Shown: positions 1-64,000 of the stretch, in pieces | Position numbering within the stretch: the first letter of the stretch is position 1 | Layout of the letters: every line of letters begins with the position of its first letter | Assembly: GCA_948466335.1 (NCBI GenBank) | Contig: CAOKAE010000001.1 | Span: forward strand, 162,664-226,663 | DNA from: an uncultured Coriobacteriia bacterium | GTDB taxonomy: Bacteria; Actinomycetota; Coriobacteriia; Coriobacteriales; QAMH01 | Reading direction: 5' to 3' | Length of the DNA: 64,000 bases | The notes under the pieces: generated by a model | What the model was told of the DNA's origin: nothing | Database searches by the model: none | Seen by the model: the letters and a program-made list of their open reading frames with translations, nothing else | Translations under genes and position numbers: made by a program

Positions 1-2
1 GA

Positions 3-3000
3 TCGTGGAACACTTCCAAAGCAACGAGCTTCGTAGGTATGTTTACTGGTTGCTCAAATCTGAAGGAACTCGATTTTACCAACTGGACTGTTACCGGTTC
101 GGTCAACAAGACCAACATGCTCTCGAACATGGGAGCAATCGAGAGGATGACGCTCAACTCCAACGTGAACATTAACGGTACCGGTTTGGGTAACACGGCG
201 AGTCGTGGCGACAACGCGGGTACGTGGAAGTCGGGAGCATGGTCCGGAACCACCGCGAATCTTGTGAGTCGCTACTCCGGATCCGGAGCACCCTCTGGCA
301 TCCAAACCTACGACTTCTTCTACGAGTCCGGCTTTGCCTCCAACGCAAATGTCCATTGGTCCTTCGACAAGACCTCGAGCACTTTGACCATCGATGCAAC
401 AGGTGCCTCTACCAAATCTGTCAGCGAGACTGCCGATCAGCTTCCGTGGCTCCCCTCGGTTGGCGCGGCAGCCATTAAGGCGATCACGACTCTCGGAGCA
501 ATCGCACCAAATACTCTGGCATCTTGGTTCGCGAACTATGCGAACCTCATCAGTTTTGACGGCAGGGGCATCGACGTCTCGCATTGCACTTCGTTCGAGT
601 CTCTCTTCCGTGGCGACACCTTCCTCTCCGCTATCGACATCTCGGGTTGGAACATGGATGCGGTTGCGGGTGCGCCCCGCGACAACATGTTCGCGAATTG
701 CACCACCCTCACGACGCTCACCGTAAGCGAGACCGTCATTCTTACAGGCACCGGCCTGAGCGACTCGTTCTCGAAGCGCGAGCCGCGAGCGGGAACCTGG
801 GACTGCTCCGATGGTGTCTGGTTTGGCACGACGGGCAATCTCGCCACTCGTTATTCTGCTTCCAAGACCGCCGCGCAGCGTCCCTCGAACGCGGCGGGCG
901 CACTAATATATACGTGGCATCCGAATCAGATCGGCGGCCGCTTCGAAAACGACAATACCTGGTGGACTTTCGCCGATGGTCTGCTCACCATCGGAGCGGA
1001 TTCCGTCAACTCGCGTGGCACCGCAATTGGCGCTGCCGACAAGAAGGTGACCGAGGCGGCGGCAATGGTTCCCTGGATCACCACGGGGGCCATCCCCACC
1101 GGATCGTTTGCAGTCCGTTCCGTCGTGACGCGCAACGGAGTCGCCCCCGTCAACTTCGAGAACTGGTTCAAGGGCTACGTCTCGATGCTCACCTTCGACG
1201 GAACGGGAATGAACGTCGAGTACGCGACGAGCTTCGCGTTCCTCTTTGCGGATGCTGGCGTCACGACCATGAATCTCACGGGTTGGGTCATGCAGCCGAG
1301 CGCCCCGCGCGACAACATGTTCTCCAACAACTCGTCGCTCCGCCGTCTCCTCCTGAGTGGTGACGTAATTCTTACTGGTACCGGAATAGAAACCCTTGCC
1401 GAGCATGGCACCGCAAACGGTTCTTGGGCAACTGAGGACAGTGCCTGGTTTGGATCGAGTGAGAACCTTGCGGCTCGCTATCCCGTCTCCTCTTCCATAG
1501 AGGGAGATGCTACAGGGTCCTTCACATACGTCTGGGATCCTTCGATGCGTTCCGGTCGTTTTGATGGCAACGATTCCGTCTACTGGATTTATACGAACGG
1601 TACCATCACTATTGGTGCCGACGCTGGCTCCACCAATACTATAGTGACGCAGGATGCTTCGAACCTTCCGTGGAACGGAGTCATTCGCAAGGATCAGGTC
1701 AATTACGTTGTCTTCCGCGCCACGGGCGATGCGAGCAACCCCACGCGCGTCAAGCCGGTGAACCTCGGCGGCAACGGCACTGTCACCGACGGCTGGTTCG
1801 CGGAGTACACTTCGCTGGTTAGCTTCAACGGAACGGGCATCGACCTTTCCCTGACCCACTCTCTCGCCAACCTCTTCCGTGGTTGCAGCGCCCTCAACTC
1901 TCTTTCGGGTGTTGCCAGTTGGAACACCAGCAGCATTACCTCGCTCGAGGGTCTTTTCGACGGCTGTAACCTCATGACCGTCCAGCCCACCATCGGCGAC
2001 TGGGACACCTCGCACGTCACCAACTTCGCCCACATGTTCCGCAACACCAAGGACCTCGTCACCATCGATGCGCTGGCTAGGTGGAACGTCACCGCGGCGC
2101 AGACCTTCGAGGGCATGTTCGAGGGCTGCAACTTCGTCGTCACGCTCGACATCTCCGGCTGGAACATGCCGGCTTCGGCAATCCGCACCAACATGTTCGC
2201 CTATCTCGAGGCCATCGCGACCCTCAAGATCTGCCAGACCGTCATCCTCGAGGGCACGGGCATCGACGACCCGGAGCTCGTGAAGACGCGCGTCGCCTCC
2301 GCCGGTAGCTGGGATTGCTCCGATGGCATCTGGTTCGGCACGACCGAGAACCTCAAGAATCGCTATGCCGGTAACTCCATCGTCCCCGGCGCGCTCGTCT
2401 ACACGTGGTCGAGCAACAATCTGCGCGGTCGCTTTGACAGCAATGACAACGCCTGGTGGAAGTTCGACCGCACGGCCGGCGCGCTCACGCTCGGCACCGA
2501 CGAGTACAAGGGGACGGGTCCCAACCCCAATCCGTCGCTCGTCAACCGCACCGTGACCGAAGGCGCGACGAACGTTCCCTGGCTCAAGGCCATCGGCGAG
2601 AACTACGCCGTCCTCATCAACATGGTCACCATCGAGGCCGACGGCAACCCCGGCAAGAACTTCAACCCCGTCAACTTCGCGGCGTGGTTCAAGAACTACC
2701 ACCGCCTGACGAGCTTCGATGGCGCCGGTCTTGACCTTGCCGGCAACACCTCGCTCGCCGAGCTCTTCTCCGGCGACGAGCGCCTGAGCACCGTGACGGG
2801 CCTCGAGAACTGGGATGTCTCGCGCATCCAGAGCTTCGCCTCCATGTTCGAGGGTGCGGCGAGCCTCACGCAGCTCTCCGGTGTTTCCGGTTGGAACACC
2901 GCCTCCCTCACTAATACTAGTGCGATGTTCAGGAACGCGAGCTCGCTGCTCATGTTCGTCGATGGTGCCGCATGGAACGTCACGGGCGTCACCAACTTCG

Positions 3001-6000
3001 CCAACATGTTCGACGGGTGTGTCAACCTCGTGACGCTCGACATCTCGGGCTGGAACATGAACGCCGCTTCCAACCGCACGGCCATGTTCGCTTCCTGTGG
3101 CAAGCTCGGCACCATTGCCGCCTTTGGTCAGGGTGTCTTCACCGTAGGACCAGGCGTTATCCTGGAGGGCACGAGCTTTAACAGCGACCTGCAGGGCCTG
3201 AAGGTCACCCAGGGTTCCTGGGAGGGAACTCCTGACGGTGCCTCCAGCTCTACGTGGTTTGGCTCCACCTCGAACCTCGCCACGCGTTATCCCGCCTCCA
3301 AGGACGCCGAGGGCTTTATGGCCGGCAAGATGGCCTACATCTGGAAGGCCGGGGTCATGGCGGGCCGTTTCGACAACGACAACACGTGGTGGACCTTCGC
3401 CGACGGCGTGCTCACCATCGGTAGCGACTACCAGGGAATCAACCACGACGTGACCATCACCGAGACCGAGTCCGGCGCCGCCTCCAAGCTCATGCCCTGG
3501 CTTGCGGCCATCGGCTCCAAGGACGTGGTCACACGCGTCGTGACGGTTGCCGACAAGAAGGTCGCGCCGCTCAACCTCAACTTCTGGTTCGCCAACTATC
3601 CCAACCTCGTGAACTTCAACGGCATTGGCTTTGTCACGACCAATACTTCGAGCATCGCCGGCCTCTTCGAGGGCGACACCAAACTCGCGACCATCACGGG
3701 TATCGACGGGTGGGATACCGCGAACATTAACATCTACTCGACCGCATTCAAGAACAACAGCGCCCTCACCTCGCTCGACATTTCGGGCTGGAACATGAAG
3801 GGCTCTGCCGTGCGCGACGAGATGCTCATCGGCCTCAACGCCCTCACCTCGATCACGGTTGGCCCGCGGGTTATCTTCGAGGGCACGGGCTTCGATGACA
3901 CGCTCGCCGCCCATCTGCCCACCAACGGATCTTGGGCCTACACCGCCGCCGGCAACCCCTGGTTCGGCTCGACGGGCGATGTCGCCCGCCGTTATCCCGC
4001 GGCCAAGGACGGCGTCGGCAATGGCTTCACCGATGACATCACCTACACCTGGTCGACTGCGCTGCGTGGCCGCTTCGTGAGCAACGACAACGCCTGGTGG
4101 AGCTACAACACAAGCACCCATACGCTCACCCTGGGTACCGACGCAGGCTCCAACAAGATGGTCACCGAGTTCGAGACTTCCGCTACCTCGCGCGTGCTGC
4201 CCTGGCACAAGGCGGGTCTCATCCGCGCCCATACCACCGGTGCCAACAACACCTGGACCGGCCGCTACATCACCTCCATCGTGGTGACCGGACGTCTTGC
4301 CCCCATGAACCTCGCCTTCTGGTTTGCCGGCTACACCGACGTGACCAGCATCGATGCGTCGGGCATGGACATCTCCCAGCTCCTCGCTTCGCCCAACGGC
4401 ACGCTCTCTAGCACCTTTGCCGGCGACACGGCGCTTGCTTCCCTCAATCTCACCGGCTGGAACTGGACCGCCTCCACGCCGCATGGCCTCATGCTCGCCA
4501 ACCTGCCCGCCATTACTTCGATCACCCTCGACAGGGTTGCCGTGCTTGCCGGGACGGGCTTTGGCTGCGGAGCCGACGGCACCACACCGTTGTCCTCGCG
4601 CGTGACCACCGCCGGTCACTGGACCATGGACTCCAACAGCGCCGATACGCCGTGGTTCGACTGCACCGAGCAGCTTATCGCCCGCTACGGCGCCGATAAG
4701 TCCGCCACCTTCAACTTCGGCGCGGCTTCGGGCACGACTCGCACGCTTGCTCAGATCGTCACCACCACGCACACCTATACCTGGGCATCGGGCGTGCGCG
4801 GTCGCTTCCCGAGTAACCTCTACGCCTGGTGGACCTTCTCGGGCGGCGTGCTCACCATCGGGGTCGAGCAAAACGCGCCGGACAAGACCGTCGCCGAATA
4901 CGACGGCACCATGCAGTACATGAAGGCGGACAAGACGCTCGCCCCCACGACCAACCTCACGCTGCCGTGGCTTGCCCCCATCAACGGCAAGACCAAGATC
5001 ACCTCCGTGGTCACCCAGAACAGCATCGCGCCGCTCAACATGACCGGGTGGTTCGCGGGCCTCACGGCTCTCACGCGCTTTGACGGCACCGGCATCAACC
5101 CTGCTAGGGCCACGAGTCTCCATCGTCTCTTCTTTGGCGACAGAGCGCTCACCACCATCACGAACATTGCCGATTGGGGTGTGAGCAACGTCACGGACTT
5201 CGCGTACTCGTTCTCCGGCCTTTCCTCGCTCAAGACCCTCACCGAGATCGCCGGTTGGACCGTCACCGCGGCTCGCACCTTCGAGGGCACGTTCGCCAAC
5301 GACGTCAGCCTCGAGCGCCTGCACCTCGCCGTCGACGATTCGCACTGGTACATGCCGTCGGACGCCATCTTCACCAACATGTTCAGTGGCCTGCGTGACC
5401 TCATCTACCTCAAGGTCTCCAACGGCGTCATCCTCAACGGTCCCGCCAAGGACTCCGGCTTCGACAACACGCTCGACAGGCACCTTCCCAAGAACGGTAC
5501 CTGGGCCGAGCTCGACGATGACGTGACCGAGCATAATCCCATCAGCAGCTCGCTCATCGGCAACACCGCCGACCTTGCCGCGCGCTATCCGGCAGATCAC
5601 AACAATTACTACACGGTCACCTACAAGTTCCTCGAGGGCTACATGCGCGGTCGCTTCGAGAACACCAACGTGTGGTGGGAGTACAATAAGGGCCAGCTCT
5701 CCGTGGGCGTCGACGATCCCACCTTGTCCGTCGAAGTCACCGAGTTCGAGGCCGCTGACGGCTCCGTGACCATGCCCTGGCGTTCACTTATCGTGGATCC
5801 CAACAACGACCCCGACACCCGCGTCACCTCGTTCGTGTCCTCGCCCGAGCTCGGTACCATCTCGCCGCTCACCCTCGAACGCTGGTTCAAGGGTTACGTG
5901 CACCTCCTGAGCTTCAACGGCAACGGCCTCGATCTCTCCAAGGTTACTTCCATGGAAAGCGTACTCGATGGCTGCACGTCCCTGACCAAGGTCATCTGGC

Positions 6001-9000
6001 CCGCAAACTCCAACACCACCGGAGCGCTCACCTCGCTCAAGAACCTCCTCAATGGCGCCATCAACGTGACCACGCTCACCGGCATGGGCAACTGGGACAC
6101 CTCCAACGTCACCTGCTTCGATAACGCCTTCGCCGGCCTCGGCAAGATCACCGAGCTCGACATCCACAGCTGGGTCATGGAGAACGGCACCAACGCCAAC
6201 ATGCTCCAGGACTGCAAGGGCCTGCGCAAGCTCACCCTGGGCCAGGGCGTGCGCCTGGGCGACGCTGCCGGCTTCAACAACGCCCTGCCCGACCTCGATG
6301 CCAACGATGGCATGTGGGTCTACACCAATGACGAGGGCGACGAAATCTGGTTCGATTGCACCACGCGACTCTCCGATCGCTATTCAGGGAACGATCAGGG
6401 TCGCGCACCACCCGCGGGCACGATCACGTATATCTGGGATTCCACGCGCCTGGGCGGCCGTTTCCTGAGCAACCAAAACGCCTGGTGGTACTACGTCAAG
6501 GCCACGAAGGCACTGCACCTGGGAGCAGACGGCGGCGCGGACGTAGACAAGTCCATCGACGAGACGGACTCGACTGCGGCAAACCTGCCCTGGAGGCAAC
6601 CTGCGGCTGATGGCACCCCCATCGTTGCCAACTACACCACCTCCATCACCTCCGTGCAGACCAAGGGCGGTCTCGCACCCACCTCACTCGAAAGCTGGTT
6701 CGACGGCCACACGGGCCTCACGACCTTCGACGGCGCCGGTCTCGACGTGCGCTACGTTACGAGCATGGCCTTCACGTTCCGCGGATGCACCACCCTCACG
6801 ACCGTGCGTGGCATCACCGCCTGGAACACCCCCTTGCTCATCACGCTCGAGTCGATGTTCGAGAACTGCCTGCGCCTTACCTCGCTTCAGACCCTCGCGA
6901 GCTGGTCTGTCTCGAAGGTCACCACCTTCAAGAACATGTTCTACAACTGCAATCACCTGCAGTATGTTACCGGCACGGGTAGCTGGGACACGAGCTACGC
7001 CGACACGTTCGAGAACATGTTCATGAACACGCGAAACCTTCTCAAGATCGACCTTGAGAACTGGACCATCGCCGCCGATGACATCGTCACGAACATGTTC
7101 ACCAACGCCGAGAAGCTCGACGAGGTCTCCCTTGGCGCCAAGTACGACGCGATGTGCAATGACGGCAAGGGCATCATCGAGCCTACCCGCACCATCACCA
7201 AGCATCTCTACTCCAACGGCACCATGCACGAGGTGGAGGAGTGCCCCAACAACACCAACAGGCCCGGTTCGTCGAGTGGCACCTCCAGGACCTGGACCTT
7301 CGGCAACGGCTACACGAGCAAGATCAAGCTCACGTTCAAGGGCGGCTGGGACACCACGGGCTGGTGGTACTACCACGGAACGCTGCGCGTCACTGACTCG
7401 AACGGCAAGGAGTGGCTGAACGCCTACAACAGCTCGCGTGGTTCCGACTGGACCATCGAGACCACGGCCCAGTACCTCTACATCACCCTCTCGAACAGCT
7501 CCTATGCGAGCTCCAAGGGCTTCCATGCCGAAATCACCCTCTTCAACACGGGCGTGTGGAAGAACTCAGCGCCTAATCCCTACTGGATCGGCAGCTGGGA
7601 CGAACTCAACGATTCGAACCGCGAGCGCACCGATCCCGGTATCGGGCCGGATGCGATGGCGGGCACCTACCAGTGGAAGCTCGGCGAGGTCGGCGGCCGC
7701 TTCGATTCCAATCTCAAGGCCTGGTGGGAGTACCACCGCGACACCAAGGTGCTTGACCTGCACGGTCCTACCGACAATTACCGCGACAAGATCGTGACCG
7801 AGACCGCGGCCGAGCAGCCGTGGGTCACCTGGCCCAACCTCAACATCAAGGGCATTGCCACCGAGGTCACGACGAGCGACAACATTACGCTCCAGAACCC
7901 CGCGAACTGGTTTGCCGACTACCTCGCGTTGGCCACCATCGACGTGAGCGCCATGCGCATCTCGTCTACAGCCACGAGCCTCGAGAAGATGTTCTTCAAG
8001 ACCACGACAAGCGCCAAGCTCACCACACTCACCGGTCTCGAAAACTGGGATATATCGAGCATCACGACCATGGCCTCGATGTTCGCAGGCAACACCGCGC
8101 TACCGCTTTCCGGTATCTCTGCCTGGAACACCGCCAATGTCACCGACTTCTCCGGTGTCTTTGCCAACAACCATGCCCTGACCGCCCTTACGCAGGTCAT
8201 GGATTGGGACACCTCGGCCGCCACCACCATGGCGCGTATGTTCTATGCCACCGACATCGTTTCCCTTGACCGACTCAAGCCCCATACGGCCACCATTAAC
8301 GATGTGGAGCGCGACTGCTGGAACGTTTCCAAGGTGACGGACTTCTCCTGGATGTTCGGAGCATGCGTCGAACTGCTCAATGCCGAGGGCATTGCCACCT
8401 GGGTCGTAGCCAACGCATCCCTCGAAAGCATGTTCAGCGGAGACACGGCCCTGGCCTCCGTCGACGTCTCGGGTTGGGACATGATGAGTGCGCCCTCCAT
8501 CACGGGCATGTTCACCAACAACAAGGGCATCATTAAACTGCGCCTCGGCCTCAAATCCGTGCTCACCGGTACGGGCATTACCAACGAGCTTGCCGATCAC
8601 GGCGTGGCCGACGGCAAGTGGCTGCGCGAGGACGGACGCTGGTACGACAGCTCGACCAACCTCGCCGCCATCTACCCGACCACCGGCCCCAAGTACCAGC
8701 AGGTTTACCTCTACACCTGGGACAACATGCCCGGTGGCCGCTTTGCCAAGGGCCAGGGCATCGAGAACGCCTGGTGGCGCTACGACAAGAGCTCCCAGAC
8801 GCTGCTCATCGGCACCTCCGATATCGAGGCCTCGCCCGATGGCACCTATAACTACGAGATCGAGGATGCCTGGGATGAGCTTCCGTGGGCCACGATCTTT
8901 ACCGGCGAGGACATCCAGAGCGTCGTCATCACCGGTGGCATCAAGCTCATCAACCCCGCCTTCTGGTTCAAGAACTACACGGCGCTTCTCGACTTCGACG

Positions 9001-12000
9001 GCGCCGGCCTCGACCTTTCCATGGCCACTAACCTTGCCGTCGACGCGACGGGCGCCAAGACGCACTCCGTCGAGGGCTTCCTCATGGGATGCACCTCCCT
9101 CGAGAGGGTCACCGGCATCGACGCCTGGGGCGACACCCTGCATTCCATCAAGGACCTCTTCCGCGGTGACGTCAGGCTTCAGGAGCTCTCGGGTATCGAG
9201 TACTGGCTCAACACCACCGGCATCACCGACATGTCCGGTGCCTTCTGGGACACCTCATCGCTCACCGAGCTCTCGTTCCTGCGCAATTGGAACGTCTCCA
9301 ACGTCACCGACTTCTCCAACATGTTCAACGGTGCCATCGGCCTCGCGTCCCTCAACGACATCCGCGTGTGGGACACCTCGAGCGCCGTCAATCTCTCGGG
9401 CATGTTCGCCAACACCAAGCTCGTGGACGTGGAGCTCACGCCCTGGAACGTCAACAATGTCACCAACTTCTCGGGCATGTTCCGCAACTGCGCCGACATG
9501 GCCACTCTCAACATCTCCACCTGGAACATGGAGGCTGCCACCAACCTGGCCAACATGTTCACGGGCTGCAAGAGCCTCGTCACGGTCGTCTTCGGCGAGC
9601 ATAACGTCCTGGCTGTGACCGACGGCACGACCACCACTTACACCGGCTTCGACGACAGCCTCACCGACCGCAACGCCTACGACGGACGTTGGCAGCTGCG
9701 CGGCGGCGTGTGGTATGACGGCACGCAGCGCCTGGCCGAGCGCTACACCCTGGGAAGCCAGCTTACGGGCACCCTCACCTACGATTGGCAGGAGGATAGC
9801 CCCGGCGGTCACTTCATCAAGAACCCGAGCGCCTGGTGGACCTTCGACAAGCCCACGGGCACGCTCACCATCGGCATCGACGCCGGCGCCACCGATCTCA
9901 CCATCCCCGAGCTGGCCACCGAGCTGCCCTGGCGCCTGTACCAGTACCAGAAGTTCCATGACAACATGAAGGCCGTGGTCTTCCGCAACGACGCCGCGCC
10001 GCTCAACCCCGCTTCGTGGTTCGAGAACTACAACTTCATCCAGCGCTTCGAGGGCGGCTCCATGAACCCCGGCCTTGCTACCGACTTCTCGAAGATGTTC
10101 GCCGGCTGCACGGCGCTTACCGACCTCGTGGGCATCACCAACTGGAACCTCGCGAGCGCGACCAACCTCTCGCAGATGTTCTACGACTGCGACTCGCTCG
10201 CCACGCTCGCGGGCATCGCTCGCTGGAACGTCTCCAACGTCGAGGACTTCTCCCTCATGTTCGCCCAGGCCCTCAACGACAAGGGCCAGGTCGTGGGTAC
10301 GGGCCTCGTTGACGCTTCGGCCATCAAGAACTGGAACTTCGCCTCGGCAAAGACGCTGGCCTCCATGTTCCAGAACGACCATCAGCTCACCACCGTCGAC
10401 TTTTCCGGATGGGACGTTGTCACCGGTGCACCCAACCTGACCAACATGCTCGCCGGTGCCGTTTCGCTCTCCAAGATGACGCTCGGCCCGCGTTCGGTGC
10501 TCGAGGGCGCCGGCCTCGACAACATCACCACCCGCCGCGACCAAGACGGCCGCTGGTACCTGCCCAACTTCACCTGGTTCGGCGATTGCACCGACATGAA
10601 GGCTCGCTACAGCACCGCCGGCAATACCCTGGGCAACGTGCTCGTTTACACCTGGGACGGCACGACGCTGGGCGGTCGCTTTGCCAACCAGAACACCTGG
10701 TGGACCTACACCAAGGCCTCCAAGCTGCTTACCATCGGCTCTGACGGTGGCTCCAACAAGACCATCACCGAGACCTACGACCAGCTTCCCTGGAAGGACA
10801 TTCCCGGTTTGGCCAACGTGCTTTCCGTCAACACCAACGGCTCCACGATCATCCAGAACCCCGCCAACTGGTTTGCCAACCATACGGGCCTCGTGAGCTT
10901 CGATGGCACGGACATGAACGTGACCGGTGCCACCGATCTTTCCGGCATGTTCCAAAACGATCGCGCCCTCACCACCATCACCGGCGTGGACGAGTGGGAC
11001 ACCTCGGCTGCCACCACGTTTGCGAATATGTTCGCAGGTTGCACGAGCCTCCCCAACAACGACGCCATCGCCTACTGGAACACGAGTTCCGTCACCGACT
11101 TCTCGTCCATGTTCGCGGGCGATACGGCCCTTGCCTCGCTTAACCTGGCTGGGTGGGACATGACCAACGCCACCACCGTTGCCGGCATGCTCTCCGGCTG
11201 CACGGCCATCAGCCAGCTCATGCTCGGCAACACGAGCGTGCTCGAGGGCGCGGGTCTGGATGACACCCTGAAGGGCCGTACCAAGTACGACGGCACCTGG
11301 GTGCGCGCCGATGGCCTGTGGTTCGATCGCTCCTCGAACCTTTCCGCGCTCTATGCGTTTGGCGGCAACACCCGCGGTGCCGATCGCATCTATACCTGGG
11401 ACGGCACCTTCCTCGGTGGCCGCTTCCCGAGCAACGAGAAGGCCTGGTGGAAGTACATCAAGGCGACGCGCACCCTCGACCTTGGTACCGATGGCATCGA
11501 GGCCCAGGCTGTGACCGAGCGCTACGACCAGCTTCCCTGGCTCGACATCGAGACCATCGGCTTCACCACGACCATCACGTCCCATGGCCACCTGGTGCTG
11601 CCCGAGGACGCCTCCTACTGGTTCGCGACCTCCAAGATCGAGGACCGCGGTTGGATCACGCTTCCCGCGTCCTACAACGACTGGGGTCATCACTCCGTCG
11701 GGTGGTCCGTCAATGGCAACGCCATCACCATCACCGGCGAAAGCGGCTGGGCCGAGATGTGGACGCCCATGTCCCTCGAGGCAGGCACCTACTACGTCGC
11801 GATCAAGCATAGGCTGACGGGCTTCCATATCAACCTGGAAGTCCTCACGACCATGTCCGGCCTGCCCAATACGCATGATATCCACTACGGTCAGCTCGCC
11901 GCTCCCGGTGCCTACGCCGTGCTCAACACGACGAACACCACCCTCGAGCACATCTTTACCTTCACGATAGCGAACTCTGGTACCTATTATCTGAACTTCA

Positions 12001-15000
12001 ACATCGACCCCATCTCGGATGGCAGCACCGCGACGTTCACCATCGACGACCTCTTCGTCTGCAAGAACCCGGCCTACATGCTCGTCACCTCCTTCGACGG
12101 CACGGGCCTCGATCCCTCCAACACCACGAGCCTCGAGGGCTTCTTCGAGGACGACGTCAGGCTTGCCACGGTGCAGGGCACGGCCGCCTGGAACACTGCC
12201 AAGGTGGAGAACTTCGCCTACATGTTCAAGGGATGCAAGAGCCTGTCCAACCTCTCGCGCATCTCCACTTGGAACATGAGCGGCGCCCACTTCCTCACCA
12301 GTATGTTCGAAGGCTGCACGGCGCTCCAGGACAACAACGCGCTCACGAGCTGGAACACCAGCCACGTCACTGACTTCACCTCGATGTTCAAGGGCGACAC
12401 GGCACTCACCACCCTGGACGTCTCGGGCTGGAACATGCAGCTCGCGACCCTCTCCGATGGCGAGTACGTGGGCATGAAGGATATGATCGCCGGTTGCACG
12501 GCCCTCAACACCATCATCGCCTCGGGCTCCTCCGTGCTCATGGGCAGCGGTCTGGGTGACACCCTTCCCGGTCGTGCCCGTTGGGATGGCGTCTGGGAGA
12601 TCCCCGATGGCTCCTGGTATGACTGTTCCGACCGTCTTGCCGGTAGGTATCCGCGTCGCAGCAACTTCACCGACAAGATCACCTATCGCTGGAACAGCAC
12701 GGTGCGTGGCGGCCGCTTCGAGCCGGACTGCTCCAAGTGGTGGAGGCTCACCGACGAGGACGGCAACGGCAGCTTCGAAACGCTGACCATCGGCATCAAC
12801 GATGCCGAGGAGTCCCTGACCAATCCCAACGTCAGCACCCTGGCCGCCAACCTCCCGTGGCTGTTCGTCTACAACTCCGATCCGGTTGCCTCCGCGGCCG
12901 CGGCCAAGTCCACCATCACCACGCTCAAGACCTGGACCTTCGACGTGAACATTCCGCTCGTCGCCGAGAGCCCGAGTGCCTGGTTCCAGGGCTACACGGC
13001 CCTGCGCGACATCGAGGTGAGCGGCATGGACGTGGGTTCGGCACACGACACGAGCAAGATGTTCAAGGACTGCACCAACCTCACCACCGTCAATGGCATG
13101 CAGAAGTGGTCCGTTGTTTACGTGAGCAACTTCGCGAGCATGTTCGAGAACTGCGCCAAGCTCACCGCTCTCGACATCTCCGGCTGGCACATGTTCTCGG
13201 CCAACAGCACCGATGCCGTCGCGCACATGTTCTCGGGCTGCAGCTCCATCGCCTCGCTCACCGTGGCCGGTGACGTCGTGCTCGTGGGCAGCGGCCTGGA
13301 TGACACGCTCGCGAGCCGCGCGCGCACCCAGGGCATGTGGGAGCTTGCCGATGGTACCTGGTTCGACTGCTCCGAGCGCCTGTCCATGCGCTACCCGCTC
13401 TATCCGCGCTCCGCTTCCGACGAGGTGTTCGAGGATACGCTCACCTACCTCTGGAACGGCAAGGTCCTGGGTGGTCGCTTCGAGCCCAACGACGTGAGCT
13501 GGTGGAAGCTCACCGACGAGGACGAGAACGGCACCTTCGAGACGCTCACGATGGGTACCGAGCGCTCCAACTCGGTGCACTTCGTCGCGGCCGACCTGCC
13601 GTGGCTCGCGGCCCGTCCCACGGTCAAGAACGAGCTCACCACCGTCAACACGGTGACGGCTTCCACTAACGGTGGCCTCAACATCATGTTCCCGCAGGGC
13701 TGGTTCGAGGACTACGTGAACCTCAGGGACTTCGATGCCACCAACATGGACGTCAACAACGCCACGTCGCTCAAGGATATGTTCAAGGGCGACAAGGCGC
13801 TGGCGAACCTCGTGGGCACCGATACCTGGCATACCGGCAACGTCACCGATTTCTCCGGTGTCTTCCAGGGTAACGCCGCCCTTAACCAGGACAGCCTCGA
13901 CCGCCTGGCCGCCTGGGACGTCTCGCAGGCCACTACCATGGCGTCCATGTTCGAGGGCTGCGCGACCATTGCCGACCTCGCGCCCTTGGCAAACTGGGAT
14001 ATCTCCAAGGTCACCGATCTTACGGCCATGTTCAAGGGCGCCTCGTCCATCACCGACCAGTCGCCCATAGGGAAGTGGGACACGAGCTCCGTCACCTCCT
14101 TCGCCGAGATGTTCCGCAATTGCTCCTCGCTCAAGGACATCGACCTGTCCACCTGGCAGATGGTCGGCAAGAATGTGGCCGACATGCTTTCCGGGTGCCG
14201 TGCGCTCTATCACATCAAGACGGGCCCCACCACCGTTCTGGAGGGCACCGGCCTTGCCAACCTCGTCGACCATGGCCAGGAGAAGGGTACCTGGTTCAAC
14301 ACGGACCGCAGCTGGTACGACGGCTCGGCCATCCTCGCCGCGCACTACCCGGCCAGCGGCAACATGCACCCCAACGACGACTACTACTTCTACGCCATCA
14401 TCCAGGGCCGCTTCGACAGCAACAACAACGTCTGGTGGCGCTATGACATGAACGAGCACTCCCTCACGCTGGGCCTCGAGAAACCCAACGAGTCCAACGA
14501 GGTGCAGGAGCTCTACAACCAGCTCCCGTGGGGCAGCCTCGCGCCACCCGACATGCCCAAGGGTAAAGACATCACCTCCATGATCGAGAAGGTGTACGTC
14601 GACGGTGACGACACCACCATTCGCATCATGAACCCCTCGCAGTGGTTCAGGAACTACGTGGCCCTGACCAGCATCGAGGCCGAACAGTTCGACATCTCCG
14701 GAGCCACCGACATCTCCGGCATGTTCCAGGGCGACTACAAGCTTTCCTCGCTCAATCTCTCCAAGTGGGATCTCACCAAGCCGGGTCTCAACATCACCGA
14801 CCTCCTGGACGTCAACCCCATTGATACCACGGGCTGGGAGCGCGGCGACATCGCGCTCAACGAGCTCATCCTGGGACCCACCTCCGTCCTTCAGGGCACG
14901 GGCTTCGAGACCATCGCATCTCATGTTGACTTCGCCGGCCAGTGGCTGAGCTCCGCTGACGGTAGCTTCCGCGGCACCAACGCCGACCTGCTCGCCAAGT

Positions 15001-18000
15001 ATCCCAAGAACGGCTCCAAGCCCGCCGGCACCATCACCTACACCTGGGAACTCCATAACAGCGCCGACCGCAACCCCGACTTCTGGTGGCGCTACTTCGC
15101 CGAGGAGACCGTCTTCAACGGCGTGACCTATGCGCCCGGTACGCTCATCATGGGCGTTGCCGACCTCAACAACGACGGTAAGATCGACAACCGCGTCTCC
15201 ATCACGCCGGGCGCCGAGCCCTGGCTGCCCTGGTTGCCTTCCGTCGCCCGCAGCGCGGTGCTCCACGTGGTGACCGTGGCCCACGATGCAACCGGCACCA
15301 AGATCAACCCCATCAACCTCGCGAGCTGGTTTGCCGGCTACACGAGCCTCGTCACCTTCGACGGTGCGGGCATGGACACCAAGAACACCCTGAGCTTCGA
15401 GAGCCTCTTCGCGGGCGACTCCAAGCTCGAGGAAGTCGACATCGCCGGTTGGGACATGCGCACGAACAACTTCGGCTCTGCCGGCACCGACGACGAGGGC
15501 AACGACATCCCCATCCTCACCGGCTACGCCAACATGTTCGAGGGCTGCACCGCCCTCAGGAAGATCGTGGTGGGCGGCAACGCCGCGCTCCAGGCAACGG
15601 GCTTCAACGCCATCGACGGCCGCAACGAGACCTTCGGCATGTGGCGCACCGATGCCGGTGATGGCACGCTGTTCGACCATACCTGGTTCGAGACGAGCTC
15701 CGGCTTGGCCACGCGCTTCGACACGGCGGGCAACGGCAGCAGCTACGGCACGCGCGTCGAGTTCGTCTGGGTGCCGGGCAAGGGCGGCCATTTCGTGGGC
15801 AACGCCGATGCCTGGTGGGCCTACGATTCCGAGGCCAACACGCTCTATCTGGGCTCCGTCAACGGCAAGCAGGTGGTGACCTGTGCGGCCAATAACCTGC
15901 CGTGGAAGGGTATCGTGGATACCACCAAGGTTGAGACGGTCATAAGCTGCGGCGAGCTGGCTCCCACCTCCACCGTAGGCTGGTTCGCGGCCGATCCCTA
16001 CGCCTACGAGCTTATCGACGGCACCTATCTCATCCATTACTTCAACCACAGCAATGGTTATTACTTGACGGGTATCGGCAACGGTAACATCACCACCAAC
16101 CAGGCTGCAGCCAATGCGCAGTGGGAGATCAAGGCTGCCGGTTCCACGGGCCGTGGTACCTACTACACGCTCAAGAACCTCGGCACCGGCGCCTACATGA
16201 GCTACGGAAGCGGCAATAACGCCCGCTACTTCTTCCTGCGCAACTTCTCGCGCTCCGGCTACAACCGCACCATCGTCATTCCCTATAACGACCAGGGGCT
16301 GGCCCTCGACCTTTCTTATGGCAACACGTCCACCGGCCTTACCCAGTGGCATCGCAACAACCGTCAGGACCTCTGGGGTTGGTACACCGATAGCGAGACC
16401 ACGAGCTACATCTCGAATGGCGAGTCCAACGCCTATGCCTGGTCCATGGAGCTTATCTCCGGCAACTTCCAGAGCCTCAAGGAATTCGATGCCACGGGCT
16501 TCGACTTCTCCGACACCACAAGCGTCCAGAACATACTCGGTCGCAACGAGACCCTCGAGAAGATCACCCTCGACCAGTACAACTACCTCACCGACTCCGG
16601 CCTTAAGGCCCATCAGGGCAACCTCGGTGCCTGGATCAACGTCACCGCCGATGATCCCGACTGGTGGGGCACCACCTCCAACCTCGTGAACCGCTACCCG
16701 GCGGGCTTCGGCGGCGTGGGCAACGACCCGGCCAACAACATCGGCAAGCAGACCTACGTCTGGCAGACCGAGCACGTGGGCGGTCGCTTCCCGAGCAACG
16801 ACGCCGCCTGGTGGCGCTACTTCGTCGACGAGACCGAGTACAAGGGCACGACCTACCCGGCCGGTACGCTGCTGCTGGGCGTCGACAACGTCGAGACCTC
16901 CACCACCAAGAGCACCGACGTGACCGAGACCGGGCCCACGATGCCCTGGATGGAGGTTCTGCCCAAGGGTTCCATCACTCACATCATGACCTCGCTGCAG
17001 ACGGGCACGCGCCTGCATCCCACCTCCATGGCCTCGTGGTTCGAAAACACGAATGATTACTACACCGGCCTCGTCGATGCCGACCTGAGCAACCTGAAGG
17101 TCGATGCCCAGACCGCGAGCTTCGAGAAGCTCTTCTACAAGTCCCCGGTCCAGTCCGTGAACATCTCCGGTGGCTCTGTCGCCAACGTGGAGACCGCCTC
17201 GCCCTGGCAGATGAGCCAGTCGGCGCCGCGCGCCAACATGTTCGGCGAGGCCAACAGCCTCGTGGAGCTCACCTTGGGCATGGGCAACATCCTCACCGGC
17301 ACCGGCATCGAGGAAATCGTCAAGAAGCGCATGAACTCCACCGACCCCGACAACGTCGCCGCCCGTTGGCGTGTCGAGGAAGTCGATGGCCATGCCGCCT
17401 ACCGCGACTTCAAGGTGAGCGACTACTACGTGACCCTGGGTACCGACAAGGATCCCGGTATCGTCACGCTCTACGGCAAGAGCAACAACGCCTTTGCCGG
17501 CAACTCCAACACCTGGGGCGTCATCAAGTGGCATTGGTACCCGGGCACTATCGTGCGCTTCCACAGCAACAAGGAGTCGCTGCCCAGTGATGTCACCATC
17601 ACGGGAAGCATGGCCGACGCCTTCGTGCCCTACGACTTCGCCTACACCATTCCCAATCCGTCCGACCAAAGCGGCGATGGCAGCGTTTCCGACGGCTTCC
17701 AGATCGAGGAATACCGCCTGCTGTGGTGGAACACCGTGTCCCAGCCCACCGTCACCTCCCGAGGCACCGAGTTCAAGGCCGGCGAGAAGATTATGCCCAC
17801 GGCCAGCCATCCGGTCTTCGGCCGCGAGTACACCGACCTCTACGCCCAGTGGGCGCCCATTCGCTACTCGACGCTGCAGTTCGTGGCCAACGACGCCCAT
17901 GGCGGTGCCGCCGACATCAACGGCGATGCCGGTGACGATGTCATCATCCCCGACTACAACGAGGGCCAAAACGATACCGACCACTACTACATGCTCGGTT

Positions 18001-21000
18001 ACGACATCGCCGGTTGGTACACTAAGCCCTCGCTTTCCGAGGCCGGCACGCGCTACAACACGGGCGACGTCTACCGCCTGCGTTGGGAGAGCGTCGCCGA
18101 CATGGGCATCGACGTCGAGATCAGGGAAGTCGTCGACGACCTGGGCAACGTCACCTACCGTGCCTTCCAGACGCTCTACGCCATCTGGGAGCCCCATGGC
18201 GGCTTCGTCCTGAACTACGATCTGGGTGGCGGATCGCCCGCCATCGAGGATAGGACCGACATCCTCTGGGTCGACACGAACCTCATTCCCGAGCAGGATT
18301 CCGTCCGTGACGGCTACGAATTCCTCGGGTGGTTCTACATCTTCAACGACGCCGGCGACCGCGCCCAGGCCACGGCCGAGACGCCGTTCCACACCATCGC
18401 CCGCGACGTCGACGACAACACGGTCGTGCCCACGCTCTACGCCATGTGGAAGCCCGGCAAGATCGAGATCAAGTACGAGGCAGACGGCAACGGCACCGTC
18501 TCGTCCGTCATCAACTCTGATGACGGCAGGACTGCCTCCGAGATCGTCGACCTCGACATCGACGCCACCGGCCGCCTCGACATCAAGGGTGCCTTCGCCA
18601 GCCCCGCCACCGGTTATCACTTCGACCGCTGGACCAACTCCATCGACAGCTCGCTCGGTCGCCGCGACACGCTCGACGCCGATACCATCTTCGGTGTCAT
18701 CAACGATGACGGCACCTTCCATCCCGTCACCTTCACGGCGCACTTCGCCCCCAACACCTACACGATCAAGTACTACGAGAATGGTGGCTTCGGCTCGCTG
18801 GCCGATGACCGCGCCACCTACGGCGTCTACCTGCAGCTCGCCGTGGGCGGCACGCTGGACGGCATCTTCCGCGACGGCTACCGCTTCATCGGTTGGAACA
18901 CCGCGGCCGACGGTTCCGGTACCGCCTACGAGCCCGGTGCCCGCGTCAACGACTTTGCCGGCCGCAACGGCGAGATCATCACGCTCTATGCCCAGTGGGC
19001 CGAGCTCCAGACGACCATCGTCTTCACCGCCGCGCCCGTGGCCGGCGGCGTCCAGCCCGTCACCGATACCATCCCCGAGGGCATGACCGGCGTGAGCTGG
19101 CGTGGAAACCCGGCCACCGACAGCCTCATCGAGCTCGTGGACGACAACGGCAAGGTCCATGCGAGCTGGACGAAGACCGAGCTCGGCTGGACGCTCTCCA
19201 TCATGCGCGTGAGCGGCGCGGCCACCGCAGCCGCCGCGGCACTGCGCGGCTACCAGTTCGTCGAGTGGATCGATGCTGCGACGGGCAAGGTCGTCTCCAC
19301 CGACGCCCGCTTCACCCCGATGCGTGCGGACGGCGTCACCACCTGGCCTGCCACGCTCTCCTTCATCGCCACCTTCAGGCCCAACACGTTCAACATCGCC
19401 TTTGACGTCAACGCCGATACGGGCAAGAACGCCCCCGCCGACATCACGGCCACCTACGGCACCTCGCTGCGCCTGCCCACCACGGCCGGCAACTCGCAGA
19501 CGGGCACTCCCGCCATGACGCGTCCGGGCTACAAGTTCGTGGGCTGGAACACGGCGGCCGACGGCTCCGGTGACATGTTCGGTGATGCCGAGCTGCTGGC
19601 GGGCAGCGCCATCAACAAGCTCGTCGATGGCATTGCCACCATCCAGGACGCCACGGTGACGCTCTTCGCCCAGTGGGAGCCACTCAAGTACCTCGTGAGC
19701 TTCCGCCCCGGCGCCGATGACGCCACGGGCTCCATGGACGATCTGCAGCTCACCTATGGCGTCTCGAGCAAGCTGCCGACCAACACCCTGACCCGTCCCG
19801 GCTACGACTTCAAGGGTTGGGCGACCATCCCCAATTCCCCGACGGTGGAGTACGCCGATGGTGCGCCGGTCTTCAACCTCGTCGATGATGGCCACACCTT
19901 CACGCTGTTCGCCGTGTGGGCCGCCCGCCTCTACAACGTGAGCTTCAACACGGCCGACGCCTCCCATGGCAACGTCGCCTCCGGCAGCACCGCCCAGGTC
20001 TACTACGGCCAGCACCTGACCGCAGACCAGATTCCCGGTGTCACGCCCACGGCTCCCTACGAGTTCTCGCACTGGACCTACGTGATGCAGCTTGCGGGTG
20101 GCGGCACCATCACCGGTATCGCCAAGAGCCCCACCGAGGTCATCATCCGCGGCATCACCACCTTCACGGCCCAGTGGAAGAATGACCAGGTCTTCAACAT
20201 TCGCTACTACCAGGGCGATCACGGCGTCTTCCCCGACATCGACGGCAAGACCTACTGGATTGGCGTGGCCGCCGGCTCCGCCTTCCCGCTGTTCGCCAAC
20301 GGGGCCGAGGTCGATCCCGACCTCCTCGACGACATCAACTCCAACGCCCGTAACTTCGGCCTGCCCAAGACGAGCCCCGGCTGGAAGTTCGTGGGTTGGG
20401 AGTGGGTCATCGACGGCGTCACTTACACGACCGTGGACGGCAAGAACGAGCTTCCCGCCACGGTGACCTGCACCATGAGCCTGCGCGCCATCTTCAGGCT
20501 CTCCGGCCAGGTGCTCTCCTTCGATGCCAACGGCGGTACCGTCACGGCCGAGGGTGCCGAGTCCATGAGCGCCACGCGCTACCTCACCGGTGCTCCCGCC
20601 AAGCTGCCCGAGGCCAACGCGGTCGTGCGCGATGGCTACGTGTTCACCGGCTGGGGCATGACCAAGGACGGCGCCGCCATCTACGCGCCGGGCCAGACCA
20701 TCCAGATGTTCATCGAGAACACCACCCTGTACGCCATCTGGGAGGCCAACACCTACACGCTGGCCTTTGACACCCAGGGCGGCTCCGCGGTGCCCTCGCT
20801 CACCGGCGTGCACTTCACCGACACCAACCTGCTCGCGGGCGTCGAGACTCCGACCAAGCCCGGCTATCGCTTCCGCGGCTGGTACAACGGCACCGGAGAG
20901 GCCAACACCGAAATCGACGAGAACACCATCTTCGCCTCGCTCGTGAGCTCGTCTGCTGCCGGCAGCGTTGGCACCATCTACGCGCGCTGGGAGGAAGTGC

Positions 21001-24000
21001 CCGGCACGATCACCTACACGGCCGTCACCGTGGACGCCACCACCGGCGAGCGCACGCCCACCAAGGGTGGTTACGTGAGCGTACGCGAGGAGACGCTACC
21101 CGCCGTGAGCGGCATCCCCGGCGGTTCGTCCGCCTACGTGCTCACCGGCTACACCTTCGTGCGCTGGATTGACGAGTCGGGCAACACCGTGAGCTGGGAC
21201 GCGAACTTCGTGCCCACCAAGGGCATCTACGATCCCACCAAGGGCGTCTACGCCATCTGGGAGAATCCCACCAGGTACTACGCGGTGTTCACCGCCCAGG
21301 ACTTCACCGTGCGCTTCGACGTCAACGGCGGCACGGGCTCGCTCGACGACATGATCTTCACCTACGACACCTCGCGTACCCTGCCCACTGCCGAGCAGGG
21401 CGGCATCACGCGCGTGGGTTACGACTTCGCCGGTTGGACCACCGGCGCCGATGGCTCCGGCCAGCTCATCGCCGATGGCGCCACGGTCAAGAACCTCGCG
21501 GGAGCCGAAGGTGGCGTCGTCACGCTCTACGCCTACTGGACCGTCCACGCCTTCAAGCTCACGCTCTCGGCCAACGGCGGCACGCCCAACGGCACCGTGC
21601 CGGAGGGCACCTACACCTACGATGGCAACACCATCATCTACAGCCTCTTCGCCAACTCGACCCAGCACCTGGCCGCCGCCAACGCCTTCGTGCGTCCCGG
21701 CTACGTGCTCGACGGTTGGGCGGAGACGGCCGGGGGCACGGTGCGCTGGAATCCGTCGGCCACCTTCACGATGCCCACGGGCGATACCGTCCTCTACGCG
21801 CACTGGACGCCCATCACCTACACGGTGAGCTTCGCACCGGGCGTTTCGGACGCGACGGGTTCCATGCCCGCGTCCGTCTTCACCTACGACGTGCCGCGCG
21901 CGCTTCCCAAGAACACCTTCTCGCTCAACGGCTACGTCTTCGACGGCTGGCGCGACGCCGCCGGCAACAAGTACGCCGACATGGCCACCATCGTGAACCT
22001 CTCCAGTCAAGCGGGAAGCGACTTCGTCCTCTACGCCACCTGGACGCCCCGCGTCTACGCGGTCAGCTTCGTCTCCTCCGAGCCCAACCGCGGCACCGTC
22101 ACCTACACGCCGCGTCAGGTCGCCACGGGCGGTCACGTGGATATGACCCTCGTGCACACGAAGCCCAACACGGCCGGTGGCTGGCAGCTGCGCGTGTGGA
22201 CCTACGTCATGACCTTCGATGACACGACCTTCATCACCGGCGAGACGCCCGACCCGGCGCAGATCGCCATCCTGGGCACCACGGTCTTCACCGCCCAGTG
22301 GGCCAGCATCATCGCCGTCTCCTACCTGCCCGGCGAGCATGGCTCCTGGAACTACGGTGCGCAGGGCACCCTCTACGAGGGCCTCAACCACGGTGACCAG
22401 GCACCGCACTTCGGCTTCACCGCGGCCGTGGGCGGCAACAAGATCCCGTCGCTGTTCGCGGCCAACGGCAGCCCGCTGGGCGAGACGGCCGCCGATGGCG
22501 TCACCTGGGAATTCGCCTACTGGATCGGCGGTGACGGCAACAGGTACAAGATCGTCGCCGACATGATCGTGAGCTACGAGAGCAACCGCCCCGTGATCAT
22601 CACCGGTCCGTTCTCGTTCACGGCTCACTGGAAGCGCACGTCCACCGTCAACTTCCAGCTCGAGGGCGGCCTGTGGACGAGCTCCACGCCCACCACGAGC
22701 TACACGGTCACCACGAACACCTCGCCGCTCGAGGACGTCGAGTCCATCAGGCTGCCGGGCCTGTCTGACGTCACCCGCGCGGGCTGGCGCTTCGACGGCT
22801 GGTCGCTTTCCGCCGGTGGCACGGTGCTCTACGCACCCGGCGCCACCATCACGGCCCCCAGCATCAACATGACGCTCTACGCGCATTGGACCGCACGCCT
22901 CTACACCGTCGCCTACGAGACCGGAGACGGCACCTACATCCGCACGCGCACGGACGTGACCTGGGATTCCACCGACGTCGTTCCCGCGCCGGCAACGCGC
23001 GTGGGCTACGTCTTCCTCGGCTGGCACACCGATGCCACCATCGACGAGGAGAACTGGCGCGAGGACCAGCTTGGCCGCGGTCTTGCCTTCGCGGCCATTG
23101 CTAGGCTCCTCGGTGCCGATGACTCCATCGCCCGCGTGACGCTGTACGCCTGGTTCACCCCCGAGCGCGCCGAGCTGCACTATGCGGTGGGCGCCGGCAA
23201 CGGTTCGGTGAGCCGTGACTTCGAGGTTGTCAACGCCGGCGATGGCAAGCCCATGGGTTCGACGGCCGTGGCCGCTCCCGGTTACGTCTTCGAGGGCTGG
23301 TACGATGCCCGTGGCAACCTCGCCCCCCATGGCCGCAACGCCACCTTCGCGCCCACCAAGGACGCCGACGACGTCTGGTTCACGGGTACCACGTGGTACG
23401 CACGCTTCGCACCCATCACCTACACCATCGTCTTCGACGGCAACGGTGCCGATGCCACTTCGCCGGGCATGCAGGACATGACGGCCTCCTACGAGGTTCC
23501 CTCGGCGCTCGCCATGGTCGGCGTGAAGTTCACGAAGGAAGCCTACGTCTTCGACGGTTGGAACACCGCCGCCGACGGCACGGGCACGGCCTACGCCGAC
23601 GGCGCCACCGTCGTGAACCTCGCCACCGTCCAGGATGCCGTCGTCAGGCTCTACGCGCAGTGGCGCGTCGTGGGCTACACCATCAACTACGATCGCAATA
23701 ACGACGTGCGCGGCTCGGTCACCTCGCCTCCCAACGGGGCGCTGCACAAGGTCGACGAGCCCTTCACGCTCGCCACGGCGGCCGACACCGTCGAGATGTG
23801 GCGCCTTGGCTACGTCTTCGACGGCTGGTGCGACGCCGCCCATCGCGATGACGCCACGGCCCAGTACGCCTTCGGCGCGTCGGTCACCCTCGAGATGCTG
23901 TGTGGCGACGAGGATCCGCGCGACTTCACCCTCTACGCGCACTGGACGCCCATCACCTACACCGTCTCGTTCCACGGTAACGTCTGGGATGCCTACTTCA

Positions 24001-27000
24001 CCGGCGGCGATGACCTGCCGCAGACCGTGACCGTCAGGTACGGCGAGCAGGTCTCGCTGGCCAACCGCTTCACCCGCGCCGGCAACCACTGGATCGGCTG
24101 GACCGTCGAGGGCACGAGCCTCTTCACCCAGACGAGCTCCCAGGGCTACATCTCCAATCTCGCCACCCTCGAGGGCGCGGTCGTTCACTTCTACGCCCTG
24201 TGGGAGGCGGAGCGCGTCAACGTCGTCTTCGCCAGCGAGAACGGCACGCGCGGCACGGTCGATGGCGAGGACAGCCAGGCCGTGTGGTACGGCAAGTACC
24301 CCGCGTACGACAAGGTCATCACGGCTCCCGGCCGCGGCTGGTACCTCGTGGGCTGGGACGTCACCTACGTCACCGGTGACGGTTCGGTCAACACCCAGAC
24401 CGGTCTCGACGTCAACGCGCCGGCCACCTTCCAAATCCTCGGTCCCACCACCTTCCTCGCGCGCTGGAAGGAAGCCATCATCGTCAACTACCTGCCGGGC
24501 GACCACGCCGCCGACGGCGCCTTCCCCGATCCGGCTGTCGAGAACGAGACGATCTTCACCCACGTGGCCCCGCTGGGTAAGTTCCCCGCCTACGCCAACA
24601 GCATCGGCGCGCTGCCCGAGGGTGCTGTGGATGCCGACGGCGCGAGCTGGTACTTCGCCGGTTGGGAGATCCATTGGAAGCTGCGTGGCCAGGAGGGCTA
24701 CGTGGGCGATGCCGTGAGCATCTTCCAGGTCGATCTCTCCCAGGTTGCCGACCTCACCGTCGTGTTCCCCGGCAAGGCCGAGGATGACGAGCGCGTCTAC
24801 GACATCGACGTCATTGCCCTGTGGGCACCGGCTGACTACTACGTCATCTTCGACGCCAATGAGCCCGAGGGTGCCGATGCCCATACGGGCATCATGCCTC
24901 CCAAGCAGGGCTTCCTCTTCGACTCGAAGATCGCGCTCACCAACAACGCCTACGTGGTCAGCGGCTACACCTTTGCCGGTTGGAACACTAAGGCCGACGG
25001 TACGGGCACGTCCTATGCCGACGGCGCGGTGACCGGCATCCTCGAGAGCTTCTCCGACTGGTTCAGCACCGATCCCGAGAAGACCCTCAAGCTCTTTGCC
25101 CAGTGGACGGCAAAGACCTATGACGTCACCGTCGACCTGCGCGACGGCGCTCCCGGCACCCTTTCCGCCGGCACGAGCGGCGTCAAGGACTTCATCGCCC
25201 AGACCATCACCCTGGGCACGGCGAGCCACGTGGTCTACGTCGCCACCGAGACCTACGGCGTGGGCGTGGAATCGGCCATCAACCTGGTCGTCAACAAGGG
25301 CTATCGCCTGGCTGGCTGGGAGTGGAGCGCCGTCAAGGACGATGGCACCACGGTCACCGGCACCGTTACCGTGGACGACGGCGATGCCAACTTCGGCCTC
25401 GGCAAGCTCACGGTGCTCGGCACCGTCACCGCCTACGCGGTCTTCGAGCAGCTCTCCAGCGTGAGCTACCTGCCCGGCGACCACGGCAACTGGACCGGCA
25501 CGGCCACCACGGGCTCCACCGGCACCTTCTTCGACGACATTCGCATCGGCACGGCCGTCCCGACCTTCGGCACCGGCAATGGCGCCCTGCTCGTCGACGT
25601 TCCCGGTCTGGGCAAGCTGCCCGGCGCCGATGACGACTCCAACTGGCTGTTCAACGGCTGGCGCGGAAGCGACGGCAAGGTCTACGCCGATTACGTCATT
25701 CCCGCCGACGTGCTGGTCACCGCCGGCGGCATGACCTTCACGGCCCTGTGGGTGGCCAAGGACCAGACCCTCACGCTCAACGCCAACGGCGGCGCGTTCG
25801 CCAACGGCACCGCCGACACCATCACGGCCATCGCCAAGACCGACGTCACCCTGCCCGGTACCGCCGACGTCGTGCTCACCGGCTGGATTCTCGACGGCTG
25901 GTCGCTCGCGGCCGGCGGTGCGATCCTCTACGCGCCGGGCGAGACCATCAAGATGCCCACGGCTCCCACCACGCTGTTCGCGCATTGGAAGCAGGACTAC
26001 GTCGAGGTCTCCTACGAGGTCAAGGCCGACGGCTCCAACTACTACGGTCACATCACCGGCCCGGCAGGCGCCGGCAACGGCATCGTGTGGGTCGAGCAGA
26101 CGGTCTCCGACCCCCGCGGCACCTACGTGCCGGCCTACGCCGATCCCTCCTACAACAAGCTCGTCAACATCAAGGGCACCCAGTCGCTGTCCGCCGTCTC
26201 CGGCGACGCGCTCGACCCGTCCAACCTCTCCAACATGCTCTACGCCGGTCCGTTCACCCTCACCGCCAACGCCTTCGAGGGCTACCGCTTCGTGCGCTGG
26301 GTCGACGAGGATGGCAACGAGGTCTCGACCAACCCCTCGCTGCTCGTCACGCGCGATACCCTCACCGGCCGCTACAAGGCGCACACCTACTACGCGATCT
26401 TCGCCGAGCTCGAGAGCGTCACCATCGACTACACCGTCTCCGACAGCAACGTCGTGTGGGTCGACTTCGCGACCGAGGCCGTGCCCCCCGTCTCCGGTAC
26501 CCCGCGCACCAATGTCGCCCATGTCTCGGCCGGCTACGTGATCGAGGGTTGGTACGACGCCGCGGGCAACAAGGTCGGCAGCGGCGACAGCTTCACGCCG
26601 AGCCGCGGCGCCGACGGCATGTACGTCGCCGGTTCCTACGTCGTGCGCGTCATCCCCAAGACCGACACGCCGTTCGTCATCGAGTACTGGCTGCAGGACA
26701 CCACGGGCGCCTTCGTCAAGGATGCCGCCTCCACCGTCAAGGGCACCGGCTCCACCGACCTCGTGCTCACCATCAACGCCGACGGCACCATCTCCGGCGT
26801 GCCCGCCGATGGCGTCATCACGCTGCCCGCCGGCAACCTCATCCTGAGCTTCGCCGGCCACAGCTTCAGCGCCTCGGCTTCCACGCTCACCGGCGCCATC
26901 GCCGCCGACGGCAGCCTGGCGCTCAAGCTCTACTACACCAACAACACGCTCACCAACCCGACCATCATCTACAACGCCGGCACGGGCGGTTCGGTCACGC

Positions 27001-30000
27001 TTGGCAGCGAGCAGATCGACATCACCGTGACGCCCATCCCGTCGCCCATCGGCTCCACGCCCGTCGCGGCTCCCGGCTACCAGTTCAGCCACTGGCAGGT
27101 GGGCGACGACCCCGACATGCAGCTGAACATCGGCATCTCCTCGCTCTTCACCCCGCCCACGCCCGATGGCGGCTGGCTCGAGAAGACCGTGTACGCCTAC
27201 ACGGCCATCTTCATCGAGCTCCCGTCCATCACCATCAACTATGTCGCGGGCACCGGCGGTAGCGTCTCGCTCGGAAGCGAGAGCGTGAGGCCCGCCACGG
27301 GCACGCCCGCCGGCTCACTTGCCACGGCCAACCCCGGCTACGCGTTTGACCACTGGGAGGACGAGTTCGGCAACGTCGTCATGTACGACGCCACCAACAA
27401 GGCCCCGGCGCACCTCGTGCCGCCGCGCAACGCCGATGGCGTCTTCGTCGCGACCACCTACACGGCCATCTTCGTCGCCCTGCCCGTCGACTACACGGTG
27501 CAGCACTACAAGGTCGACCGCTATGGCAACGTGACGCTCATCAGGACCGACACCGACCAGGCCTACGCCGGCACCACCGTCACCGCCACGCCCATCGACA
27601 CCACCGCCGACGGGCTGTGGGCCGGCTACACCTACGCGCCCGGCCATTCCGGCGAGGTCTCCGTCGGCGTCGTCATGGTCAACCCGACGCTCGTCCTCAA
27701 GCTCTACTACACCGCCAACTCCGACACGCCCTACATCGTGTACCGCTACCAGCTCGATGGCAACGGCGTGTTCACGCAACTACCCAGCGAGAGCTACACC
27801 GGCTACACCGACGACACCGTCACCACGACGCCCAACGTGCCGGTCGGCTACCAGCTCGTCGCCGACGGCACCTACGCCTCCGGCATCCTGGCCGGCATCC
27901 CGACGCAGCTCGCCACCAAGCTCTCCGGCATGATCACCGGCGACGGCAAGCTCGTCCTCATCCACGTCTTCGAGGCCGTCAAGGTCCAGTACGTCGTCAA
28001 CTACTGGAAGATTCCGGGCTCGGCCCTCACCCAGGGCGACCCGCTGTCCTTCAAGGCACCGGCCGCGCCGAGCCAGACCTTCTACGACTACACGGGCGTG
28101 AGGGTCACGGCCGTGCCGCCCTCCATCCCCGGCTACACCTACGTGCTGCCCAGCGCCCATCGCGAGATGTATCCCAGCGTCGACACCGGCGTGGTGCTCG
28201 GCGACGGCACGCTCGTCCTCAACCTCTACTTCGAGGCCGACTACCACACGCTCACCCTCGTTCCCAACACGGGCGCCGGCGCGGGCACCTGGGCACCCGG
28301 TTACTCGGCCTTCGGCTCGACGCTGCTGCGCAGCGAGACCGAGACCACGCTGCCCACCACCACGCACCTGCGCAATCCCGGCTACACCTTCAAGGGTTGG
28401 GCCACCGAGAACGGCGGGGCCGTCGTCCACGCTCCCGGCGCGACCATCGCCATCGGCACGGCCGACATCACGCTCTACGCCGTGTGGGAGGCCAACACCG
28501 ATACGCCCTACACCATCGAGCGCTACCAGCTCAACGCCGACGGCACCATCACCAAGCTGCCCAACCTGACGGGTACGGGCACCACGGGCGAGTCGGTCAC
28601 CACCGTGCCGGTCGCTCCTGATGGCTACCAGGTTCCCACCACCGACTACATCACCGGCCTGTGGGACGGCAACCCGGTCTACCGCATCGACGAGATTCTC
28701 ACCGGCGTCATCACCGGCGACGGCAAGCTCAAGCTCGTGCACGTGTTCATCCCCGTGGCGGGCAACTACGTCGTGAAGATCTTCAAGGTCGATGGCATGG
28801 GCAACGCCATCCAGGTCGACGTGGACGGCAACGAGCTGGCCGCGGGCGACGTGCTGCTCGAGGGCTACAAGCATGCCGGTGCCGTCGGCTCCAACGTCAT
28901 CGTCGACTCCGCGAGTGCCACCGACACCCCCGGTTTCATCTACCACGCCTATGCTTCCAACCCGCCCCGTGGCTACAGCTACCTGGGCGATGCCGTGAGC
29001 TTCGTTGTCAACGGCAGGACCTACCTCACCATCGCCTCGGGCGTGATCGGCGACCAGACCCTCGAGCTCGTCATCTACTTCGAGCCCAACACCTACGAGC
29101 TCACCTACGTCACCGGCGATCCCACCGATCCGGATGCGGGCAAGTGGGTCGGCGCGGGCGACTCCTCGCCGGCCACGCAGTTCGGCTACGAGCTCAACGT
29201 GCCCGCCAACGGCACGCTGGCCGTGGTCACCCGCACGGGCTACGAGCTTCTGGGTTGGACCACCGTCGCCACCTACAGCGTGCGCGCCGATGGCACCATC
29301 GTCGCCGCCGGTACCGACGGCCTCGACGTCAAGGAAATCGTGAACGCCCGTGGCCAGGAGGCCATCGACGTCGCCACCTGGCTCGCCACCCTGGCGGCCG
29401 GCACCTACTACGCCGCGGGCGACACCTTCAAGATGCCGGCCAACGACATGAGCCTCTACGCGGTGTGGACGCCCACGCTCACCAACTACTACGTGAACCG
29501 CTACAGCGTGGCCAAGGATGGCTCGGTCACCCTCATCGACTCGGTGACGCGCACCGCTCCCACTCACACCACGGCTGCGGCCACCGATGCCGACAAGGAG
29601 ATCGTCGGACAGTTCTACCGCGTCCCGGGTGGCGCGGAGCCGTCCAGCATCGACTCGGTGCTCATCACGCCCGATGGCCTGGCCATGATCAAGCTGTACT
29701 TCGACGTCACCGCCGACACCGAGTACACGGTCGAGTTCCTGCGCTACACGGGCACCGGCCTCATCGAGCCCATCAACGCCTTCAAGGCCAACGCGACGAG
29801 CGCGGGTGGCGCGGCCGTCTACGACGAGACCGCCACGGCCAATCCGTCCGGCGCCGACACCAACATGCTGCTGTTCAGGGGCTACGCCAACACGCGTATC
29901 TACGTTGACCAGAACGGCACCGACACGCAGCTCATCTACTACAACAACTGCCTGGCCAAGATTGCGGCGGCTGCCATCACCGGCTACGCCTACGATGCCA

Positions 30001-33000
30001 CCTTCTCCACCGTCATCGACGGCAAGACCTACACCACGACGGCCACGGGCATCATCGGCGCCGGCGGCGCCCTCAAGCTTACGCTCGTCTTCGCCGCGCA
30101 ACAAAACGACCTCATCTACGACGTGAATGCCGCCGAGGATGCGGCCAAGGGCAACGCCGGCTGGGTCATCTCCGACCAGTCGCCCAAGCCCGCCCCGCGC
30201 ACCGGAACCACCGTCACCTTGCCCGACGCCACGACGCTGTATCGCTTCGGCTACGTCTTCGGCGGCTGGAACACCATGGCCGACGGTTCGGGCGACACCT
30301 ATGCGGCCGGCGCGAGCTTCGTCACCGGCAACACCGCCCAGACGCTCTATGCCGTGTGGACGCCGGGCAACGCCGACTACTTCATCGACTACTACAAGGT
30401 GCGCGGCGATGGTACCGTCGAGCTCTATGATTCCGTGATCCTGACGGGAATCACGGAGCGGACCGTGACCGTCACCGACGAGCAGAAGAACTACCGCATT
30501 CCCGAGGGTTACGCCTACGCCGCCGGCCATAGCGGCGAGGTCCTTTCGGGCGTCGTTACCGGCTGGTCGGGCAACAGGGCGGGCGACACCTCGGGCGCGC
30601 TGCACCTTAAGCTCTACTACGAGCCCACCAACAGCACCGAGTACCGCGTCGTGCGCTGGGCTGCCACCGGTGACGGCAAGCTCGTGGCCGTCGACGCCAA
30701 CGGCAACCTCAACTTCGACATCGCCCTCGAGCCCACGGCCGACGGCAGGCTCGTGCAGCTCGACGCCAAGGGCAATCCCGTTGCCTGGCTCAACGCCGAC
30801 GGCACGCAGTACGTCATCACGTCCACCGAGCATCGCCAGGTGTTTGATGCCGACGGCAATCCCGTCCGACAGCCCGTGATCGGCGAGGACGGCAATCCCG
30901 TCAAGGACGAGAGCGGAAACGTCGTCTACGAGGACGTCTACGAGGACGTTACCGTCTACAACGTCCAGTACCGTTATTGGTCGCTTCTGCCCAACGGCTC
31001 CGTTGTCCCGCTGGACGTGGCCGGCATCGTCGACGCGACCTTCGGCGCGAAATTCCTCGATGGCAATGGGTGCATCACCTCCACGCTCGACGGCGTCACC
31101 TACCACCTGCCTGCGTTTGCCACGCCGTACCTCATCGTGCACGCCAACGGCAAGGCCGACGCCATGGCCAATGCCGCCGCGACGACCGATGAGGTCGCGG
31201 CCAATCCCAACGTCAACGCTCACGACAACGTCGCTATCCAGGGCTTCGAGTTCCTGGCGCACGGTTCCACGACGCGTCTGGGCGATGCCGCCGAGACCAA
31301 GGTCACGACCGTGGCCCAGGGCTCCATCGCCGCCGACGGCAGCCTCGTGCTCACGCTCTACTACTACGCGGTGCGCTCCATGCTCACCTTCGACCCGGGC
31401 ACCGGCGCCGATGGCACCACCGTGGGTAGCTGGTTCAATGGCGAGGACCTTTCGGCCGAGTACATGCCCAACGAGGTCGTGACGCTGCCCACCGGCACCA
31501 ACCTGCGCCGTCCCGGCTACACGCTCGCCGGTTGGACCACCATCAAGAACTTCGTCGAGAACATGGGGACAGACCCCCGCTTCTCGATCGGCTCCGACGG
31601 CGACAGCCTCGTGGGCGTCGCCATGGGCCAGACGGCCATCGACCTGCAGGCCTGGCTCGCGACGCTCGGTGGCCAGTACTTCACCACCACCTTCACGATG
31701 CCGCGCGGTGCGACCACGCTGTATCCGGTGTGGCTGCCGCGCAACGACACCGTCTACACCGTCGAGTACTACAAGCATCGCGGCGATGACACCGTCGTGC
31801 TCGATGCCACCGTCCAGTACACGGGCATGACCGATACGCTCGCCAAGGCCGGCCTCGTCTCCACGGGCATGATTGACGGCGTCGCGGTCGACGACGTGAA
31901 CCGCTACGGCACGGCGTTCTACAAGCTCGTCGACAAGGACGGCAATCCCGTCCTCACGGTGACCGACAAGAACGGCAAGGTCTGGATGGCGCTTCTCAGC
32001 TTCAACATCGCCGCCGACGGCTCCACCGTCCTCAAGGTCATCTACGAGGCCCAGGAAATCGACTACACCGTCATCTGGTACAAGTTCACCGGTAACGAGG
32101 CCTTCGTCGAGGCCAAGACCGAGACGCGCCGCGGCCTGGTCGACGGCCCCGTGTCGGTCACCGACGCCGACCTCAAGGTCGCCTTCGACGGCTACAAGTA
32201 CTATCCCGGCTTCTCGCTCAGGGGCCAGCGCGAGCTTCTCTCCGCCGACATCGCCTCCGACGGGTCCACCATCCTCAAGATCTTCTACGAGGCCCAGGAC
32301 GTCACGCTCTTCCTCGACCTCGGCAGCTTCGGCGCCTGGTCGGGCCAGGAGCACGACGCCGACAAGTACAAGGCCGACCGTACGGTCAAGCTCTCCACGC
32401 TCGTCGAGCGTCCCGGTTACGACTTCATCGGCTGGGCTTCCATCGCCGACGGCAAGGATACGAAGGGCAGCGCTTCGATCACGCTGGCCGATGCCATGGT
32501 CAAGGCGCTCAACGACGCCATCGCCGCCGGCACGACGACGCTCGACGCCAACGGCAACATCGTGTTCGCCTATGGCGGGTCCGGCATCACCCTCATTCTC
32601 GCGAGTGGCGACGGCAACTACACGCTCGGCGCCGTCAACGTCACGCTCTATGCGGTGTGGAAGGCGCGCAATGACAGCGTCTACACCGTGCAGCACTACC
32701 GCGTCACCGGCGACGGCACGCTCAAGCCGGTCATCACCGATACCTACACGGGCATCACCGACGATCCCATCAACGTCAGCGCCGAGCACTACGACTACGT
32801 GGCGGGCACGGGCAACACGGCGGGTAACGTCGCCGCGTTCCAGGGCTACGCCTACGCCCCCGGCTTCAGCAAGGTGATTGGGGGACAGACCCTCGCCGAA
32901 ATCGCTGCGGGCACGATCCTCGCCGACGGCTCCCTCGTGCTCAAGCTCTACTACGAGGCCATCGACCAGTCCATCACGCTCAACACCGGCGCGGGCGCGT

Positions 33001-36000
33001 GGAACGGCAGTGAGAACTTCTACAACGCCACTTGGAACGCGGACAAGACGCAGGGTGTCGACAACACCGTCAAGACCGAGACGACGCTCACCGTTCCGAG
33101 CCGCGATTCCGCTTCGCGTCCGGGCTACACGCTCGTCGGATGGACGACGATTACCACCTACGACATCGTGGGCGGCAAGATCACCGCCGGCTCGCGTTAC
33201 AACATCGCCGACGCGACCGGCCAGACCGCACGCGACGTGGTCGCGTGGCTCGAGAGTCTCAACGCCGCGCTCGCCGCCAATCCCATCACGGGGGGGACAG
33301 ACCCCAACGCCGGACGCCAGTACTTCGCCTGCGGCACCTCCTTCGTGCTGCCGGCCGGTGGTGCGACGCTCATCGCCGTGTGGCAGGCCAACACCAACAC
33401 GACCTACACCGTCGAGCACCATAAGCTCGTGATGGATGCCGCCGGCAACGTCGTCGACACGATCGTGCTCACCGAGAGCCTCACCGGCATCACCGACGAG
33501 CAGGTCACGGGCATCGCCCAGACCTACGCCGGCTACACCTTCGTGGCCAACGGGCAGACGGCCTACCCCGGCCAGGCCTACGTGACCTTCGCCCAGGGCA
33601 CCATCGCCGGTAACGGCAGCCTCGTGCTCAAGCTCTACTACAAGGCCAACACCAATACGAAGTACACGGTCGAGCGCTGGATCGCGAGCGCCGATGGCAA
33701 GCAGCTCACCAAGGTCGACGAAAAGGTCCTGACGGGCACCACTGACACCTCCGTCACGCCCGGCTCCACCAATCCGCTGGGCTACACCCTCGACAACAGC
33801 TTCGTGCCCTCCACGATCTCGGGTACGGGCGCCTGGCCCAACGCGGCCATTCCGACCGCCATCATCGCCGGTGACGGCACCACGAGGATCATCCAGTTCT
33901 ACGTGCCCATCGACGTGCTCTACACCGTCGAGTTCTACCGCTACACCGGCGACGGCAAGGTCCTGCCCTTCAACGGCTTCGAGGCGAGCGCCGGCAAGAA
34001 CTACGCCGAGTTCATCGCCGGAGGGTCTGTCCCCGTCTTCATCGCCGGCACCTCCACCGGTGCGGCCACCAACGTGATCAAGGGCTGGGGCAAGACCTCC
34101 TCGACGCTGTCGGTCGACCGTCCCGCCGGCATCAGCGCCTCGGCCGGATTCACCTACGCGCACCTCAACCTCTCGGCTGCCGAGAACGCCAACTTCATCG
34201 GCTACACCTATGACGAGACCTTCGAGCAGGTCATCGGTGGCGTCACGTACAAGACGGTCGCCCAGGGCGTCATCCTCGCCGATGGCAGCCTGGTGCTGAA
34301 GCTGTTCTACGTGCCCGAGACGCTCTCGGTCACCTACAACACCGGCAGCGCCTCCACGACGGTCACCTTCCAGAAGAACCACACGTCGGAGTCGACCTTC
34401 AAGCTGCCCCTCGAGACCACCGAGGGTCCGGTCGTTGACCGCGCCGGATACACGCTGGTGGGCTGGACCGTCGCGAGCCACTACACCGGGTCGGGCACGG
34501 CCGAGAGCCCGTTTGCGCTGGCCGCCGCCAACGCCGCCGGCGCCAAGTCCATCAGCGCCGCCACCGGCTACGAGGCCCAGCGCCTCGCCGTCTGGCTCGC
34601 AACGCTGGGGACAGACCCCGACTTCGCAACGCATTGGGGACAGACCCTCACGCCCGACCTGGCCGCCCAGATGGGCAAGACCTACTACGCCCAGGGCTCG
34701 TCCTTCAAGATCGGCGTGCTGTCGATGAACCTGTACGCGGTCTGGACGCCCACGGGCACCACCGAGTACACGGCCGACATCTACAAGATCAAGGGCGACG
34801 GCACGATGGAGCTCGTCGGCACCAAGACCTACACCAACGGCGTTGCCGACGAGGACACCAACACGCTGGCCAAGCTGCCCGCCCAGAGCAGCGCGGACGT
34901 CTACGACAAGTCGCTCGACACCGAGTTTGGCCTGGCCGGCTATCGCTGGGTCGCCTCCACCGAGGATGGCCAGACCATCGACGCCGGCATGCCGGCCAAC
35001 ACCATCGCCCACGCCATCGTCAACGCTAACGGCACCACCAAGCTCATCTTCATCTTCAGGGCCATCGAGGTCGAGTTCCAGGTCAAGCGCTACCGCGTCG
35101 ACGGTGACGGCAACATCATCGAGGTCGATGTCGACGGCAATGACATCACCGACGATGCCACCGCCAAGCGCTTCACGCACAAGGGCCTCACCGACGCCAA
35201 CGTCAACGTGACCGCCACGGCCGATGACATGGCCGGCACCGACGCCAGTGGCTTCAAGGGCGGCTGGTACTACTTCATCGACAACCTCGACAATGTCGGC
35301 ATGGTCACCGCCCTCGACGGCAGCCTCATCGCGGCCTTCACCTATGACGCGACCTACGCCGGCAACCTGTCCACGGGCGTCATCGCCGGTGACGGCAGCC
35401 TCGTCCTCAAGCTCTTCTACCTGCCCGGCAACTTCACCTTCGCGCTGGATCCCGGCGCCGGCACGTGGGGGACGGACCTCTTCGACGCGGCCCAGACCCA
35501 GGAGGGCACGCTCGAGACCACGACGAGCATCTGGTATCGCCACTACGGCGCCAGCACCACCATCACGCTTCCCACGGCCAGCGAGCTCACGCGCGAGGGT
35601 TACGTGCTCGCGGGCTGGATGGTCGGCAACGACGTCGAGAACGCGATGCGCTTCGACGTGCTCGGCCCGGTCATCACCTACACTATGCCGGTGGGCGAGG
35701 TCATGCTCAGGCCGATCTGGACCGGCCTCGAGACGGCCTACATGGTCTACCACGTCAAGGTGCGCGGCGATGGCACGCTCGAGTACTACATCGGCTCCAA
35801 CAAGGTGGCCGCCGGTACCGGCGAGATCGTCCGCGGCACCACCGGCCTGACCGCACAGGTGACCGCCAACAGCTACGCCGGCTACGAGGCCATCGCCGAC
35901 CTCGTGAGCTACACCTACATCGGCGCCGACGGCGTCAGCCACACGGTCACGACGGCCGCCAACGTGCTCATCGAGTGGGGCGGTGCCTTCGACGGCGTCA

Positions 36001-39000
36001 ACAAGGGCAAGACCGCGGTCTACATCTACTACAAGCCGCTCGTCGTGAAGTACATGGTCGAGCACTGGGCCATCTCCGGCGACGGCACGCTCTACGCCAT
36101 CGATGCGGACGGTAACCTCCTGCGCGACGCCAACGGCAACCTCGTGGCGAGCCCCAACGCCGTGCGTGGCGAGCACGAGGGCTACTCCGACGCCCACATC
36201 TACGTCCTGGGGTCTGTCCCCGCTGATGCGGTCGCGGGCACCTACACGACCTACAGCCCCTGGAGCATCGCCGGTTACGAGTACGTGCTCGGCGCCATCG
36301 CGAGCATCAACGGCAAAGGCCCGTGGACCGACGGCATGCTGACGAGCGGCATCTACGTCGCACCCGACGGCACGCTCGTCCTCAAGCTCTACTACGTCGC
36401 CAAGAACCTGACGCTCACCTACGATCCGGGCGCCAACGGCTCCATCACCGCCGGTGGCAATCAGGGGACAGGCCCCGTCGATGTCACGCATCGCGCCGAC
36501 CACACCTTCAAGCTGCCCGCGGCCACCGACGAGAAGCTCACCGTGAGCCGTCCGGGCTACGTGCTCAAGGGTTGGACGACGCTCATGAGCTACGGCGTCG
36601 CCGCTGATGGCAGCATCGTCTCGGCCGATACCGCCGGCGCTATCGTCAAGCTCATCGCCGACGCCAAGGGCGCCGAGGCCGAGGCCGTCATCGCCTGGCT
36701 CGAGAAGCTGGGGACAGACCCCCAGGGCCGTCCGTACTACTACCTCAACGGCGCGACCTTCCTCATGCCCACCGCCAACGAGACCCTGTACGCGGTCTGG
36801 ACGCCGCGCTCCGACATCGTCTACACCGTCGAGCACTGGCTCATCACCGGCGATGGCACCTTCTCGCCGCTGGACAAGAACGGCAACGTCATTCGCGACG
36901 CCAACGGCGCGCTCGTCACCGGCACGCCCAACACGAGCGCCGATGCCTCCGACACCACCAACGCGGCCTACCGCGTCACCTACAACAACGGCAAGTCCGA
37001 CGTCGTCTTCGACCTCGACGCCATCGGCGGCTACGTCCGCACGGTCGCCGGCTACACCTACCTGCTCAACAACGCGAGCTTCACCATCGCGGGCGCGACG
37101 GGCACCACCTACGCCGTGAAGACGATCAGCGCCGACGGCAAGACGGTCTTCTACCTGTTCTACCGTGCCAACGAGAACACGATCCGCTTCGAGGTCGGCT
37201 CGCTCGGCACCATTGACGGCGGCACGCTCGACGCGACCGAGAACGTCAACTTCATCACGCAGAAGCACTACACCGACGACAGCTTCGACCTGGCAGACGT
37301 TCCCACCCCGACGCGTCCCGGCTACGACTTCCTCGGCTGGACCATCGCCGACAAGAAGGGGACAGACCCCATCAACGACGCGATGGGCTACACCGCCCAG
37401 CAGATCGTCACCTGGCTCGAGGCCCAGAACGCGGGCAAGGGGACGTACCTCAAGCTGTTCTTCAAGTCGGGCACGAACTTCACCTACCTCACGCCGACCG
37501 GCGACATCACCCTGCGCGCCGTGTGGACGCCGCAGCTCGTCGACTACACGATCAACCGCTGGAAGGTCACCGGTAACGGCGACAAGGTCGAGCTCGACTC
37601 CGTCACCTACAAGGGCTACGCCGATACCGAGGTCCGCTTCGACGCCGCCAAGACCGAGTACAAGGACGGCATCACCTACCTCAAGGTCGACGTGCCCACG
37701 GGCTATCGCTTCCTGGCCGCGGGCACGAGCGAGATCTACACCGGCACCAACAAGCTGACCCAGTCGTTCAGGACCGACGCCTACGGCAACGTCCTTCCCA
37801 ACGGCACGGCGAAGTTCACGCTCTGGTACCTGCCGAAGACCTTCAAGCTCGAGCTCGAGCTCGGCACCCTGGGCACCTGGAACGACACCACGACGGGCAC
37901 CAACACCGGCACGCTGAAGACCGTCGAGTATGACGCGGAGTCCGTCCACGAGATGCTCGGCTACCTCTCCGCGAGCCGTCCGGGCTACACGCTCGTTGGC
38001 TGGTCGTCCAGCGACTTCAGCGCGCTCAAGGGAGAGGCGTCGCAGGCCAAGTGGCTCGAGCTCGCCGCCTCGGCCGTCGGCGCGGACTGGGTGCGCGTCA
38101 CCACGGTCCTGAAGTCCGACGCCACGGGCACGTCGCTAACCGGCTACACCTACGCCTACATCGCCAACAGCTACGAAAACATCAAGTACATGTACACGAT
38201 GGGCCTCGCGGGCGTGAAGTTCTACGCCGTGTGGCGCGCCAACGACGACACGGTCTACTACGTCGACCACGTCCGCTGGGAGGGCAACAGCACCGCCAAG
38301 ACCACCATCACCGAAGAGTTCCGCGGCATGACCGACAAGAACTACACGGCCGCCCCGTTCAACACCATGCTCGCCGATCCGCGCTACAACACCAGCTTCA
38401 CCGGCTACGGCTACAACGGCACGGATCCCAAGCCCAGCACGGCCACGAAGGCGGTCACCGGCGACGGCACCATGCGCATCACGCTCAACTACTTCGCCCA
38501 GAAGCTCAACCTCACGCTCGAGTCCACCGGCGGCACCTGGTCGACGACCTGGAATCCCGAGCACCTGACCGAGTCGAGCTTCAACCTGCCGACCAACGCC
38601 GACATCAAGCGCCCGGGCTACACGCTCGTGGGCTGGTCGACCACCAATCCCGACGATGGCCTGACCGGCAACATCAAGGGCCTCGCCTCGCAGGTCAAGG
38701 CCGGCCAGCTCGCGGCGATCACCGGCAACGACACCGCCAACGGCGGCGCCAACTGGATCACGGTCGCCACGACCTCCGACGGCAAGACCTACGTCTTCGT
38801 CACGCCGGGCTACAAGATGCCAACGAGGGGACAGACCCTGTACGCCGTCTGGTACGCCAACAACGACACGAAGTACGCGGTCGAGCGTTGGGTCGTCTCC
38901 GGTGACGGCGTCCGCTACGCCCTCAAGGCCGACGGCACGCTCGAGCGCGATGCCAACGGCCTGCTCGTGACCAGCGACAAGGCCGACAGCGCCCATTCGC

Positions 39001-42000
39001 TGAGCTACGTGGGCACCACCGACGAGGAGGCGTGGGCCGACGCCATCGATGGCTCCATCGTCTACCGCACGAACGACACCCTGCTCACCATCACTGGCTA
39101 CGCCTACGCCGCCGATGGCGAGACGATCGTCGCCAAGGACGGCGTCGTGACGATCGGGGGACAGACCCTCAAGACCGACGCCCGCGCGACCATTACCGGC
39201 GACGGCAAGATGACCCTCGTGCTCTACTTCAAGCCGCTGCAGTTCACGCTCGACTTCTACATCGGCGCGACGAGCACGCCCAACCTGAGCGCCACGCCGG
39301 CACGGGCCACGCTCTATGCCGACCAGACCTACACGCTGCCCACCTCGACGGTCACGCGTAGCGGCTACACGCTCAAGGGCTGGACGAACAGCCAGTACGC
39401 GAGCACTGTCGATGCGGCCACGATCATCTCCGACCTCAAGGGCATCAAGTCCCAGAACGCCTACACGGCCGTGAGCGCCAGCACGGGCCGCGATGCTGTG
39501 ACCGGCAAGGTCTTCACCGCCGTGACAAGCGGGGGACAGACCCTCTACATCATGCCGACGGGCAACGTGACGCTCTACGCCACCTGGCGCGCCAACGACG
39601 ACACGCAGTACCTTGTCGAGCGCTGGGTCGTCTCCGGCGACGGCACCCGCTATGCGGTCACCTCCGATGGCAAGCTCGTCCGCGATGCCAACGGCAAGCT
39701 CGTGACCAGCTCGGCTGCCGATGCGAACCACGTCGTCAAGCACGTGGGCATCACCGATGAGGAGGCCTGGGCCGACGCGAACGTGGCCGGAACGAGCTAC
39801 CGCAACGACGATTCCGCGCTCACCTTCGCCGGCTACGCCTTCGCGGCCAACGGCGAGACGGTCATCGCCAAGGACGGCGCGACCGCCTTCACCACCATCG
39901 CCCGCAAGGTCATCACCGGCGACGGCAAGATGGTCCTCGTGCTGTACTACAAGCCCAAGCTCAACACCATCACCTTCAACTTCGGCAGCGGCACGAGCAC
40001 CGGCGCGCCCGCGACGATGCAGGTCTACACCGACCAGACCGTCGAGCTGTCCGCCGATGCCGAGCGCACGGGCTACGACCTGGTCGGCTGGTCCAACGTC
40101 CCGACCTACAGCGTGAAGGTCGACGGTGCCGCCACGGCCGCGACCGTCAACGTCGGCACCTCCAAGGGCCTGGCTTCCCAGGCCGCCGCTGATGCGGCCA
40201 AGGCCAACACCAAGCGCACCTCCGACAAGGGCGCCGCCTTCACCGCCGTGACGATCGGGGGACAGACCCTCTACATCATGCCGACCGACGCGAGCATCAC
40301 GCTCTATGCCACCTGGCGCGCCAAGTCCGACACCGTCTTCTACGTCGACCGCTACAAGGTCACCGGTGACGGCGTGGTCGTGCCCATCGACGCGAACGGC
40401 AAGGACCTCGCGGCCCTCGTCTCGCTGCGCTTCACCGGCGTCACCGACGAGACCGCCACCGCCGGCGCCAAGAGCGGCCCGAAGCCCTGGAACACCGCCG
40501 CCTACGGCGCCCTGGCCGGCTACTACACGATCGCCAACGGCACGAGTGACCGCGTCATGCTCAAGGACGGCAGCGGCTACGTCGTCATGACCACCATCAG
40601 CGCCGGCGTCATCGCCGGTGACGGCAGCCTGCACCTCGTCGTCTACTACTTCCCGCTGGCGGACCGCGTCCTCGACCTCGACGTCGGCGACGGCACCTGG
40701 GAGCCCGGCAAGGAATCCCAGTACAGCGGCAACAAGCACGCCACCGAGTCGAGCTTCACGCTGCCCACCAACGCCGACGTCAAGCGTCCGGGCTACACGC
40801 TCGTGGGCTGGGCCATCGACAAGAACGGCCTCATGGCCGCCGGAAAGGACACCGCCAAGGGCGCGGCGTCGCAGCAGTCCTACCTCACGCTCGCCGCCGG
40901 CAAGACCGGCTACATCGCCGATGGCGGCGCCGAGTGGATCGCCGTGATCTCCGGCTACGATGCGTCGACCTTCACCTACACCTTCATCGGTGCCGATGAC
41001 GTCATCTACGTCATGCCCACGAACGCCAAGGTCATGCTGCGTGCCGTGTGGCGCGCCAACGACAACACGCCGTACTACGTGTCGCGTTGGGGCATCAACG
41101 GCGACGGCGTCGCCTTCCCGTTCAAGCAGGACGGCACGGTCGACATGAACGGCGACCAGATCGTGATCCATGACGATCCCGCGTGGATCAAGGCCAACTA
41201 CGTCGTCCATTACGGCATCACCGACGAGATCGCCTGGGCCGATGCGAACGTCGACGGCGTCTCCTACCGCAACGCCGACAACATCGAGGTGAACGGCTAT
41301 AGGTACCTCCCGACCGACGATCCCGCGTTCGACTCGATCGGCGGCAACCTCAACACGATGGCCCGTGCGGTCATCAAGGCCGATGGCAGCATGGTGCTCA
41401 TGCTCTACTACAACGCCAAGGACAACATCACCTACTCCGTCTACCACGTGCGCGTCACCGGTGACGGTACGGTCAAGAACCTCGTCAAGCAGGAGTTCAT
41501 GAAGAAGAACAACTCCTACGTCACCGTCGACAACCTTGATTACAACGGCCTCGACGACAGCCGCTTCCTCGGCTACGAGTACGTCGACTCCATCGTCATC
41601 AACGGCGTCACCTACTACTCGCATATTGCCGGTAACGTCTACGACGGCCTCATCCTGTATCGCTACTACAAGGCCATCTACGACGAGGGCGACAAGGGCA
41701 TCCACCTCGAGCTCAATCCCGGAATGGGCATCTGGGTGAACACCGGCGAGTCCACGCCGTCGATGATCCCCGGCACCTCGAACAGCTCGCACGACACCTT
41801 CGCCGCCGAGACCACGATCACGCTTCCGGGCGCCGACCAGCTCTACCGTCCCGGCTACGAGTTCGTCGGATGGTCCGACATGCCCGACGGTGCGGATGCG
41901 AAGGGCAACTACTCCGTGATCACGTCCGACCACCTGATGAGCGTCGATCCCGAGACGGGCCAGTACACCGACGTGCTGCGCGCCCTCATCATGAGCCTGC

Positions 42001-44096: not shown

Positions 44097-44116
44097 CAAG
44101 CCGGGGACGATAGGCG

Positions 44117-44214
44117 GGGGACAGACCCTCCGCTTCATCCGCCGGCGAAAGAATGGGGACAGACCCTCCAATTGCAGCTTCCGTATCCGCCGGTGAAAGA
44201 ATGGGGACAGACCC
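44117..44214 (+). repeat. REP-like array, 3 forward copies, starting 21 nt after the giant-gene stop
   Basis: Cores at 44117-44128, 44155-44166 and 44203-44214. The 30-nt units 44137-44166 and 44185-44214 (atccgccgg[c/t]gaaagaatGGGGACAGACCC) differ at one base. Confidence 0.9.
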
Positions 44215-44333
44215 CCGCTTCGGCCCCGGCTTCGAATCTCCGCTTCTGCCCCCATGGTTCGCCCAAGCCCGTGTCATCACGAAGCGATGCTATAATTGCC
44301 CGAGCAGACTGACCTTCGAAAGGCACCAAACGC

Positions 44334-44987
44334 ATGAATAACGAGCCAATGTACAACGCGTTCATCAAGAACCGCGAGCAGGTGGACAATCAGTCGTCAA
44401 AACCCAGGAACAAACGCAAGGGCGATCGCGTCAAGGCGGACGATCTTCCCGATTTCGACTTCGATGTCGAGGAGCCGGGCGAAGACGTCACGAGTGGTTT
44501 TGCCCAGGGCCCGGTAGTCGGTGTCGACAGGACGCTTGGAAGCTATCCGGAGTTTCTCAGGCACGACGTCGAAGACGACGCCTTCGATGCTTGTGACGAA
44601 CCGCTTACCAGCGAGCCGTTCGAATTCGAGGACGGATGCGTCAGCTTGCCCCACCCCGACGTCTTCAACTCGTATCCTCCCGAGGTGCAGCGCAAGATCA
44701 TGGAGTGGACCGACCGTGATATCCGCGCCCGTCGTGATGACGAATCGCGCCGCCAAGATGCGATATTACGAGCCAACATCGCGCGCGACAAAACGAAGAT
44801 GGCCGTTCCCGTCGTCATCGTCATTCTGTGCATCGTCTGCGCGGCGATTACCGGCCTGTATACGAAAAACGCACTCTTCGTGATCGCGTTTCTCGTCGTT
44901 GCGCTCGTCGTGATCATCGCGCTTTTCGTGAGCCGCTACGAACAAAGCAGGCGCGGTCACTTCCACTCTCAATACCCAAAGCCATAA
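44334..44987 (+). CDS. DUF2335-like membrane protein (hypothetical)
   Basis: 217-aa ORF. The central LPHPDVFNSYPPEVQRKIMEWTDRDIRARRDDESRRQD resembles the DUF2335 signature (PPP..l..Y....P....I...........R), followed by two hydrophobic helices (MAVPVVIVILCIVCAAITGLY, ALFVIAFLVVALVVIIALFV). A terminator follows. Confidence 0.55.
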   Translation: MNNEPMYNAFIKNREQVDNQSSKPRNKRKGDRVKADDLPDFDFDVEEPGEDVTSGFAQGPVVGVDRTLGSYPEFLRHDVEDDAFDACDEPLTSEPFEFEDGCVSLPHPDVFNSYPPEVQRKIMEWTDRDIRARRDDESRRQDAILRANIARDKTKMAVPVVIVILCIVCAAITGLYTKNALFVIAFLVVALVVIIALFVSRYEQSRRGHFHSQYPKP

Positions 44988-45005
44988 GGCAGGCATACGT
45001 CGCAC

Positions 45006-45032
45006 AAGAGCCCCTTCCTGGGGCTCTTTTTT
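45006..45032 (+). terminator. Rho-independent terminator
   Basis: AAGAGCCCC (45006-45014), a 5-nt loop, then GGGGCTCTT (45020-45028) running into a T6 tract. It lies 19 nt after the 44334..44987 stop. Confidence 0.8.
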
Positions 45033-45073
45033 CGTGCCATCAACCAGGAGTCTCAAATGGGGGTCTCAAATGG

Positions 45074-45130
45074 GGGTCTGTCCCCCTATTGCCACCTGCC
45101 AGCCGAAGCCTTGATCGGGGGTCTGTCCCC
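45074..45130 (-). repeat. REP-like pair, 2 reverse copies upstream of the RAYT-type gene
   Basis: GGGTCTGTCCCC at 45074-45085 and 45119-45130. Both are followed by the reverse complement of the second arm (ctattgcca / tcattagca). They are preceded by a 13-nt tandem partial duplication at 45051-45076. Confidence 0.9.
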
Positions 45131-45299
45131 TCATTAGCATCGGGGCAGTGGAGGCATGGCCGTATCTGCATTTACTCGGAAACCGCTCCGTTTCCACTTC
45201 GATTGATGTCCGAGATTGCTCAGATTCCCGGGGTGGTTTGCTCGGATGTTTCCGATGTAGTCTGTTTCCGCAGAAGACCTGACGGAAAGGAGGTGCAGT

Positions 45300-46097
45300 G
45301 TGCCGCGCCAGCCACGCAGACAATCGTCAACCGGGTATTACCACATCACGAATCGCGGCGTTGGCAAAGCGCGCGTCTTTAGCGACGGCAACGACCACTC
45401 GTTTTTCATAGATTGCCTGCGACTTGCGCAGCGGGTCTGTCACTTCAGGGTTCTCGCATATTGCATAATGACCACGCATTTCCACATCGTCATCAAGTGT
45501 GAGGGCGCCGTTCCAACACCCCTTTTCCAGAGCATAGGAGCACGATTCTCGGCCTATTACCATAAGAGGCACAAATGCTCTGGGCAAATATTCCAGGGTC
45601 GTTTTCGCAGCGAGGCCATCGAGACGGACAGGCACCTTCTCTCTGCGATTCGCTATGTATGGCGCAATCCCGTCAAGGCCCACCTCTGTTCCTACCTGGC
45701 CGCCTATCCGTGGAGTAGCTACAATTGCCTGGGCAAATCGGGTGGCTTGATCGACGACGAGCTCCTTTGCAGCTTCATGAGTGCCGATGAGTGGCGGGCC
45801 TTTGCGTTGCAGGAGACGGACGGCCGTCATCTCGAGCCCTTCCCTCTGCGACTGTCGGACAGTTTCGCTCGGAAACTGGTCCGTGAGGAATGTCGACAGT
45901 TTGGCGATGTGCCGAGGGATGCTCTTGAGAAACCAGAATGCCCTCCTGCACTTGCTATGTGCTTGGATGCGGGGATGACCGTGGCGCAGATTGCCAGAAT
46001 CCTGAACATCGCCGCAACTGGTATGTATCGTGCATTGCGTAAATGGGGTCGGCAGGTTCCGAGGGCATGCACTCTCGAAGCGTCGAGTAGTCCGTAA
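45300..46097 (+). CDS. IS200/IS605-like HUH Y1 transposase of the REP-associated tyrosine transposase (RAYT) type, with a C-terminal HTH extension
   Basis: GTG start 6 nt after AAGGAGG (45287-45293). N-terminus PRQPRRQSSTGYYHITNRG..RVF...DHSFFIDCL. HUH motif in VLAYCIMTTHFHIVIK. GQIFQGRFRSEAIETDRHLL. Catalytic-Tyr motif AIRYVWRNPVKAHL...YPWSSY. C-terminal MTVAQIARILNIAATGMYRALRKWG looks like an HTH. Confidence 0.85.
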   Translation: MPRQPRRQSSTGYYHITNRGVGKARVFSDGNDHSFFIDCLRLAQRVCHFRVLAYCIMTTHFHIVIKCEGAVPTPLFQSIGARFSAYYHKRHKCSGQIFQGRFRSEAIETDRHLLSAIRYVWRNPVKAHLCSYLAAYPWSSYNCLGKSGGLIDDELLCSFMSADEWRAFALQETDGRHLEPFPLRLSDSFARKLVREECRQFGDVPRDALEKPECPPALAMCLDAGMTVAQIARILNIAATGMYRALRKWGRQVPRACTLEASSSP

Positions 46098-46191
46098 TCA
46101 GGCAAACAATCGGGATTGACCGCCCCGTCCCTCGAAAGATTTGGTACTCTGTCGAATAACAAACCAATTAACCTTTCGAGAGGATAATAAA

Positions 46192-47457
46192 ATGCCCCAG
46201 GACATGATAAGCGTCGATGAAGCACGTCAAAGAACGATCGCCCTCGCGAGCGAAGCTCGTTTCAGGACGCCGGTCGAGAAGGCTGACCTATTCGCCGCTG
46301 TCGGACATGTTGCTGCAGCCGACCTTTCGAGCGATATCGACGTCGCTCCATTCGACAATACGGCAATGGACGGTTTTGCCGTGGTCGCGTCCACTCTCGA
46401 GGGTGCCAGTGAGGACAGCCCGGTCGAGCTGGATATCGTCGATTGGGTCGGTGCGGGGGTCGTCAGCCAGGTTGTCCTCAAGCCCGGCGAGGCGATTCGC
46501 ATCATGACGGGCGGTATCATGCCGGAAGGAGCCGATGCCGTTGTCAAGATAGAGGATACGACCTTCACCGGAGACGGTGGTGTGGGCGAGCGTGTCCGCA
46601 TATGCGCTCCCGTGACCAAGACGAACGTGCGCAAGGCGGGCGAAGAGGCCAAAGCGGGTGATGTCATCGTTCGCAAGGGCGAGGTGATTCGCGCCGCGAC
46701 CGTCGGATTGCTCGCAAGCACCGGAAACACGACCATCCCCGTGTATGCCCGTCCCAAAGTCGGCGTCATCAGCATCGGCACCGAGCTCGTCGCGCCTCCG
46801 GCAAAGCCCGAACCGGGAAAGATTCGTGATGCGAATGCGTACGTGTTGGGCGCCTATGCGCTTGATCTCGGATGCGAAGTGAACCTATACCCGATTGTCG
46901 AAGATGACGAGACGGCCATTCGTGCCCTATTCGAGCGGGCGATTGACGAGTGTGACTTCGTCGTTTCGAGCGGCGGGGCGAGCAACGGCGATTTTGATTA
47001 CGCCATCGAGACCGTACGCGAGTTGGGCGAGGTCGTCTTTGACTGCGTGAGCCTGAGGCCGGGCAAGGCCCAGGCGTTCGGTTGCGTGGGCGACACGCTC
47101 GTCGAGGTCCTTTCAGGCAATCCCGCTGCCGCGGCGGTGGGCTTCCAGCTTTTCGGCCGTCCTGCGCTACGCGCCATGCAGGGATTCGTGGAGCTTGACC
47201 GTCCGGTCAGCGACGCCGTTCTTGCGCAGCCGACGCGTAAGAAGGAGCCCCGCGCCTTCTATCAGAGGGGACATCTCGAGGTGGGGGAGGATGGTCAGCT
47301 GCTCGCATGCCAGGAGGAAAAGCAGTCGTCCGCCCTGCTGTCAGAGATGAATCGTAGCACCGTGCTCATCGAGCTTCCGCAAGGCACTGGCACGTTCGAA
47401 GCTGGAACGCCGGTCAAGTGCCTCCACTTGGATATTGACGAGGGCGTTGTTATCTAG
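46192..47457 (+). CDS. moeA: Molybdopterin molybdotransferase MoeA
   Basis: ATG 46192 lies 8 nt after GAGAGGA; the ORF-track start 46141 is a TTG extension. Motifs FDNTAMDGFAV, IRIMTGGIMPEGADAVVKIEDT and SGGASNGDFDY. 421 aa. Confidence 0.9.
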   Translation: MPQDMISVDEARQRTIALASEARFRTPVEKADLFAAVGHVAAADLSSDIDVAPFDNTAMDGFAVVASTLEGASEDSPVELDIVDWVGAGVVSQVVLKPGEAIRIMTGGIMPEGADAVVKIEDTTFTGDGGVGERVRICAPVTKTNVRKAGEEAKAGDVIVRKGEVIRAATVGLLASTGNTTIPVYARPKVGVISIGTELVAPPAKPEPGKIRDANAYVLGAYALDLGCEVNLYPIVEDDETAIRALFERAIDECDFVVSSGGASNGDFDYAIETVRELGEVVFDCVSLRPGKAQAFGCVGDTLVEVLSGNPAAAAVGFQLFGRPALRAMQGFVELDRPVSDAVLAQPTRKKEPRAFYQRGHLEVGEDGQLLACQEEKQSSALLSEMNRSTVLIELPQGTGTFEAGTPVKCLHLDIDEGVVI

Positions 47458-47479
47458 GCCCAGCGATACGTTGATAGTG

Positions 47480-47512
47480 GAAACCGCCTCCTTCGCGAGG
47501 CGGTTTCTTTTT
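47480..47512 (+). terminator. Rho-independent terminator after moeA
   Basis: GAAACCGCCTC (47480-47490), loop cttcgc, GAGGCGGTTTC (47497-47507), then TTTTT. Confidence 0.85.
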
Positions 47513-47528
47513 GCCCCGATGGCAGCAT

Positions 47529-47614
47529 GGGGACAGACCCTCTTGTGCCGTACGTAATAATTCGGGGACAGACCCCCGACAATAGGAGGATACCGACAAT
47601 AAGGGGACAGACCC
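47529..47614 (+). repeat. REP-like array, 3 forward copies
   Basis: Cores at 47529-47540, 47564-47575 and 47603-47614. The third has the arm ccgacaataa. Confidence 0.9.
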
Positions 47615-47731
47615 CCGAATTCGACCCCCGAATCCCCGCCCTCAAGCCCTCTCGAGCTCATGGGATGGCCGTCTCCTCCGCATTGTCGCGCTGGGTATAA
47701 TTGCCTCGACAAAACCGTTTCGAGGAGACCG

Positions 47732-48561
47732 ATGTCCGCCCAAACTCCAGATGAGAAGTACGACGCCTTGGTCATTCGCCTTCGTTCCCTCAAAAACGTG
47801 GCGGTCGCCTTTTCGGGCGGCGTTGACTCCACGTTGTTACTGCACGCCGCGCACGAGGCGCTTGGCGATAGGACGGTTGCGATTACGGCGCGATCGCGCC
47901 TTTTCCGCAACGCGAACTCGACGAAGCCGTTGCGTTTTGCAATGACCGCGACATTCCGCACGTCATCGTCAACACGCACGAGCTCGAAGACGAGATGTTC
48001 CGGCAAAATCCGCCCAATCGTTGCTATATCTGTAAAACGGGGCTACTGCGCGCCGTTATCGACGTCGCGAACGGGCGCGGGGTCGACCATATCGTCGAAG
48101 GGTCTAACACTGACGACGAGAGCGACTATCGTCCAGGTGCGCAGGCAATACTCGAGCAGGGGGTGATGAGCCCGCTCAAGGACGCTGGTCTTTCAAAGCG
48201 CGAGATACGTGATTTGTCGCGAGAGAAGGGTCTTCCCACCTGGAGCAAACAGTCATTTGCGTGTCTTGCCTCGCGCTTTGCGTTCGGTGAGGTCATTAGC
48301 GAGGAGCGCCTTGGCATGATCGACGCAGCGGAGCAGATTCTTCTCGAAAGGGGAATTCGACAAGTTCGCGTGCGCTTTCATGGGGCAATCGCGCGTATCG
48401 AGGTGCAGCCGGATGATTTCGCGCATCTTGTCGATTCGGATGTTCGAGAGGATGTTATCCGAAACATCAGGGCGCTTGGATTCAAGTATGTGACGCTTGA
48501 CCTTGGAGGCTACCAGACAGGCAGCATGAACATGACAATTGGGGGACAGACCCTCAACTGA
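47732..48561 (+). pseudogene. LarE-like PP-loop ATP pyrophosphatase / sulfur transferase (COG1606 type) interrupted by a -1 frameshift
   Basis: The upstream frame (ATG 47732, RBS GAGGAG) gives VAVAFSGGVDSTLLLHAAHEALGDRTVAITARSRLF. The downstream frame, open from 47872, gives PFPQRELDEAVAFCNDRDIPHVIV...NPPNRCYICK...DYRPG...FACLASRF...VRVRFHGAIARIEV...YVTLDLGGYQTGSMN. Adding one C at about 47905-47906 (ttcc_gcaa) fuses both frames into a 276-aa protein. Confidence 0.8.
48542..48553 (+). repeat. REP-like copy forming the last codons of the larE-like gene
   Basis: catgacaattgGGGGACAGACCCtcaactga is translated MTIGGQTLN-stop. Both the arm and the core are present. Confidence 0.9.
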
Positions 48562-48752
48562 GATTCCCAACTGAAATCTCCAGTTGAGCCCCCATTAAGC
48601 GGGTTCCAATTACCCGGGAGCCCACCCTCCCACCTTTGGCCGGTGTGCCGGCTTCGCTCCCCGTCGTTCTCAATCGCGCTCGACCGCGCAAGCCTGTGAC
48701 CGATGTCCTATACTTGCAATCAATCTATCTATCGTTTGCACAAGGAGAGCTC

Positions 48753-49172
48753 ATGAGCGAATCACGCGCAGGTTGGTATCCGGATCCTTCGGGTAATCCG
48801 TCGAAGCTTCGATACTGGGACGGAAGCCAGTGGACCGATGACTATGCGGATAGCCCCTCGAATGCGCAGGATACGCCGGCATCCGAAGAGGCCCTATGCC
48901 AGGTGCAGGCTGTCGATAGCGCGCAGGTTTCATACGGCATGACCTCGCAGGACTCGACGCTGCGCCTCATCGCTTTCGTTTTCTGCCTCATTTCCACTGT
49001 GACGGCGGGATGGATGCTCATTCCTTTGGCGTGGATGATTCCGATGTCCGTACATGCTTGGGGAATTTACAAAGGAAAAAAGCCGAACACCGTCGCATTT
49101 GGCGTGTGTACGCTGATTTTCGTGAGCCTCATAGGCGGCATACTGCTCCTCGTTTCCAAAAAGGACGCCTAG
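48753..49172 (+). CDS. DUF2510-domain membrane protein (hypothetical)
   Basis: ATG 48753 follows AAGGAGAG. N-terminus GWYPDPSGNPSKLRYWDGSQWTDDY (DUF2510-type motif). The C-terminal half has hydrophobic helices (LIAFVFCLISTVTAGWMLIPLAWMI, AFGVCTLIFVSLIGGILLLV). The ORF-track start 48636 is probably an extension. Confidence 0.6.
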   Translation: MSESRAGWYPDPSGNPSKLRYWDGSQWTDDYADSPSNAQDTPASEEALCQVQAVDSAQVSYGMTSQDSTLRLIAFVFCLISTVTAGWMLIPLAWMIPMSVHAWGIYKGKKPNTVAFGVCTLIFVSLIGGILLLVSKKDA

Positions 49173-49207
49173 CTTCATTCCGCAAGATGATGGGTGGGTG
49201 ACAAGAG

Positions 49208-49328
49208 GGGGACAGACCCCCTCTTCGTGCTGGCCCCCCATCCCGCGCACCTCCAAGCGCCTGCTCGACTTGGGGCCGAGCAATCGCGCGTTGCGGTTCT
49301 CCCTGCGTAACAATATGGGGACAGACCC
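49208..49328 (+). repeat. REP-like copies, 2 forward
   Basis: Cores at 49208-49219 and 49317-49328. The first sits in a 9-bp perfect palindrome, aagaggggg-ACAGA-ccccctctt (49203-49225), with the arm gtgacaag. Confidence 0.9.
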
Positions 49329-49441
49329 CGCATTCCCCGCACACTTTATTCAGTTCGTCATATAGTGTGCACGTACGCCACACAATGGCCACCAGCCCTG
49401 CGTCATGACAACGCGGGAGAGAGCGGAAGTGGGTTCACCTT

Positions 49442-50746
49442 ATGAAGACCAGCAAGATCAAGAAGGCCGACGGCAAGATCATCCTCGAGGTGACTGCCAG
49501 CGCTGATGACGTCAACAGGGCATTCACCCTCGCAGAATTCGACTTTGCCAACTCGATGGGCATCAACCCCGAACCCGGGAAGACCATCGAGCAGGTCGCC
49601 GAGGAGAAGATGGGCATCAAGAACCTCGACTCCATCATCGAGGCCAACGCTGTCGAGGCGCTCGCGCCCTTCGCGGTCGACCAGAGCGGTATCGCCCCGG
49701 CGTTCCCTCCGCATCCCACGCCCAGCACGGCGCTCAAACGCAATCAGGAATTCGCCTTCACCATGGAGGTGACCCCCAAGCCGGATTACGAGCTCACCTC
49801 GTACGATCCCGTCGAAATCACCCTTCCCGAATTCACCATCAACGAGGCCGAGGTCGACGCGCAGATCCAACAGCTTGCCGAGCGCAACACCACCTACGTC
49901 GCCGCCGACCCCAAGCCGCTTGCGAAGGGGGACGCGTGCCTCCTATCCATCAAGTGCTACGAGGATGGCAAGGAGCTCACCGGCCTCACCACCGAGGGAC
50001 GCACCTACGTTGCGGGCGAGGGGTACATGCCCGCCGACTTCGACGCGCACATCTTCGACATGGAACCGGGCGAGACGCGCAAGTTCGTTTTCGAGGGCCC
50101 GAGCGTCGACGAGAATTACAACGAGTTCACGCAGAAGTTCGACTGCGAGGTCACGCTGAAGGAGATCCAGAAACCCGTCACTCCCACCATCGATGACGAA
50201 TGGCTTGCGACGAACCTTCCCATGTACAAGAACCTCGAGGACCTGCGCAGCGAGATTCGCAGGAGCATCGAGCATCGCGATTCCGAGCAATACGAGGCGT
50301 ACAAGCGCCAGATGGTCGCAAGCGCGCTCGGCGAGCGCTTCGAGGGCAAGATCGCCGACGAAGTGTACGAGAACGCGCGGGACAACCTCATGAAGAACAT
50401 TCGCATGGGCCTTCAGCAGCAGGGCATGAGCTGGGAAGACTACGTGCAGCAAAACGGCGGCGAACAGCAGATGAACATGATGCTCATGCTGCAGACGCGC
50501 GAGATGGTCGTGCAGGGATACGCGCTCGACGCGATCTTCCGCCACGAGAACCTCGGTCTTTCCGAGGATGATATCGACGAGGCATGCCACATGATGGCGC
50601 CCCAGGTCAATCCCAAGCAGGTTCGCCAGCAGATCGAGAACGAGGGCAAGAACTTCGTGCTCCGCGAGTCCGCGGAGCGTCTCAAGGCGAACAAGTGGGC
50701 CGCTGACCAGGCGAAAGTCACCATCCAGAAGCAGCCGCAGGCCTAG
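49442..50746 (+). CDS. tig: Trigger factor
   Basis: 434 aa with the trigger-factor layout: an N-terminal domain; a linker FTMEVTPKPDYELTSYDPVEITLPEFTINEAEVDAQIQQLAERNTTYV; an FKBP-like middle (KGDACLLSIKCYEDGKEL...GYMPADFDAHIFDMEPGETRKFVFE); and a helical C-terminal arm domain. A terminator follows. Confidence 0.75.
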   Translation: MKTSKIKKADGKIILEVTASADDVNRAFTLAEFDFANSMGINPEPGKTIEQVAEEKMGIKNLDSIIEANAVEALAPFAVDQSGIAPAFPPHPTPSTALKRNQEFAFTMEVTPKPDYELTSYDPVEITLPEFTINEAEVDAQIQQLAERNTTYVAADPKPLAKGDACLLSIKCYEDGKELTGLTTEGRTYVAGEGYMPADFDAHIFDMEPGETRKFVFEGPSVDENYNEFTQKFDCEVTLKEIQKPVTPTIDDEWLATNLPMYKNLEDLRSEIRRSIEHRDSEQYEAYKRQMVASALGERFEGKIADEVYENARDNLMKNIRMGLQQQGMSWEDYVQQNGGEQQMNMMLMLQTREMVVQGYALDAIFRHENLGLSEDDIDEACHMMAPQVNPKQVRQQIENEGKNFVLRESAERLKANKWAADQAKVTIQKQPQA

Positions 50747-50774
50747 TCGACGCCAACATAGCGCGAGGAAATCC

Positions 50775-50813
50775 GCGCCGAAGGGGGTCCGCCTCCTTCG
50801 GCGCCTTCTTTTT
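50775..50813 (+). terminator. Rho-independent terminator after tig
   Basis: GCGCCGAAGG (50775-50784), a 10-nt loop, CCTTCGGCGC (50795-50804), then cttcttttt. Confidence 0.8.
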
Positions 50814-50824
50814 GATGGCAGCCG

Positions 50825-50969
50825 GGGGACAGACCCTTCCATACCATCGCAGGCGAAAACCGGGGGACAGACCCCTAACTCCGACTCCGGGGTCCCATTC
50901 GTGACAGCTAGGGGACAGACCCCGCGAACCGATTCCATGAGCCGACCCCGCAAATCGGGGGACAGACCC
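50825..50969 (+). repeat. REP-like array, 4 forward copies
   Basis: Cores at 50825-50836, 50863-50874, 50911-50922 and 50958-50969. Spacings are 38, 48 and 47 nt. Confidence 0.9.
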
Positions 50970-51010
50970 CCCATGGAACGACCCCATGAACTCCGCATGT
51001 CGCCGCATGC

Positions 51011-51063
51011 AAAAAGGCACCGAAGAGACCATTGGGCAGGAGAGGTCTTTTTCGGTGCCTTTC
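51011..51063 (-). terminator. Hairpin terminator (bidirectional-looking) for the minus-strand PPIase gene
   Basis: aaaaAGGCACCGAAGAGACC...GGTCTTTTTCGGTGCCTttct. On the minus strand the stem is followed by TTTTT. It lies 33 nt past the stop at 51096-51098. Confidence 0.75.
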
Positions 51064-51095
51064 TCGGCAGAGGACTTAAAGGGGGATGGTGGGTA

Positions 51096-51521
51096 TCAGT
51101 CCCTCACTTCGAGGAGCTTGACCCAGTACACGATGTCCTTGCCTGCGAGAGGGTGGTTGAAATCGATGGTGGCCACCTGGTTCTCAACGCTCACCACCTT
51201 TGCCGGAATCGGCTCGATATTGCGCGGGGAGGTCCATCCGATGTACTCGCCAACAGGCAGGTTTTCACCATTGGGAACCTTGTAGGTGGGGAAATGCTGC
51301 ACGGCGCTCTCATCGTATTCGCCGTAGGCGTCGGCTGCGGCGAGCTCGACGGTGCGCTCCTCGCCCGGCTCCATGTCGAGCAAGGCGTCCTCGAGGGCCT
51401 TCATGACCTGACGTCTGCCGAGGACGATCTCGTGGGGCGCGCCTCCGCAGTCATCGAAAACCTCGCCGTCGGGAAAGCTGCCGCGATACAGAAAGCATGC
51501 GGTCTGTCCTTTGTCTGCCAT
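51096..51521 (-). CDS. FKBP-type peptidyl-prolyl cis-trans isomerase (SlyD-like)
   Basis: 141 aa from ATG 51521 (MADKGQTACFLYRGSFPDGEVFDD...EIVLGRRQVMKALEDALLDMEPGEERTVELAAADAYGEYDESAV...IDFNHPLAGKDIVYWVKLLEV). The ORF-track start 51644 is an unlikely extension. Confidence 0.75.
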   Translation of the reverse strand: MADKGQTACFLYRGSFPDGEVFDDCGGAPHEIVLGRRQVMKALEDALLDMEPGEERTVELAAADAYGEYDESAVQHFPTYKVPNGENLPVGEYIGWTSPRNIEPIPAKVVSVENQVATIDFNHPLAGKDIVYWVKLLEVRD

Positions 51522-51585
51522 GCCGGTCCTTTCGTTGCGCAGGCAGCGTCGCGAAAGACGCCTCTGCTCGTTCGAGGATGGTTGT

Positions 51586-51750
51586 CTAGTGCCAGCGCTG
51601 CGAGGTGAGGAAGAATCCCTCGACGGGCTTGATCTCGCTGTCATCGTCGACGAGATCGGCGGCGAGCTCCTCGGCGTTGTTGCAGATTGCGCTCACGGGG
51701 GCTTCGATCTCTTCGACCTCTGTCTCTTCGGTAATCTTCTCGTCAGCCAT
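51586..51750 (-). CDS. Small acidic protein (54 aa, hypothetical), not in the ORF track
   Basis: ATG 51750-51748 follows GGAGAGGAAACC. It translates to MADEKITEETEVEEIEAPVSAICNNAEELAADLVDDDSEIKPVEGFFLTSQRWH-stop (TAG 51588-51586). High GC3, same strand as the PPIase gene and 64 nt upstream of it. Confidence 0.45.
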   Translation of the reverse strand: MADEKITEETEVEEIEAPVSAICNNAEELAADLVDDDSEIKPVEGFFLTSQRWH

Positions 51751-51984
51751 GGTTTCCTCTCCTCTTCATCGGATGCAGGGTCGCCAGACTCTGGCGAGCG
51801 CGCCCTCATCACCTATGCGAGAGCGACCCGTATGAAATTCCGGCGTCCATCAGATGGTAGTTCCCAGCTCAGCGCCTGCATATCGTATGAAAGGTATGAG
51901 ATTGGTCGCGAACTATCAAACTCCTCGCTCGATGACTTGCTGCTCACCGAGACGATAGGGTGTGCATCGATGATGGATAGCGGA

Positions 51985-52047
51985 GGGTCTGTCCCCGGAT
52001 TATCAACATCATCCCATGGCGAAGGTCGTGACGAAGGGTCTGTCCCC
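51985..52047 (-). repeat. REP-like pair, 2 reverse copies in the divergent intergenic region
   Basis: GGGTCTGTCCCC at 51985-51996 and 52036-52047. Confidence 0.9.
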
Positions 52048-52079
52048 CTTCTTCCCAGAGAGACATTCAGGAGGAAATC

Positions 52080-53363
52080 GTGATTCGAAACGTCGATGGT
52101 GATTCCGGCGCAAGCGAAGGTGCGCGGAGGTACCAGAATCCGGTGCTCGTGGGCATCGTCTTGCTCGTATCCGGAATATCGGTGGCGATGATCCAGTACA
52201 AGGTCCCCACCATCATGACGAATCTCATGGGCATCTTCTCGATGGATGCGGCGACAGCCTCGTGGCTCATGTCGGTCTTCACGCTCGTGAGCATCTTCGT
52301 CGCGTTGCCCGCGGGCGCCCTTGCACAGCGTTTTGGCGCCAGGCGGATGCTCGTTGTCGCATGTGGCATCGTCATCCTCGGTTCGCTTGTCGGCCTTGTC
52401 TCCGAAACGAGCCCGATGCTCATCGTTTCGCGGGCGATCGAAGGCGCCGCGCTTACCATCCTCACGACATGCGGGCCGATTATCGTTCAGCAGAACGTGA
52501 GTCCCGAGAAGGTCGGCACCTCGATGGGCATCTGGGGCATCTGGGGATGTCTCGGGTCCACCGTCGCGGCCGTTCTCACGCCGACCGTTTTCGGCATGTG
52601 GGGATTTGACGGCCTCTGGATCGCGTTTGCCGTGGTCAGCGGCGTTGCGGCTGTCCTCGTCCTGGTCTTTATCCGCAAGCCTCCGTCCGCCCCTGCAGCG
52701 CCCGAGGGTCTGTCCCCCGATCGCCATGCGCCCCAGGGGTCGTCTCAGGGGTCTGTCCCCGCAATGTCAGGTGAGGCAACGATTGTCGAGAAGCCTCGCT
52801 ATCGCGACATGTTCTCCAAAGACATGTTCCTGTTCTTCGGGGCCTTCGTTGTCTACAACATCTGCATGCTCGCGATTCTGGCGTTCGTCCCCACGATTCT
52901 GCAGATGCAGGGCTTCGACCCGACGCTCTCGGGCATCATCAGCACGGCGCCCATGTTGCTCTCGATCATATCGTCGCCGCTCTTCGGAGTCGTCTCCGAC
53001 AAGATCGGCCGCAACAAGCCGCTGCTGATCATCGCCATGCTCGTCATGGGTCCCTGCACGTTTTTGCTCTACACGCAGACCGGGCCGTTGCTCTGGGTGG
53101 GCGTCTTCGCGATGGGACTGCTCGGCATGGGCGGCATCGGCCAGTATCTCTCGGGATTCACGAAGCTGCTGCCGAGTCCCGACCTCGCGTCGGTGGGCAT
53201 GGGAGTGCTCGTCACGTTTCAGGGCGTCGGTCAGTTCCTCGGCACGTTTTTCGTGCAGATGCTTCTGGGGCCGCAGCTGACCGAATGGTGGTTTGCCGGC
53301 ATGGTGCTCATGCTTCTCGGCTTCGTCGGCACGGCGCTCATCGCCCTGTGCAAGCTACGGTGA
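52080..53363 (+). CDS. MFS transporter
   Basis: GTG 52080 follows AGGAGGA. 427 aa with about 12 hydrophobic helices in two halves. MFS loop motif ALPAGALAQRFGARRM between helices 2 and 3. Confidence 0.85.
   Translation: MIRNVDGDSGASEGARRYQNPVLVGIVLLVSGISVAMIQYKVPTIMTNLMGIFSMDAATASWLMSVFTLVSIFVALPAGALAQRFGARRMLVVACGIVILGSLVGLVSETSPMLIVSRAIEGAALTILTTCGPIIVQQNVSPEKVGTSMGIWGIWGCLGSTVAAVLTPTVFGMWGFDGLWIAFAVVSGVAAVLVLVFIRKPPSAPAAPEGLSPDRHAPQGSSQGSVPAMSGEATIVEKPRYRDMFSKDMFLFFGAFVVYNICMLAILAFVPTILQMQGFDPTLSGIISTAPMLLSIISSPLFGVVSDKIGRNKPLLIIAMLVMGPCTFLLYTQTGPLLWVGVFAMGLLGMGGIGQYLSGFTKLLPSPDLASVGMGVLVTFQGVGQFLGTFFVQMLLGPQLTEWWFAGMVLMLLGFVGTALIALCKLR
52706..52760 (-). repeat. REP-like doublet (reverse) translated inside the MFS central loop
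   Basis: GGGTCTGTCCCC at 52706-52717 (read as GLSP) and 52749-52760 (read as GSVP). The reverse complement carries the arm ctgacattgc. Confidence 0.9.
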
Positions 53364-53369
53364 CAATGC

Positions 53370-53416
53370 GGGGACAGACCCCTGGCTGTCCGGACTGACA
53401 ATGAGGGGACAGACCC
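53370..53416 (+). repeat. REP-like doublet (forward) immediately after the MFS stop
   Basis: Cores at 53370-53381 (arm gtgacaatgc) and 53405-53416 (arm ctgacaatga). Confidence 0.9.
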
Positions 53417-53720
53417 TCGGATCGCCCCTCGATCGCCCCGCTTGCATTTGGACGCTTCTCACCATCTTTTCACCTGCGCGTTTGCCGCACATATCACATG
53501 CGTCATACTTTTTATACGATGGTTTCACCTTCCCTCAGACGATATATTGAAACCGCAAGTAGGGGGTTGTGTCGATGCATCATGTGCGCTGTGTCTCTCG
53601 TGGTCGCGGGGAGTCGCAATGCCGTCACGCGGGCCACGCCCTTCATCAAAAACGCCACTCTCCGGGGGGGGGTGCACTCGCAGTGCATGCAGTGCGCTGT
53701 GCGAGTCAAGGGGGCGTGTC

Positions 53721-55241
53721 ATGGGGGAAGTAGTACCAGAGCGGGAAGCCGAACAAACCGCGGAGCGCAAGCCAATCGGCGGCAACGAGGCAGATTTCGA
53801 GGCCGTCCTCATCGACGGCATACTCGGCTTCAGCCTTTCTCTCGGCAACGCCATCCTATTGCTGGTCGGGGCGGTGACGCATGCCGGCTCCTTCTTCGAC
53901 TCCGCGGTCATCACCGTTATCGCCGCTCTTGTGTCCGCGGCCTTCTTCAAGATCGTCCAGCTCAAGACCGATGCAATCTCCCGGCGCCTTCCGCGTGTCG
54001 CCTTCGTATGCGGTCATGCGGTGTGCTTCCTCGTCGCCATCGTCGGCATGTACCTGGGGCTCCAGTACCTTATCGCCGTGGCCGCGGCGCTTGGCCTGGC
54101 TGACACCCTCATCCTCTACGGGCGATTTCTCGCGGCACTCGCCCGCAAGGCCCTCATGCTCGTCGTGGATGCGGCCTTTCTGTACCCTGGCATCATGCTG
54201 ATGGTCATAGTCAACGTGCCGTGGCCCTATGACACGGTCATTCTCTCGGCCATGGTGCTCGTCACGATCGTCGTCGCCCTTCTCTTCATCCGGCGAAACT
54301 ACGACTTCGGAGAACTCATCAGTGCCGCCGATTCGAAGGCGCGCAGCATCAAGGCCAAAGGCAATGTCCATACGCTCTTCCTCGTCGGCTTCATGATCAG
54401 TGCGTTTCTGCTCTTCAACTCGCTGCCGTTTACCCTGGAAATATCGAACACCGCGCTGGGCCTGGCCTTTGCGCTTGCGGGTATCGGATCGCTGCTCATG
54501 CGCCAGATCAACGAACGCGGCACGAAAGATGCGATGCGCAAGACCACGGGACTCGCCTCCCTCGTCTTGCTCCTGCCGCTCATGCTCGTTCCCGGCGAGA
54601 TACAGCTCGTGCTGCTCGCGTGCTATAGCTGCTATGTCGTTCTCGAGACGCTGACCATACTCGACGCGATCGTCGAGACCGTCCGCTTCAACCTCATCGC
54701 GGCCATGTGGCTCATCGGTAAGGAATGCTCGGTATTCTTTGGCGGCATAGCTGCGGGTGGAGCGATATTTGCGCTGTTTCCCTGGATCGCCCGCGTGCTA
54801 GGTCCCGAATACGCCATGCTCATCCTGTGCATCGTGGTGGCCGCGTTTTGCGCGTGGCTGCAGATAAAGGTCAACTACCAGGTCTACCCCTATGAGCCCA
54901 TCATCGAGGAGGAGGTTGACGAGGAGGTGACCGCGCGCATCGAGCGCAACGGTCGTCGCAAGGACCTCTGGCATCAGAAGATTGATGCCGCCTGCGAGCA
55001 ATATCGCCTGTCACCTCGCGAACGCGAGATATTGCCCATCCTGCTGAGGGGCCGCGACGCCAAGTACATCATGGACACCTTCTACATCTCGCAATCCACG
55101 GCCAAGACGCACATATATAACATCTACCGCAAGTTCGGCATCCATTCGCGCCAGGAGCTTCTCGACTTCGTCGAGGACATCGAGTTCATGGAGCTTGAGA
55201 TGCCCGATGAAGCGGAGCGCCCAGACGATTCCGCGCAATAG
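53721..55241 (+). CDS. LuxR-family transcriptional regulator with an N-terminal multi-pass membrane domain
   Basis: ATG 53721 follows AAGGGGG. About 8-10 hydrophobic helices, then a C-terminal GerE/LuxR HTH (LSPREREILPILLRGRDAKYIMDTFYISQSTAKTHIYNIYRKFGIHSRQELLDFV). The ORF-track extension from 53442 is Cys-rich and unlike a protein. Confidence 0.8.
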   Translation: MGEVVPEREAEQTAERKPIGGNEADFEAVLIDGILGFSLSLGNAILLLVGAVTHAGSFFDSAVITVIAALVSAAFFKIVQLKTDAISRRLPRVAFVCGHAVCFLVAIVGMYLGLQYLIAVAAALGLADTLILYGRFLAALARKALMLVVDAAFLYPGIMLMVIVNVPWPYDTVILSAMVLVTIVVALLFIRRNYDFGELISAADSKARSIKAKGNVHTLFLVGFMISAFLLFNSLPFTLEISNTALGLAFALAGIGSLLMRQINERGTKDAMRKTTGLASLVLLLPLMLVPGEIQLVLLACYSCYVVLETLTILDAIVETVRFNLIAAMWLIGKECSVFFGGIAAGGAIFALFPWIARVLGPEYAMLILCIVVAAFCAWLQIKVNYQVYPYEPIIEEEVDEEVTARIERNGRRKDLWHQKIDAACEQYRLSPREREILPILLRGRDAKYIMDTFYISQSTAKTHIYNIYRKFGIHSRQELLDFVEDIEFMELEMPDEAERPDDSAQ

Positions 55242-55242
55242 G

Positions 55243-55391
55243 GGGTCTGTCCCCTTATTTTTCCCTTCGCATTTCCCCCGGCTGACAATCAGGGGACAGA
55301 CCCTCACGCATCATGCTGACAGTCGGGGGACAGACCCCGTCGTGTCCCGTCGTGTCGACATGCCCGCGTTTGACAGCCGGGGGACAGACCC
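55243..55391. repeat. REP-like cluster: 1 reverse copy then 3 forward copies
   Basis: Reverse copy at 55243-55254, 2 nt after the luxR-type stop. Forward copies at 55292-55303 (arm ctgacaatca), 55326-55337 (ctgacagtcg) and 55380-55391 (ttgacagccg). Confidence 0.9.
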
Positions 55392-55735
55392 TCGCCCGTC
55401 ATCCGCCCCCGCCCCCGCTCCCCAGCCTTCGCGTTTCAGGATGAGCGCGACGACCAGAGGGGCTGAACGCGCCCCGGCGCTTCCGAAACGGCCACCCGCG
55501 GACCCTCATATCTGAGGTTCCATGCTCTGAGCAGGGCATTCGAAACCCACTCACAAAATTTCCACATTTGCGGCCAATTCTCGACTCCGAATAATCCCCG
55601 GACAATGAAACCCAAGGACACGTGCGCCCGCGCGCACGCGCCCCATCCCCGGGTTGTGCGGCCCGGGGCCGCCGACGCTCTGGAGAGGACGTCGGTTGGG
55701 GAGGGAATGTGATATTCGATGAAAGAGGAGGAGTT

Positions 55736-56974
55736 ATGTCTGATAAAGCACTGGACAAGTCCAAGTGTATAGACGGAAGCTACGGCTGGGTAGTCGTGCT
55801 GTTCACCATGTTGGTCGGCTTCGTGCCCGGTTCCAACATGGCGAAGGCGATTTCGCTCGCGCCAATCGTCTGCATGAACTTCCAGATCAACGAGGCCACG
55901 TTCGGCCTGATCGTCGCGTCTTTCTACATCATGGGCTTCATCATGGCGTTCCCCACCACGGGCCTCGTCAACAAGCTCGGCATGAAGGGCTCCGTCGCCA
56001 TCGCCGTCGGCTGCGGCATCGTCGGTTCCATCATGGGTGCCATGGCCGGCACCAACCTCACGGTCTTCGTCATCAGCCGCGTCGTCGAGGGCGCGTCCTT
56101 CGGCATCATGGGCGTCGTGGGCGCATCGTCCATCGGCCCGTGGTTCTCGCCCAAGAAGCGCTCGCTCCCGTTGTCCATCTGGTCCATGTGGGTCGCCGTC
56201 TGCATGTGCGTCTGCCCGATTCTCTTTGGCTGGCTCAACGAGTCAATGGGCGTTGACATGGCGGGCATTTGGTGGGGCACCGCCGTGTACGACCTGGTCG
56301 TCGGCGTCTTGTTCATCCTGTTCTACCGTCGCCCGGCCGACCTCGACGCCGTCGAGAACGCCGAGGATCCCACCGGCACCAAGAAGGCGAGCATCTCGCG
56401 CGCCCTCAAGAGCCCGATGCTCTGGGCACTCGCCCTCATCTTCCTGTTCGACGAGGCCGCCTTCATGGCCATCAACGGCTTCATCGTCCAGTACCTCACC
56501 ACGCAGCTCGATGCGTCGCTCGTCCTGGCAAACGCCATCTTCTCGCTGTTCGGCCTCATGGGTGCCCTGACGCCGCCCATCTCCGGCTGGATCACGCAGA
56601 AGTGGAACAACCACCGCTGGGTGCTACTCGTCGGCCTGTTTATCGCGGTCATCTACACCGCCCTGGTCTTCCAGCTCCAGAACCCGATGCTGTACTACCC
56701 GCTGTCCATCCTCGCCGGCATCGTCGGTGGCGCCGTTCCGTCCATCATCTGGCAGTTCACGCCCAACACCGTTGAGGACGCCGATATCCCGGCGGCCAAC
56801 GCCTTCATGGCGTTCACCCAGAACATCGGCATGACCATCGGCGCCCTCATCATCGGCAACGCCATCGTCATGTGGGGTTGGAGCATGGGTTCGCTCATTG
56901 GCATGGTGCCGCTGTACATCATCTGTCTCATCATCTACTTCGCCTTCGGCGTTCAGAAGAAGCTCAAGCTCTAG
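55736..56974 (+). CDS. MFS transporter
   Basis: ATG 55736 follows AGAGGAGGAG. 412 aa with about 12 hydrophobic helices. The ORF-track start 55622 is an Arg/Gly-rich extension. Confidence 0.8.
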   Translation: MSDKALDKSKCIDGSYGWVVVLFTMLVGFVPGSNMAKAISLAPIVCMNFQINEATFGLIVASFYIMGFIMAFPTTGLVNKLGMKGSVAIAVGCGIVGSIMGAMAGTNLTVFVISRVVEGASFGIMGVVGASSIGPWFSPKKRSLPLSIWSMWVAVCMCVCPILFGWLNESMGVDMAGIWWGTAVYDLVVGVLFILFYRRPADLDAVENAEDPTGTKKASISRALKSPMLWALALIFLFDEAAFMAINGFIVQYLTTQLDASLVLANAIFSLFGLMGALTPPISGWITQKWNNHRWVLLVGLFIAVIYTALVFQLQNPMLYYPLSILAGIVGGAVPSIIWQFTPNTVEDADIPAANAFMAFTQNIGMTIGALIIGNAIVMWGWSMGSLIGMVPLYIICLIIYFAFGVQKKLKL

Positions 56975-57354
56975 TCGCTTCGCGTACGGGGGATGCGTCG
57001 TCTTTCATGGCGGCGCATCCTCGCGCGCGTTCTTTTGCCCTTTGCGCGACGTGAAAGGGGACCTGAAAGTCGTCGTGTAAACCCCAAGTTCACAGGCGCT
57101 TTTCCCTGTGCCGTCAGACGCGAGGTACGAGGATATTTCGCGAGGGGTCCACGATTTCCGCACCTGTGTACGATTCTCAACTCGCGCACCTGAGCCCTAG
57201 TTTGTACGTGCCGCAATCCCTCGGCGGCACCGAAATGTCTCGAGTTCGTATTCCTCGAGTTGACATGAGCATCCGGCTCAATGGGACGTCTTCCTCGCAC
57301 AACGGCATGGCGCCGCGGAAGAGCGCCCCGGCTCTTTTGAAAGGAGAGGCGCGT

Positions 57355-57561
57355 ATGTGTTTTAGACCCGCAAGTTTCGAGTCCGAAGGTGACAACCCCT
57401 ATTTCGTTCCCAGCGATCCCGAGGACGCCGCTGCTCCCGGAGCACCGAGCGCACCTGGAGCCCCTGGCGCTCCCGGCGCACCTGTAGCTCCCGGCGCACC
57501 TGCCGCACCGGGCGCCCCCGCTGCTCCCGGCGCCCCGTCCGCACCGGGCCAGCCGTCCTAA
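57355..57561 (+). CDS. Small protein (68 aa) with seven APGAPx hexapeptide repeats (hypothetical)
   Basis: ATG 57355 lies 6 nt after AAGGAGAG (57341-57348). It translates to MCFRPASFESEGDNPYFVPSDPEDAA-APGAPS-APGAPG-APGAPV-APGAPA-APGAPA-APGAPS-APGQPS-stop. It ends 108 nt before the molybdoenzyme start. Confidence 0.45.
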   Translation: MCFRPASFESEGDNPYFVPSDPEDAAAPGAPSAPGAPGAPGAPVAPGAPAAPGAPAAPGAPSAPGQPS

Positions 57562-57669
57562 AGCCAAGGCAAGGTACCGGTTCGCGCCGGCGGGAGTGTC
57601 CTTGCCAGACGACTGGATCACGAACGCAAAGTGCAATGCAGGTTGAGAGAGAAGAGGAAAGGAAAGAGC

Positions 57670-60009
57670 ATGAAGATTTTCAAAGGTCAGGGCACTGCCG
57701 ATCTTGGCAAGCCATGGCGCTTCGAAGAAGACGGCCTCACCGTCACCCGTGGTTGTGCATGGTCGCCTCCGGGGTGCCATCCCACCGGATGCGGCATCAA
57801 GACCTATGTGAATTCCGCTGGCGAGCTCGTGCGCGTCGAAGGTGACGAGAACCATCCCATCACCAACGGCCGCCTCTGCGTCCGCTGCCTGACCATTCGC
57901 GATTACGTCTACAACCCCGACCGCGTGCTCTATCCCATGAAGCGCGCCCGCGAGGACCGCGGCAAGAACAAGTGGGAGCGCATCACCTGGGACGAGGCCT
58001 ACGACACCATCGCCGAGAAGGTCAAGTACTTCAAGGACAAGTACGGCGCCGAGTCCATCCTGGTCATGGGTGGTACCGGTCGCGAGGGTGGCCCCATGCT
58101 TCCGGCCTACGCCCATGCATGCCTGGGTACTCCCAACGCCTGCTACACGCAGTCTGGCTACTCCTGCTACATCCCGCGCGTCGCGGGTACCACCTACGTC
58201 ATGGGCGCCACCTATCCCGAGATGGACTACGCGGGCGGCCTGCCCGGACGCTATGACGACCCGATGTTCAAGCTTCCCGAGCTCATCGTGTTCTGGGGCA
58301 AGGAGCCCCTGCCGTCCAACGGTGACGGCCTGTTCGGTCATGCCGCCATCGACATGATGCGCCGCGGAAGCAAGCTCATGTCCATCGACCCGCGCGTCAA
58401 CTGGGTATCGACCCGTGCCGACTGGCACCTGCGCCTGCGCCCCGGCACCGACGCCGCCCTCGGCATGGCCATGCTCAACGTGATCATCGAGGAGGACCTC
58501 TACGATCACGACTTCGTCGACAAGTGGTGCTACGGCTTCGACCAGCTCGCCGAGCGCGTCAAGACCATGCCCGCCGAGAAGGCCGCCGAGATTTGCGGTC
58601 TCGACGCCGGCGAGATCCGCGAGGCCGCCCGCGTCTACGCCGCGGCCAAGCCCGCCCAGATTGCCTGGGGTCTGGCCATCGACCAGAAGTCCAACGGCGT
58701 CCAGGCCGGTCACTGCATCATGGCCCTCGAGGCCATCACGGGCAACATCGACGTGCCCGGTGGTCAGCTCATCGGTGACGTCAACGACGGTCTTGAGCTC
58801 GGCTTTGGCTGGAACAACCTCGGCCCGGAGCTCCAGAGCAAGATCCTCGGCATCAAGGAGTACCCGGCCTACGTCGGCCTCGTCCTCAACGCGCAGTGCG
58901 ACATGGTGCTCGACGCGCTCGAGGCGGGCGACGACGCCAAGTACTACCCGTTCAAGATGGGCGTCTTCGAGGACACGAACTTCCTGGCTGGCACCTGCGC
59001 CGCCCAGCCCAAGCGCTGGCATGACGCCATGGTCAAGAACCTCGAGTGGTGCTTCGGCATCGACGTGTGGATGACCCCGACGATCCAGGCTACCTGCGAG
59101 ATCTTCCTCCCGCTGTCCTCGACCGTCGAGCATGACACCGTCGTGTACACGCACTACGGCGCATCTCCGATCATGGCCGGCGCCGTCAACAAGTCCATCA
59201 CCGTGGGCGATTGCAAAGGCGACTGCGAGATCTTCTACGAGCTCGGCCTGCGCTGCATGCCCATCAACTTCGAGAAGTACAAGGACTACTACGACTTCCT
59301 GGCCGACTATCGCCTCGCCTACAAGAGGACCTTCGAGGAGCTGCGCGAGGAGGTCGTGCACCAGAAGACCGAGATGTGCGGCTACTACAAGTACGAGTCC
59401 GGCCGCCTGCGTCCCGACGGCATGCCCGGCTTCAACACGCCCACCGGCCGCGTCGAGCTCTACTCGACGATGTTCCGCCAGTTCGGCGAGGATCCGCTGC
59501 CGTACTACGAGGAGCCGCAGTTCTCGCCGGTCTCCACGCCCGACAAGATGGAGGAGTATCCCTTCGTCCTCACCACGGGTGCCCGCACCTACTGCTACTT
59601 CCATTCGGAGGGAAAGCAGATCCCGTACCTGCGCGAGATGAATCCCGATCCGCTGATCGAGATCAATCCCGAGGACGCCCTCAAGCACGGCATCGCCGAC
59701 GGCCAGTGGGTCGAGGTCGCCAGCCCCTTTGGCAAGTGCGTCCTGAAGGCCAAGGCCTCCCAGATTGTGAAGCCGGGCGTCGTGCACGCACAGCACGGCT
59801 TCTGGTTCCCCGAGAAGGATCCCGAGGAGCCCAGCCTGTACGAGGTGTGGCGTTCCAACATCAACGAGCTCATCCCTCACTTCATGGTGGGCAAGCTCGG
59901 ATTCGGCGCGCCGTTCAAGTGCCTCATCTGCAGCGTGAAGCCGGTGTCGGAGAACTACGACACCGACATGATGGAGGTTTGGGACCACTTCGGAAAGTTG
60001 GTGATCTAG
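57670..60009 (+). CDS. Molybdopterin (bis-MGD) oxidoreductase, acetylene-hydratase-like / catechol-dehydroxylase-like branch, no Tat signal
   Basis: ATG 57670 follows a purine-rich RBS. 779 aa. N-terminal Fe-S Cys cluster GCAWSPPGCHPTGCG...GRLCVRC. MopB-type core (ILVMGGTGREGG, IDPRVNW, LRPGTDAAL). C-terminal TPTGRVELYS..F...GEDPLPYYEEP...EYPFVLTTGAR...NPDPLIEINPEDA. No twin-arginine leader. Confidence 0.85.
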   Translation: MKIFKGQGTADLGKPWRFEEDGLTVTRGCAWSPPGCHPTGCGIKTYVNSAGELVRVEGDENHPITNGRLCVRCLTIRDYVYNPDRVLYPMKRAREDRGKNKWERITWDEAYDTIAEKVKYFKDKYGAESILVMGGTGREGGPMLPAYAHACLGTPNACYTQSGYSCYIPRVAGTTYVMGATYPEMDYAGGLPGRYDDPMFKLPELIVFWGKEPLPSNGDGLFGHAAIDMMRRGSKLMSIDPRVNWVSTRADWHLRLRPGTDAALGMAMLNVIIEEDLYDHDFVDKWCYGFDQLAERVKTMPAEKAAEICGLDAGEIREAARVYAAAKPAQIAWGLAIDQKSNGVQAGHCIMALEAITGNIDVPGGQLIGDVNDGLELGFGWNNLGPELQSKILGIKEYPAYVGLVLNAQCDMVLDALEAGDDAKYYPFKMGVFEDTNFLAGTCAAQPKRWHDAMVKNLEWCFGIDVWMTPTIQATCEIFLPLSSTVEHDTVVYTHYGASPIMAGAVNKSITVGDCKGDCEIFYELGLRCMPINFEKYKDYYDFLADYRLAYKRTFEELREEVVHQKTEMCGYYKYESGRLRPDGMPGFNTPTGRVELYSTMFRQFGEDPLPYYEEPQFSPVSTPDKMEEYPFVLTTGARTYCYFHSEGKQIPYLREMNPDPLIEINPEDALKHGIADGQWVEVASPFGKCVLKAKASQIVKPGVVHAQHGFWFPEKDPEEPSLYEVWRSNINELIPHFMVGKLGFGAPFKCLICSVKPVSENYDTDMMEVWDHFGKLVI

Positions 60010-60357
60010 ATGACGGCCTACGGTCTGCTTATCGATTACGAGTTCTGCACGGGCTGCCAGTCTTGCGAGGTCGCGTGCAAGGAGATTCACAACATCCCCG
60101 TGGGGCAGTGGGGCATCCGCGTGCTTGACGATGGTCCCTGGGAGTGCTCGGACGGCAAGTTCAACTGGAACAAGATTCCGACCCCGACCCGCCTGTGCGA
60201 CCTGTGCGTGGAGCGCACGGACAAGGGCCAGCAGCCCTTCTGCGTGCATCACTGCCTGGCCGGCGTCATGCAGTGGGGCACGGTCGAGGACCTTGCCAAG
60301 GAGCTCGAGGAGAAGCCCAACCAGGTGCTCTTCGTGCCCAAGCCCTACCAGTACTAG
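60010..60357 (+). CDS. Small 4Fe-4S cluster protein (electron-transfer subunit)
   Basis: The ATG abuts the upstream TAG. 115 aa with CTGCQSCEVACK and CDLCVERTDKGQQPFCVHHC Cys motifs. Confidence 0.75.
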   Translation: MTAYGLLIDYEFCTGCQSCEVACKEIHNIPVGQWGIRVLDDGPWECSDGKFNWNKIPTPTRLCDLCVERTDKGQQPFCVHHCLAGVMQWGTVEDLAKELEEKPNQVLFVPKPYQY

Positions 60358-60399
60358 CGGGAAGACGGCGTCTCGACCGAGGCGCGCGGGTGATAGGCG

Positions 60400-60521
60400 G
60401 GGGACAGACCCTCACGCATCACGAACGTCGCGGTTGGCAAGAAGGGGACAGACCCTTTCGTAAGAAGGCGGGGGACAGACCCCTTCGCGCCAACCGCAGG
60501 TGAGAAAGAGGGGACAGACCC
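60400..60521 (+). repeat. REP-like array, 4 forward copies between the Fe-S and chaperone genes
   Basis: Cores at 60400-60411, 60444-60455, 60471-60482 and 60510-60521. The 22-mer gataggcgggggacagaccctc (60392-60413) is identical to 44109-44130. The 22-mer ggggacagaccctcacgcatca (60400-60421) is identical to 55292-55313. Confidence 0.9.
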
Positions 60522-60560
60522 CCACGCGTCATCCGCGAAGCGAGCGAGGACGGAATTTCG

Positions 60561-61268
60561 ATGGACCAGCAGGCTCTGATGCAGCAAACCGAAGACAGGT
60601 GCGACAACTACGCGATGCTCTCGCGCCTGTTCAGAAGCGAGCTCGATCGCGAGCTCATCGCCGATCTCGTCGAAAGTCCGGCCGCTGAGCCGACGGGCAA
60701 CACGCTCTTCGACTCGGGCTACGCACGCCTGCGTTCGTACCTTGACGCCGTCGACGATCTCGATCGTGCCAAGTCGGCGCTTGCGATTGACTACTGCCTC
60801 GCGTTCCTCGGCTACGGGGTCGACCCCGAGAAGGCGGACGAGGCCGGCAGGAATGCCGCCTATCCGTACGAGTCGATCTACCGCACGGGCGCCAAGTCTC
60901 TCGGCGGCGACCACTGCGCCGAGGTCTCCGACGTGTTCCGCTCCTGCATGTTCATGCCCACCCGCGACCGCCTCATCGCCGAGGACCACATCGCGTGCGA
61001 GCTCGAGTTCATGCAGTTCATGGCCAACAGCGAGCTCGTCGCCCTGCGCGATGGCGAGCTTGCGGCCGTGCGTGGCACGCAGAAGAAGGAACTCGAGTTC
61101 CTGGAGGGCCATATGCTCGCGTGGACGGAGAGCTTCAGGCAGGCGGTGGAGCAGTTCGCCGAGACGGACTTCTACATCGGTCTGCTCGAAATGACGCAGG
61201 GTTGGCTCGAACTGGACGCGGAATACCTGCGCGAGGCATGCGCGGGCGAGGGGGAGGATGCATCATGA
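60561..61268 (+). CDS. TorD/DmsD-family redox-enzyme maturation chaperone
   Basis: 235 aa, helical. N-terminus YAMLSRLFRSELD, then AAYPYESIYRTG (a YESVY-like motif of the family). It lies next to molybdoenzyme genes. Confidence 0.7.
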   Translation: MDQQALMQQTEDRCDNYAMLSRLFRSELDRELIADLVESPAAEPTGNTLFDSGYARLRSYLDAVDDLDRAKSALAIDYCLAFLGYGVDPEKADEAGRNAAYPYESIYRTGAKSLGGDHCAEVSDVFRSCMFMPTRDRLIAEDHIACELEFMQFMANSELVALRDGELAAVRGTQKKELEFLEGHMLAWTESFRQAVEQFAETDFYIGLLEMTQGWLELDAEYLREACAGEGEDAS

Positions 61269-61585
61269 CGACCGACCACGGCCCGGACGGGCGCAACTGG
61301 AACAAGAACGAGGTTGAGTATGACCTCGGCGTCGCCGGCCCCGGCCAGAGCATCGTCATAACCATCACCCGTTCCGTCGCGGTCAAGATCATGGACCACG
61401 ACAGCTACGAGCTCTACAAGGCGGGCGAGGACTGCAAGGCCTTCTCGGGCCAGCTCACCTCGTCGCCGTACCGGTTCAAGCTGCCGCGCGAGGCACGATG
61501 GCACGTGATCATCAATCCCCACACCTATTCGGGCACCGCCGAATTCAGCGTTCGTCTCATCGACGACGAGGTGCTCGACGGCTAG
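61265..61585 (+). CDS. DUF1883-like small protein
   Basis: ATGA overlap with the chaperone stop. 106 aa. YDLGVAGPGQSIVITITRSVAVKIMDHDSYELYKAGEDCKAFSG...SPYRFKLPREARWHVIINPH..SGTAEFSVRLI matches my recollection of the DUF1883 pattern (YDLG...V.V.L...A.V.LMD..N...Y..G....Y.GG...SP..L.IP..G.WHVV.D). Confidence 0.55.
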   Translation: MTTDHGPDGRNWNKNEVEYDLGVAGPGQSIVITITRSVAVKIMDHDSYELYKAGEDCKAFSGQLTSSPYRFKLPREARWHVIINPHTYSGTAEFSVRLIDDEVLDG

Positions 61586-61595
61586 GGGGAAATCG

Positions 61596-61680
61596 GGGGA
61601 CAGACCCTCGATTGCCGTCGGTGACAAAGAGGGGACAGACCCCCATCGACCACCGCCGGTGACAAGTGGGGGACAGACCC
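61596..61680 (+). repeat. REP-like array, 3 forward copies between the DUF1883-like gene and the second molybdoenzyme
   Basis: Cores at 61596-61607, 61631-61642 (arm gtgacaaaga) and 61669-61680 (arm gtgacaagtg). Confidence 0.9.
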
Positions 61681-61757
61681 CCGGTTCGCAATTTGGTTCG
61701 TACGGCGCGGCCACGAGGAAAGGCCGGGCCGTTAAGAAGGAGAAGGAGAGTGAAGCA

Positions 61758-64000
61758 ATGGAGTTAAGTGATTACAAGCCAGCTCCAGTAGTGAAGCTGG
61801 ACAGCCTTTCCGACGTCAACGACATCGGAAAGCCCTGGCGCTACGAGGACGGCGACTACACCGTCACCCGCACCTGCCCGTGGTCACCCCCGGGATGCCA
61901 TCCGGTCGGCTGCGGCCTCAAGCTCTACGTCAACGAGGACGGTAGACTCGAGCACGTCGAGGGCGATGAGAACCATCCCGTCACCCAGGGCCGCCTGTGC
62001 CCGAGGTGCATCACGCTGAAGGACTACGTCTACAGCCCCGCCCGCATCCTCACCCCGATGAAGCGCGACCGTTCCGAGCGCGGCAACGCCGACGCCTGGG
62101 AGGAGTGCTCCTGGGACGAGGCATTCGCCATCATCAAGGAGAACTACGAGCGCATCGTCGCCGAGTATGGCCCCGAGACCATCATCGGCATGTCCGGTAC
62201 CGGTCGTGAGGGCGGCACCATGTCGCTGTATCCCACGATGGTCTTCGGCACGCCCAACTACTGCTACATGCAGTCCGGCTACGCCTGCTACACCCCGCGT
62301 CTCGCGGCGGCCGCCTACATCACCGGGTCCACCTATTCCGAGTGGGACTACGCCGGTGCTCTGCCCGACCGCTGGGATGACGAGCGTTACACCCTGACCG
62401 AGGTCCTGGTCATGTGGGGCAAGGCTCCGCTCGAGTCCAACCCCGACGGCTTCTTCGGCCATGCGGTCGTCGACGCCATGCGTCGCGGCACGCGCCTCAT
62501 CCAGATCGACCCGCGCGTCAACTGGCTGTCCGCTCGCGCCGACATCTTCATCCAGCTGCGTGCCGGCACGGACACCGCTCTCGCGATGGCCATGCTCGAC
62601 ATCATCATCAAGGAAGACCTCTACGACCACGAGTTCGTCGAGTACTGGTGCTACGGCTTCGAGCAGCTTGCCGAGCGCGTCGCCACGATGCCCGCCGAGA
62701 AGGCCGCCGAGATCTGCCAGGTTCCCGTCGAGAAGATCTACGCCGCGGCTCGCATGTACGCGAAGGCCAAGCCGGCTGCCATCATGTGGGGCCTCGCCGT
62801 TGACCAGAAGACCGACGGCATGCAGAACAGCCAGTGCATCATCGCGCTGCAGGCCATCACCGGCAACTTCGACCGTCCGGGCGGCCAGCTCGTTCCCGGC
62901 GCCGACGCCGGCCACAACGAGCTCGGCTTCGGCTACAAAGAGTGCATCCCCGATGAGCTCTTCCAGAAGATGATCGGCATGGACCAGTACCCCGCGTACT
63001 GCAACATGATCCTCAACTCGCAGTGCGACCTCATGCTCGAGGCCCTCGAGACCGAGAAGCCCTATCCCATCCGCATGGGCTTCTACATGGCCTCCAACCC
63101 GCTGTCGAACACCTCCATGGAGCCGAAGCGCTGGCATGACGCCCTGTGCAAGTCCCTCGAGTTCTGCATCGGCATCGACCTGTTCATGAACGCCTCCATC
63201 CAGGCCACCTGCGACATCTTCCTGCCGATCGCGACCACCGCCGAGCGCGAGGGCACCGTGTTCACGCACTACGCGCCCTGCACCGTCACGGCTGGCTTCA
63301 TGCACAAGGCCGTCGACTGCGGCGGTCTGCCTTCCGACATGGAGCTCGCCTATCGTCTGGGCAAGTACCTGCATCCGGAGCGCTTCTCCAAGTGGGCCAA
63401 CGAGCACGAGCTCGTCGAGGCCTTCCGCCTTGGCGTCGAGAACGGCGGCAAGACCTTTGATGAGGTCTCCAAGTGCGTCGTCGCCCAGGTGCCCATCGAG
63501 TACTACAAGTACGAGAAGGGCTTGCTGCGCCAGGACGGCCAGGTTGGCTTCGCCACCCCGACGGGCCGTGTCGAGCTGTGGTCGACCGCCTACAACCAGT
63601 TCGGCGAGGATCCGCTGCCGTATTACATCGAGCCCGAGTTCAGCCCGGTTTCCAAGCCGGAGCTCGTCGACGAGTATCCGCTCATCCTCACGACCGGTGC
63701 TCGCGTTACCGCGTTCTTCCACTCCGAGAATCGCCAGATTCCCTACACGCGCGAGCTCAACCCCGATCCGCTGCTCGAGATCAACCCCAAGACCGCGCAG
63801 GAGAAGGGCATCGCCGATGGCCAGTGGGTGCGCGTCTGGAACATGTTCGGCGAGGCTCTCATGAAGGCCAAGGTCACGGATGCCGTGGACGAGAAGACCG
63901 TCCATGGTCAGCACGGCTGGTGGTTCCCCGAGCAGGACGGCAGCGAGCCGAACCTCTACGGCACCTTCCGTTCGCAGATCAACAACCTGTGCCCCAACGG
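61758..64000 (+). CDS. Second molybdopterin (bis-MGD) oxidoreductase paralog, 3' end outside window
   Basis: ATG 61758 follows AAGGAGAAGGAGAG. My hand translation gives MELSDYKPAPVVKLDSLSDVNDIGKPWRYEDGDYTVTRTCPWSPPGCHPVGCGLKLYVNEDGRLEHVEGDENHP at the start and ...VHGQHGWWFPEQDGSEPNLYGTFRSQINNLCPN at the window end. Both stretches parallel the 57670 gene. No stop occurs in this frame, which explains its absence from the ORF track. Confidence 0.85.
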   Translation, partial: MELSDYKPAPVVKLDSLSDVNDIGKPWRYEDGDYTVTRTCPWSPPGCHPVGCGLKLYVNEDGRLEHVEGDENHPVTQGRLCPRCITLKDYVYSPARILTPMKRDRSERGNADAWEECSWDEAFAIIKENYERIVAEYGPETIIGMSGTGREGGTMSLYPTMVFGTPNYCYMQSGYACYTPRLAAAAYITGSTYSEWDYAGALPDRWDDERYTLTEVLVMWGKAPLESNPDGFFGHAVVDAMRRGTRLIQIDPRVNWLSARADIFIQLRAGTDTALAMAMLDIIIKEDLYDHEFVEYWCYGFEQLAERVATMPAEKAAEICQVPVEKIYAAARMYAKAKPAAIMWGLAVDQKTDGMQNSQCIIALQAITGNFDRPGGQLVPGADAGHNELGFGYKECIPDELFQKMIGMDQYPAYCNMILNSQCDLMLEALETEKPYPIRMGFYMASNPLSNTSMEPKRWHDALCKSLEFCIGIDLFMNASIQATCDIFLPIATTAEREGTVFTHYAPCTVTAGFMHKAVDCGGLPSDMELAYRLGKYLHPERFSKWANEHELVEAFRLGVENGGKTFDEVSKCVVAQVPIEYYKYEKGLLRQDGQVGFATPTGRVELWSTAYNQFGEDPLPYYIEPEFSPVSKPELVDEYPLILTTGARVTAFFHSENRQIPYTRELNPDPLLEINPKTAQEKGIADGQWVRVWNMFGEALMKAKVTDAVDEKTVHGQHGWWFPEQDGSEPNLYGTFRSQINNLCPN

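Follow-up and report, generated by a model that had tools for sequence, protein, structure and literature searches.

The 64-kb stretch of gut actinobacterial DNA analysed here (the window) carries 47 exact copies of a 12-nt word, GGGGACAGACCC, and GGGGACAGACCC(C/T) is probably the cognate DNA site of a subclass 2.1 RAYT encoded in its midst at 45300-46097. Repeats of this kind had until now been considered lacking from that RAYT subgroup. The tie between the repeat and the neighbouring RAYT-type gene, akin to a domesticated transposase, is supported by the family and fold of that gene, by linkage of cores to such genes in several phyla and by a one-base switch of the word in the genome with the most diverged RAYT. 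It is further supported by the almost complete lack of cores in a relative without a RAYT at the syntenic site, by exact cores beside hypervariable flanks and by differences in copy number. We infer that the RAYT makes and maintains the repeat.

The copies of GGGGACAGACCC (38 on the + strand, nine on the − strand) run from 31565 to 61680, and the following base was C in 26 of them and T in the other 21. None was predicted by a third-order Markov model, a check proposed in a preliminary description of this DNA, and none arose in 100 of 100 dinucleotide shuffles. That description had counted at least 47 copies (38 forward, nine reverse) over the same range, always with C or T next and with 32 right of a giant gene, and the exact counts agree on every point. 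The distribution was very uneven. The word was not found by exact search in positions 1-31564, 15 copies fell within the last 12.5 kb of the giant ORF (39-44096), and 32 lay in the 20 kb to its right (1.61 per kb), where 30 of the 32 are non-coding. The earlier statement that nearly all are intergenic is mostly correct, failing for two in-frame copies in an MFS gene and one at the 3′ end of a LarE-like ORF. Allowing up to two mismatches added just four sites in the window, against 9.75 expected by chance, and the spectrum for GGGGACAGACCC at zero, one and two mismatches was 47, 1 and 2 (expected 0, 0.03 and 1.3). Decayed cores were essentially never found; cores are exact or absent.

The gene at 45300-46097 (+ strand) encodes a Y1 HUH protein of 265 aa, identified as RAYT-type by motifs, profiles and predicted fold. 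It carries an HUH motif, H60-F-H62 (THFH), an FQ motif, Y119-VWRNP and a C-terminal helical/HTH tail, and H60, H62 and Y119 are invariant across 43 homologs. In profile searches the protein matched NCBIfam REP_Tyr_transpos at 71.1 bits (E 8.9e-20, cut-off 80), and scored 21.5 bits with Pfam Y1_Tnp (cut-off 23) and 20.5 bits with HTH_7. An AF2 model (pLDDT 83) gave E. coli TnpA-REP as the top PDB match (4ER8, E 1.4e-7, TM 0.78), followed in Foldseek by the TnpA proteins of IS608 and ISDra2. The protein fits subclass 2.1 TnpA-Y1, because THFH, FQ, YVWRNP and the HTH tail match the description in Table 1 of PMC6006769; TIRYT, subclass 2.1 TnpA-Y1 and Group 1 RAYT are equivalent names. The gene is syntenic in five other lineages and is apparently vertically inherited and confined to a single locus. 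No cores bracket it on both sides in the window. Two cores antisense to it (45074..45130, − strand) lie 170-226 nt upstream of its start, directly past the terminator of a 217-aa gene, and the next cores downstream lie beyond MoeA.

The window was compared with six syntenic Eggerthellaceae lineages; its own host, first described as looking like a Coriobacteriia-type actinobacterium, is likewise of an Eggerthellaceae (Coriobacteriia) lineage. The five relatives with a RAYT carried 1.3-2.5 cores per kb. Four of them, with RAYTs 61-95% identical to that of the window, kept the core unchanged, at 1.8-2.5 copies per kb. Right of the giant gene the density was 2.50 in L122, 1.76 in L120 and 1.76 in L215, the RAYT of L215 being the one at 61%. 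In L125, with a RAYT 52% identical and synteny kept, no A-cores were found, and 17.8 kb contained 17 copies of GGGGTCAGACCC, a density of 1.33 per kb in the part that matches the window stretch; the whole family has switched by one base, from GGGGACAGACCC to GGGGTCAGACCC, with the most diverged RAYT. In the sixth lineage, L129, the syntenic site is without a RAYT, and the 21 kb of genome covered has only 0.07 cores per kb. MoeA and trigger factor of L129 are 91% and 88% identical to those of the window, which places this lineage between RAYT-bearing ones. Almost no decayed array remnants were found in these 21 kb, and the arrays were therefore either cleanly deleted there or expanded after the split. 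Across these lineages, abundance of the core or its variant followed the 45300-46097 homolog, a correlation that had been proposed as a check. The two antisense cores upstream of the RAYT recur in L120, L122, L135, L136 and L215; the upstream cores of L125 have the opposite orientation.

Alignment of the window with L120 gave 95.6% identity in core columns, and 24 of 34 cores were exact. Six of the other ten fell at gaps, two were misaligned beside an exact core, and the only two substituted cores were both in the giant gene. Identity was 86.9% in coding DNA, 73.4% in intergenic DNA and 62.9% in those intergenic stretches that lie no more than 25 nt from a core; the DNA beside cores evolves faster than other intergenic DNA. 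Copy number per array differed even between relatives ∼95-98% identical.

Arrays in the window hold two to four copies spaced 27-54 nt start to start, all in a single orientation with the sole exception of 55243(−)/55292(+), so that the direct arrays described earlier were borne out, as were two exact 22-nt identities between distant arrays (44109-44130 = 60392-60413; 55292-55313 = 60400-60421). They are positioned directly past stop codons or terminators, mostly sense to the upstream gene, and many sit beyond an intrinsic terminator. Direct + strand arrays were found at 44117..44214 (three copies and a degenerate tail, starting 21 nt past the giant ORF stop; five copies in L122 and two in L120), at 47529..47614 (three, just past the terminator of MoeA and trailed by CCCCCGAAT-type units in tandem) and at 50825..50969 (four, directly past the trigger-factor terminator 50775-50804; two in L120, none in L129). 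Others lie at 60400..60521 (four, past a 4Fe-4S subunit gene) and 61596..61680 (three, past a DUF1883 gene, with clear GGTGACAA arms). A two-copy + strand array at 53370..53416 has an upstream GGTGACAA arm that supplies the stop codon of the MFS gene, and its counterpart in the L122 lineage (locus L039) has four copies, an 87-bp indel. The mixed array at 55243..55391, directly past a LuxR-type gene, consists of an antisense core, lying in a terminator-like 9-bp hairpin after that gene, and three direct copies, against five + strand cores at the orthologous site in the L122 lineage (locus L039).

Two − strand pairs are associated with the MFS gene, one at 51985..52047, just upstream of its start at 52080 and in the gap after a minus-strand ORF (51096-51644), and one within the transporter's central loop, where it keeps the reading frame (52706..52760, peptides GLSP and GSVP). 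By protein alignment this loop insertion has a length of 14-18 aa in L120, L122 and the window, reaches 42 aa (four cores) in L215, and is absent from the L129 protein. Single + strand cores form the last codons of the LarE-like ORF (48542..48553, ...MTIGGQTLN*, then a tail of 13-nt period), the tip of a 9-bp hairpin (49208..49219) and a site upstream of trigger factor (49317..49328), the sole core kept in L129. The LarE-like protein of L129 ends otherwise, with no core there.

The 15 cores of the giant ORF (31565..43006, 13 on the + strand and two on the − strand) lie in its Flg_new-rich last third. Depending on which of three frames is read, they give GTDP, G(G)QTL or GSVP, using rare codons, and the exact core encodes seven of eight GTDP, six of six GQTL and two of two GSVP peptides of the ORF; none of these peptides was found in its first 10,500 aa. 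Between genomes the core sites in this ORF differ by substitutions and by no indels. Since in-gene cores differ by substitution, not insertion, transposition alone does not explain these differences.

A GTGACAA arm was exact at five of the 47 cores and within one mismatch at 14, always 3 nt upstream, so the earlier figure of about two thirds was an overstatement. The arm consensus is a degenerate TGACAA at −9 to −4 (57-87% conservation per position). CATCCGCCGG, said to be common to array spacers, occurs only once. Tandem CCCY-N tails follow 25% of terminal cores and 3.8% of background sites (p = 3e-12). The core hairpin is marginal, generally 3-4 bp at most, at −2.9 kcal/mol (C form) and −2.0 kcal/mol (T form), no better than shuffles. 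The folding proposed earlier holds for the 9-bp stem at 49203-49225 (−10.5 kcal/mol, z −2.7), but not for a stem extended by the flanks beyond G4:C4, of which none was found in this genome. Shuffled sequences fold just as well as the arrays. On the complementary strand, core and arm together resemble a weak terminator, with a 5-bp stem and then the T-rich TCTTTGTCAC.

The same 12-mer, which is non-palindromic, forms arrays in Planctomycetota, Spirochaetota, Bacillota, Pseudomonadota, PVC phyla and Actinomycetota, with no change of sequence between genomes whose GC content ranges from 31 to 76%. Head-to-tail arrays reach 17 units, and those of Stieleria and Phycisphaera are long and regular with a 21-nt period. 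Among 119 loci of 8 kb, chosen solely for holding two cores, five hold a RAYT homolog (GC 0.40-0.70; they include a Treponema MAG, L033, a member of Kiritimatiellia, L005, and an actinomycete MAG, L041), and in these the distance between cores and ORF is roughly 45-260 nt. The RAYTs associated with the A-core formed no single clade in a rough NJ tree.

These data suggest a scheme in which the 45300-46097 protein would recognize the 12-13-nt word, probably as a single-stranded G4/ACAGA/C3-4 mini-hairpin and perhaps aided by its HTH tail. Cut-and-rejoin chemistry would seed copies, for the most part just past terminators or stop codons but at times within genes, in frame, and the same chemistry would add and remove units, giving head-to-tail arrays with spacers of local sequence and degenerate CCCY-N8-10 tails. 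If only the exact word were a substrate and unit turnover were fast, standing copies would be exact or absent, and the family would disappear once the gene is absent. Binding, cleavage, single-strand recognition and duplication of the core by the RAYT are all presumed steps. Points that count against the scheme are the lack of bracketing cores at the window gene, the reversed upstream cores of L125, the marginal hairpin, the scarcity of decayed remnants in L129, the substitutions at in-gene cores and the scatter of A-core RAYTs over more than one clade.

Exactness could also come from host selection instead of turnover, the arrays being kept for protection of RNA 3′ ends, termination of convergent transcription or as platforms for nucleoid or regulatory proteins, with the RAYT a historical source or a domesticated, non-catalytic binder. 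Such selection would suit exact cores within flanks of ∼63% identity, the placement and sense of the arrays, the terminator-like antisense reading with TCTTTGTCAC and hairpin at 55243, the syntenic, apparently vertical RAYT, which resembles domesticated genes, and core 49317, exact in L129. This account is nevertheless unlikely. L129 retains these genes, their order and their terminators yet is essentially free of arrays, so the arrays are dispensable for those genes; copies per array vary freely between close relatives, many arrays already lie past an intrinsic terminator, their folding does not exceed that of shuffles, and the family-wide A to T switch tracks RAYT divergence.

A drive without transposase, through replication slippage or through biased gene conversion or repair, as was reportedly proposed for cyanobacterial HIP1, could make and homogenize the word and leave the RAYT linkage incidental. 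It would account for in-gene point substitutions that keep amino acids (GGC TCC GTC CCC and GGG TCT GTC CCC both encode GSVP), for a ∼24-nt patch of arm and core that replaces unrelated codons in L120 with no indel, and for the satellite-like Stieleria and Phycisphaera arrays, which look grown by slippage. Cores adjoin RAYT homologs in distant phyla, however, and family loss in L129 coincides with loss of the RAYT from the syntenic site. A host-specific repair bias would not give a non-palindromic word identical at 31-76% GC, nor could slippage alone seed one word at many separate loci, and such a drive is quite improbable.

The DNA uptake signals of Neisseria (DUS) and Haemophilus (USS) are likewise short, exact, non-palindromic words at ∼1 per kb, found within genes in several frames, and the copies here (∼1 per 1.4 kb) are about as dense as those of a 12-nt DUS. 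An uptake signal enriched by biased uptake or recombination in natural transformation would also explain in-gene copies in both orientations with rare codons, and exact cores with few decayed. Uptake signals are lineage-specific, as in Neisseria and the Pasteurellaceae; the word here forms arrays across phyla, of up to 17 units, is linked to a RAYT, is very unevenly distributed and is nearly missing from close relative L129. This alternative, raised in the preliminary description, is very improbable. The compositional reading given there, and with it any view of the word as a mere product of GC-rich sequence or of repeated protein motifs, is refuted, since although VTIGGQTL in paralogous Flg_new modules is the translation of some cores and one scan match (L059) is a coding PGTDPGTNP repeat, shuffles and the Markov model predict no copies, 30 of the 32 copies beyond the giant gene lie outside coding sequence, and the giant-gene peptides occur, with rare codons, only where the DNA word does.

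As a RAYT-associated repeat, the element shares with the canonical REP, BIME and REPIN systems (E. coli TnpA-REP, Pseudomonas REPINs) a low-copy Y1 HUH gene, a very abundant, mostly extragenic short repeat clustered after genes, occasional in-frame protein-loop insertions and co-divergence of repeat and RAYT. It is not REP/BIME-like in the defining sense, as had been proposed, and a canonical REP or BIME was ruled out: the element lacks a 5′ GT[AG]G tag, a 20-40-nt imperfect palindrome, inverted doublets, alternating order and a mutant cloud around a master sequence, and different phyla have one and the same core, while canonical REPs vary from species to species. Single-strand cutting and rejoining at small hairpins is established for IS608 and ISDra2 and is the chemistry expected of this protein, which has the catalytic fold of IS200/IS605 TnpA. 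Unlike a multicopy IS, the gene is syntenic and at a single locus, with no tnpB partner or defined left and right ends, and the repeated unit is 12-13 nt. Mycobacterial MIRU-type elements also form head-to-tail intergenic arrays of strain-variable copy number in an actinobacterium, but their units are 40-100 bp and are not known to share an invariant 12-nt core between loci or phyla or to be associated with an HUH gene.

The closest known relatives are TIRYTs and TIRtrons (Di Nocera et al., 2013; PMC3733652), with which the protein shares the Y1 HUH core, an NH[YF]H-type HUH motif, FQ, Y[IV]xxNP, an HTH tail and a length of about 240-265 aa. TIRYT flanking inverted repeats have GGGGWSAS in common, and some form moderately abundant families, as dimers or clusters (PMC3733652). 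The core portion GGGGACAG fits this consensus, so the repeat is not wholly undescribed. The present repeat differs in being a hyper-abundant exact 12-13-mer (1.3-2.5 per kb), not a terminal inverted pair, in its head-to-tail arrays with variable spacers of local sequence and in the lack of inverted copies bracketing the window gene. Subclass 2.1 TnpA-Y1 genes yielded no REP-like sequences in the study of Quentin et al. (2018; PMC6006769), and 16-mers flanking Group 1 RAYTs, judged the most IS-like group, had only ∼12 occurrences (Bertels et al., 2017; PMC5581495); the gene here, syntenic and vertically inherited, differs from that IS-like character. A 12-nt core with variable flanks would probably escape the methods of both studies. 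Inverted flanks were found elsewhere, 48 of 80 metagenomic RAYT relatives being flanked in inverted orientation by GGGACGGTTC(C/T), another G-rich/C-rich mini-hairpin word.

The 12-nt core word GGGGACAGACCC occurs 47 times in the window between positions 31565 and 61680, 38 times on the forward strand and nine on the reverse, and is followed by C in 26 copies and by T in 21. No copy was found across 100 dinucleotide-preserving shuffles of the window. The comparison with a Markov expectation that had been proposed in the preliminary description was run on the 31.5-64 kb interval, where a third-order model predicts no exact copies against the 47 present; sites with zero, one, two and three mismatches numbered 47, 1, 2 and 50, against 0, 0.03, 1.3 and 19 expected. 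Over the window, four extra sites lay within two mismatches of the core, while 9.75 were expected by chance. These counts demonstrate that the core is hugely over-represented and that decayed forms are almost never found.

The giant ORF (39-44096, forward strand, 14,685 codons) contains 15 cores, all in its last 12.5 kb, its first 31.5 kb being free of them. A further 32 (1.6 per kb over 44-64 kb) are in the 20 kb on its right, 30 of them non-coding, and the core, with 47 copies against none expected, is an abundant and mostly extragenic repeat of the kind associated with RAYT proteins. Twelve of the 13 multi-copy clusters are in a single orientation, the sole inverted junction being 55243/55292. 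Arrays start no more than a few tens of bases from stop codons or intrinsic terminators (for example 45006-45028 and 50775-50804) and most are sense to the upstream gene; the forward strand carries nearly all genes of the window, and the giant gene dominates its GC skew. An array spacing of 27-54 nt, array sizes of two to four copies and two 22-nt identities linking distant arrays had been noted in the preliminary description and were reproduced on recount. Its conserved arm upstream of the core also exists, as a degenerate TGACAA at positions -9 to -4, but the statement that about two thirds of the copies carry GTGACAA was too strong, as 14 of 47 match with one mismatch or fewer. A spacer word said to be shared among arrays, CATCCGCCGG, has a single occurrence in the window.

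Right of the giant ORF the order of plausible genes is a 217-aa membrane protein, the 265-aa ORF 45300-46097, MoeA, a LarE-like protein, a DUF2510 protein and trigger factor, followed by an FKBP isomerase (minus strand), an MFS transporter, a membrane LuxR-type regulator and a second MFS transporter, and at the right end by a molybdopterin oxidoreductase with a 4Fe-4S subunit and a TorD-like chaperone, and a DUF1883 protein. Relatives of the trigger factor at ∼60% identity are named Eggerthellaceae or Adlercreutzia, and from these names the host is placed in an uncultured Eggerthellaceae (Coriobacteriia) lineage, in agreement with the earlier suggestion of a Coriobacteriia-type host.

The ORF at 45300-46097 (forward strand) matched the NCBIfam family REP_Tyr_transpos (E 8.9e-20, 71.1 bits, cut-off 80) and, just under threshold, Pfam Y1_Tnp. 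Residues H60, H62 and Y119 are invariant across 43 homologs, within the motifs H60-F-H62 and Y119-VWRNP, and the product is a Y1 HUH protein with its tyrosine in a Y-x-x-x-N-P context, of RAYT rather than IS200 type. An AlphaFold (AF2) model (pLDDT 83) has helices across residues 187-249; its best PDB match was 4ER8, E. coli TnpA-REP with a REP hairpin (E 1.4e-7, TM 0.78), and the next were the TnpA proteins of IS608 and ISDra2. Key motifs of RAYT subclass 2.1 are NH[YF]H or NHVH, W[EQ] or FQ, and Y[IV]HLNP or YIELNP (Quentin 2018, Table 1, PMC6006769). The window protein conforms to these with IFQGRF, YVWRNP and THFH, the last having T where most homologs have N; the consensus of the family is NHxHLV, HLFQxRFRSE and RYVHxNP. 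Subclass 2.1 is further defined by a C-terminal HTH-type extension (Bac_DnaA_C, HTH_23 or HTH_28) and a median length of ∼238 aa; such an extension is present in the window protein (265 aa), where HTH_7 was matched at residues 222-249 (E 5e-4, below the Pfam cut-off), and homologs carry PF08299, PF13384 or PF12802. Sequence and predicted fold together fit a RAYT of subclass 2.1 (Quentin 2018, PMC6006769), equivalent to Group 1 (Bertels 2017, PMC5581495) and to most TIRYTs (Di Nocera 2013, PMC3733652). In many proteins of the subgroup the HTH region is followed by a conserved C-terminal tail, ...(E/S)PSP or SSSP (alignment A2, last columns).

In the window the RAYT gene is flanked by two cores, upstream only, and the next cores lie beyond MoeA. 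A two-mismatch relative of the core, AGTGACAGACCC, lies within the RAYT coding sequence on the reverse strand (45433-45444) and is compatible with chance, ∼1.3 such sites being expected per 32 kb. A 1,678-bp metagenome contig of ERZ777306 (L135) encodes a RAYT 100% identical to that of the window, likewise with two antisense cores upstream, and probably represents a different sample or assembly of one and the same organism.

To compare core abundance with the RAYT gene, contigs of syntenic Eggerthellaceae relatives were used, these being L120 (ERZ15609935), L122 (GCA_949879855.1), L125 (GCA_964435565.1), L129 (ERZ27243641) and L215, which share the order giant gene, 217-aa gene, RAYT (missing here in L129) and MoeA onwards. 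The density of cores right of the giant gene was 1.61 per kb in the window, 2.50 in L122 (RAYT 95% identical to that of the window), 1.76 in L120 (79%) and 1.76 in L215 (61%), all of the A type; 1.33 in L125 (52%), where solely a T variant was found; and 0.07 in L129, representing one A-type copy, in which RAYT is absent at the syntenic site. The T variant differs by one base, GGGGTCAGACCC; it was present 17 times in 17.8 kb of L125, in the same intergenic gaps and upstream of RAYT in the opposite orientation, and GGGGACAGACCC was absent there, as was the T variant from the window. Repeat and RAYT hence co-occur and co-diverge between genomes, the A-core with RAYTs of 61-100% identity and the T-core with that of 52%. 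Comparing motif abundance with the presence of the 45300-46097 homolog, suggested as a check in the preliminary description, gave 1.33-2.50 cores per kb with RAYT and 0.07 without it at the syntenic site. Neither core nor RAYT was in view at three more distant Eggerthellaceae loci (L130-L132).

L129 has kept the other genes but, between MoeA and the terminator that follows the 217-aa gene, lacks a RAYT cassette of ∼1.05 kb. The single core in its 21.3 kb is the ortholog of that at 49317, and decayed remnants were almost nil in the ∼21 kb of genome viewed. MoeA and trigger factor of L129 are 91% and 88% identical to those of the window, compared with 85% and 83% for L215 and 82% (MoeA) for L125; as its identities exceed those of L215 and L125, L129 is nested among RAYT-bearing lineages. 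The simplest reading is that L129 would have lost RAYT and, with the gene, the repeat family, the absence of RAYT referring to the syntenic site within the ∼21 kb viewed. When 45040-46100 was aligned with L129 6957-7166, RAYT and its two upstream cores formed a clean ∼1.05 kb indel, whose right edge lies at a conserved stretch ∼60 nt upstream of MoeA and is unmarked by any core.

The core had been likened to REP/BIME elements in the preliminary description. Judged by the REP/RAYT tests of the REPtron (sensu Nunvar 2010, Bertels & Rainey 2011, Ton-Hoang 2012), the abundance, the extragenic bias and the link to a RAYT agree with that reading, but the form of the repeat does not. Canonical REPs are imperfect palindromes of 20-40 nt with a 5' GT[AG]G tag, found as inverted REPIN doublets or alternating BIME clusters, whereas the core in the window has no GT[AG]G tag and lies in direct arrays, and its marginal hairpin (G3-4:C3-4 stem, 5-nt loop, -2.9 or -2.0 kcal/mol) is no better than those of shuffles. 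Extension of the stem into the flanks averaged 0.72 pairs in the window against a null of 0.80, with a modest excess in pooled loci of other phyla (1.22 against 0.95 pairs), and folding of whole arrays in the window gave no more structure than shuffles. The 9-bp hairpin previously described at 49203-49225 is real. No Rfam family matched anywhere in the window at gathering thresholds. A function of the arrays needed by the neighbouring genes is unlikely, since L129 retains these genes and their terminators array-free. A DNA uptake signal, raised earlier as an alternative, would be a lineage-specific word common to close relatives and scattered rather evenly, singly or in inverted pairs, and is unlikely for a word that is the same across phyla, lies in direct tandem arrays, is unevenly spread (none in 31.5 kb against 32 in 20 kb) and is almost absent from L129.

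A comparison of the window with L120 gave 95.6% identity over core columns, 86.9% over coding DNA, 73.4% over intergenic DNA and 62.9% (38% gaps) over intergenic DNA within 25 nt of a core. An exact L120 core was aligned with 24 of the 34 window cores; of the other ten, six were at gaps and two were misaligned beside an exact core. Substitutions relative to L120 were found in only two of the 34, both in the giant gene, and on this basis intergenic cores are either exact or absent. Between the window and the 95-98% identical L122 lineage (also represented by locus L039), several arrays differ by whole units, with two and four copies respectively at 53370, three and five at 55292 (forward strand) and three and five at 44117, and the array in the MFS gene differs by a 12-nt in-frame indel. 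Arrays often end in a short run of degenerate tandem units of 9-14 nt, each opening with CCC(C/T) and otherwise locus-specific; such tails were found at 25% of terminal cores and 3.8% of background CCCY sites (p = 3e-12, with orthologous arrays counted and the cases consequently non-independent). An apparent polarity in several window arrays, with the T-type 13th base first and the C-type last, failed in L120 and L215 and was dropped.

Cores inside genes were also assessed. In the giant ORF the exact core encodes seven of eight GTDP, all six GQTL and both GSVP peptides, with locally rare codons such as GGG, ACA and TCT. Such peptides are lacking from the first 10,500 residues, so it is the DNA word that drives the peptide and not vice versa. 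In-gene core sites that differ among three genomes do so by substitutions, with no indel. At one of them a 24-nt patch comprising arm and core in L120 corresponds to unrelated codons in the window, and gene conversion between paralogous Flg_new modules could be its source. Conversion towards the motif at 36210 and 38827 is not claimed, its polarity requiring an outgroup; the L120 versions have commoner codons and could be decayed copies. The in-gene core at 42962 corresponds roughly to L125 7657, which is only suggestive of orthology. In the central loop of the MFS transporter, an in-frame array of two to four cores adds 14-42 residues in RAYT-bearing genomes and is absent from L129, and represents a true insertion. 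The TGA stop of the MFS gene (53361-53363) is supplied by the arm GGTGACAA of the 53370 array. The LarE-like ORF (48530-48561 region) runs on into a core and ends within it as ...MTIGGQTLN*; in L122 it ends ...GGQTPN*, the 13th base being the sole difference.

When a single genome from each species was scanned for pairs of cores 20-50 nt apart, at least 119 loci were returned. The matches listed include loci from Planctomycetota (Stieleria, Rhodopirellula, Phycisphaera), Verrucomicrobiota, Kiritimatiellia, Lentisphaerae and Treponema; from Gaiellales, Conexibacteraceae, Propionicimonas and Streptomyces; and from Lachnospiraceae, Niallia, Bacillus, Burkholderiales, Gammaproteobacteria and Acidobacteriota, with a GC content of 0.31 to 0.76. 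Most of the matches listed are head-to-tail arrays with locus-specific spacers, some with 15-17 units repeated every 21 nt; cores form inverted pairs at one Burkholderiales locus, and another match is a coding repeat that arose by coincidence. The upstream arm is confined to Eggerthellaceae, and only the 12-mer and the following C/T are general across phyla. Planctomycete loci from Stieleria, Phycisphaera and others (L070, L082, L045, L090) have 10-17 cores with a strict 20-21-nt period and spacers of 8-9 nt, and the tight inverted pairs of the Burkholderiales locus (L021), with a 3-nt loop, would give perfect 12-bp hairpins. A core pair was carried on only two of 2.9 million viral contigs.

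A RAYT homolog was also present in five of the 119 8-kb loci among the matches listed, with cores ∼45-260 nt from the ORF, an adjacency which appears to be far above chance for a low-copy gene. The gene is bracketed by cores in three of the five (L094, L033 and L088), those of L088 forming a clear inverted pair within a longer palindrome. Of 80 metagenomic RAYT relatives examined, 48 are flanked by a second exact word, GGGACGGTTC(C/T), two have the A-core and seven have other words of GGGGWSAS type, the remaining 23 having no such word in the available sequence. GGGACGGTTC(C/T) is typically placed on the forward strand ∼63 nt upstream of the start and on the reverse strand shortly after the stop codon, and both word classes are able to form a 4-bp G/C mini-hairpin. 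Among these relatives (L137-L214, and also L126, L127 and L128), this strikingly conserved terminal inverted word is found on contigs of 33-60% GC. In a rough NJ tree of catalytic domains, constructed without support values, RAYTs with the A-core did not form one clade.

The inverted repeats flanking TIRYT genes share the consensus GGGGWSAS (Di Nocera 2013, PMC3733652), which is fitted by both GGGGACAG from the A-core and GGGGTCAG from the T-core; GGGACGGTTC, carried by 48 of the 80 relatives, misfits at position 7. No REP-like sequences were found for subclass 2.1 by Quentin 2018 (PMC6006769), and the flanking 16-mers of Group 1 had only ∼12 occurrences (Bertels 2017, PMC5581495). The locus departs from subclass 2.1 as published in having an abundant repeat family, at 1.3-2.5 copies per kb, and these findings contradict the published statement that subclass 2.1 RAYTs lack cognate repeats. 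Neither counting 16-mers nor searching for hairpins would be expected to pick up a 12-nt core whose flanks vary. Searches for the core, the T variant, GGGACGGTTC and their complements in the searchable literature text gave only unrelated primers, and the supplements of Di Nocera 2013 (PMC3733652) contained no matching sequence. The protein class and the 8-nt flank consensus are already published; in no paper searched did we find the hyper-abundant exact 12-13-mer, its arrangement in head-to-tail arrays, cores that are either exact or absent, a switch of one base throughout the family, a lineage with natural loss, the presence in Coriobacteriia or the cross-phylum letter-for-letter conservation.

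We consider it likely that the core family is RAYT-cognate and RAYT-dependent. RAYT would recognise the core on single-stranded DNA and cut and rejoin at or beside it, and the first loop base of the core may be read by the protein, since it is this base that is switched in L125. Local gain and loss of units would then generate head-to-tail arrays, local-sequence spacers and CCCY tails, together with hypervariable surroundings and copy-number differences between strains. Were exact words the sole substrates and turnover fast, the population would stay exact and collapse upon loss of the gene. As a specific mechanism of array growth this scheme is tentative and may well be wrong. A wider reading, also doubtful, is that subclass 2.1 has cognate repeats after all, in the form of very short mini-hairpin words, G-rich/C-rich and of two classes or more, GGGG(A/T)CAGACCC(C/T) and GGGACGGTTC(C/T), each conserved letter-for-letter across many phyla; in some lineages the enzyme would write and rewrite exact words in place, with no REPIN-like movement of doublets, growing arrays from local sequence, overwriting in-gene near-matches and purging decayed copies. 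If true, repeats would here be propagated and homogenised in a distinct manner that depends on RAYT.

RAYTs are textbook domesticated bacterial transposases, and work on them has centred on REPIN-carrying proteobacterial groups. Subclass 2.1 / Group 1 is the largest and most widespread RAYT group and was reported to be without cognate repeats (Quentin 2018, PMC6006769; Bertels 2017, PMC5581495), so its function has been without a handle. The locus provides a defined candidate substrate of 12 nt, a specificity that switches by one base as the protein diverges, a lineage that is a natural knockout, and arrays that change copy number between near-identical strains, which together make the activity of this enzyme class directly testable. 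Repeat families whose exact cores are very short are overlooked by k-mer and hairpin screens. They can remodel proteins, examples being the loop of the MFS transporter, the C-terminus of the LarE-like protein and the giant adhesin, and could act as strain-typing markers in gut Eggerthellaceae.

The giant ORF has DUF285 and BspA-type LRR repeats in its first 5,000 aa and Flg_new repeats in its last third, and its end resembles a sortase signal (PRTGD, a hydrophobic stretch and RRRR); GC within it rises from ∼0.60 to 0.66 near 18 kb. The gene for the LarE-like ATP-dependent sulfur transferase (47660-48561, forward strand) is split into two overlapping ORFs near 47900, where a run of T lacks one base relative to the 95% identical L122, whose gene is intact at 276 codons; the split represents either a frameshift pseudogene or an assembly error.

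Follow-up and report, generated by a model that had tools for sequence, protein, structure and literature searches.

Results

Organization of the locus

The window, i.e. the whole stretch of DNA analysed here, is 64 kb long and belongs to the genome of a gut member of the Coriobacteriia; related genomes and metagenome contigs are designated by L numbers. A giant ORF encoding 14,685 aa is located at 39..44096 on the plus strand. The encoded protein is composed of DUF285/LRR_5 and Flg_new blocks followed by a tail without Pfam matches, and its C-terminus carries an xPxTG-like motif, a hydrophobic stretch and an RRRR anchor. The tail contains a block of super-repeats (30978..43349, plus strand) with units of about 240 aa, in which a divergent Flg_new-like module is paired with a YxVERWxVxGDG module. 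The strong matches of the HMM built from alignment A2 were confined to this block. The Foldseek search against PDB resulted only in weak matches (best E = 1.7e-3) with MucBP/MubR-type and InlB B-repeat surface proteins; therefore, the designation of the modules as MucBP-like is plausible but not established. The giant gene is followed by a gene encoding a putative RAYT/TIRYT-like Y1 HUH transposase of 265 aa (45300..46097, plus strand), and the window also contains moeA, larE, tig, slyD, a LuxR-type gene and two MFS transporter genes.

The 12-mer repeat

The 12-mer GGGGACAGACCC was found by exact scanning in 47 copies in the window, about 0.7 per kb, and was absent from all 100 shuffled sequences. 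The number of near-matches was much lower, one with a single mismatch and three with two mismatches, and thus the occurrence of the 12-mer in the window is close to all-or-nothing. The sense and antisense strands carried 39 and 8 copies, respectively, which corresponds to 83% on one strand.

The family is built of very short repeat units around the core GGGGACAGACCC(C/T). The conserved part is 12-13 nt, and together with a loosely conserved, TGACAA-like upstream arm of about 9-10 nt the unit reaches about 21-22 nt. All six frames of the core are free of stop codons, and the small peptides that it encodes, GTDP, GGQTL, GSVP and GLSP, are turn-friendly. The folding of the core is limited to a 4-bp stem (-2.9 kcal/mol), and the units with their flanks folded no better than shuffled sequences (z = -0.2 to -0.3). 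The GTAG or CGTC tag is absent from the repeat, and no Rfam match at E <= 1 was obtained over 30-64 kb. A phage origin of the repeat was rejected, as the viral scan returned just two unrelated palindromic repeats. The literature search with the 12-mer and its reverse complement gave only unrelated primer or sequence strings.

Intergenic arrays and copies in other genes

The intergenic spacers contain arrays of 2-5 copies, mostly in direct orientation. Three copies are situated directly 3' of the giant gene (44117..44214, plus strand), with five copies at the same place in L001 and two in L003. An antisense pair lies directly upstream of the transposase gene (45074..45130), and its opposite-orientation partner, three sense copies past the moeA terminator (47529..47614), brackets the transposase gene and moeA together with it. 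Further sense copies were located upstream of tig (49208..49328, two copies), past the tig terminator (50825..50969, four), and at 53370..53416 (two, compared to four in L001), 60400..60521 (four) and 61596..61680 (three). Two antisense copies lie between slyD and the MFS gene (51985..52047), and the spacer that separates the LuxR-type gene from the second MFS gene holds one antisense copy and three sense ones (55243..55391).

Besides the giant ORF, two genes of the window host copies. The larE copy (48542..48553, plus strand) forms the last codons of the gene (..MTIGGQTLN*), past the end of the LarE family model. The MFS transporter gene (52080..53363) carries two antisense copies at 52706..52760, which are read in frame as GLSP and GSVP within the central loop of the protein. 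The length of this loop was 46-76 aa in the proteins with motifs; in P0017 the loop holds four 12-mer copies. The remaining orthologs, none of which had the 12-mer, mostly have a loop of 28-36 aa, with a maximum of about 55 aa. The loop insertion is absent from orthologs of 85% identity and below, those with 84-85% identity included.

The transposase gene and its association with the repeat

The transposase matched the Pfam family Y1_Tnp with 21.5 bits (cut-off 23; profile positions 4-118 of 121) and the NCBIfam family REP_Tyr_transpos with 71 bits (cut-off 80; positions 3-146 of 146), and its only sequence match in PDB was the E. coli TnpA-REP, 4ER8, in which HMH and YIYINPVK align with HFH and YVWRNPVK of the window's protein. 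Subclass 2.1 of the TnpA-Y1 proteins is defined by NH[YF]H, FQ, Y[IV]xxNP and a proximal SS, a length of at least about 238 aa and a C-terminal HTH (PMC6006769). The corresponding motifs of the translation are THFH, with T in place of N, IFQGRF, YVWRNP and WSSY, and the C-terminus gave a weak HTH_7 match (E = 5e-4) below the cut-off.

The sequence GGGGACAG of the 12-mer matches GGGGWSAS, the reported consensus of the inverted repeats flanking TIRYT genes (PMC3733652, PMC6006769). In this clade, the antisense copies lie about -180 to -300 from the transposase gene and the sense copies after moeA at about +2230. The gene is syntenic in five genomes, L001, L003, L007 and L009 among them. In addition, tblastn of 120 metagenome contigs with 12-mer arrays revealed distant transposase homologues, eight strong and six weak, and the homologous ORF was typically flanked by inverted 12-mers to its left and right, as in L097, L059, L079, L041, L030, L015 and L110. 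As these contigs (GC 0.36-0.77) were picked by the exact 12-mer, they give a biased estimate of the breadth of its conservation. The identical 12-mer occurs in unrelated phyla.

The syntenic genomes L005 and L006 have no transposase gene at the locus and contain one copy in 21 kb, compared to 20-40 copies per 13-26 kb in the genomes with the gene. The sole copy kept in L005 (position 7584), a sister species, corresponds to that at 49317 upstream of tig. By tig and moeA identity, the window is more similar to L005 and L006 than to L007, which is rich in copies. In REPIN-RAYT systems the repeats are expected to vanish once the RAYT gene is lost. Judged from these sequence comparisons, the repeat family is associated with an apparently single, syntenic, domesticated transposase gene of the probable RAYT/TIRYT type, which agrees with the original prediction that the copies derive from a genuine mobile-type repeat family.

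Copies translated inside the giant gene

The exact scan of the giant ORF yielded the 15 perfect copies that had been predicted, all within 31565-43006, in two sense phases and one antisense phase. Seven copies are read as xG GGG ACA GAC CCx (GTDP), six as xGG GGA CAG ACC CTx (GQTL) and the two antisense copies as GGG TCT GTC CCC (GSVP). The exact motif codons are used by 7 of the 8 GTDP, all 6 GQTL and both GSVP peptides of the ORF; the identity of the in-gene copies resides in the nucleotides and not in the protein. The claim that many copies keep the upstream arm was confirmed with a weight matrix derived from the intergenic arms, since 8/15 copies scored at or above the 98.7th percentile (Mann-Whitney p = 8e-7).

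These data bear on a reading of the copies by which they are ancestral codons maintained by selection on the protein and their likeness to the intergenic repeat is secondary. Some of the positions do fit the module consensus (the GG turns and the T-L of TLYAxW), and at 33293 relatives also encode GTDP. However, the same 12 bases are read in three frames, the codon identity is near-total and includes GGG, GGA and ACA, paralogous modules share only 25-63% of their protein sequence, and the identical 12-mer is found in intergenic arrays and in the unrelated phyla mentioned above. The original prediction had named identical codons in orthologs from distant genomes without the intergenic element as the sign of such an ancestry; instead, the relatives lacking the motif use other codons for an identical or similar peptide, e.g. 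GGC ACC GAY CCC at 33293. A purely protein-coding origin is thus scarcely tenable.

The GTDP copy at 31565..31576 has a good arm and is exact in L001 and L009; L003, L004 and L010 have GGGCACCGATGC or GGGTACCGATGC in this position. The GGQTL copy at 32881..32892 was exact in all six genomes covering the site. Two copies without an arm, the GTDP copy at 33293..33304 and the antisense GSVP copy at 34023..34034, are confined to the window and L001. In the former case, four relatives encode G-T/S-D-P/V at the same length with other codons, and in the latter the relatives have AGCAGCGTCCCC. The second antisense GSVP copy (36210..36221) was exact in five genomes and had one substitution in L010. The copies at 36710..36721 (GTDP, in an AWLEKL loop) and 38827..38838 (RGQTL, overlapping the conserved TLYAxW strand) were exact in six genomes. 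The GTDP copy at 37358..37369, with the arm gacaagaa, differed by one substitution in L010 and by two in L009. At 36464..36475 the window contains GGGGACAGGCCC, a decayed site with one mismatch, which is exact in L001, L003, L004, L009 and L010. All the sites for which no strand is stated are on the plus strand.

Three GQTL copies carry the following arms: 39157..39168 (gtgacgatcg, VTIGGQTL), 39532..39543 (gtgacaagcg, VTSGGQTL) and 40258..40269 (gtgacgatcg, VTIGGQTL), the last at a position paralogous to 39532. L003 and L004 are 18 nt shorter at 39157. There are also two sense doublets, the spacing of which resembles that of the intergenic arrays. The first (34607..34647) consists of a GTDP copy at 34607 and a GQTL copy at 34636, 29 nt apart, and lies in the variable AWLxxL...YY loop; in the paralogous module at aa 9778 the loop is short and the doublet is absent. 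The second (42962..43006) encodes GTDP twice, at 42962 and 42995, 33 nt apart, in an inter-module linker; its cores are retained in L003, L009, L002 and L007 and its spacers vary by 3n indels.

The copies had been proposed to serve as loop or strand residues. Structure models, for which the alignment was made from the window's paralogs only, covered 3/15 sites, and two of these are predicted to be beta-hairpin turns, in line with the proposal. In the copy at 39157 (VVTIGGQTL, aa 13041) the GG falls in a modelled hairpin turn with a block pLDDT of 89, and in the copy at 39532 (TSGGQTL, aa 13166) the GG does so with a block pLDDT of 72-76; the third site is in a low-confidence part of the model. 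By the alignments of paralogs, other in-gene copies fall in variable-length loops.

The homology of the modules offers another route, in which gene conversion over short tracts, or duplication, between the tail modules was the main means of spread within the gene and the restriction of the copies reflects module homology instead of element insertion. The block with the motifs is the super-repeat block, and a number of copies are found at equivalent places of their modules (IGGxT[LFY], TLYAxW, the AWLxxL loop). The flanks of 39532 and 40258 share 22/24 bases and those of 39157 and 40258 share 16/24, even though the nucleotide identity of the modules is just about 66-76%. In contrast, most flank pairs are at the chance level (mean 8.8/24), the copies fall into three frames or orientations and also occupy module positions that are not homologous, the family's modules just before the tail block (27.5-31 kb) have no copies, and the copies of the MFS gene and larE would be left unexplained. 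Conversion as the main route is, accordingly, quite unlikely.

Conservation, gain and loss

In L003, which has 82% nucleotide identity with the window, 11/15 in-gene sites were exact, compared to 16.9% of background 12-mers (p = 2e-6). The sites of the window and L003 had either no differences or at least four. The test of third-codon-position constraint was not significant when the replaced sites were included (17% vs 25-27%). The conservation signal is an all-or-none distribution and not a uniformly lower rate.

Three kinds of gain and loss were observed within genes: indels of 3n, patches that replace several bases without a change in length, and decay by single bases. Clean 3n presence/absence had been expected, and it was observed in the MFS loop insertion, at 39157, where the indel spans 18 nt, and in L007, which has a 15-nt insertion of its own; the expectation did not hold for 33293, 34023 and 38209, where same-length replacements took place and a similar peptide had been encoded beforehand. 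Point decay was detected at 36464 of the window and at 36210 and 37358 of L010, and therefore the protection of the in-gene copies is incomplete. Between the window and L001, 8/10 internal indels of at least 3 nt lie in or beside arrays, and one of the indels is a single 21-nt unit of arm and core. The tracing of in-gene copies to specific intergenic donors failed, as the flank identity, except for the shared arm, was mostly at chance.

The retention across species might also reflect a role in cis on the 44-kb gene or its mRNA, with the copies serving, for instance, as transcription-affecting binding sites or as points where modules are gained and lost by in-frame recombination. The bias of 13 sense to 2 antisense copies would suit such a role, and the same-frame copies 39532 and 40258 are one super-repeat apart (726 nt = 242 codons). 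Among six genomes, however, neither motif-bounded differences in module copy number nor break points of module-scale rearrangements at motifs were found, the Rfam search gave no match, and the copies of the MFS gene and larE behave alike without such a context. We regard a cis role as highly improbable.

A more general rival is an oligomer that is selected by the host or favoured by molecular drive, similarly to DNA uptake sequences, Chi or HIP1, and is built by point substitution; the transposase gene would then be incidental. DUS of Neisseria, USS of Pasteurellaceae and HIP1 of cyanobacteria are short exact oligomers occurring about once per kb. The density and exactness of the 12-mer are of this kind. 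As in these systems, copies are present in coding DNA where the frame or place tolerates them, the retention across species is far over the background, and same-length gains occurred where GTDP or SSVP was already encoded; the strand bias of 39 vs 8 is also compatible with this reading. On the other hand, each gain requires 3-7 simultaneous changes in 12 nt with the flanks about 82% identical, which argues against stepwise point mutation. Further, the arrays change their copy number fast, the conserved arm accompanies the core even in genes, inverted 12-mers flank distant transposase homologues in unrelated taxa, and the close relative without the transposase gene at the locus is nearly copy-free. 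DUS and USS are dispersed, single or in inverted pairs, in both orientations, linked to competence and without a dedicated transposase, from which the direct arrays, the 83% one-strand bias and the transposase association of the 12-mer all depart; in contrast to HIP1, the 12-mer is non-palindromic. A selected or driven oligomer is on these grounds unlikely.

Restriction to the last 12 kb

As predicted originally, none of the six peptide signatures was detected in the first 31.5 kb of the giant ORF, where the closest nucleotide match has two mismatches (17172). The restriction of the in-gene copies to the tail is real and common to the orthologs, and it stands for the giant gene itself. This gene is not the sole host, because copies are also present in the MFS gene (two) and larE (one).

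The copy-bearing part is one block of repeat modules and also the part of the gene nearest to the transposase gene. Several causes of the copy-free head were ruled out. A recent expansion of the head was not supported by the self-BLASTN of the giant gene, which detected no paralogous stretch above about 76% identity. The head is not short of near-cognate sequence, 12-mers with four mismatches being found at 3.5-5.2 per kb compared to 5.7 per kb in the tail, and the amino-acid composition of the two parts is the same. The suggestion of a different history for the tail block found no support in the GC content, the frequency of near-cognate 12-mers or recent duplication. Loop tolerance and closeness to the transposase gene may both be candidate causes of the restriction.

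Discussion

The in-gene copies are probably repeat units tied to the Y1 transposase that survive in permissive sites of proteins. According to this explanation, the units would accumulate as short, mostly direct intergenic arrays with changing copy number, and a unit or a bare core would occasionally enter coding DNA as a 3n insertion or, alternatively, by templated replacement of a short tract that already matches in part. The copies would persist where the protein is permissive: in beta-hairpin turns and variable linkers within the tail modules of the giant surface protein, in the central loop of the MFS transporter and in a C-terminal tail. A core without stop codons and with turn-friendly peptides would favour the survival inside genes, where the copies would be held exact at the nucleotide level like the intergenic ones until their deletion or replacement. 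We infer that the copies are both produced and maintained by the transposase itself, with single-stranded DNA as its substrate, and that the tolerance of the peptide decides which in-gene copies survive.

Several points count against the element explanation. Both family matches of the transposase are below the curated cut-offs, the core is no REP-like palindrome, in-gene copies undergo point decay, and the metagenome contigs were chosen by the exact 12-mer. The same-length patches match no known activity of RAYTs, whereas an oligomer favoured by selection or molecular drive would give such a pattern, and the tail restriction is left unaccounted for. A bolder version, in which a TIRYT-type Y1 enzyme is paired with the exact GGGGACAGACCC across bacteria and writes and rewrites its own site by templated single-stranded-DNA patches, appears rather unlikely. 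Such patch-writing would explain the all-or-nothing exactness, the same-length gains at partly matching sites, also within genes, and the collapse of the family upon gene loss.

The closest known systems are the TIRYT/TIRtron systems (Di Nocera et al. 2013, PMC3733652), which correspond to TnpA-Y1 subclass 2.1 (Quentin et al. 2018, PMC6006769) and, in our view, probably to RAYT Group 1 (Bertels et al. 2017, PMC5581495). The likeness consists of a Y1 HUH protein that exceeds classical RAYTs in length and has a putative HTH-like region at its C-terminus, inverted flanking repeats with GGGGWSAS, a flanking repeat that is also a dispersed family in dimers and clusters, and the synteny of the gene among related species. 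The density is different: the published TIRYT families are 'moderately abundant' and the flanking 16-mers of RAYT Group 1 average about 12 occurrences per replicon, compared to about 0.7 per kb over the 64 kb studied here. In addition, the conserved part is only 12-13 nt with a loose arm, the arrays are mostly direct rather than inverted, and the exact 12-mer recurs in contigs with GC from 0.36 to 0.77. No report of in-frame copies for the TIRYT class was found in the literature.

The REP/BIME/REPIN sequences of E. coli and Pseudomonas share with the present family a domesticated Y1 transposase flanked by cognate repeats and intergenic clusters after terminators, and REP/REPIN families are described, in the part of the literature consulted, as persisting long-term with their RAYT genes. 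The 12-mer differs from REPtrons in having a 4-bp hairpin instead of an imperfect palindrome of 20-40 nt, in lacking the GTAG/CGTC tag, and in forming direct repeats instead of inverted doublets.

Selfish repeats translated inside genes are known but rare, and the present case is a new example. In-frame repeats have been documented as intragenic GTAG/CGTC REPs and as the Rickettsia RPEs, and it has been argued that such inserts are possibly neutral in flexible linkers or loops of modular proteins (PMC3733652). As in those cases, the repeats described here are in frame, leave the gene open, often form dimers or clusters, and are present or absent among orthologs. The differences are the size of the inserts, 4-8 codons compared to 20-80 in RPEs, the 15 copies in one gene in three frames and orientations, and the same-length patches at some sites.

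Among domesticated HUH transposases, the TIRYT/subclass 2.1 Y1 proteins form one of the largest groups and one of the least understood, and one survey reported no REP-like partner for subclass 2.1 (PMC6006769). The window supplies a clear cognate sequence with a dense, evolving repeat population, and a natural comparison is provided by the almost copy-free close relative without the transposase gene at the syntenic locus. The in-gene copies let gains and losses be followed codon by codon. Consequently for annotation, the peptides GTDP, GGQTL, GSVP and GLSP in proteins of this clade can be repeat-derived. The questions of what these enzymes recognize, how the repeats are made and how much selfish sequence a protein can take up become approachable in this system.

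Results

The giant gene, which encodes a surface protein, is a single open frame (39..44096, plus strand) of 14,685 codons in the window. DUF285 and LRR_5 repeats in its first third are followed by Flg_new repeats and then by about 4,400 residues that are almost Pfam-negative. The 12-base core GGGGACAGACCC was found in 47 exact copies in the window, and none of 100 dinucleotide-preserving shuffles contained a copy. Fifteen of the 47 lay in the giant gene, confined to 31565-43006; the remaining 32 were located at 44117-61680. The in-gene copies were read in two phases on the sense strand and in one on the antisense strand, as GTDP (7), GQTL (6) and GSVP (2). The exact scan confirmed the original observation of fifteen perfect copies in two forward phases and one reverse phase. 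Motif bases encoded 7 of the 8 GTDP, 6 of the 6 GQTL and both GSVP of the whole giant protein, and none of these tetrapeptides occurred in residues 1-10,500. With up to 2 mismatches allowed, just 4 extra matches were detected in the window, including a decayed copy at 36464 (GGGGACAGGCCC). The noted absence of copies from the first 31.5 kb also held, as the peptide scan was clean and the nearest nucleotide match there, 17172, is one of the same 4. Given 47 exact against 4 near-matches and the codon use of the motif, the earlier observation was correct. The in-gene copies are identical as nucleotides, not as protein.

Outside the giant gene, the copies formed arrays of 2-4 with a spacing of 27-54 nt, mostly in the same direction; nearly every intergenic spacer held copies, often directly after a terminator. 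The upstream arm of the window copies (positions -9 to -4) was determined as T (61%), G (85%), A (61%), C (57%), A (87%) and A (63%), and the base 3' of the core was C or T. A 21-nt arm and core unit at 44130 was present in the same-species locus L001 and missing from the window; this difference gives the size of the unit gained or lost. The core alone forms a 4-bp hairpin at most (-2.9 kcal/mol) and typical units with their flanks folded no better than shuffles, therefore, a classical REP palindrome was ruled out. Rfam had no match (E <= 1) over 30-64 kb. Many arrays end in a copy with a tandemly duplicated stretch of 11-15 nt after it; the duplication begins within the core, e.g. GACCCCCATTTGA twice (45050-45085, 47603-47640, 48542-48580, 50958-50995, 53405-53440, 55326-55360). 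The duplication at 45061 is missing from L001 and is therefore recent. Such duplications might mark the cutting or copying point of the element.

The 265-aa protein of the transposase gene (45300..46097, plus strand) matched the IS200-like Y1 transposase of Pfam over the full profile length (21.5 bits; cut-off 23) and the full NCBIfam model 'REP-associated tyrosine transposase' (71 bits; cut-off 80). Its sole sequence relative in the PDB was E. coli TnpA-REP (4ER8), with which the HUH and Tyr motifs align. Two inverted copies of the 12-mer (45074, 45119) stand directly upstream of the gene, and the next sense copies beyond it follow 3' of moeA, from 47529; the same layout was observed in four other genomes. 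The inverted repeats flanking TIRYT genes share GGGGWSAS, some of them forming dispersed families (Di Nocera et al., PMC3733652), and GGGGACAG of the window fits this consensus. TIRYTs have been equated with TnpA-Y1 subclass 2.1, whose members carry NH[YF]H, FQ and Y[IV]xxNP motifs and a C-terminus resembling an HTH (Quentin et al., PMC6006769). The window protein, likened to this subclass by its motifs, has THFH instead of NH[YF]H, FQ and YVWRNP as in the signature, and WSSY. Its identity to the homologues of L003 (17534..18310), L007 (4282..5076) and L009 (21862..22635) was 70%, 60% and 60%, respectively, and that of the neighbouring tig and moeA 83-91%. The transposase-like protein thus diverges much faster than tig and moeA, yet its presumed 12-mer target is unchanged.

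When a genome collection was searched with the last 1,399 residues of the giant protein, four loci were recovered: L001, a same-species uncultured gut Coriobacteriia MAG with 98% nucleotide identity, and L003, L004 and L002 with about 81-82% identity to the window. Searches at the protein level and inspection of contigs added the giant-gene tails of L010, L009 and L007, of which the latter two also have the transposase gene. In the eight-genome alignment used for comparing in-gene sites, 11 of the window's 15 sites were exact in L003 versus 16.9% of all 12-mers fully conserved (p = 2e-6). The corresponding values were 9/13 in L004, 6/11 in L010 and 9/15 in the error-prone L009. Each site differed between the window and L003 by 0 or by at least 4 bases. 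Due to this all-or-none pattern, a plain third-position comparison that included the replaced sites was not significant. 

The polymorphic sites were of three kinds: 3n indels, same-length patches and single-base decay. At 39157 the window is 18 nt longer than L003 and L004, the arm being among the extra bases; L007 has a private 15-nt insertion (RGQTP) near window 42013, and 9-nt indels adjoin 31565 and 36464. Single-base decay was detected in the window at 36464 and in L010 at 36210 and 37358. At 33293, four relatives have GGC/GGA/GGG ACC/TCC GAY CCC/GTC, a patch of the same length with 3-5 base differences that encodes the same or a similar peptide. At 34023 the relatives have AGCAGCGTCCCC; at 38209 the motif is present in four relatives, and the window has CGGGCGTGAAGT. 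The expectation of presence and absence as clean 3n indels was thus borne out at 39157 and in L007, but not at 33293, 34023 and 38209. The window-lineage patch gains, 33293 and 34023, are without an arm; in 8 other in-gene copies the arm is on a par with that of intergenic copies, in line with the claim that many keep it. Ancestral coding sequence is a less likely source of the in-gene copies. Short-tract exchange among paralogous modules contributed at 39157, 39532 and 40258; pure intragenic conversion is less likely as the explanation of the whole set.

In the tail of the protein, super-repeats of about 240 aa follow one another and are divergent, with a mutual identity of 25-63%. The motifs are positioned where the alignment of paralogous modules shows gaps or differing lengths. 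In AWLxxL-[loop]-YY, for example, the loop comprises 3 residues at aa 9778; at aa 11516 it has 24 and includes two motif copies. Other in-gene copies are on GG turns and on the T-L of the TLYAxW strand. Three sites were mapped, as had been proposed, on an AlphaFold model of residues 12885-13215 built with window paralogs only (mean pLDDT 75.6, pTM 0.69): in VVTIGGQTL and in TSGGQTL the GG residues were predicted in beta-hairpin turns, and the third site was in a low-confidence region. Foldseek gave weak matches only, to MucBP/MubR-type and InlB-type surface proteins.

The restriction of in-gene copies to the last 12 kb of the gene is real: for 15 evenly spread copies, the calculated chance of all falling within 12.5 kb of 44 kb is about 6e-9. 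L009 and L010, which cover window 23.1-31.5 kb, have no copies there, therefore, the restriction is common to these relatives. GC content, the same from 18 to 44 kb, was rejected as its cause, as were a recent duplication of the head (the first ~31 kb), a lack of near-cognate 12-mers and a different amino-acid composition. The copy-bearing block coincides with strong matches of the tail-type super-repeat HMM (30978-43349); no copies were present at 27.5-31 kb, where such modules match more weakly. None of the 18 in-gene copies of the whole window is farther than about 14 kb from the transposase gene; more distant coding DNA (the 31-kb head and about 9 kb downstream) has none. Module tolerance or preferential local action of the enzyme may therefore account for the restriction.

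The MFS transporter gene 52080..53363 contains two antisense in-frame copies (GLSP, GSVP) in the central loop. Among 120 orthologs, those with at least 86% identity have the motifs and a loop segment of 46-57 aa; those at 84-85%, like the majority of the more remote orthologs, lack the motif and have a segment of 28-36 aa (up to about 55). In P0017, the MFS protein of L007, the segment is 76 aa, and its in-frame array (10646-10753) has expanded to four copies in two phases (GSVP three times, GLSP once). Within the clade, the spacers vary by 3n indels and the cores are unchanged. One copy forms the last codons of larE, past the end of the LarE family model, and the C-terminal tail of the L007 giant protein continues through an intergenic copy. 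With copies in these other genes too, a cis function in the giant gene is less likely. In the window, larE is split into two overlapping ORFs in different frames (47660..48166 and 47995..48561), covering the N-terminal 69 and 84-259 model positions, respectively; the L005 homologue is one 273-aa gene, and the split is a frameshift or assembly error.

In the sister species L005/L006, the syntenic locus runs from a 211-aa gene through moeA, larE, DUF2510, tig, slyD and the MFS gene to a LuxR-type gene; the giant gene and the transposase gene are both missing from it. The intergenic spacers are short, and the 21 kb contain 1 exact copy, the ortholog of that at window 49317. The tig and moeA identities were 88-91% for L005 versus window/L003 and 83-87% for the copy-rich L007. 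By these genes, L005 is nearer to the window and to L003 than L007 is. Provided that the root is not oddly placed, both the arrays and the MFS insertion were probably lost in L005. Array loss where the transposase gene is absent is expected from REPIN-RAYT systems. The copy upstream of tig (window 49303-49345; L005 7570-7612) has kept its arm, gcgtaacaa(a/t)at, and downstream flank in L005 and may have a local role, e.g. in the tig promoter region. The moeA-larE spacer of L005 (6185-6201) has a near-palindrome, GGGGTCTGACCC, with 2 mismatches to the core; its window counterpart is a 3-copy array. Upstream of the window's molybdopterin oxidoreductase gene is a small ORF (57166..57561) that encodes an (A/P)PGAP-type repeat (..APGAPGAPGAPVAPGAPAAPGAP..); this ORF has a conserved counterpart in the sister species (L005 about 15000-15200).

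Metagenomes were searched for pairs of exact 12-mers separated by 15-45 nt, and at least 120 contigs matched, with GC of 0.36-0.77 and array periods of 17, 21, 24 and 33-60 nt. Using tblastn with the window protein, distant transposase homologues (20-32% identity) were detected in 14 unrelated short contigs among those listed, 8 strong (E < 1e-7) and 6 weak. In 7 of the 14, the homologous ORF is bracketed by inverted copies of the 12-mer. An uptake-sequence-like or HIP1-like oligomer is a less likely explanation. In high-GC metagenome contigs (L053 1-120; L100 58-320; L066, L055, L127, L038, L040), GGGGACAGACCCCGGGT is arranged in tandem 17-nt arrays of 5-8 copies or more, a packing very unlike that of the window; L100 has, after its array, a second one in inverted orientation that consists of the reverse complement. 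In two viral contigs (L011 4380-4460; L012 8730-8800), the 12-mer is within a longer palindrome, GGGTCTGTCCCGGGGACAGACCC, and these repeats look unrelated to the window's element.

Discussion

The best-supported explanation is a repeat family that would depend on the transposase and whose units would occasionally enter coding DNA, surviving where the encoded 4-8 residues are harmless. The core has no stop codon in any frame. Association and the control species L005/L006 point to the link between repeat and enzyme. Least well explained are the gains by same-length patches. Each requires several bases to change at once within 12 nt, so that a templated event is favoured over stepwise mutation. 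To our knowledge, no known RAYT activity explains them.

In-frame repeat insertions like those of the window are already known from Rickettsia RPEs and intragenic GTAG/CGTC REPs (PMC3733652), as are TIRYT genes with GGGGWSAS repeats. What is new is a high-density TIRYT-linked family in gut Coriobacteriia, a conserved part of just 12-13 nt with an exact match in unrelated taxa, the gain of copies through same-length patches, and fifteen translated copies within one gene, retained across species.

Follow-up and report, generated by a model that had tools for sequence, protein, structure and literature searches.

The gene described here, which encodes a putative tyrosine transposase in an uncultured member of the Coriobacteriia, raises the question of what such an enzyme does in a genome that is crowded with short hairpin repeats, and whether the enzyme and the repeats belong together. 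We analysed a stretch of 64,000 nucleotides around the gene, referred to below as the window. The gene probably encodes a domesticated HUH/Y1 enzyme of TnpA-REP subclass 2.1, also called TIRYT, that is cognate to the short hairpin repeat of its genome. To our knowledge, work on REP/RAYT systems has been confined almost entirely to Proteobacteria, and we know of no substrate family and no role for the HTH-bearing subclass until now. Features of the locus are collected in Table 1.

Table 1. Coordinates of the enzyme gene, its motifs and the neighbouring elements, numbered from the first nucleotide of the window.
Feature	Position	Strand	Remarks
Repeat family, 48 copies of GGGGACAGACCC[CT] with at most one mismatch	31565..61681	both	across the window
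Intrinsic terminator of the upstream gene (44334-44987)	45006..45034	+	conserved in orthologous loci
Tandem duplication of a 13-nt unit, GTCTCAAATGGGG twice on the plus strand	45050..45075	-	abuts copy 1 and begins in its core
Element copy 1, core GGGGACAGACCCC (45073-45085), left arm GGTGGCAATAG (45086-45096)	45062..45098	-	upstream of the gene
Element copy 2, core 45118-45130, degenerate left arm GCTAATGA	45107..45141	-	upstream of the gene
Leader box CGGGGTGGTTTGCTCGG (45229-45245) and TAnnnT -10-like hexamer (45258-45263)	45229..45263	+	in all 8 orthologous loci
HUH/Y1 protein gene, 265 aa, C-terminal HTH	45300-46097	+	open reading frame and translation; GTG start
HUH motif codons H60-F61-H62, metal-binding site	45477..45485	+	H60 and H62 columns nearly invariant (alignment A3)
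Catalytic tyrosine motif Y119-V-W-R-N123-P124	45654..45671	+	Y119 and P124 invariant, N123 nearly so
C-terminal helix-turn-helix, aa 217-249	45948..46046	+	profile matches and helices in the AlphaFold model

The reading frame is preceded by the ribosome-binding site AAGGAGG (45287-45293). An earlier note on this DNA had recognised the product as an HUH/Y1 protein with a Y-x3-NP motif, and an alignment of 38 homologues bears this out, since the HUH, Y-x3-NP and YPWSS columns are invariant or nearly so. The HUH motif reads TTHFHIVIK; the tyrosine motif reads RYVWRNPVKA and is followed by YPWSSY at residues 136-141. The region around Y119 aligns with DYIYINP of E. coli TnpA-REP, and both the HUH and the Y-x3-N-P motifs align to the structure 4ER8. 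The extra HTH-like tail that the same note proposed is also present. It is matched by HTH_7 (E = 5e-4) and more weakly by HTH_23 (E = 0.16), HTH_29 and Sigma70_r4_2, and it is helical in the AlphaFold model (residues 216-223, 228-234 and 239-249; pLDDT of the model 82.8).

Profile scores suggest that the protein belongs with the REP-associated enzymes. The NCBIfam model REP_Tyr_transpos gives 71.1 bits (E = 8.9e-20), compared with 21.5 bits for Pfam Y1_Tnp, a model that matches 38 of 38 family members at E <= 0.01. Both scores fall just under the curated cut-offs (80 and 23 bits, respectively), an observation that counts against pairing the enzyme with the repeat. Because a sequence search of the PDB alone was nearly blind (4er8 at E = 0.32), a fold search was needed. 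Its top match was 4er8_A, a structure of TnpA-REP in complex with a REP hairpin (E = 1.6e-7, TM 0.72, rmsd 2.9 A, 17% identity in the fold alignment), and matches to the TnpA proteins of IS200/IS605 were thousandfold weaker. By score and by best fold match, the enzyme is nearer to the REP-associated transposases than to IS200 TnpA, as the earlier note had proposed.

The proposed identity as a RAYT holds in part: the protein is probably of the REP-associated kind; however, it is not a canonical RAYT of GTAG-bearing REPs. Judged by architecture and domain content, it fits the HTH-bearing TnpA-REP subclass 2.1, or TIRYT. Among the 38 family members HTH_23 is matched in eight, HTH_28 in two and Bac_DnaA_C in one, and these are domains that define subclass 2.1 (Quentin 2018, PMC6006769).

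An active insertion sequence of the IS200/IS605 type, with this gene as its transposase, is highly improbable. The weak Y1_Tnp match and the database label 'putative transposase' on relatives would suit such an element. However, a scan of species-representative genomes found a single locus per MAG, at the same place across species, and the window and each related locus contain a single copy. No second copy or tnpB-like neighbour occurs in the window, and neither IS ends nor a subterminal inverted pair was found around the gene. The gene lies between moeA and a gene for a membrane protein of 217 aa, and relatives down to ~50% identity keep the series giant protein, membrane protein, enzyme, moeA. 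Its dN/dS of 0.07-0.10 (~0.08) indicates purifying selection, and dS reaches saturation while the gene stays at its fixed position. The closer fold match to TnpA-REP likewise argues against an insertion sequence. The enzyme gene is domesticated, that is, single-copy, vertically inherited and constrained, and the earlier suggestion to this effect is supported.

The repeat consists, in its full form, of a palindrome of 31-35 nt, TGRCAAT-nn-GGGG-ACAGA-CCCY-nn-ATTGYCA. The local design is TGGCAAT-nn-GGGGACAGACCCY-nn-ATTGCCA, and the consensus TGRCAAT-nn-GGGGACAGACCCY contains no GTAG. A half-unit of 22 nt, TGACAATGCGGGGACAGACCC, also occurs. The 48 copies in the window compare with 0.12 expected. 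The element occurs at a density of ~1.5-2 copies per kb, which would extrapolate to thousands of copies in each genome, provided that the regions sampled are typical. A full copy folds as single-stranded DNA with -16.7 kcal/mol. Exact cores are far more uniform than their flanks. Degenerate copies, and copies with no right arm, are numerous. The copies form tandem clusters, and the arrays are mostly direct. Most lie past terminators and outside transcripts, and one doubles as a terminator-like hairpin. The exact 12-mer occurs 38 times on the plus strand and 9 times on the minus strand. The plus strand is C-rich throughout, with the giant gene dominating the GC skew, and because almost all genes are on that strand, orientation relative to transcription is inseparable from orientation relative to replication. 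No Rfam family matched the region from 44 to 64 kb at E <= 1, and in the literature, searches with the 12-mer and with GGGACGGTTC returned only unrelated primer sequences.

The earlier note had paired enzyme and repeat on the strength of two reverse-strand copies upstream, taken as the inverted flanking REPs that mark RAYT genes. The copies are real: both have the exact core GGGGACAGACCCC, 215 and 170 nt before the start codon and past the terminator of the upstream gene, and copy 1 is kept in the window and in L001, L007, L008, L002 and L003. The argument built on them is weak. Since 11 of the 12 intergenic spacers between 44.1 and 64 kb hold the element, a copy next to the enzyme gene is expected by chance. 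Two of the 11 occupied spacers have it in minus orientation only; both upstream copies are opposite to the usual left repeat of the family, and their orientation is not retained in the ortholog of 52% identity (L009). That the two copies are no more than expected and wrongly oriented for a left repeat counts against a cognate enzyme, as does the structure of the locus, which has two same-strand copies upstream, none downstream, and hence no inverted pair spanning the gene.

A doubtful degenerate downstream copy had also been suggested at 46104-46130. This sequence is neither an element nor the relic of a right-hand repeat, but belongs to the spacer and leader upstream of moeA. It matches no local core, and the ancestral core with two or fewer mismatches occurs 67 times in the window against 100 expected. 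Its heptamer GGGACGG is shared by the window and its 94%-identical relative but is missing from the remaining orthologous loci.

The spacer upstream of the enzyme gene does contain a conserved sequence. The leader box CGGGGTGGTTTGC occupies the place of a -35 element or operator, 17 nt before the conserved TAnnnT, and the rest of the spacer is not conserved among the eight orthologous loci. Its conservation and spacing suggest that the box and hexamer are probably a promoter or operator of the enzyme gene. We do not claim the box as a relic of a left repeat, as it resembles GGGGACGGTT only with an indel.

The main support for a link between enzyme and repeat is comparative, and comes from homologues in dozens of other lineages that are bracketed by inverted hairpins with a near-identical core. 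Because the family-wide alignment A3 was too diverse for a metagenome scan, we used the narrower alignment A7 and examined 69 of 571 confirmed metagenomic loci. In 42 of these 69, inverted hairpins with the core GGGGACGGTTCT bracket the gene, with the plus orientation upstream and the minus orientation downstream, and the core is present on at least one side in 58. The core is an invariant stretch of 12 nt set within lineage-specific complementary stems: the adjoining stem has at least 5 bp of perfect pairing in 103 of 167 instances, compared with ~20 of 167 when flanks are re-paired, and 74 different stems occur among these instances. In L012, L017 and L018 the gene lies between inverted repeats whose core is GGGACGG. 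In Propionicimonas (L013) the bracketing inverted repeats are 55 nt long and each carries two copies of GGGGACGGTTCC. The local core GGGGACAGACCC is identical to GGGGACGGTTCT at 8 of 12 positions. A motif published for repeats of this kind, GGGG[AT][CG]A[CG], is fitted exactly by the core GGGGACAG (in L009 GGGGTCAG), which next to this gene is present on the upstream side only, and at 7 of 8 positions by GGGGACGG of the bracketing repeats of homologues.

The association is not universal, since distant actinobacterial homologues (P0053; L014-L016) have no repeat nearby. Together with the 11 of 69 metagenomic loci without a nearby repeat, these loci count against a cognate pair.

An unlikely alternative is that the protein is a domesticated Y1/HTH protein with another host role, such as HTH-mediated regulation or the processing of replication intermediates, and that the 13-mer family is unrelated to it, being instead a polar or uptake-type motif, a site bound by some protein, or a hairpin formed in RNA. 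Copies are everywhere, so that adjacency is uninformative; the strand bias of 38 to 9 resembles that of polar motifs, one copy doubles as a terminator-like hairpin, and the invariant leader box suggests regulation of the gene. The literature also lists no REP family for subclass 2.1 (PMC6006769). However, the architecture and core of the element match inverted repeats that bracket genes of this family in many unrelated lineages, and the copies form tandem clusters and differ between strains by discrete units of 22-39 nt. The position of most copies beyond terminators and the lack of an Rfam match in the region searched also count against this alternative. We favour the enzyme and the repeat as a cognate pair, and the enzyme very probably spreads the repeats, because these carry the core that flanks genes of its family in other bacteria.

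The enzyme gene and the element family co-occur in a clade of Coriobacteriia, in agreement with the actinobacterial REP/RAYT-type system that had been proposed. The core in the genome of the 52% ortholog (L009) is GGGGTCAGACCC, and three outgroups that lack the gene beside moeA have no copies in the 14-21 kb examined around moeA in each. This co-occurrence represents a single phylogenetic event and therefore is not independent evidence.

Elements are gained and lost between strains, with clean presence/absence sites of 22, 33, 39 and 87 nt. The 13-nt tandem duplication beside copy 1 is of a half-element kind that follows 14 of 88 copies, compared with 0.5% of control positions. A single nick site read from these duplications was considered and dropped; their junctions scatter over core positions 2-9, and for this reason we claim no nick site. 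Growth of the arrays could be explained by slippage or recombination rather than transposition, which counts against a cognate enzyme.

A related possibility, which we regard as quite unlikely, is that the family is a fossil, amplified by the enzyme in the past, with the enzyme now persisting for some other reason and copy numbers changing only by slippage or recombination. Such a history would account for the several indels that are tandem duplications or deletions between adjoining copies, for the frequent half-element duplications, for the many degenerate or right-armless copies, and for the in-gene copies that are common to relatives down to 79% enzyme identity. It does not readily account for a full palindromic copy of 33 nt at position 13818 of L007, where the site is empty in the window and there was no neighbouring copy to slip on. 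The strong purifying selection on all catalytic residues and the uniformity of exact cores relative to their flanks also speak against a fossil family.

If it works like TnpA-REP of E. coli and TnpA of IS608, the cognate enzyme would recognise the hairpin where DNA is single-stranded, such as at replication forks. Tyr119, with the metal ion bound by the HUH motif, would cut the strand and form a 5'-phosphotyrosine link. Rejoining of strands would then excise, copy or insert units of 22-35 nt, often beside existing copies, and so produce direct arrays. The enzyme gene itself would now be immobile, its right-hand repeat having been lost and the upstream copies being ordinary members of the family. 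We regard the gene and repeat as a REP/RAYT-like system of the TIRYT type in Coriobacteriia, with binding and cleavage presumed from these analogies. A bolder version, which is possible but doubtful, is that the TIRYT-type enzyme is actively driving a repeat population that ranks among the densest and shortest known, inserts peptide-coding units in frame into genes including that of the 14,685-aa surface protein, and may cut inside the conserved hairpin loop in the manner of rolling-circle Rep proteins, and not at the foot of the stem like IS608 and E. coli TnpA-REP.

The closest known system is TIRYT/TIRtron (Di Nocera et al. 2013, PMC3733652), which is equivalent to TnpA-REP subclass 2.1 (Quentin et al. 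2018, PMC6006769) and shares the long Y1/HUH protein with a C-terminal HTH. The serine motif that follows the catalytic tyrosine in TIRYTs is present here as YPWSS, homologues have flanking inverted repeats, and the core fits the published GGGGWSAS. TIR families were described as 'moderately abundant' and no REP-like sequences were reported for subclass 2.1 (PMC3733652, PMC6006769), which counts against a cognate repeat in this subclass. In contrast, the repeat described here is a short hairpin, dense, arranged in direct arrays and found inside genes, its enzyme gene lacks a bracketing pair, and the host belongs to a Coriobacteriia clade. The HTH-bearing subclass is present in 15% of strains (Quentin 2018, PMC6006769). 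This locus and the 69 metagenomic loci provide a concrete candidate substrate for it, a hairpin with an invariant centre of 12 nt and a free stem, which appears massively expanded in one clade of gut Coriobacteriia. Recognition, the position of the cut and the purpose of the HTH can be tested directly with a short oligonucleotide and one purified protein.

The E. coli REP/TnpA-REP system, reportedly described by Nunvar in 2010 and by Ton-Hoang and Messing in 2012, provides the best structural match (RAYT, PDB 4ER8). It also has a single-copy domesticated gene with HUH and Y-x3-NP motifs and genome-wide imperfect palindromes of 20-40 nt in intergenic clusters. However, the repeats here lack GTAG, the protein is 100 aa longer and has an HTH, copies are arranged mostly in direct arrays and not as alternating BIMEs or as the inverted doublets of REPINs, and the conserved part is the centre of the hairpin rather than the foot of the stem. 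The REPIN-RAYT systems of Pseudomonas, reportedly described by Bertels and Rainey in 2011 and 2017, likewise pair a single-copy enzyme that is inherited vertically with short repeats that depend on it and are highly abundant in its flanking spacers. The unit here is a single hairpin or a 22-nt half-unit instead of an inverted doublet, and it fits the 16-mer rule only loosely because its conserved core is only 12-13 nt. The IS200/IS605 TnpAs of IS608 and ISDra2 share the HUH/Y1 catalytic core, and their recognition of single-stranded hairpins serves as a mechanistic model; the strand bias of the element is reminiscent of their lagging-strand targeting. Unlike them, the gene here is not mobile and has neither LE/RE ends nor tnpB.

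The copies within genes resemble Rickettsia palindromic elements and intragenic REPs, which are also in frame with coding sequences and tolerated as extra peptides; REPs inside genes have been reported (Di Nocera 2013, PMC3733652). The units here are much shorter (~22-35 nt compared with 100-150 nt), and a candidate enzyme is present. The repeat may serve as a practical marker for this uncultured clade, and would give rise to in-frame variation in the sequences of surface and membrane proteins. Sixteen in-frame copies occur in the giant ORF, where they encode GTDP/GGQTL peptides, and two occur in the MFS gene at 52080-53363, in its central loop.

The gene proposed in the earlier note as the cognate enzyme of the hairpin repeat family (the element) is an intact open reading frame, as judged from sequence and translation, with the ribosome binding site AAGGAGG seven nucleotides before its start codon. 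Its product carries the HUH and tyrosine motifs and the extra HTH-like C-terminal tail that the note described (see table). The NCBIfam profile 'REP-associated tyrosine transposase' matches with 71.1 bits (E = 8.9e-20) and Pfam Y1_Tnp (IS200-like) with just 21.5 bits, both slightly below the curated cut-offs. For an AlphaFold model built on an alignment of 38 homologues (mean pLDDT 82.8), a fold search of the PDB ranks E. coli TnpA-REP with bound REP hairpin first (4er8_A; E = 1.6e-7, target-normalised TM 0.72, rmsd 2.9 A, 146 columns), ahead of the IS608, ISDra2 and IS200 transposases with E of at least 1e-4. Y1_Tnp matches every one of the 38 aligned family members, whose tails give matches to HTH_23 (eight), HTH_28 (two) and Bac_DnaA_C (one). 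A long protein with an HTH is the architecture of TnpA-REP subclass 2.1, which Quentin et al. 2018 (PMC6006769) equate with the 'TIRYT' proteins of Di Nocera et al. 2013 and whose repeat motif they describe as unlike a DnaA box. TIRYT genes have flanking inverted repeats with the common motif GGGGWSAS (Di Nocera et al. 2013, PMC3733652). Placement of our enzyme in this subclass rests on architecture and motifs.

Features of the window and of related or homologous loci (window positions unless a locus is named)
Feature	Position	Strand	Remarks
Giant ORF	39-44096	+	14,685 aa; 15,059 aa in L007; repeat-rich
Tandem duplication following an element copy	45050-45075		
GGGGACAGACCCC, exact copy	45073-45085	-	upstream of enzyme gene
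GGGGACAGACCCC, exact copy	45118-45130	-	upstream of enzyme gene
CGGGGTGGTTTGCTCGG box and TAnnnT hexamer	45229-45263	+	55-70 nt upstream of enzyme gene
Enzyme gene	45300-46097	+	265 aa, GTG start
HUH motif	H60-F-H62		enzyme; sequence and alignment
Tyrosine motif	R-Y119-V-W-R-N-P		enzyme; sequence and alignment
YPWSS motif			enzyme; sequence and alignment
Helical C-terminal tail, HTH matches	aa 217-249		enzyme; profile search and AlphaFold model
GGTACCCTGTCG box	46140-46165	+	~45 nt upstream of moeA
PP-loop-like gene	47660-48561	+	two overlapping frames, 47660-48166 and 47995-48561
Element copy in PP-loop-like gene	48542		encodes last residues, TIGGQTLN-stop
MFS transporter gene	52080-53363		
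Two in-frame element copies, MFS gene	52705-52760	-	central cytoplasmic loop; also L007 17266, 17303
GerE-family gene	53442-55241		
Terminator-like hairpin	55237-55259	+	minus-strand element copy, complementary flanks, then T run
Complete 33-nt palindromic copy	L007 13818		corresponding window site empty
Exact 12-mer GGGGACAGACCC	L006 6388-6399		first codons of homologue gene (MARVRRGDRPGVW...)

The enzyme gene is a resident gene rather than an insertion sequence. tblastn finds a single copy in the window and in each related locus. When species were scanned with one genome apiece, three uncultured Coriobacteriia MAGs came up, each with one locus. Relatives whose enzymes are 94, 79, 70, 52 and 51% identical keep the gene order giant surface protein, membrane protein of 208-217 aa, enzyme gene, moeA; all orthologs are 260-265 aa long, and dN/dS is 0.07-0.10, with dS reaching saturation. 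The neighbourhood of the gene contains no tnpB, and no inverted repeat pair bracketing the gene was found at the window locus. The note's reading as a domesticated single-copy gene is borne out by copy number, synteny and dN/dS.

The open reading frame, its motifs and the two minus-strand copies are as found by the earlier reader, whose description is accurate. With at most one mismatch, the 13-mer is present 48 times in the window, versus 0.12 expected. The argument drawn from the inverted copies upstream is weaker. By our own count, 12 intergenic spacers in the 44.1-64 kb interval exceed 70 nt, and the element occupies 11 of them. The upstream copies are retained as a minus-strand pair in the window and five related loci (L001, L002, L003, L007 and L008); in L009, however, with a 52% identical ortholog, the copies upstream of the gene lie on the plus strand. 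As a link between enzyme and element the two copies prove little. Two of the 11 element-bearing spacers hold minus-strand copies only, and the exact 12-mer is found 38 times on the plus and nine times on the minus strand of the window. The doubtful degenerate copy downstream of the gene was rejected as an element.

Two other conserved boxes lie in this region. The CGGGGTGGTTTGCTCGG box with its hexamer is invariant in all eight orthologous loci while the remaining spacer has diverged; it is probably the promoter or operator of the enzyme gene or, less probably, a relic of the ancestral left repeat. The GGTACCCTGTCG box recurs clade-wide at the equivalent place (L001, L002, L003, L007 and L009), is absent upstream of moeA in three outgroups, and matched no family in Rfam.

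The evidence linking enzyme and repeat is comparative, and comes from the sequences around distant homologues. At 27-35% identity and with unchanged architecture, these genes, on low-GC, apparently Firmicutes-type contigs and in Propionicimonas, lie between inverted repeats that have their core in common. In three loci (L012, L017 and L018) the repeat is TGTCA-nn-GGGACGGTTCT-nn-TGACA, on the plus strand upstream and the minus strand downstream, where it overlaps the stop codon of the gene and so gives these proteins their recurrent C-terminal '...EPSP'. In Propionicimonas (L013) the inverted repeats are 55 nt long, with two GGGGACGGTTCC in each. Scanning metagenomes with a narrower alignment yielded 571 confirmed loci; 80 of these were retained, and 69 had sufficient flank. 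Scored as GGGACRG, plus within 300 nt upstream and minus within 200 nt downstream, bracketing is seen on both sides in 42 of the 69 and on at least one side in 58. The 12-nt core is nearly invariant, and the flanking bases vary by lineage but stay complementary: a perfect adjoining stem of at least 5 bp accompanies 103 of 167 instances, versus ~20 with flanks re-paired at random, and 74 distinct stem sequences occur among the core instances. This covariation argues in favour of a hairpin that would be recognised at its centre, not its stem.

The local element is of the same design. In the related loci its consensus is TGGCAAT-n-GGGGACAGACCC[CT]-n(3)-TTGCCA, and full copies are palindromes of 31-35 nt (one example, GATGGCAATTGGGGGACAGACCCCCAATTGCCAGT, has -16.7 kcal/mol as ssDNA, z = -7.7); many copies are reduced to left arm plus core, the form described in the note. 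The core is identical to GGGGACGGTTCT at 8 of 12 positions and fits the published GGGGWSAS exactly. Throughout the repeat populations of L009 and L010 the core is GGGGTCAGACCC (T replacing A at position 5) and the left arm GTGACACGAT, and the core has therefore drifted along with the enzyme lineage. Nine GGGACAGGTC occur over 18.5 kb of a Clostridiaceae homologue's contig, where GC is 30%.

The phyletic pattern agrees with the link. Homologues of moeA form one clade at 61% identity or above, the remainder being at most 51% identical. Element copies occur in all nine loci that carry the ortholog, and neither an enzyme gene upstream of moeA nor any element copy in the 14-21 kb examined per genome was found in three outgroups (L100, a 61% moeA member; L101, Eggerthella lenta; L102, a third Coriobacteriia genome). 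The pattern is a single evolutionary event, however, seen in part of each genome.

We think it likely that the enzyme generated the element family, and that it probably still turns it over. By analogy with E. coli TnpA-REP and IS608 TnpA, it would recognise the hairpin on single-stranded DNA; Tyr119, with the HUH-bound metal, would attack to give a covalent 5' intermediate, and the strands would then be rejoined. REP/RAYT systems and TIRYT genes are already known. The searchable literature appears to hold no description of REP-like repeats belonging to the HTH-bearing subclass, of their hairpin with its conserved centre and variable stem, of repeat expansion on such a scale, or of a Coriobacteriia example.

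The ancestral core GGGACGGTTC is locally dense in other homologue loci (12 in 8.1 kb at 39% GC in L031, nine in 9.1 kb in L029, seven in 6.6 kb in L058), and such expansions may therefore recur within this enzyme subclass. The exact 12-mer in the first codons of the gene for a 29%-identical homologue from Planctomycetota (L006) has no second copy in the 16.8 kb, and its presence may be a coincidence.

The element population is dense and dynamic. The related loci, of 20 kb, hold 1.5-2.0 exact 12-mers per kb, and the final 32 kb of the window hold 1.45 per kb. Presence/absence differences between window and relatives are clean, and include units of 22 nt and 37 nt following the giant gene, two cores just 10 nt apart in L001, and insertions of 39 nt and 87 nt at other sites. 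A unit of 10-15 nt is tandemly duplicated after 14 of 88 copies (in the window, L002, L007 and L009), versus 0.5% of control positions; it starts inside the core, between GAC and CCC, and includes the right flank. In other lineages the left arm and part of the core are duplicated instead. These duplications may bear on the cut site; their junctions spread over several core positions, and we therefore claim none.

Most intergenic copies are located past the intrinsic terminator of the upstream gene, a position more in keeping with selfish insertions that are tolerated than with RNA elements. Copies also lie within genes. The C-terminus of the giant protein resembles a sortase-type cell-wall anchor, with TPRTGDD followed by a hydrophobic segment and RRRRQ; its gene holds 16 in-frame copies, encoding GTDP or (V/M)T(I/S)GGQTL, all within the final 12.5 kb, whereas the first 31.5 kb are free of them. 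Those in the MFS transporter encode ...EGLSPDR...QGSVPAMSGE.... The split PP-loop-like gene, a single gene of 286 aa in L007, is a frameshift or assembly error. Directly after the GerE-family gene, the copy within the terminator-like hairpin may have been co-opted as a terminator.

Follow-up and report, generated by a model that had tools for sequence, protein, structure and literature searches.

In-frame doublet of a REP-like repeat in the central loop of an MFS transporter: a family associated with a TIRYT-type Y1 transposase gene

Within the 64-kb stretch of DNA analyzed here (the window), an intact gene for an MFS transporter of 427 aa (52080-53363, + strand; including APEGLSPDRHAPQGSSQGSVPAMS) carries two antisense copies of a short repeat, and two sense copies follow directly past its stop codon. 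The question raised by this locus is whether the two doublets form a functional inverted pair or are separate members of a dispersed family. The exact 12-mer GGGGACAGACCC was located at 52706-52717 and 52749-52760 (both -) inside the gene and at 53370-53381 and 53405-53416 (both +) behind it; the flanks that an earlier note had quoted for them proved correct. The complete in-gene units span 52702-52726 (-; core read as GLSP, weak left arm TGGCGA) and 52746-52770 (-; core read as GSVP, left arm TGACAT). The TGACAATGC arm of the first post-gene unit (53361-53384, +) shares positions 53361-53363 with the TGA stop codon of the MFS gene, and the core of the second (53396-53420, +) is followed by an imperfect tandem duplication (CCCTCGGATCG / CCCCTCGATCG). 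As inverted arms, 52746-52769 and 53361-53384 are 96% complementary over 24 nt, and 52702-52726 and 53396-53420 are 84% complementary over 25 nt. The inner copies of the doublets lie 609 nt apart and bracket residues ~228-427, which agrees with the note's figure of ~610 nt and its description of an enclosed C-terminal half.

Nothing sets the four cores apart from the other members of a very abundant family of short REP-like repeats. The window held 47 exact copies of GGGGACAGACCC (0.6 expected), and 48 matches when up to one mismatch was allowed (0.61 expected from shuffles). The full unit, TGACAR-N3-GGGGACAGACCC-Y, measures about 22-31 nt and contains the near-palindrome GGGGAC-A-GACCCC; position 13, directly after the core, was always C or T in the window copies, and among 437 copies on unrelated metagenome contigs 94% likewise had C or T there. 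Cores occurred at a density of ~1.5 per kb over at least 32 kb with a strand bias of 38 + versus 9 -. Singles, dimers and clusters were all found, as expected for a dispersed family, and related loci held 14 to 38 exact copies. Clusters formed direct arrays with variable spacers and a spacing of 27-54 nt, and they occupied 11 of the 15 intergenic slots, mostly 3′ of + strand genes. Fifteen cores (13 sense, 2 antisense; 31565-43006) lie in the last 12.5 kb of a 14,685-aa open reading frame, where they are read as GTDP, GQTL or GSVP, and a three-core cluster (44117-44214, +) stands directly past the stop codon of this giant gene. Single cores at 48542, 49208 and 49317 (48542-49328, +) are followed by four cores 3′ of tig (50825-50969, +), two in the divergent region upstream of the MFS gene (51985-52047, -), a cluster 3′ of a LuxR-type gene (55243-55391; 55243 on the - strand, then 55292, 55326 and 55380 on the + strand) and two clusters of four and three cores between + strand genes of a molybdopterin oxidoreductase operon (60400-61680, +). 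An Rfam search of the window at gathering thresholds gave no matches, and a full-text literature search for the 12-mer returned unrelated primers only. A CRISPR-like reading of the repeats was rejected, as was a promoter reading based on the -35 TTGACA-like arm, since a promoter scan gave no excess.

MFS transporters have twelve transmembrane helices in two halves, with a central cytoplasmic loop as the joint. The host protein matched Pfam MFS_1 (E 6e-46), and its AlphaFold model (mean pLDDT 83.6) placed helical bundles on either side of an unstructured segment at residues 198-240. Helices 155-197 and 241/247-276 border this segment, which is predicted to have no secondary structure and has a pLDDT below 50 at 205-235. 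It includes the residues that the element encodes (~209-227), outside the helices of the model, so that the note's placement of the encoded peptide in the central loop was borne out. Comparison with orthologs, which the note had suggested, showed loops of 19 aa in the element-free gene of the relative L085 and 21 aa in the outgroup L091 versus 38 aa here; the loops of other carriers measured 34, 40 and 62 aa. In L090, the loop is also 38 aa long, with no exact core copy; candidate core relics with three and four mismatches are too weak for a claim.

Could GLSP and GSVP be a low-complexity repeat at the peptide level, or a chance match? MFS loops are often of low complexity and variable in length, and the L090 loop reaches 38 aa with no exact copy. 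However, the two in-gene copies are read in different reading frames, which argues for a constraint on the DNA and not on the peptide, and coding copies across the window use five of the six frames. Among relatives, the cores in the loop stay exact while the surrounding DNA, including neighboring loop codons, diverges. Together with the 48 matches (0.6 expected from shuffles), the frame usage effectively refutes this reading, to which we assign a vanishingly small probability. The tolerance of the element in coding DNA that the note had proposed is instead supported by the intact gene and by the position of both units in a loop modeled as disordered, where the doublet is probably harmless. The two antisense units would have been inserted in frame into the joint between the six-helix halves, adding ~19 residues and leaving the transmembrane helices untouched. 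None of the six reading frames of GGGGACAGACCC contains a stop codon, which would explain why the family has also entered permissive coding DNA.

The note had further regarded the two doublets as the same two-copy unit present twice, and this was not supported. Their spacers (31 and 23 nt) do not align, and the best in-gene/post-gene pair shares a flank identity of only 11/20, ranking 109th of 1081 copy pairs. Judged by sequence comparison, the similarity of the doublets is that of the family consensus only. A functional pair, either a long-range RNA duplex around the C-terminal half or recombination arms through which a 609-nt segment could be inverted or deleted, would be favored by the 96% and 84% complementarity of its 24- and 25-nt arms and by the RNA fold of 52690-53430, whose minimum free energy structure pairs both arms (z -4.4, from only 20 shuffles). 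The layout with - copies in the gene and + copies behind it also recurs in L087, L001 and L092. However, the post-gene cluster comprises two copies here, four in the same-species contigs L087-L089, three in L001, two in L092 and none in L002, and the bracket is therefore not a conserved structure. The in-gene spacing likewise varies (43, 31 and 37 nt), L002 has four in-gene copies, and a duplex inside the coding region would be melted by translation. All eight related contigs showed the native orientation, with no inverted isoform among them. An inversion would be marked by junctions such as GTCCCCGCATTGTCACCGTAGC or GGGTCTGTCCCCGCATTGTCACCGTAGC. A metagenome scan with a degenerate pattern for both the native and the predicted inverted junction gave no match; the organism is absent from that collection, and the scan is therefore silent on inversion. 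Hence, the note's suggestion of a hairpin or an inversion retains the in silico RNA pairing of the doublets, while the related contigs speak against it, and we consider a functional pair very unlikely. The post-gene doublet is an independent cluster of the same repeat family, and the mirror relation looks incidental, a by-product of orientation.

A candidate source of the family is encoded at 45300-46097 (+). The 265-aa product is a RAYT/TIRYT-type Y1 HUH transposase with the HUH motif H60-F-H62 and the catalytic Tyr119; H60, H62 and Y119 were invariant in 23 homologs. It covered the full NCBIfam profile REP_Tyr_transpos (E 9e-20), at 71 bits and thus below the 80-bit cutoff. Foldseek gave 4er8_A, the Escherichia coli TnpA_REP bound to a REP hairpin, as the best PDB match (E 5e-7, TM 0.73), followed by the TnpA proteins of IS608 and ISDra2; a sequence search of the PDB reached 4er8 only at E 0.32, and the match was confirmed by the fold search. 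Residues, profile and fold thus agree on a Y1 HUH enzyme. C-terminal helices were modeled at 187-249, and weak Pfam matches (HTH_7, E 5e-4, here; HTH_23 in four homologs and HTH_28 in one) point to a helix-turn-helix (HTH) domain. In TnpA_REP subclass 2.1, this C-terminal extension is of the Bac_DnaA_C, HTH_23 or HTH_28 type. The length agrees with that subclass (Quentin et al. 2018, PMC6006769), which corresponds to the TIRYTs of TIRtrons (Di Nocera et al. 2013, PMC3733652); on these sequence features, the enzyme is of the TIRYT type with a predicted C-terminal HTH. The gene has no immediate 3′ flanking copies. Two cores (45074 and 45119; 45074-45130, -) lie 170-225 nt upstream of it, and the nearest downstream ones are three cores past moeA (47529-47614, +). 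The moeA-side cores and the copies at 45059-45147 form inverted arms of 21-33 nt with 79-95% complementarity that enclose both the transposase gene and moeA. We know of no biochemistry on subclass 2.1 enzymes, and to our knowledge no more than two papers describe them.

Several observations tie the repeat to this type of gene. The core GGGGACAG agrees with the terminal motif published for TIRYTs, GGGGWSAS or GGGG[AT][CG]A[CG] (PMC3733652, PMC6006769). Across many phyla, the genes of distant homologs have GGGGAC/GGGGTC repeats on their flanks, and in 42 of 71 such loci the gene-flanking inverted repeats carry GGGGWS[AG]S; this flanking is direct, unlike here, where the matching arms lie past moeA. 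Among 120 metagenome stretches selected solely for an exact core doublet, 17 (14%) encode a transposase homolog, with cores on both sides of the gene in at least 7 of the 17 (e.g., L121, L139, L159, L177 and L190). In a sister lineage with a transposase of 52% identity, the core is GGGGTCAGACCC, with one base switched, and occupies the same kinds of slots. A profile search of genome contigs with the transposase alignment yielded, among the matches listed, homologs of at most 39% identity and no close relatives. The relatives L085 and L090 lack the transposase gene at the syntenic site and hold 1 exact copy in 21 kb versus 14 to 38 in carrier relatives. In the moeA tree, both are nested within the carrier clade; in the MFS tree, L090 falls outside L002. 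The case for a joint loss of gene and repeats is based on a single evolutionary event. Decayed relics in L085 (six matches with up to two mismatches, 2.1 expected) were not clearly above chance. Another 14-kb region of a conspecific genome contained no copies, which indicates an uneven spread.

These data also bear on the idea that the 12-mer is a DNA uptake signal or a genome-wide recognition sequence of the Chi/KOPS type, unrelated to the transposase. The uptake sequences DUS (Neisseria) and USS (Pasteurellaceae) are exact 10-12-mers, lineage-specific, with ~1 copy per kb, and often form inverted pairs in terminators. The family studied here resembles them in its exact 12-mer at ~1.5 per kb, its degenerate flanks with a weaker consensus, its strand bias (38 + versus 9 -) and its tolerance in coding DNA in several frames. 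In contrast to DUS and USS, which have no transposase, this motif flanks RAYT-type genes across many unrelated taxa and is arranged in tight direct arrays with a spacing of 17-50 nt. The same exact 12-mer was present in metagenome contigs with a GC content of 0.37 to 0.77, unlike lineage-specific uptake sequences, and it is nearly absent where the syntenic transposase gene is missing, as well as from the 14 kb of the conspecific genome. An uptake or Chi/KOPS-type role therefore appears exceedingly improbable.

The transposase gene looks domesticated: seven lineages have it as a single copy at a conserved syntenic site, and the core remains exact where the transposase is only 60% identical. This could mean that the arrays are a host-beneficial system, with the repeats as binding sites of the HTH protein or as terminator, insulator or mRNA-end elements and the in-loop copies as spillover, which would account for their exact conservation and for the filling of 11 of 15 intergenic slots, mostly 3′ of + strand genes. 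Furthermore, at the LuxR stop codon the 55243 copy folds into a hairpin that resembles a terminator and has a T tract, and the 49317 copy upstream of tig is the sole one kept, with its flanks, in the relatives without the transposase gene. However, genuine intrinsic terminators precede the clusters after tig (terminator at 50775-50804) and p217, which places these arrays beyond the likely transcript ends. The 45074 and 45119 copies are antisense to both neighboring genes, and relatives manage without nearly all copies. We therefore judge a host-beneficial system to be unlikely.

The observations comprise the family with its anatomy, a link to the transposase gene, the position in the loop, and indel and copy-number differences among relatives. 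On this basis, we consider it probable that a REP-like family tied to the Y1 transposase placed a doublet in frame in the MFS loop and that the post-gene cluster arose independently. The family has filled most intergenic spaces of this region. The transposase may recognize the core (candidate substrate TGACAATGCGGGGACAGACCCC) as a small single-stranded DNA hairpin, GGGG-ACAGA-CCCY, and/or via its HTH, and may nick it to create or maintain copies. The 13-nt core folds with a 4-bp stem (-2.9 kcal/mol), the arms of the consensus show weak palindromic symmetry, and some copies have stems of 12-13 bp. Copy-specific arm complementarity was no better than in chimeras, giving no covariation support for a long hairpin, and the doublets and one cluster of four copies folded as DNA no better than shuffles (z -0.8 to +0.5); a requirement for a hairpin is thus unproven. 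Clusters probably grow and shrink through local tandem duplication. Cluster slots are identical across relatives, and within the species existing clusters vary in their number of copies. Between close strains, we observed expansions and contractions but no clear case of a de novo insertion elsewhere.

A more specific version of this mechanism holds that the HTH-bearing enzyme nicks the core loop at GGGGACA/GACCC, builds the direct arrays through local re-synthesis and constantly re-creates exact cores at fixed intergenic positions, so that the arrays, instead of being a passive REP-like parasite, constitute a maintained genome-punctuation system, which loss of the transposase would allow to vanish. 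It draws on perfect 8-15-nt tandem duplications that start exactly at core position 7/8 (8 versus ~0.08 expected), on the exactness of the core across deep divergence and on the joint loss of gene and repeats. The metagenome set, which is taxonomically mixed, did not clearly reproduce the duplication signature, and a nick inside the loop would differ from the IS608-type enzymes, which cut outside the hairpin. We regard this version as unlikely.

How does the probable scheme, a REP-like family tied to the Y1 transposase, relate to known systems? As in TIRYTs, a Y1 HUH transposase (with a C-terminal HTH, based here on weak matches) is accompanied by repeats dispersed as dimers or clusters. TIRYT repeats carry GGGGWSAS, compared with GGGGACAG here and GGGGTCAG in the sister lineage. 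Published TIRYT families are described as moderately abundant and have a long TIR, whereas the present one, in an uncultured Coriobacteriales bacterium and with copies inside genes, shows a short 12-13-nt conserved core in direct arrays, at ~1.5 per kb over at least 32 kb, and its 3′ arm lies past moeA. No classical REPs were reported beside subclass 2.1 genes (Quentin et al., PMC6006769). REP/RAYT and REPIN systems (Nunvar et al. 2010, PMC2817692; Bertels and Rainey 2011, PMC3116915; 4ER8 structure, PMC3479197) likewise combine a single-copy, syntenic, vertically inherited Y1 gene with lineage-specific short palindromic repeats, and the present repeats, like theirs, are mostly 3′ of genes and scarce where the syntenic gene is missing; the best fold match, 4er8_A, agrees with this. 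However, TGACAR-N3-GGGGACAGACCC-Y has neither the GTAG nor the CGTC tag, its core stem has only 4 bp (classical REPs are imperfect palindromes of 20-40 nt that can form a stem-loop, and here the arms are weakly palindromic, with 12-13-bp stems in some copies), and the protein has an additional HTH domain (on weak matches) and scored 71 bits, below the 80-bit NCBIfam cutoff. REPINs are replicating units of two inverted REPs with a short spacer, while the copies here form direct arrays and the one inverted pair at the MFS gene is 609 nt apart and not conserved.

Repeat insertion into coding DNA is already documented. Rickettsia palindromic elements insert in frame in protein-coding genes, and dual inserts are known. 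Intragenic GTAG/CGTC REPs were listed by Di Nocera et al. 2013 (PMC3733652). As in those cases, a short palindromic repeat is read as extra residues at a permissive place of an intact protein; the difference lies in the repeat family and in the doublet of 12-nt cores read in two frames in an MFS loop. The MFS case itself thus adds little to the known tolerance of repeats in protein loops. Its lineage, however, offers a natural comparison between carriers with dozens of exact cores per 20-kb syntenic block and a nested clade with no transposase gene at that site and one core. A large share of RAYT-like genes encode TIRYT or subclass 2.1 transposases, and this lineage is a good system in which to ask whether such enzymes generate and maintain their repeats and where they cut. 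For annotation, the family accounts for GTDP, GQTL, GSVP and GLSP inserts in many proteins of these genomes and for inflated intergenic regions.

The MFS gene (ORF 52080-53363, plus strand, 427 aa; Pfam MFS_1, E 6e-46) contained exact copies of the 12-mer GGGGACAGACCC (the core) on the minus strand at 52706 and 52749, and two plus-strand cores started at 53370 and 53405, 7 and 42 nt past the stop codon. All four copies and their flanks were found in the sequence as the earlier note had quoted them, and the ORF translation across the in-gene copies read ...APEGLSPDRHAPQGSSQGSVPAMS... The proposal that the element is tolerated in the central loop of the transporter was upheld, because the loop was not the same in element-free orthologues and the copies were not placed in a transmembrane helix. 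In an AlphaFold model of the protein (mean pLDDT, 83.6), residues 198-240 lacked secondary structure (pLDDT below 50 at 205-235) between helices at 155-197 and 241/247-276, and the element-encoded residues (~209-227) fell within this central loop. The loop measured 38 aa in the window, 34 aa in the same-species contig L087, and 40, 33, and 62 aa in the carriers L001, L092, and L002, respectively, the last with four in-gene copies in its loop, versus 19 aa in L085, whose loop lacked an exact core, and 21 aa in the core-free outgroup L091. The spacing of the in-gene copies was 43, 31, or 37 nt among carriers. The peptides GLSP and GSVP were absent from all more distant MFS orthologues. In the loop DNA alignment, the cores were identical in four lineages, and the sequence between and around them was barely alignable. 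Repeat insertion into permissive coding DNA has already been documented for REPs and Rickettsia palindromic elements. The 38-aa loop of the relative L090 (10616-10729) contained no exact copies and two antisense near-matches, GGTTCTGCTCCC (3 mismatches) and TGCGCTGTCCCA (4 mismatches), which, as weak candidates, could be decayed copies. The MFS gene of a 97%-identical relative (protein P0002) is annotated with 17 additional N-terminal residues (MAKVVTKGLSPFSQ...) that run across the upstream repeat copy (window 52016-52080). In the window, GGAGG precedes the GTG start at 52080 as a ribosome-binding site, and the ATG further upstream is not in frame. The longer call is probably an artefact of annotation, caused by the lack of stop codons in the repeat.

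The two doublets had also been described as inverted matching copies of one unit that bracket the C-terminal half of the gene. Both pairs of arms do exist, one of 24 nt (96% complementary) and one of 25 nt (84%), but the likeness amounts only to what any two family members have in common: the best pair showed a flank identity of 11/20, ranking 109 of 1081 copy pairs, and the spacers of 31 and 23 nt did not align. The post-gene cluster comprised two cores in the window, four in L087-L089, three in L001, two in L092, and none in L002. RNA folding of 52690-53430 paired the doublets, with a z score of -4.4 against only 20 shuffles; by this prediction, pairing in a read-through transcript would be thermodynamically possible, and nothing points to selection for it. 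The doublets were in native orientation in all related contigs. A metagenome junction scan found neither the inverted nor the native form and, as the native form was absent too, says nothing about inversion. The inverted bracket looks incidental.

The 12-mer had 48 matches in the window at up to one mismatch (47 exact), compared to 0.61 expected from dinucleotide-preserving shuffles, and its abundance is not due to chance. Alignment of all window copies revealed an upstream arm (T-G-A-C-A-R at -8 to -3), followed by three free bases and the invariant 12-mer; position 13 was C or T in every copy, and position 14 was usually C. In the metagenome contigs (L093-L212), position 13 was C or T in 94% of copies, and the arms were lineage specific. 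Together with position 13, the core is nearly palindromic (GGGGAC-A-GACCCC; one A·A mismatch), and its single strand folded into a 4-bp hairpin at most (-2.9 kcal/mol). The downstream arm is a weak mirror of the upstream arm. Perfect stems of 12 to 13 bp occurred in a subset of copies, most clearly in L001 (TGGCAATNN-core-NNATTGCCA). Arm complementarity within copies was no better than in chimeras of different copies, and there is thus no covariation support for a required long hairpin. The 12-mer is free of stop codons in all six frames, and coding copies were translated as GTDP, GQTL, GSVP, GLSP, and GDRP; these several readings indicate that the constraint acts on the DNA and not on the peptide.

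The ORF at 45300-46097 (plus strand, 265 aa) encodes a RAYT-type Y1 HUH transposase. It matched the whole NCBIfam REP_Tyr_transpos profile (E 9e-20) at 71 bits, slightly below the 80-bit cut-off, and gave weak Pfam matches to Y1_Tnp and, at the C-terminus, to HTH_7. H60 and H62 of the HUH motif and Y119 were invariant across a 23-homologue alignment. The top PDB match of its AlphaFold model (pLDDT, 79.8) was 4er8_A, E. coli TnpA_REP with a bound REP hairpin (E 5e-7; target TM, 0.73), followed by the IS608, ISDra2, and IS200 transposases. Inverted arms of 21-33 nt are formed by two cores 170-225 nt upstream of this gene and three cores past the next gene, moeA. Di Nocera et al. (2013; PMC3733652) described RAYT-like genes between terminal inverted repeats with the common motif GGGGWSAS and called the proteins TIRYTs and the units TIRtrons; some TIRtron repeats are moderately abundant dispersed families, present in clusters or as dimers. 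TIRYTs were treated by Quentin et al. (2018; PMC6006769) as equivalent to TnpA_REP subclass 2.1, defined by a C-terminal HTH, with the flanking consensus GGGG[AT][CG]A[CG], which the start of the window core, GGGGACAG, fits exactly. Our literature search found no mention of TIRYTs outside these two papers. The four cores at the MFS locus belong, with nothing out of the ordinary, to a TIRYT-associated REP-like family of an uncultured Coriobacteriales bacterium (MEI3376909.1). Whereas the published dispersed families are moderately abundant, this one is unusually dense, and the family itself is a new member of a known, barely studied kind.

Scanning genomes with the transposase alignment yielded at least 80 distant homologues (up to 39% identity) in many phyla. 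De novo word counts showed GGGGAC(A/G)G- or GGGGTCAG-type words to be over-represented at many of the loci listed, with copies directly on both gene sides in inverted orientation. Among the matches listed, 42 of the 71 loci with enough flank had a flanking inverted repeat with GGGGWS[AG]S; the Collinsella repeats start with ATTGGGGACAGAC (10/12 core bases). At the sister-lineage locus L003 (transposase 52% identical), the window 12-mer was absent and 17 copies of GGGGTCAGACCC were present, with the upstream arm position unchanged. A search of metagenomes for the exact doublet returned at least 120 stretches (GC, 0.37-0.77). A transposase homologue was encoded in 17 of the 120 listed, far above expectation for a gene at about one copy per genome, and cores stood on both gene sides in at least 7 of these 17. 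Some of the metagenome contigs carried 17-nt whole-unit tandem arrays (GGGGACAGACCCCGGGT repeated).

The most useful outcome of the locus is the comparison of relatives with and without the transposase at the syntenic site. The gene order (giant gene, p217, transposase, moeA, ..., tig, FKBP, small ORF, MFS, LuxR) was shared by the same-species contigs L087-L089 and by L001, L092, and L002, and its transposase-moeA portion also by L003 and L004. Repeats are present at every one of these loci. L085 and L090 lacked a transposase gene between p217 and moeA (gap of ~108 nt in L085 versus ~1.1 kb in the window) and had one exact core each in 21 kb. Both were nested in the carrier clade of the moeA tree, with L002, L003, and L004 deeper; in the MFS tree, L085 was nested in that clade and L090 fell outside L002. 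The parsimonious reading of this gene content is that the transposase gene was lost in the L085/L090 lineage, a single event as judged at the syntenic site only. The core at 49317-49328 (7584 in L085, 8171 in L090) lies ~110 nt upstream of tig within a conserved stretch, GTAACAATATGGGGACAGACCCCGCATTC...TTTATTCAGTTCGTCATATAGTGTGCACG, and is the sole copy kept, flanks included, in both; it is possibly a founder copy, or one exapted into the region upstream of tig. Where the window has the giant gene, L085 and L090 have Radical_SAM-WYL-WYL genes.

Same-species contigs differed by expansion or contraction of existing clusters (3 versus 5 cores after the giant gene, 2 versus 4 after MFS, and 3 versus 4 after LuxR), and no clear case of insertion at a new site was seen between them. 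Perfect 8-15-nt tandem duplications adjoined 12 of ~133 cores in the Coriobacteriales loci, and 8 of the 12 started at core position 7/8 (GGGGACA|GACCC-X GACCC-X), compared to ~0.08 expected. Perfect or near-perfect 10-15-nt duplications from this position occurred at 45059-45085, 47603-47630, 55326-55355, and 53405-53440 in the window (imperfect at 53405) and at 17969 in L001, 5204 and 10046 in L002, 1964 and 12357 in L003, and 5637 and 11353 in L092. Different lineages had different duplicated sequences X at a shared slot, among them the last post-MFS copy in L001 and L092 and the imperfect version at window 53405. These duplications would fit a nick within the small hairpin's loop and slippage during the re-synthesis that follows. 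In the mixed metagenome set, the pattern did not clearly recur.

All window cores lie at or past 31565 (38 plus strand, 9 minus strand). Fifteen fall in the last 12.5 kb of the 14,685-aa ORF at 39-44096, presumably a giant surface protein, and none in its first 31.5 kb. The other 32 form mostly direct clusters of 2-4 copies (spacing, 27-54 nt), and clusters occupy 11 of the 15 intergenic slots between 44.1 and 61.7 kb. Copies are distributed very unevenly within one genome: the syntenic block of L087 held 38 exact copies in 21 kb, whereas L086 (14 kb; same assembly, GCA_949879855.1), with AbiE toxin-antitoxin, Fic, and ABC transporter genes, held no 12-mer copies even at two mismatches. Canonical intrinsic terminators come before the clusters after tig and after p217 (217-aa gene), and these arrays therefore probably lie outside the mRNAs. 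The antisense core at 55243 sits inside an extended palindrome (55237-55265; AATAGGGGGTCTGTCCCCTTATT), and a T tract comes next, right where the LuxR-type gene has its stop codon; the arrangement looks like an intrinsic terminator made from a repeat unit.

Follow-up and report, generated by a model that had tools for sequence, protein, structure and literature searches.

A putative substrate-inducible locus for two Gordonibacter-type molybdenum catechol dehydroxylases in an uncultured Coriobacteriia bacterium

The window analyzed here, a stretch of 64,000 nucleotides of Coriobacteriia DNA from the human gut, very probably carries at its right-hand end a substrate-inducible cluster for two cytoplasmic, two-subunit catechol dehydroxylases of the molybdenum-dependent Gordonibacter type, i.e., enzymes that strip hydroxyl groups off dietary polyphenols. 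The initial annotation had listed a LuxR regulator, an MFS transporter, two molybdoenzyme subunits (Mo1 and Mo2), a 115-aa Fe-S protein, a chaperone and a moeA gene, and every one of these elements was found. Its reading of the locus as encoding catechol or polyphenol dehydroxylases is also supported; however, the nearest characterised relatives are Gordonibacter enzymes and not the Tat-exported, membrane-anchored Dadh, Hcdh and Cadh of Eggerthella. The genes discussed below are as follows:

46141-47457: moeA (MoeA_N, MoCF_biosynth and MoeA_C domains)
51096..51521, minus strand: FKBP-type peptidyl-prolyl isomerase (SlyD/SlpA-like), 141 aa (Pfam FKBP_C, E 1e-12)
52080..53363, plus strand: MFS transporter A, 427 aa (Pfam MFS_1, E 6e-46)
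53721..55241, plus strand: membrane-embedded LuxR-type regulator, 506 aa (GerE at residues 430-483, Pfam E 2e-12)
55736..56974, plus strand: MFS transporter B, 412 aa (Pfam MFS_1, E 9e-42)
57355..57561, plus strand: small unannotated gene, 68 aa (GGAGAGG 6 nt 5' of the ATG; codon-position divergence; homologues)
57670..60009, plus strand: Mo1 catalytic subunit, 779 aa (Pfam Molybdop_Fe4S4, Molybdopterin, Molydop_binding)
60010..60357, plus strand: FeS1 small electron-transfer subunit, 115 aa (Pfam Fer4_11, Fer4_2)
60561..61268, plus strand: TorD/NarJ-family maturation chaperone, 235 aa (Nitrate_red_del, E 4e-18; NCBIfam TorD, E 9e-22, below cut-off)
61265..61585, plus strand: DUF1883 protein, 106 aa (Pfam DUF1883, E 6e-15)
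61758..64000, plus strand: Mo2 catalytic subunit, truncated by the window end (same Pfam trio as Mo1)

Of the 788 residues of Mo2, 747 lie inside the window; in L077 the gene is complete and its Fe-S partner is also seen.

The catalytic subunits and their partners

Mo1 and Mo2 are 55.6% identical and have acetylene hydratase (2e7z) as their best solved relative by a wide margin, which bears out their earlier placement in the acetylene-hydratase branch. The match spans almost the whole length of both proteins (E 2e-83 for Mo1, next-best 6e-46; E 8e-81 for Mo2, next-best 3e-51) and beats FdhF by about 30–37 orders of magnitude in E-value. The unusual cysteine spacing remarked upon earlier is likewise present, being C29-x6-C36-x4-C41-x28-C70 in Mo1 and identical in Mo2, within the segment CxWSPPGCHPxGCG. 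The Pelobacter acetylenicus acetylene hydratase is a single-subunit tungsten enzyme that has the usual C-x2-C-x3-C spacing and catalyzes a non-redox hydration, whereas the window enzymes each have their own Fe-S partner and space their first cysteines by x6 and x4. In the alignment with 2e7z, C41 and C70 of Mo1 line up with two [4Fe-4S] cysteines of the hydratase, and the cysteine of the Mo1 SGYSC motif aligns with the cysteine known to ligate its metal.

A scan that included all in-frame starts upstream, back to the previous stop, reached no twin-arginine motif, and hydrophobic segments were found in neither Mo1 and Mo2 nor the Fe-S protein, in line with the earlier description of these enzymes as lacking a Tat leader and a membrane anchor. 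FeS1 has nine cysteines, with the pattern CxxCxxCxxxC...CxxCx11CxxxC at positions 13, 16, 19, 23, 63, 66, 78 and 82; of the cluster motifs in DmsB and FdhB-type subunits it matches the first and the last, and it is predicted to carry two [4Fe-4S] clusters. The FeS1 gene starts immediately after the Mo1 stop codon, and the start of the DUF1883 gene overlaps the chaperone stop codon (ATGA). The window species shares the chaperone gene with Ellagibacter, an Adlercreutzia species and a goat MAG, and the equivalent position in Gordonibacter lacks it; the DUF1883 gene, which is called in public assemblies, accompanies the chaperone gene in several loci.

Conservation, regulation and transport

The gene order MFS-LuxR-MFS-Mo-FeS-Mo-FeS is common to G. 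pamelaeae, Gordonibacter sp. 28C, Ellagibacter and the Adlercreutzia species and is also found in ruminant and termite-gut MAGs, with enzyme identities in the syntenic loci of 84–94% for Mo1 and 70–92% for Mo2 (87% and 85%, respectively, against the Gordonibacter orthologues). The Mo1 orthologue of G. pamelaeae is GPA_34460, while those of the two enzymes in Gordonibacter sp. 28C are WP_114600179.1 and WP_114600177.1, in a cluster lying 3 kb from cldh/(-)-eddh. G. pamelaeae DSM 19378 has 11 uncharacterised dehydroxylase genes near (-)-eddh (PMC11887054). Both transporters are syntenic, MFS A in more than 12 loci with 56–97% identity and MFS B with 50–99% identity. The FKBP gene at 51096..51521, which public assemblies also annotate (141 aa), is divergent from MFS A and bounds the conserved module on the left, with orthologues of equal position and orientation (58–98% identity) in Gordonibacter, Ellagibacter, the Adlercreutzia species and the ruminant and termite MAGs. 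Since MFS A and this FKBP gene belong to the conserved module, it begins upstream of 53721 and is larger than initially reported, with a second MFS gene and FKBP-type isomerase genes on its flanks; beyond the window, the cluster continues into two further paralogues. The moeA gene is indeed nearby, 6 kb upstream; however, a DUF2510 gene and trigger factor separate it from the FKBP gene, nothing connects it to the module, and it is probably just a neighbor.

The regulator has, as had been claimed, a multi-pass membrane domain, with about 11–13 hydrophobic segments across residues 29–382, N-terminal to the GerE helix-turn-helix. In architecture, it is like DadR, HcdR and CadR, which combine such an N-terminal membrane domain with a C-terminal GerE/LuxR helix-turn-helix beside the metabolic genes that they regulate; this 10–12-TM LuxR family activates catechol dehydroxylase genes (PMC9734109). 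Its syntenic orthologues across genera are only 40–51% identical, as against 70–94% for the enzymes, suggesting that different lineages may respond to different inducers. The nearest NCBIfam subfamily of MFS A is TIGR00893 (D-galactonate transporter; E 3e-21), with a match far below the cut-off. The proposal that the MFS protein imports the substrate stands as regards the adjacency of its gene to the enzymes, the direction of transport and the substrate being presumptive. Taken with Gp Hcdh as the closest characterised enzyme, the best subfamily match of the transporters allows a weak guess that the substrate might be a carboxylated phenolic compound.

In the catechol dehydroxylase similarity network of Bae et al. 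2024, Mo1 belongs to cluster 8 and Mo2 to cluster 13, both uncharacterised in that catalogue. Near-identical sequences from the window's own species-level bin (SGB 14770) are listed in these clusters along with GPA_34460, supporting the proposed kinship with catechol dehydroxylases. Among about 65 human stool metatranscriptomes, cluster 8 was detected in three and cluster 13 in six, while the window genes were present in both of the metagenome rows examined; rare transcripts from genes that are present fit silent, inducible genes. The two clusters never appear together in one sample in the metatranscriptome rows examined, where counts are near the detection limit, and this does not support their tight co-regulation.

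We posit that a diet-derived catechol might enter via one or both MFS transporters and be sensed by the membrane domain of the LuxR protein, the helix-turn-helix of which would then activate the enzyme promoters, as with DadR, HcdR and CadR. Each catalytic subunit would hold a bis-MGD molybdenum center and one N-terminal [4Fe-4S] cluster, receiving electrons via the two [4Fe-4S] clusters of its own small subunit and using them to remove one catechol hydroxyl as water, by analogy with the chemistry of characterised relatives. The two paralogues most likely divide one compound family between them by position, intermediate or enantiomer, for which the action of Eadh1 and Eadh2 on urolithins and that of (+)-Eldh1 and (+)-Eldh2 on dihydroxyenterolactone offer precedent. 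Judging from their conserved position, the chaperone, the DUF1883 protein, the FKBP isomerases and the Pro-rich small protein probably assist in enzyme maturation or play another accessory part.

Relationship to known enzymes and alternative readings

Gordonibacter-type dehydroxylases have been defined as lacking a Tat signal, being smaller than the Eggerthella enzymes and having a small 4Fe-4S partner and an adjacent MFS gene (PMC7028382), and this description, together with the 10–12-TM LuxR activator (PMC9734109), fits the locus at every point. Shared features are a bis-MGD subunit of about 770–790 aa without Tat signal or anchor, a small Fe-S gene immediately 3' to it, neighboring MFS genes, a membrane LuxR (seen for most of those enzymes) and paired paralogues in a single cluster (Eadh1/2, (+)-Eldh1/2). 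In contrast to the known members, Mo1 and Mo2 retain four N-terminal cluster cysteines with x6/x4 spacing, Gp Hcdh having lost all four and Dodh having x3 spacing and a serine in place of the first cysteine, and they occupy network clusters of their own with no assigned substrate. The locus further differs in its TorD-like chaperone, DUF1883, flanking FKBP and small Pro-rich protein genes, of which the publications examined make no mention for Gordonibacter-type clusters. The Eggerthella-type enzymes (Dadh, El Hcdh, Cadh and relatives) belong to the same superfamily, with the same proposed chemistry. Further parallels are their substrate-specific induction, which depends on 12-TM LuxR activators, and a TorD-like chaperone encoded with their accessory genes (PMC11887054). 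However, those enzymes are larger, have a Tat signal and form predicted membrane-anchored three-subunit complexes, whereas Mo1 and Mo2, which carry no Tat signal and have no anchor gene, are predicted to reside in the cytoplasm.

The function proposed for Mo1 and Mo2 draws on homology, namely 42–49% identity to characterised enzymes, which exceeds the 30% family criterion for catechol dehydroxylases (PMC7028382, PMC11585353). Full-length alignment covered three of the characterised enzymes, Gp Hcdh (49%), Dodh (43.5%) and Cldh (41.6%); Gp Hcdh is the closest of these. An NJ tree was also computed with some partial reference sequences, the placement of which is unreliable. That Mo1 and Mo2 are orthologues of a known dehydroxylase and share its function is very unlikely, the candidates being the enzymes for hydrocaffeic acid, DOPAC, catechol lignans, dihydroxyenterolactone, dihydroxyphenylvaleric acid and urolithin M5/M6. 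The combination of two dehydroxylases, two MFS proteins and one LuxR does resemble the ellagic-acid (eam) cluster (PMC12771579), the extra paralogue adjoining the cluster in an Ellagibacter MAG recalls Eadh3, and an xWSPPGxHPxGxG segment is common to Gp Hcdh and the window enzymes. Yet the identities to Gp Hcdh, Dodh and Cldh fall well short of the 72% isofunctional cut-off, and the published network places the sequences in clusters 8 and 13 rather than 2, 5, 9, 22, 27 or 37. Eadh1 and Eadh2 have accessions (WP_114602618.1 and WP_114601864.1) other than those of the Gordonibacter sp. 28C orthologues, and no Eah-type decarboxylase is among the called genes of the locus or its extension. The primer-encoded N-termini of (+)-Eldh1, (+)-Eldh2, (-)-Eddh and Gs Vadh mismatch Mo1 and Mo2, the (-)-Eddh primers alone mapping, to a separate gene 3 kb downstream in strain 28C. 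By these comparisons, the type of enzyme is known and the two enzymes are new, orphan representatives of it, with a substrate other than that of any characterised member tested.

The nearest solved relative being a non-redox hydratase counts against a dehydroxylase reading; it is equally the nearest solved relative of the catechol dehydroxylases (PMC7028382). Of the 126 clusters of the published network, 121 had no assigned function when it was built, and the authors of PMC7028382 warn that homologues need not all be true dehydroxylases. Nevertheless, we consider it unlikely that these acetylene-hydratase-like enzymes catalyze another reaction, such as hydrating their substrate or reducing some other small molecule, for instance a non-catechol aromatic. 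The dedicated two-[4Fe-4S] subunit of each catalytic subunit, encoded directly after the stop codon for Mo1, points to redox chemistry, and the regulator and transporter context matches that of the Gordonibacter-type dehydroxylase genes. All characterised members of that type so far, i.e., Dodh, Cldh/(-)-Eddh, Gp Hcdh, Gs Vadh, (+)-Eldh1/2 and Eadh1/2/3, are regioselective catechol dehydroxylases (PMC7028382, PMC11585353, PMC11887054, PMC12771579). Least credible, to the point of being scarcely tenable, is a conventional role in respiration or formate metabolism, as a bis-MGD formate dehydrogenase or a DMSO, thiosulfate or nitrate reductase. While the top NCBIfam E-values are to the formate dehydrogenase alpha subunit and the DmsA/YnfE family, and a close relative has the JGI label 'anaerobic selenocysteine-containing dehydrogenase', none of the NCBIfam models for formate dehydrogenase or for nitrate, DMSO, TMAO, thiosulfate and arsenate reductases was matched at cut-off, the highest score being 250–264 bits against 666. 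Further, in the PDB the enzymes match FdhF, PhsA and DMSO reductase at least 30 orders of magnitude more weakly than acetylene hydratase, Tat signal, membrane anchor subunit and any in-frame stop fit for selenocysteine are lacking, and DmsB/FdhB-type subunits have four cluster motifs as against two in the Fe-S partner. Of the two observations named at the outset as contrary to a dehydroxylase, a respiratory-reductase placement and a Tat signal from an alternative start, neither was encountered on checking.

The small gene upstream of Mo1

The gene at 57355..57561, which is not among the gene calls of public assemblies, encodes a protein that begins with a conserved MCFRPAS, contains an NPYFVP motif and ends in an (Ala-Pro-Gly)n tail, the latter corresponding to an 18/27-bp tandem repeat at 57436-57536. 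Its family comprises small zinc-ribbon proteins, with the CPxCG...CPxCG segment lost in the window copy. Relative to sister species, changes in the gene fall mostly at third codon positions, pointing to purifying selection, whereas the neighboring DNA diverges freely. Dehydroxylase genes have a homologue as neighbor in 26 of 76 loci, and four of five independently sampled homologues adjoin Mo, Fe-S or MFS genes; the zinc-ribbon/(Ala-Pro-Gly)n family to which the gene belongs recurs beside such enzymes.

Gene content and family of the molybdoenzyme locus

From 51.1 kb to the end of the window lies a row of genes, nearly all on the + strand, whose products include two bis-MGD catalytic subunits (hereinafter Mo1 and Mo2) that are 55.6% identical to each other.

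Genes of the locus in window coordinates; the last line refers to L077, a homologous locus fetched from a public genome of the same species
51096-51521, minus strand: FKBP-type isomerase (FKBP1), 141 aa, SlyD/SlpA-like
52080-53363, + strand: MFS transporter A (MFS-A), 427 aa
53721-55241, + strand: LuxR regulator, 506 aa, GerE helix-turn-helix at residues 430-483
55736-56974, + strand: MFS transporter B (MFS-B), 412 aa
57355-57561, + strand: small unannotated gene, 68 aa
57670-60009, + strand: Mo1, bis-MGD catalytic subunit, 779 aa
60010-60357, + strand: FeS1, small Fe-S subunit of Mo1, 115 aa, two CxxC-type [4Fe-4S] motifs
60561-61268, + strand: TorD/NarJ-like chaperone, 235 aa
61265-61585, + strand: DUF1883 protein, 106 aa
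61758 to window end, + strand: Mo2, bis-MGD catalytic subunit, 747 of 788 aa visible
L077 17224-17652, + strand: second FKBP copy (FKBP2), SlyD/SlpA-like

Every gene that the initial annotation had listed for this region is confirmed, and to these we add a second MFS transporter, the FKBP gene, the DUF1883 gene and the small gene. The moeA gene that it had described as nearby is real (46141-47457) but lies 6 kb upstream, with a DUF2510 gene and a trigger factor gene separating it from FKBP1. The LuxR protein shows about 11–13 hydropathy peaks across residues 29-382, N-terminal to the GerE domain, as counted by a crude Kyte-Doolittle profile rather than a dedicated predictor. With a C-terminal GerE domain, a multi-pass N-terminus and a gene adjoining those of the enzymes, it has the defining features of the 10–12-TM LuxR-type proteins that act as substrate-specific activators beside such genes (Dong et al., PMC9734109). 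In a scan of the locus for sigma-70-like promoters, sites were no commoner than chance; hence, operon boundaries are drawn from gene spacing only.

The Molybdop_Fe4S4, Molybdopterin and Molydop_binding domains are present in both Mo1 and Mo2, placing them in the bis-MGD (DMSO reductase) superfamily. Their top phmmer match among PDB sequences, covering almost the full length, is acetylene hydratase (2e7z; E = 2e-83 for Mo1 and 8e-81 for Mo2), with FdhF as the runner-up (6e-46 and 3e-51, respectively); no catechol dehydroxylase was found among these PDB matches. Catechol dehydroxylases have been shown to form a clade beside acetylene hydratase (Maini Rekdal et al., PMC7028382), and Mo1 shares 49.1% identity with the characterised dehydroxylase Gp Hcdh (first 390 aa), 43.5% with Dodh (first 377 aa) and 41.6% with Cldh/(-)-Eddh (full length), as compared to the identity of more than 30% to a characterised catechol dehydroxylase by which family membership is recognised in PMC7028382 and PMC11585353. 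No twin-arginine (RR) motif occurs in the N-termini of Mo1 and Mo2 or in the in-frame upstream sequence back to the preceding stop, and neither protein has a hydrophobic segment, so both are predicted to be soluble. FeS1 begins one base past the Mo1 stop, its counterpart FeS2 (163 aa) lies downstream of Mo2 in L077, and no membrane-anchor-like gene was seen at the locus or among the L077 genes. This is an exact fit to the Gordonibacter enzymes, which were described as Tat-less, smaller than those of Eggerthella, probably soluble, and accompanied by a small 4Fe-4S partner and adjacent MFS genes (PMC7028382).

The contrary placement, with respiratory or formate-linked bis-MGD enzymes (FdhF, DmsA, PhsA, Nap/Nas, TorA), is contradicted by the NCBIfam scores: the two highest, 250 and 264 bits, compare with a cut-off of 666 bits for the formate dehydrogenase alpha subunit model, and every other NCBIfam model likewise falls far under its own cut-off. 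With 2e7z as the top match and the Tat motif absent, the original proposal of Tat-less enzymes resembling dehydroxylases of the acetylene hydratase branch is supported. On sequence grounds, we assign Mo1 and Mo2 as an uncharacterised pair within a known and already catalogued dehydroxylase family.

The unusual N-terminal cysteine spacing remarked upon at the outset, C-x6-C-x4-C-x28-C inside CxWSPPGCHPxGCG, is real and present in both proteins. In the alignment to acetylene hydratase, C41 and C70 of Mo1 fall on two of the cluster cysteines of the hydratase, and the cysteine of the Mo1 SGYSC motif aligns with the cysteine that ligates the metal in that enzyme. Among the 138 homologues taken from the fetched loci, the C-x6-C-x4-C form is characteristic of the Mo1/Mo2 subclade; in many others the first position is Ser, Thr or Ala and the spacing is x3. 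As judged from these homologues, the motif is a clade trait and not a novelty of the locus. Dodh has Ser-x6-C-x3-C at this site, and Gp Hcdh retains none of the four N-terminal cluster cysteines while keeping the xWSPPGxHPxGxG scaffold (TWSPPGSHPVGYG...GRVNAMN; PMC11585353 Table S1). Thus, the N-terminal [4Fe-4S] site appears to be dispensable or remodelled in parts of the dehydroxylase family.

Relationship to characterised dehydroxylases and candidate substrates

Table S1 of Bae et al. 2024 (PMC11585353), a catalogue of gut catechol dehydroxylase homologues, contains near-identical sequences that belong to the same species-level bin (SGB 14770), and in the similarity network of that study Mo1 belongs to cluster 8, shared with G. 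pamelaeae GPA_34460, and Mo2 to cluster 13. The characterised Dadh, El Hcdh, Gp Hcdh, Dodh, Cldh and Cadh occupy clusters 5, 2, 9, 22, 27 and 37. Given these separate clusters, and identities of 42–49% between Mo1 and Gp Hcdh, Dodh and Cldh as against the 72% threshold needed for shared function in the network (PMC11585353), isofunctionality with any of these enzymes is very unlikely.

The layout of the locus, with two dehydroxylases, two MFS genes, a LuxR regulator and an extra paralogue in Ellagibacter, resembles that of the eam cluster, which converts ellagic acid to urolithin. Membership in the latter is recognised by orthology to Eadh1/Eadh2 at over 80% identity together with an Eah decarboxylase (PMC12771579). 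In Gordonibacter sp. 28C, the orthologues of Mo1 and Mo2 (WP_114600179.1 and WP_114600177.1) are set apart by RefSeq accession from Eadh1 (WP_114602618.1) and Eadh2 (WP_114601864.1), and the genes called in the locus and in its extension include no Eah-type decarboxylase or amidohydrolase; on both counts, we reject an assignment to eam. Similarly, the N-termini of (+)-Eldh1, (+)-Eldh2, (-)-Eddh and Gs Vadh, as given by their cloning primers (PMC11887054), match neither Mo1 nor Mo2. All fetched loci were searched for the target sites of published primers, both cloning and qPCR, directed at (+)-Eldh1/2, (-)-Eddh/cldh, Gs Vadh, Gp hcdh and Eadh3. Only those for (-)-Eddh and cldh mapped to a Gordonibacter locus, on a separate downstream gene (in L014), and homologues in other MAGs were hit by a few single primers. 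The (-)-Eddh target lies 3 kb downstream of the cluster in strain 28C, which fits the remark that 11 uncharacterised dehydroxylase genes are found near (-)-eddh in G. pamelaeae (PMC11887054). A literature search for GPA_34460, GPA_34480, their UniProt identifiers and accessions found no mention of them in the publications searched. Mo1 and Mo2 remain orphans, assigned to none of the characterised dehydroxylases tested.

The top subfamily model of the transporters is TIGR00893 (D-galactonate transporter), with a faint match to a 4-hydroxybenzoate transporter. These matches, together with the closest characterised enzyme acting on a phenylpropionic acid, allow a weak guess that the substrate might be a carboxylated phenolic compound.

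Conservation of the module and its accessory genes

A scan of one genome per species recovered the cluster, its gene order unchanged, in several lineages. Identity to Mo1 and Mo2 is 87% and 85% in G. pamelaeae and Gordonibacter sp. 28C, 89% for each enzyme in an Ellagibacter MAG, and 91% and 86% in Adlercreutzia sp. Marseille-QA1605; for Mo1 it is 92–94% in MAGs from goat and buffalo and 84–86% in several MAGs whose only label is Coriobacteriales or Actinomycetes. One near-identical Mo1 sequence alone is present in 310 public contigs, and the window itself derives from an uncultured Coriobacteriia species of the human gut. The LuxR regulator is 40–51% identical between genera, far below the enzymes. 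A neighbor-joining tree of 138 catalytic subunits resolves the Mo1 and Mo2 orthologue groups; as the partial Gp Hcdh and Dodh sequences were misplaced at its root, a missing-data artefact, pairwise identities were used for these instead.

In almost all genera, an FKBP-type isomerase gene stands at either end of the conserved module; the first is 58–98% identical across genera, and FKBP genes also occur downstream of related Mo/Fe-S gene pairs in four further loci (L016, L020, L022 and L026). This suggests that the isomerase is a conserved folding or maturation helper. Past position 64000, the cluster continues, as seen in two loci from the window's own species (L077 and L012), with the remainder of Mo2, FeS2 and FKBP2. 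Beyond these (L077 17665-22340 and L012 425-11201) come a small Cys-rich ORF (MCYPCTNCGRCG...), a further pair of catalytic paralogues, of which one is 82% and the other 69% identical to Mo1, and a third Fe-S subunit. A pair of FadH/OYE-type Fe-S flavoenzymes, with BaiCD and bilirubin reductase as relatives, and a short-chain dehydrogenase close the series. Taken together, the extended locus has the look of a larger island for polyphenol or xenobiotic reduction.

The small 68-codon gene (MCFRPAS...NPYFVP...(APG)n), which is preceded by a Shine-Dalgarno-like sequence, lies within the 695-bp interval in front of Mo1. Most of its differences from a sister species affect third codon positions, in contrast to the freely diverging DNA on either side, which argues that it is translated and under purifying selection. 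Members of its family normally carry a CPxCG...CPxCG zinc ribbon in addition, and such homologues (e.g., L004 9620-9904, L014 18237-18028 and L080 4001-4225) adjoin dehydroxylase genes in 26 of 76 loci, two of these loci being from Firmicutes; the copy in the window species has lost the zinc-ribbon segment. Public data contain about 400 relatives, which bear no other name than "zinc ribbon domain-containing" or "hypothetical", and of the independently sampled ones, four out of five adjoin molybdopterin, Fe-S and MFS genes. In the catechol dehydroxylase papers searched, we found no mention of the FKBP isomerases or the small zinc-ribbon/Pro-rich protein, and no discussion of DUF1883.

Proposed working and neighbouring features

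By analogy to the characterised members of the family, the most likely scheme is that the MFS proteins would import a catecholic compound and that the membrane LuxR regulator, on sensing it, would switch on the genes. Electrons would reach each bis-MGD subunit via its own two-[4Fe-4S] small subunit and its N-terminal cluster, and each would remove one hydroxyl of a catechol. The presence of two paralogues under one apparent regulator recalls Eadh1/2 and (+)-Eldh1/2, pairs whose members target different positions of a single scaffold. Within the part of the human stool data covered here (about 65 metatranscriptome samples), cluster 8 transcripts occur in three samples and those of cluster 13 in six, at a low level and never together, while both clusters' genes are present in the two metagenome rows examined. 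Rare transcripts from genes that are present fit silent genes awaiting an uncommon inducer; these metatranscriptomes give no support for tight co-expression of the two clusters.

We tentatively posit, as a possible reading that we hold to be less likely than not, that Mo1, Mo2 and the two paralogues past the window constitute a multi-step pathway for a polyhydroxylated diet- or plant-derived aromatic without a known dehydroxylase, with a bis-catechol or a carboxylated phenolic as candidates, conserved from human-gut Coriobacteriia to ruminant and termite-gut relatives, and that the MCFRP zinc-ribbon/(Ala-Pro-Gly)n protein and the paired SlyD-like FKBPs are dedicated and hitherto unrecognised accessory factors of cytoplasmic catechol dehydroxylases, with a part in their maturation, their regulation or the coupling of transporters.

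Which polyphenol metabolites the host receives depends on catechol dehydroxylases, most of which lack an assigned substrate; of the 126 clusters in the published similarity network, 121 had no function assigned at the time of its construction (PMC11585353). The family has been studied intensively since 2019, and the locus leaves the enzyme class as known unchanged. Its value is that of a conserved and experimentally tractable orphan module with some previously unremarked accessory genes. As orthologues are present in the culturable G. pamelaeae DSM 19378 and Gordonibacter sp. 28C, and genes can be expressed with available tools in the related host G. urolithinfaciens, a substrate search is directly feasible by published methods. 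That the module also occurs in relatives from ruminants and termite guts points to a shared substrate of plant origin, and the conserved accessory genes (FKBP, the small zinc-ribbon/Pro-rich protein and DUF1883) could bear on the maturation of these hard-to-express enzymes.

Elsewhere in the window, a single open frame of 14,697 codons (3-44096, + strand; GC3 0.89) continues off the 5′ end, and its sampled segments match DUF285, BspA-type leucine-rich repeats and Listeria-Bacteroides (Flg_new) repeat domains; its product looks like a huge surface or adhesin-like protein. The 12-mer GGGGACAGACCC, a small GGGG-ACAGA-CCCC hairpin, is present in 48 copies within 31565-61680 as against 0.6 expected. 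It forms arrays of 2–4 direct copies, about 27–54 bp apart, in nearly all intergenic gaps (e.g., 44117-44214, 47529-47614, 50825-50969, 53370-53416, 55243-55391, 60400-60521 and 61596-61680), with 16 copies in the 3′ third of the giant ORF and two in-frame copies in the central loop of MFS-A (52706-52760). It is abundant only in the window species' loci and nearly absent from a sister species (Mo1 98% identical), and has the appearance of a short repeat element that is specific to the species and expanded recently. Finally, an ORF between the giant ORF and moeA (45300-46097, + strand) matches an IS200-like transposase (Y1_Tnp) and a resolvase helix-turn-helix weakly and below threshold, and may be a mobile-element remnant.
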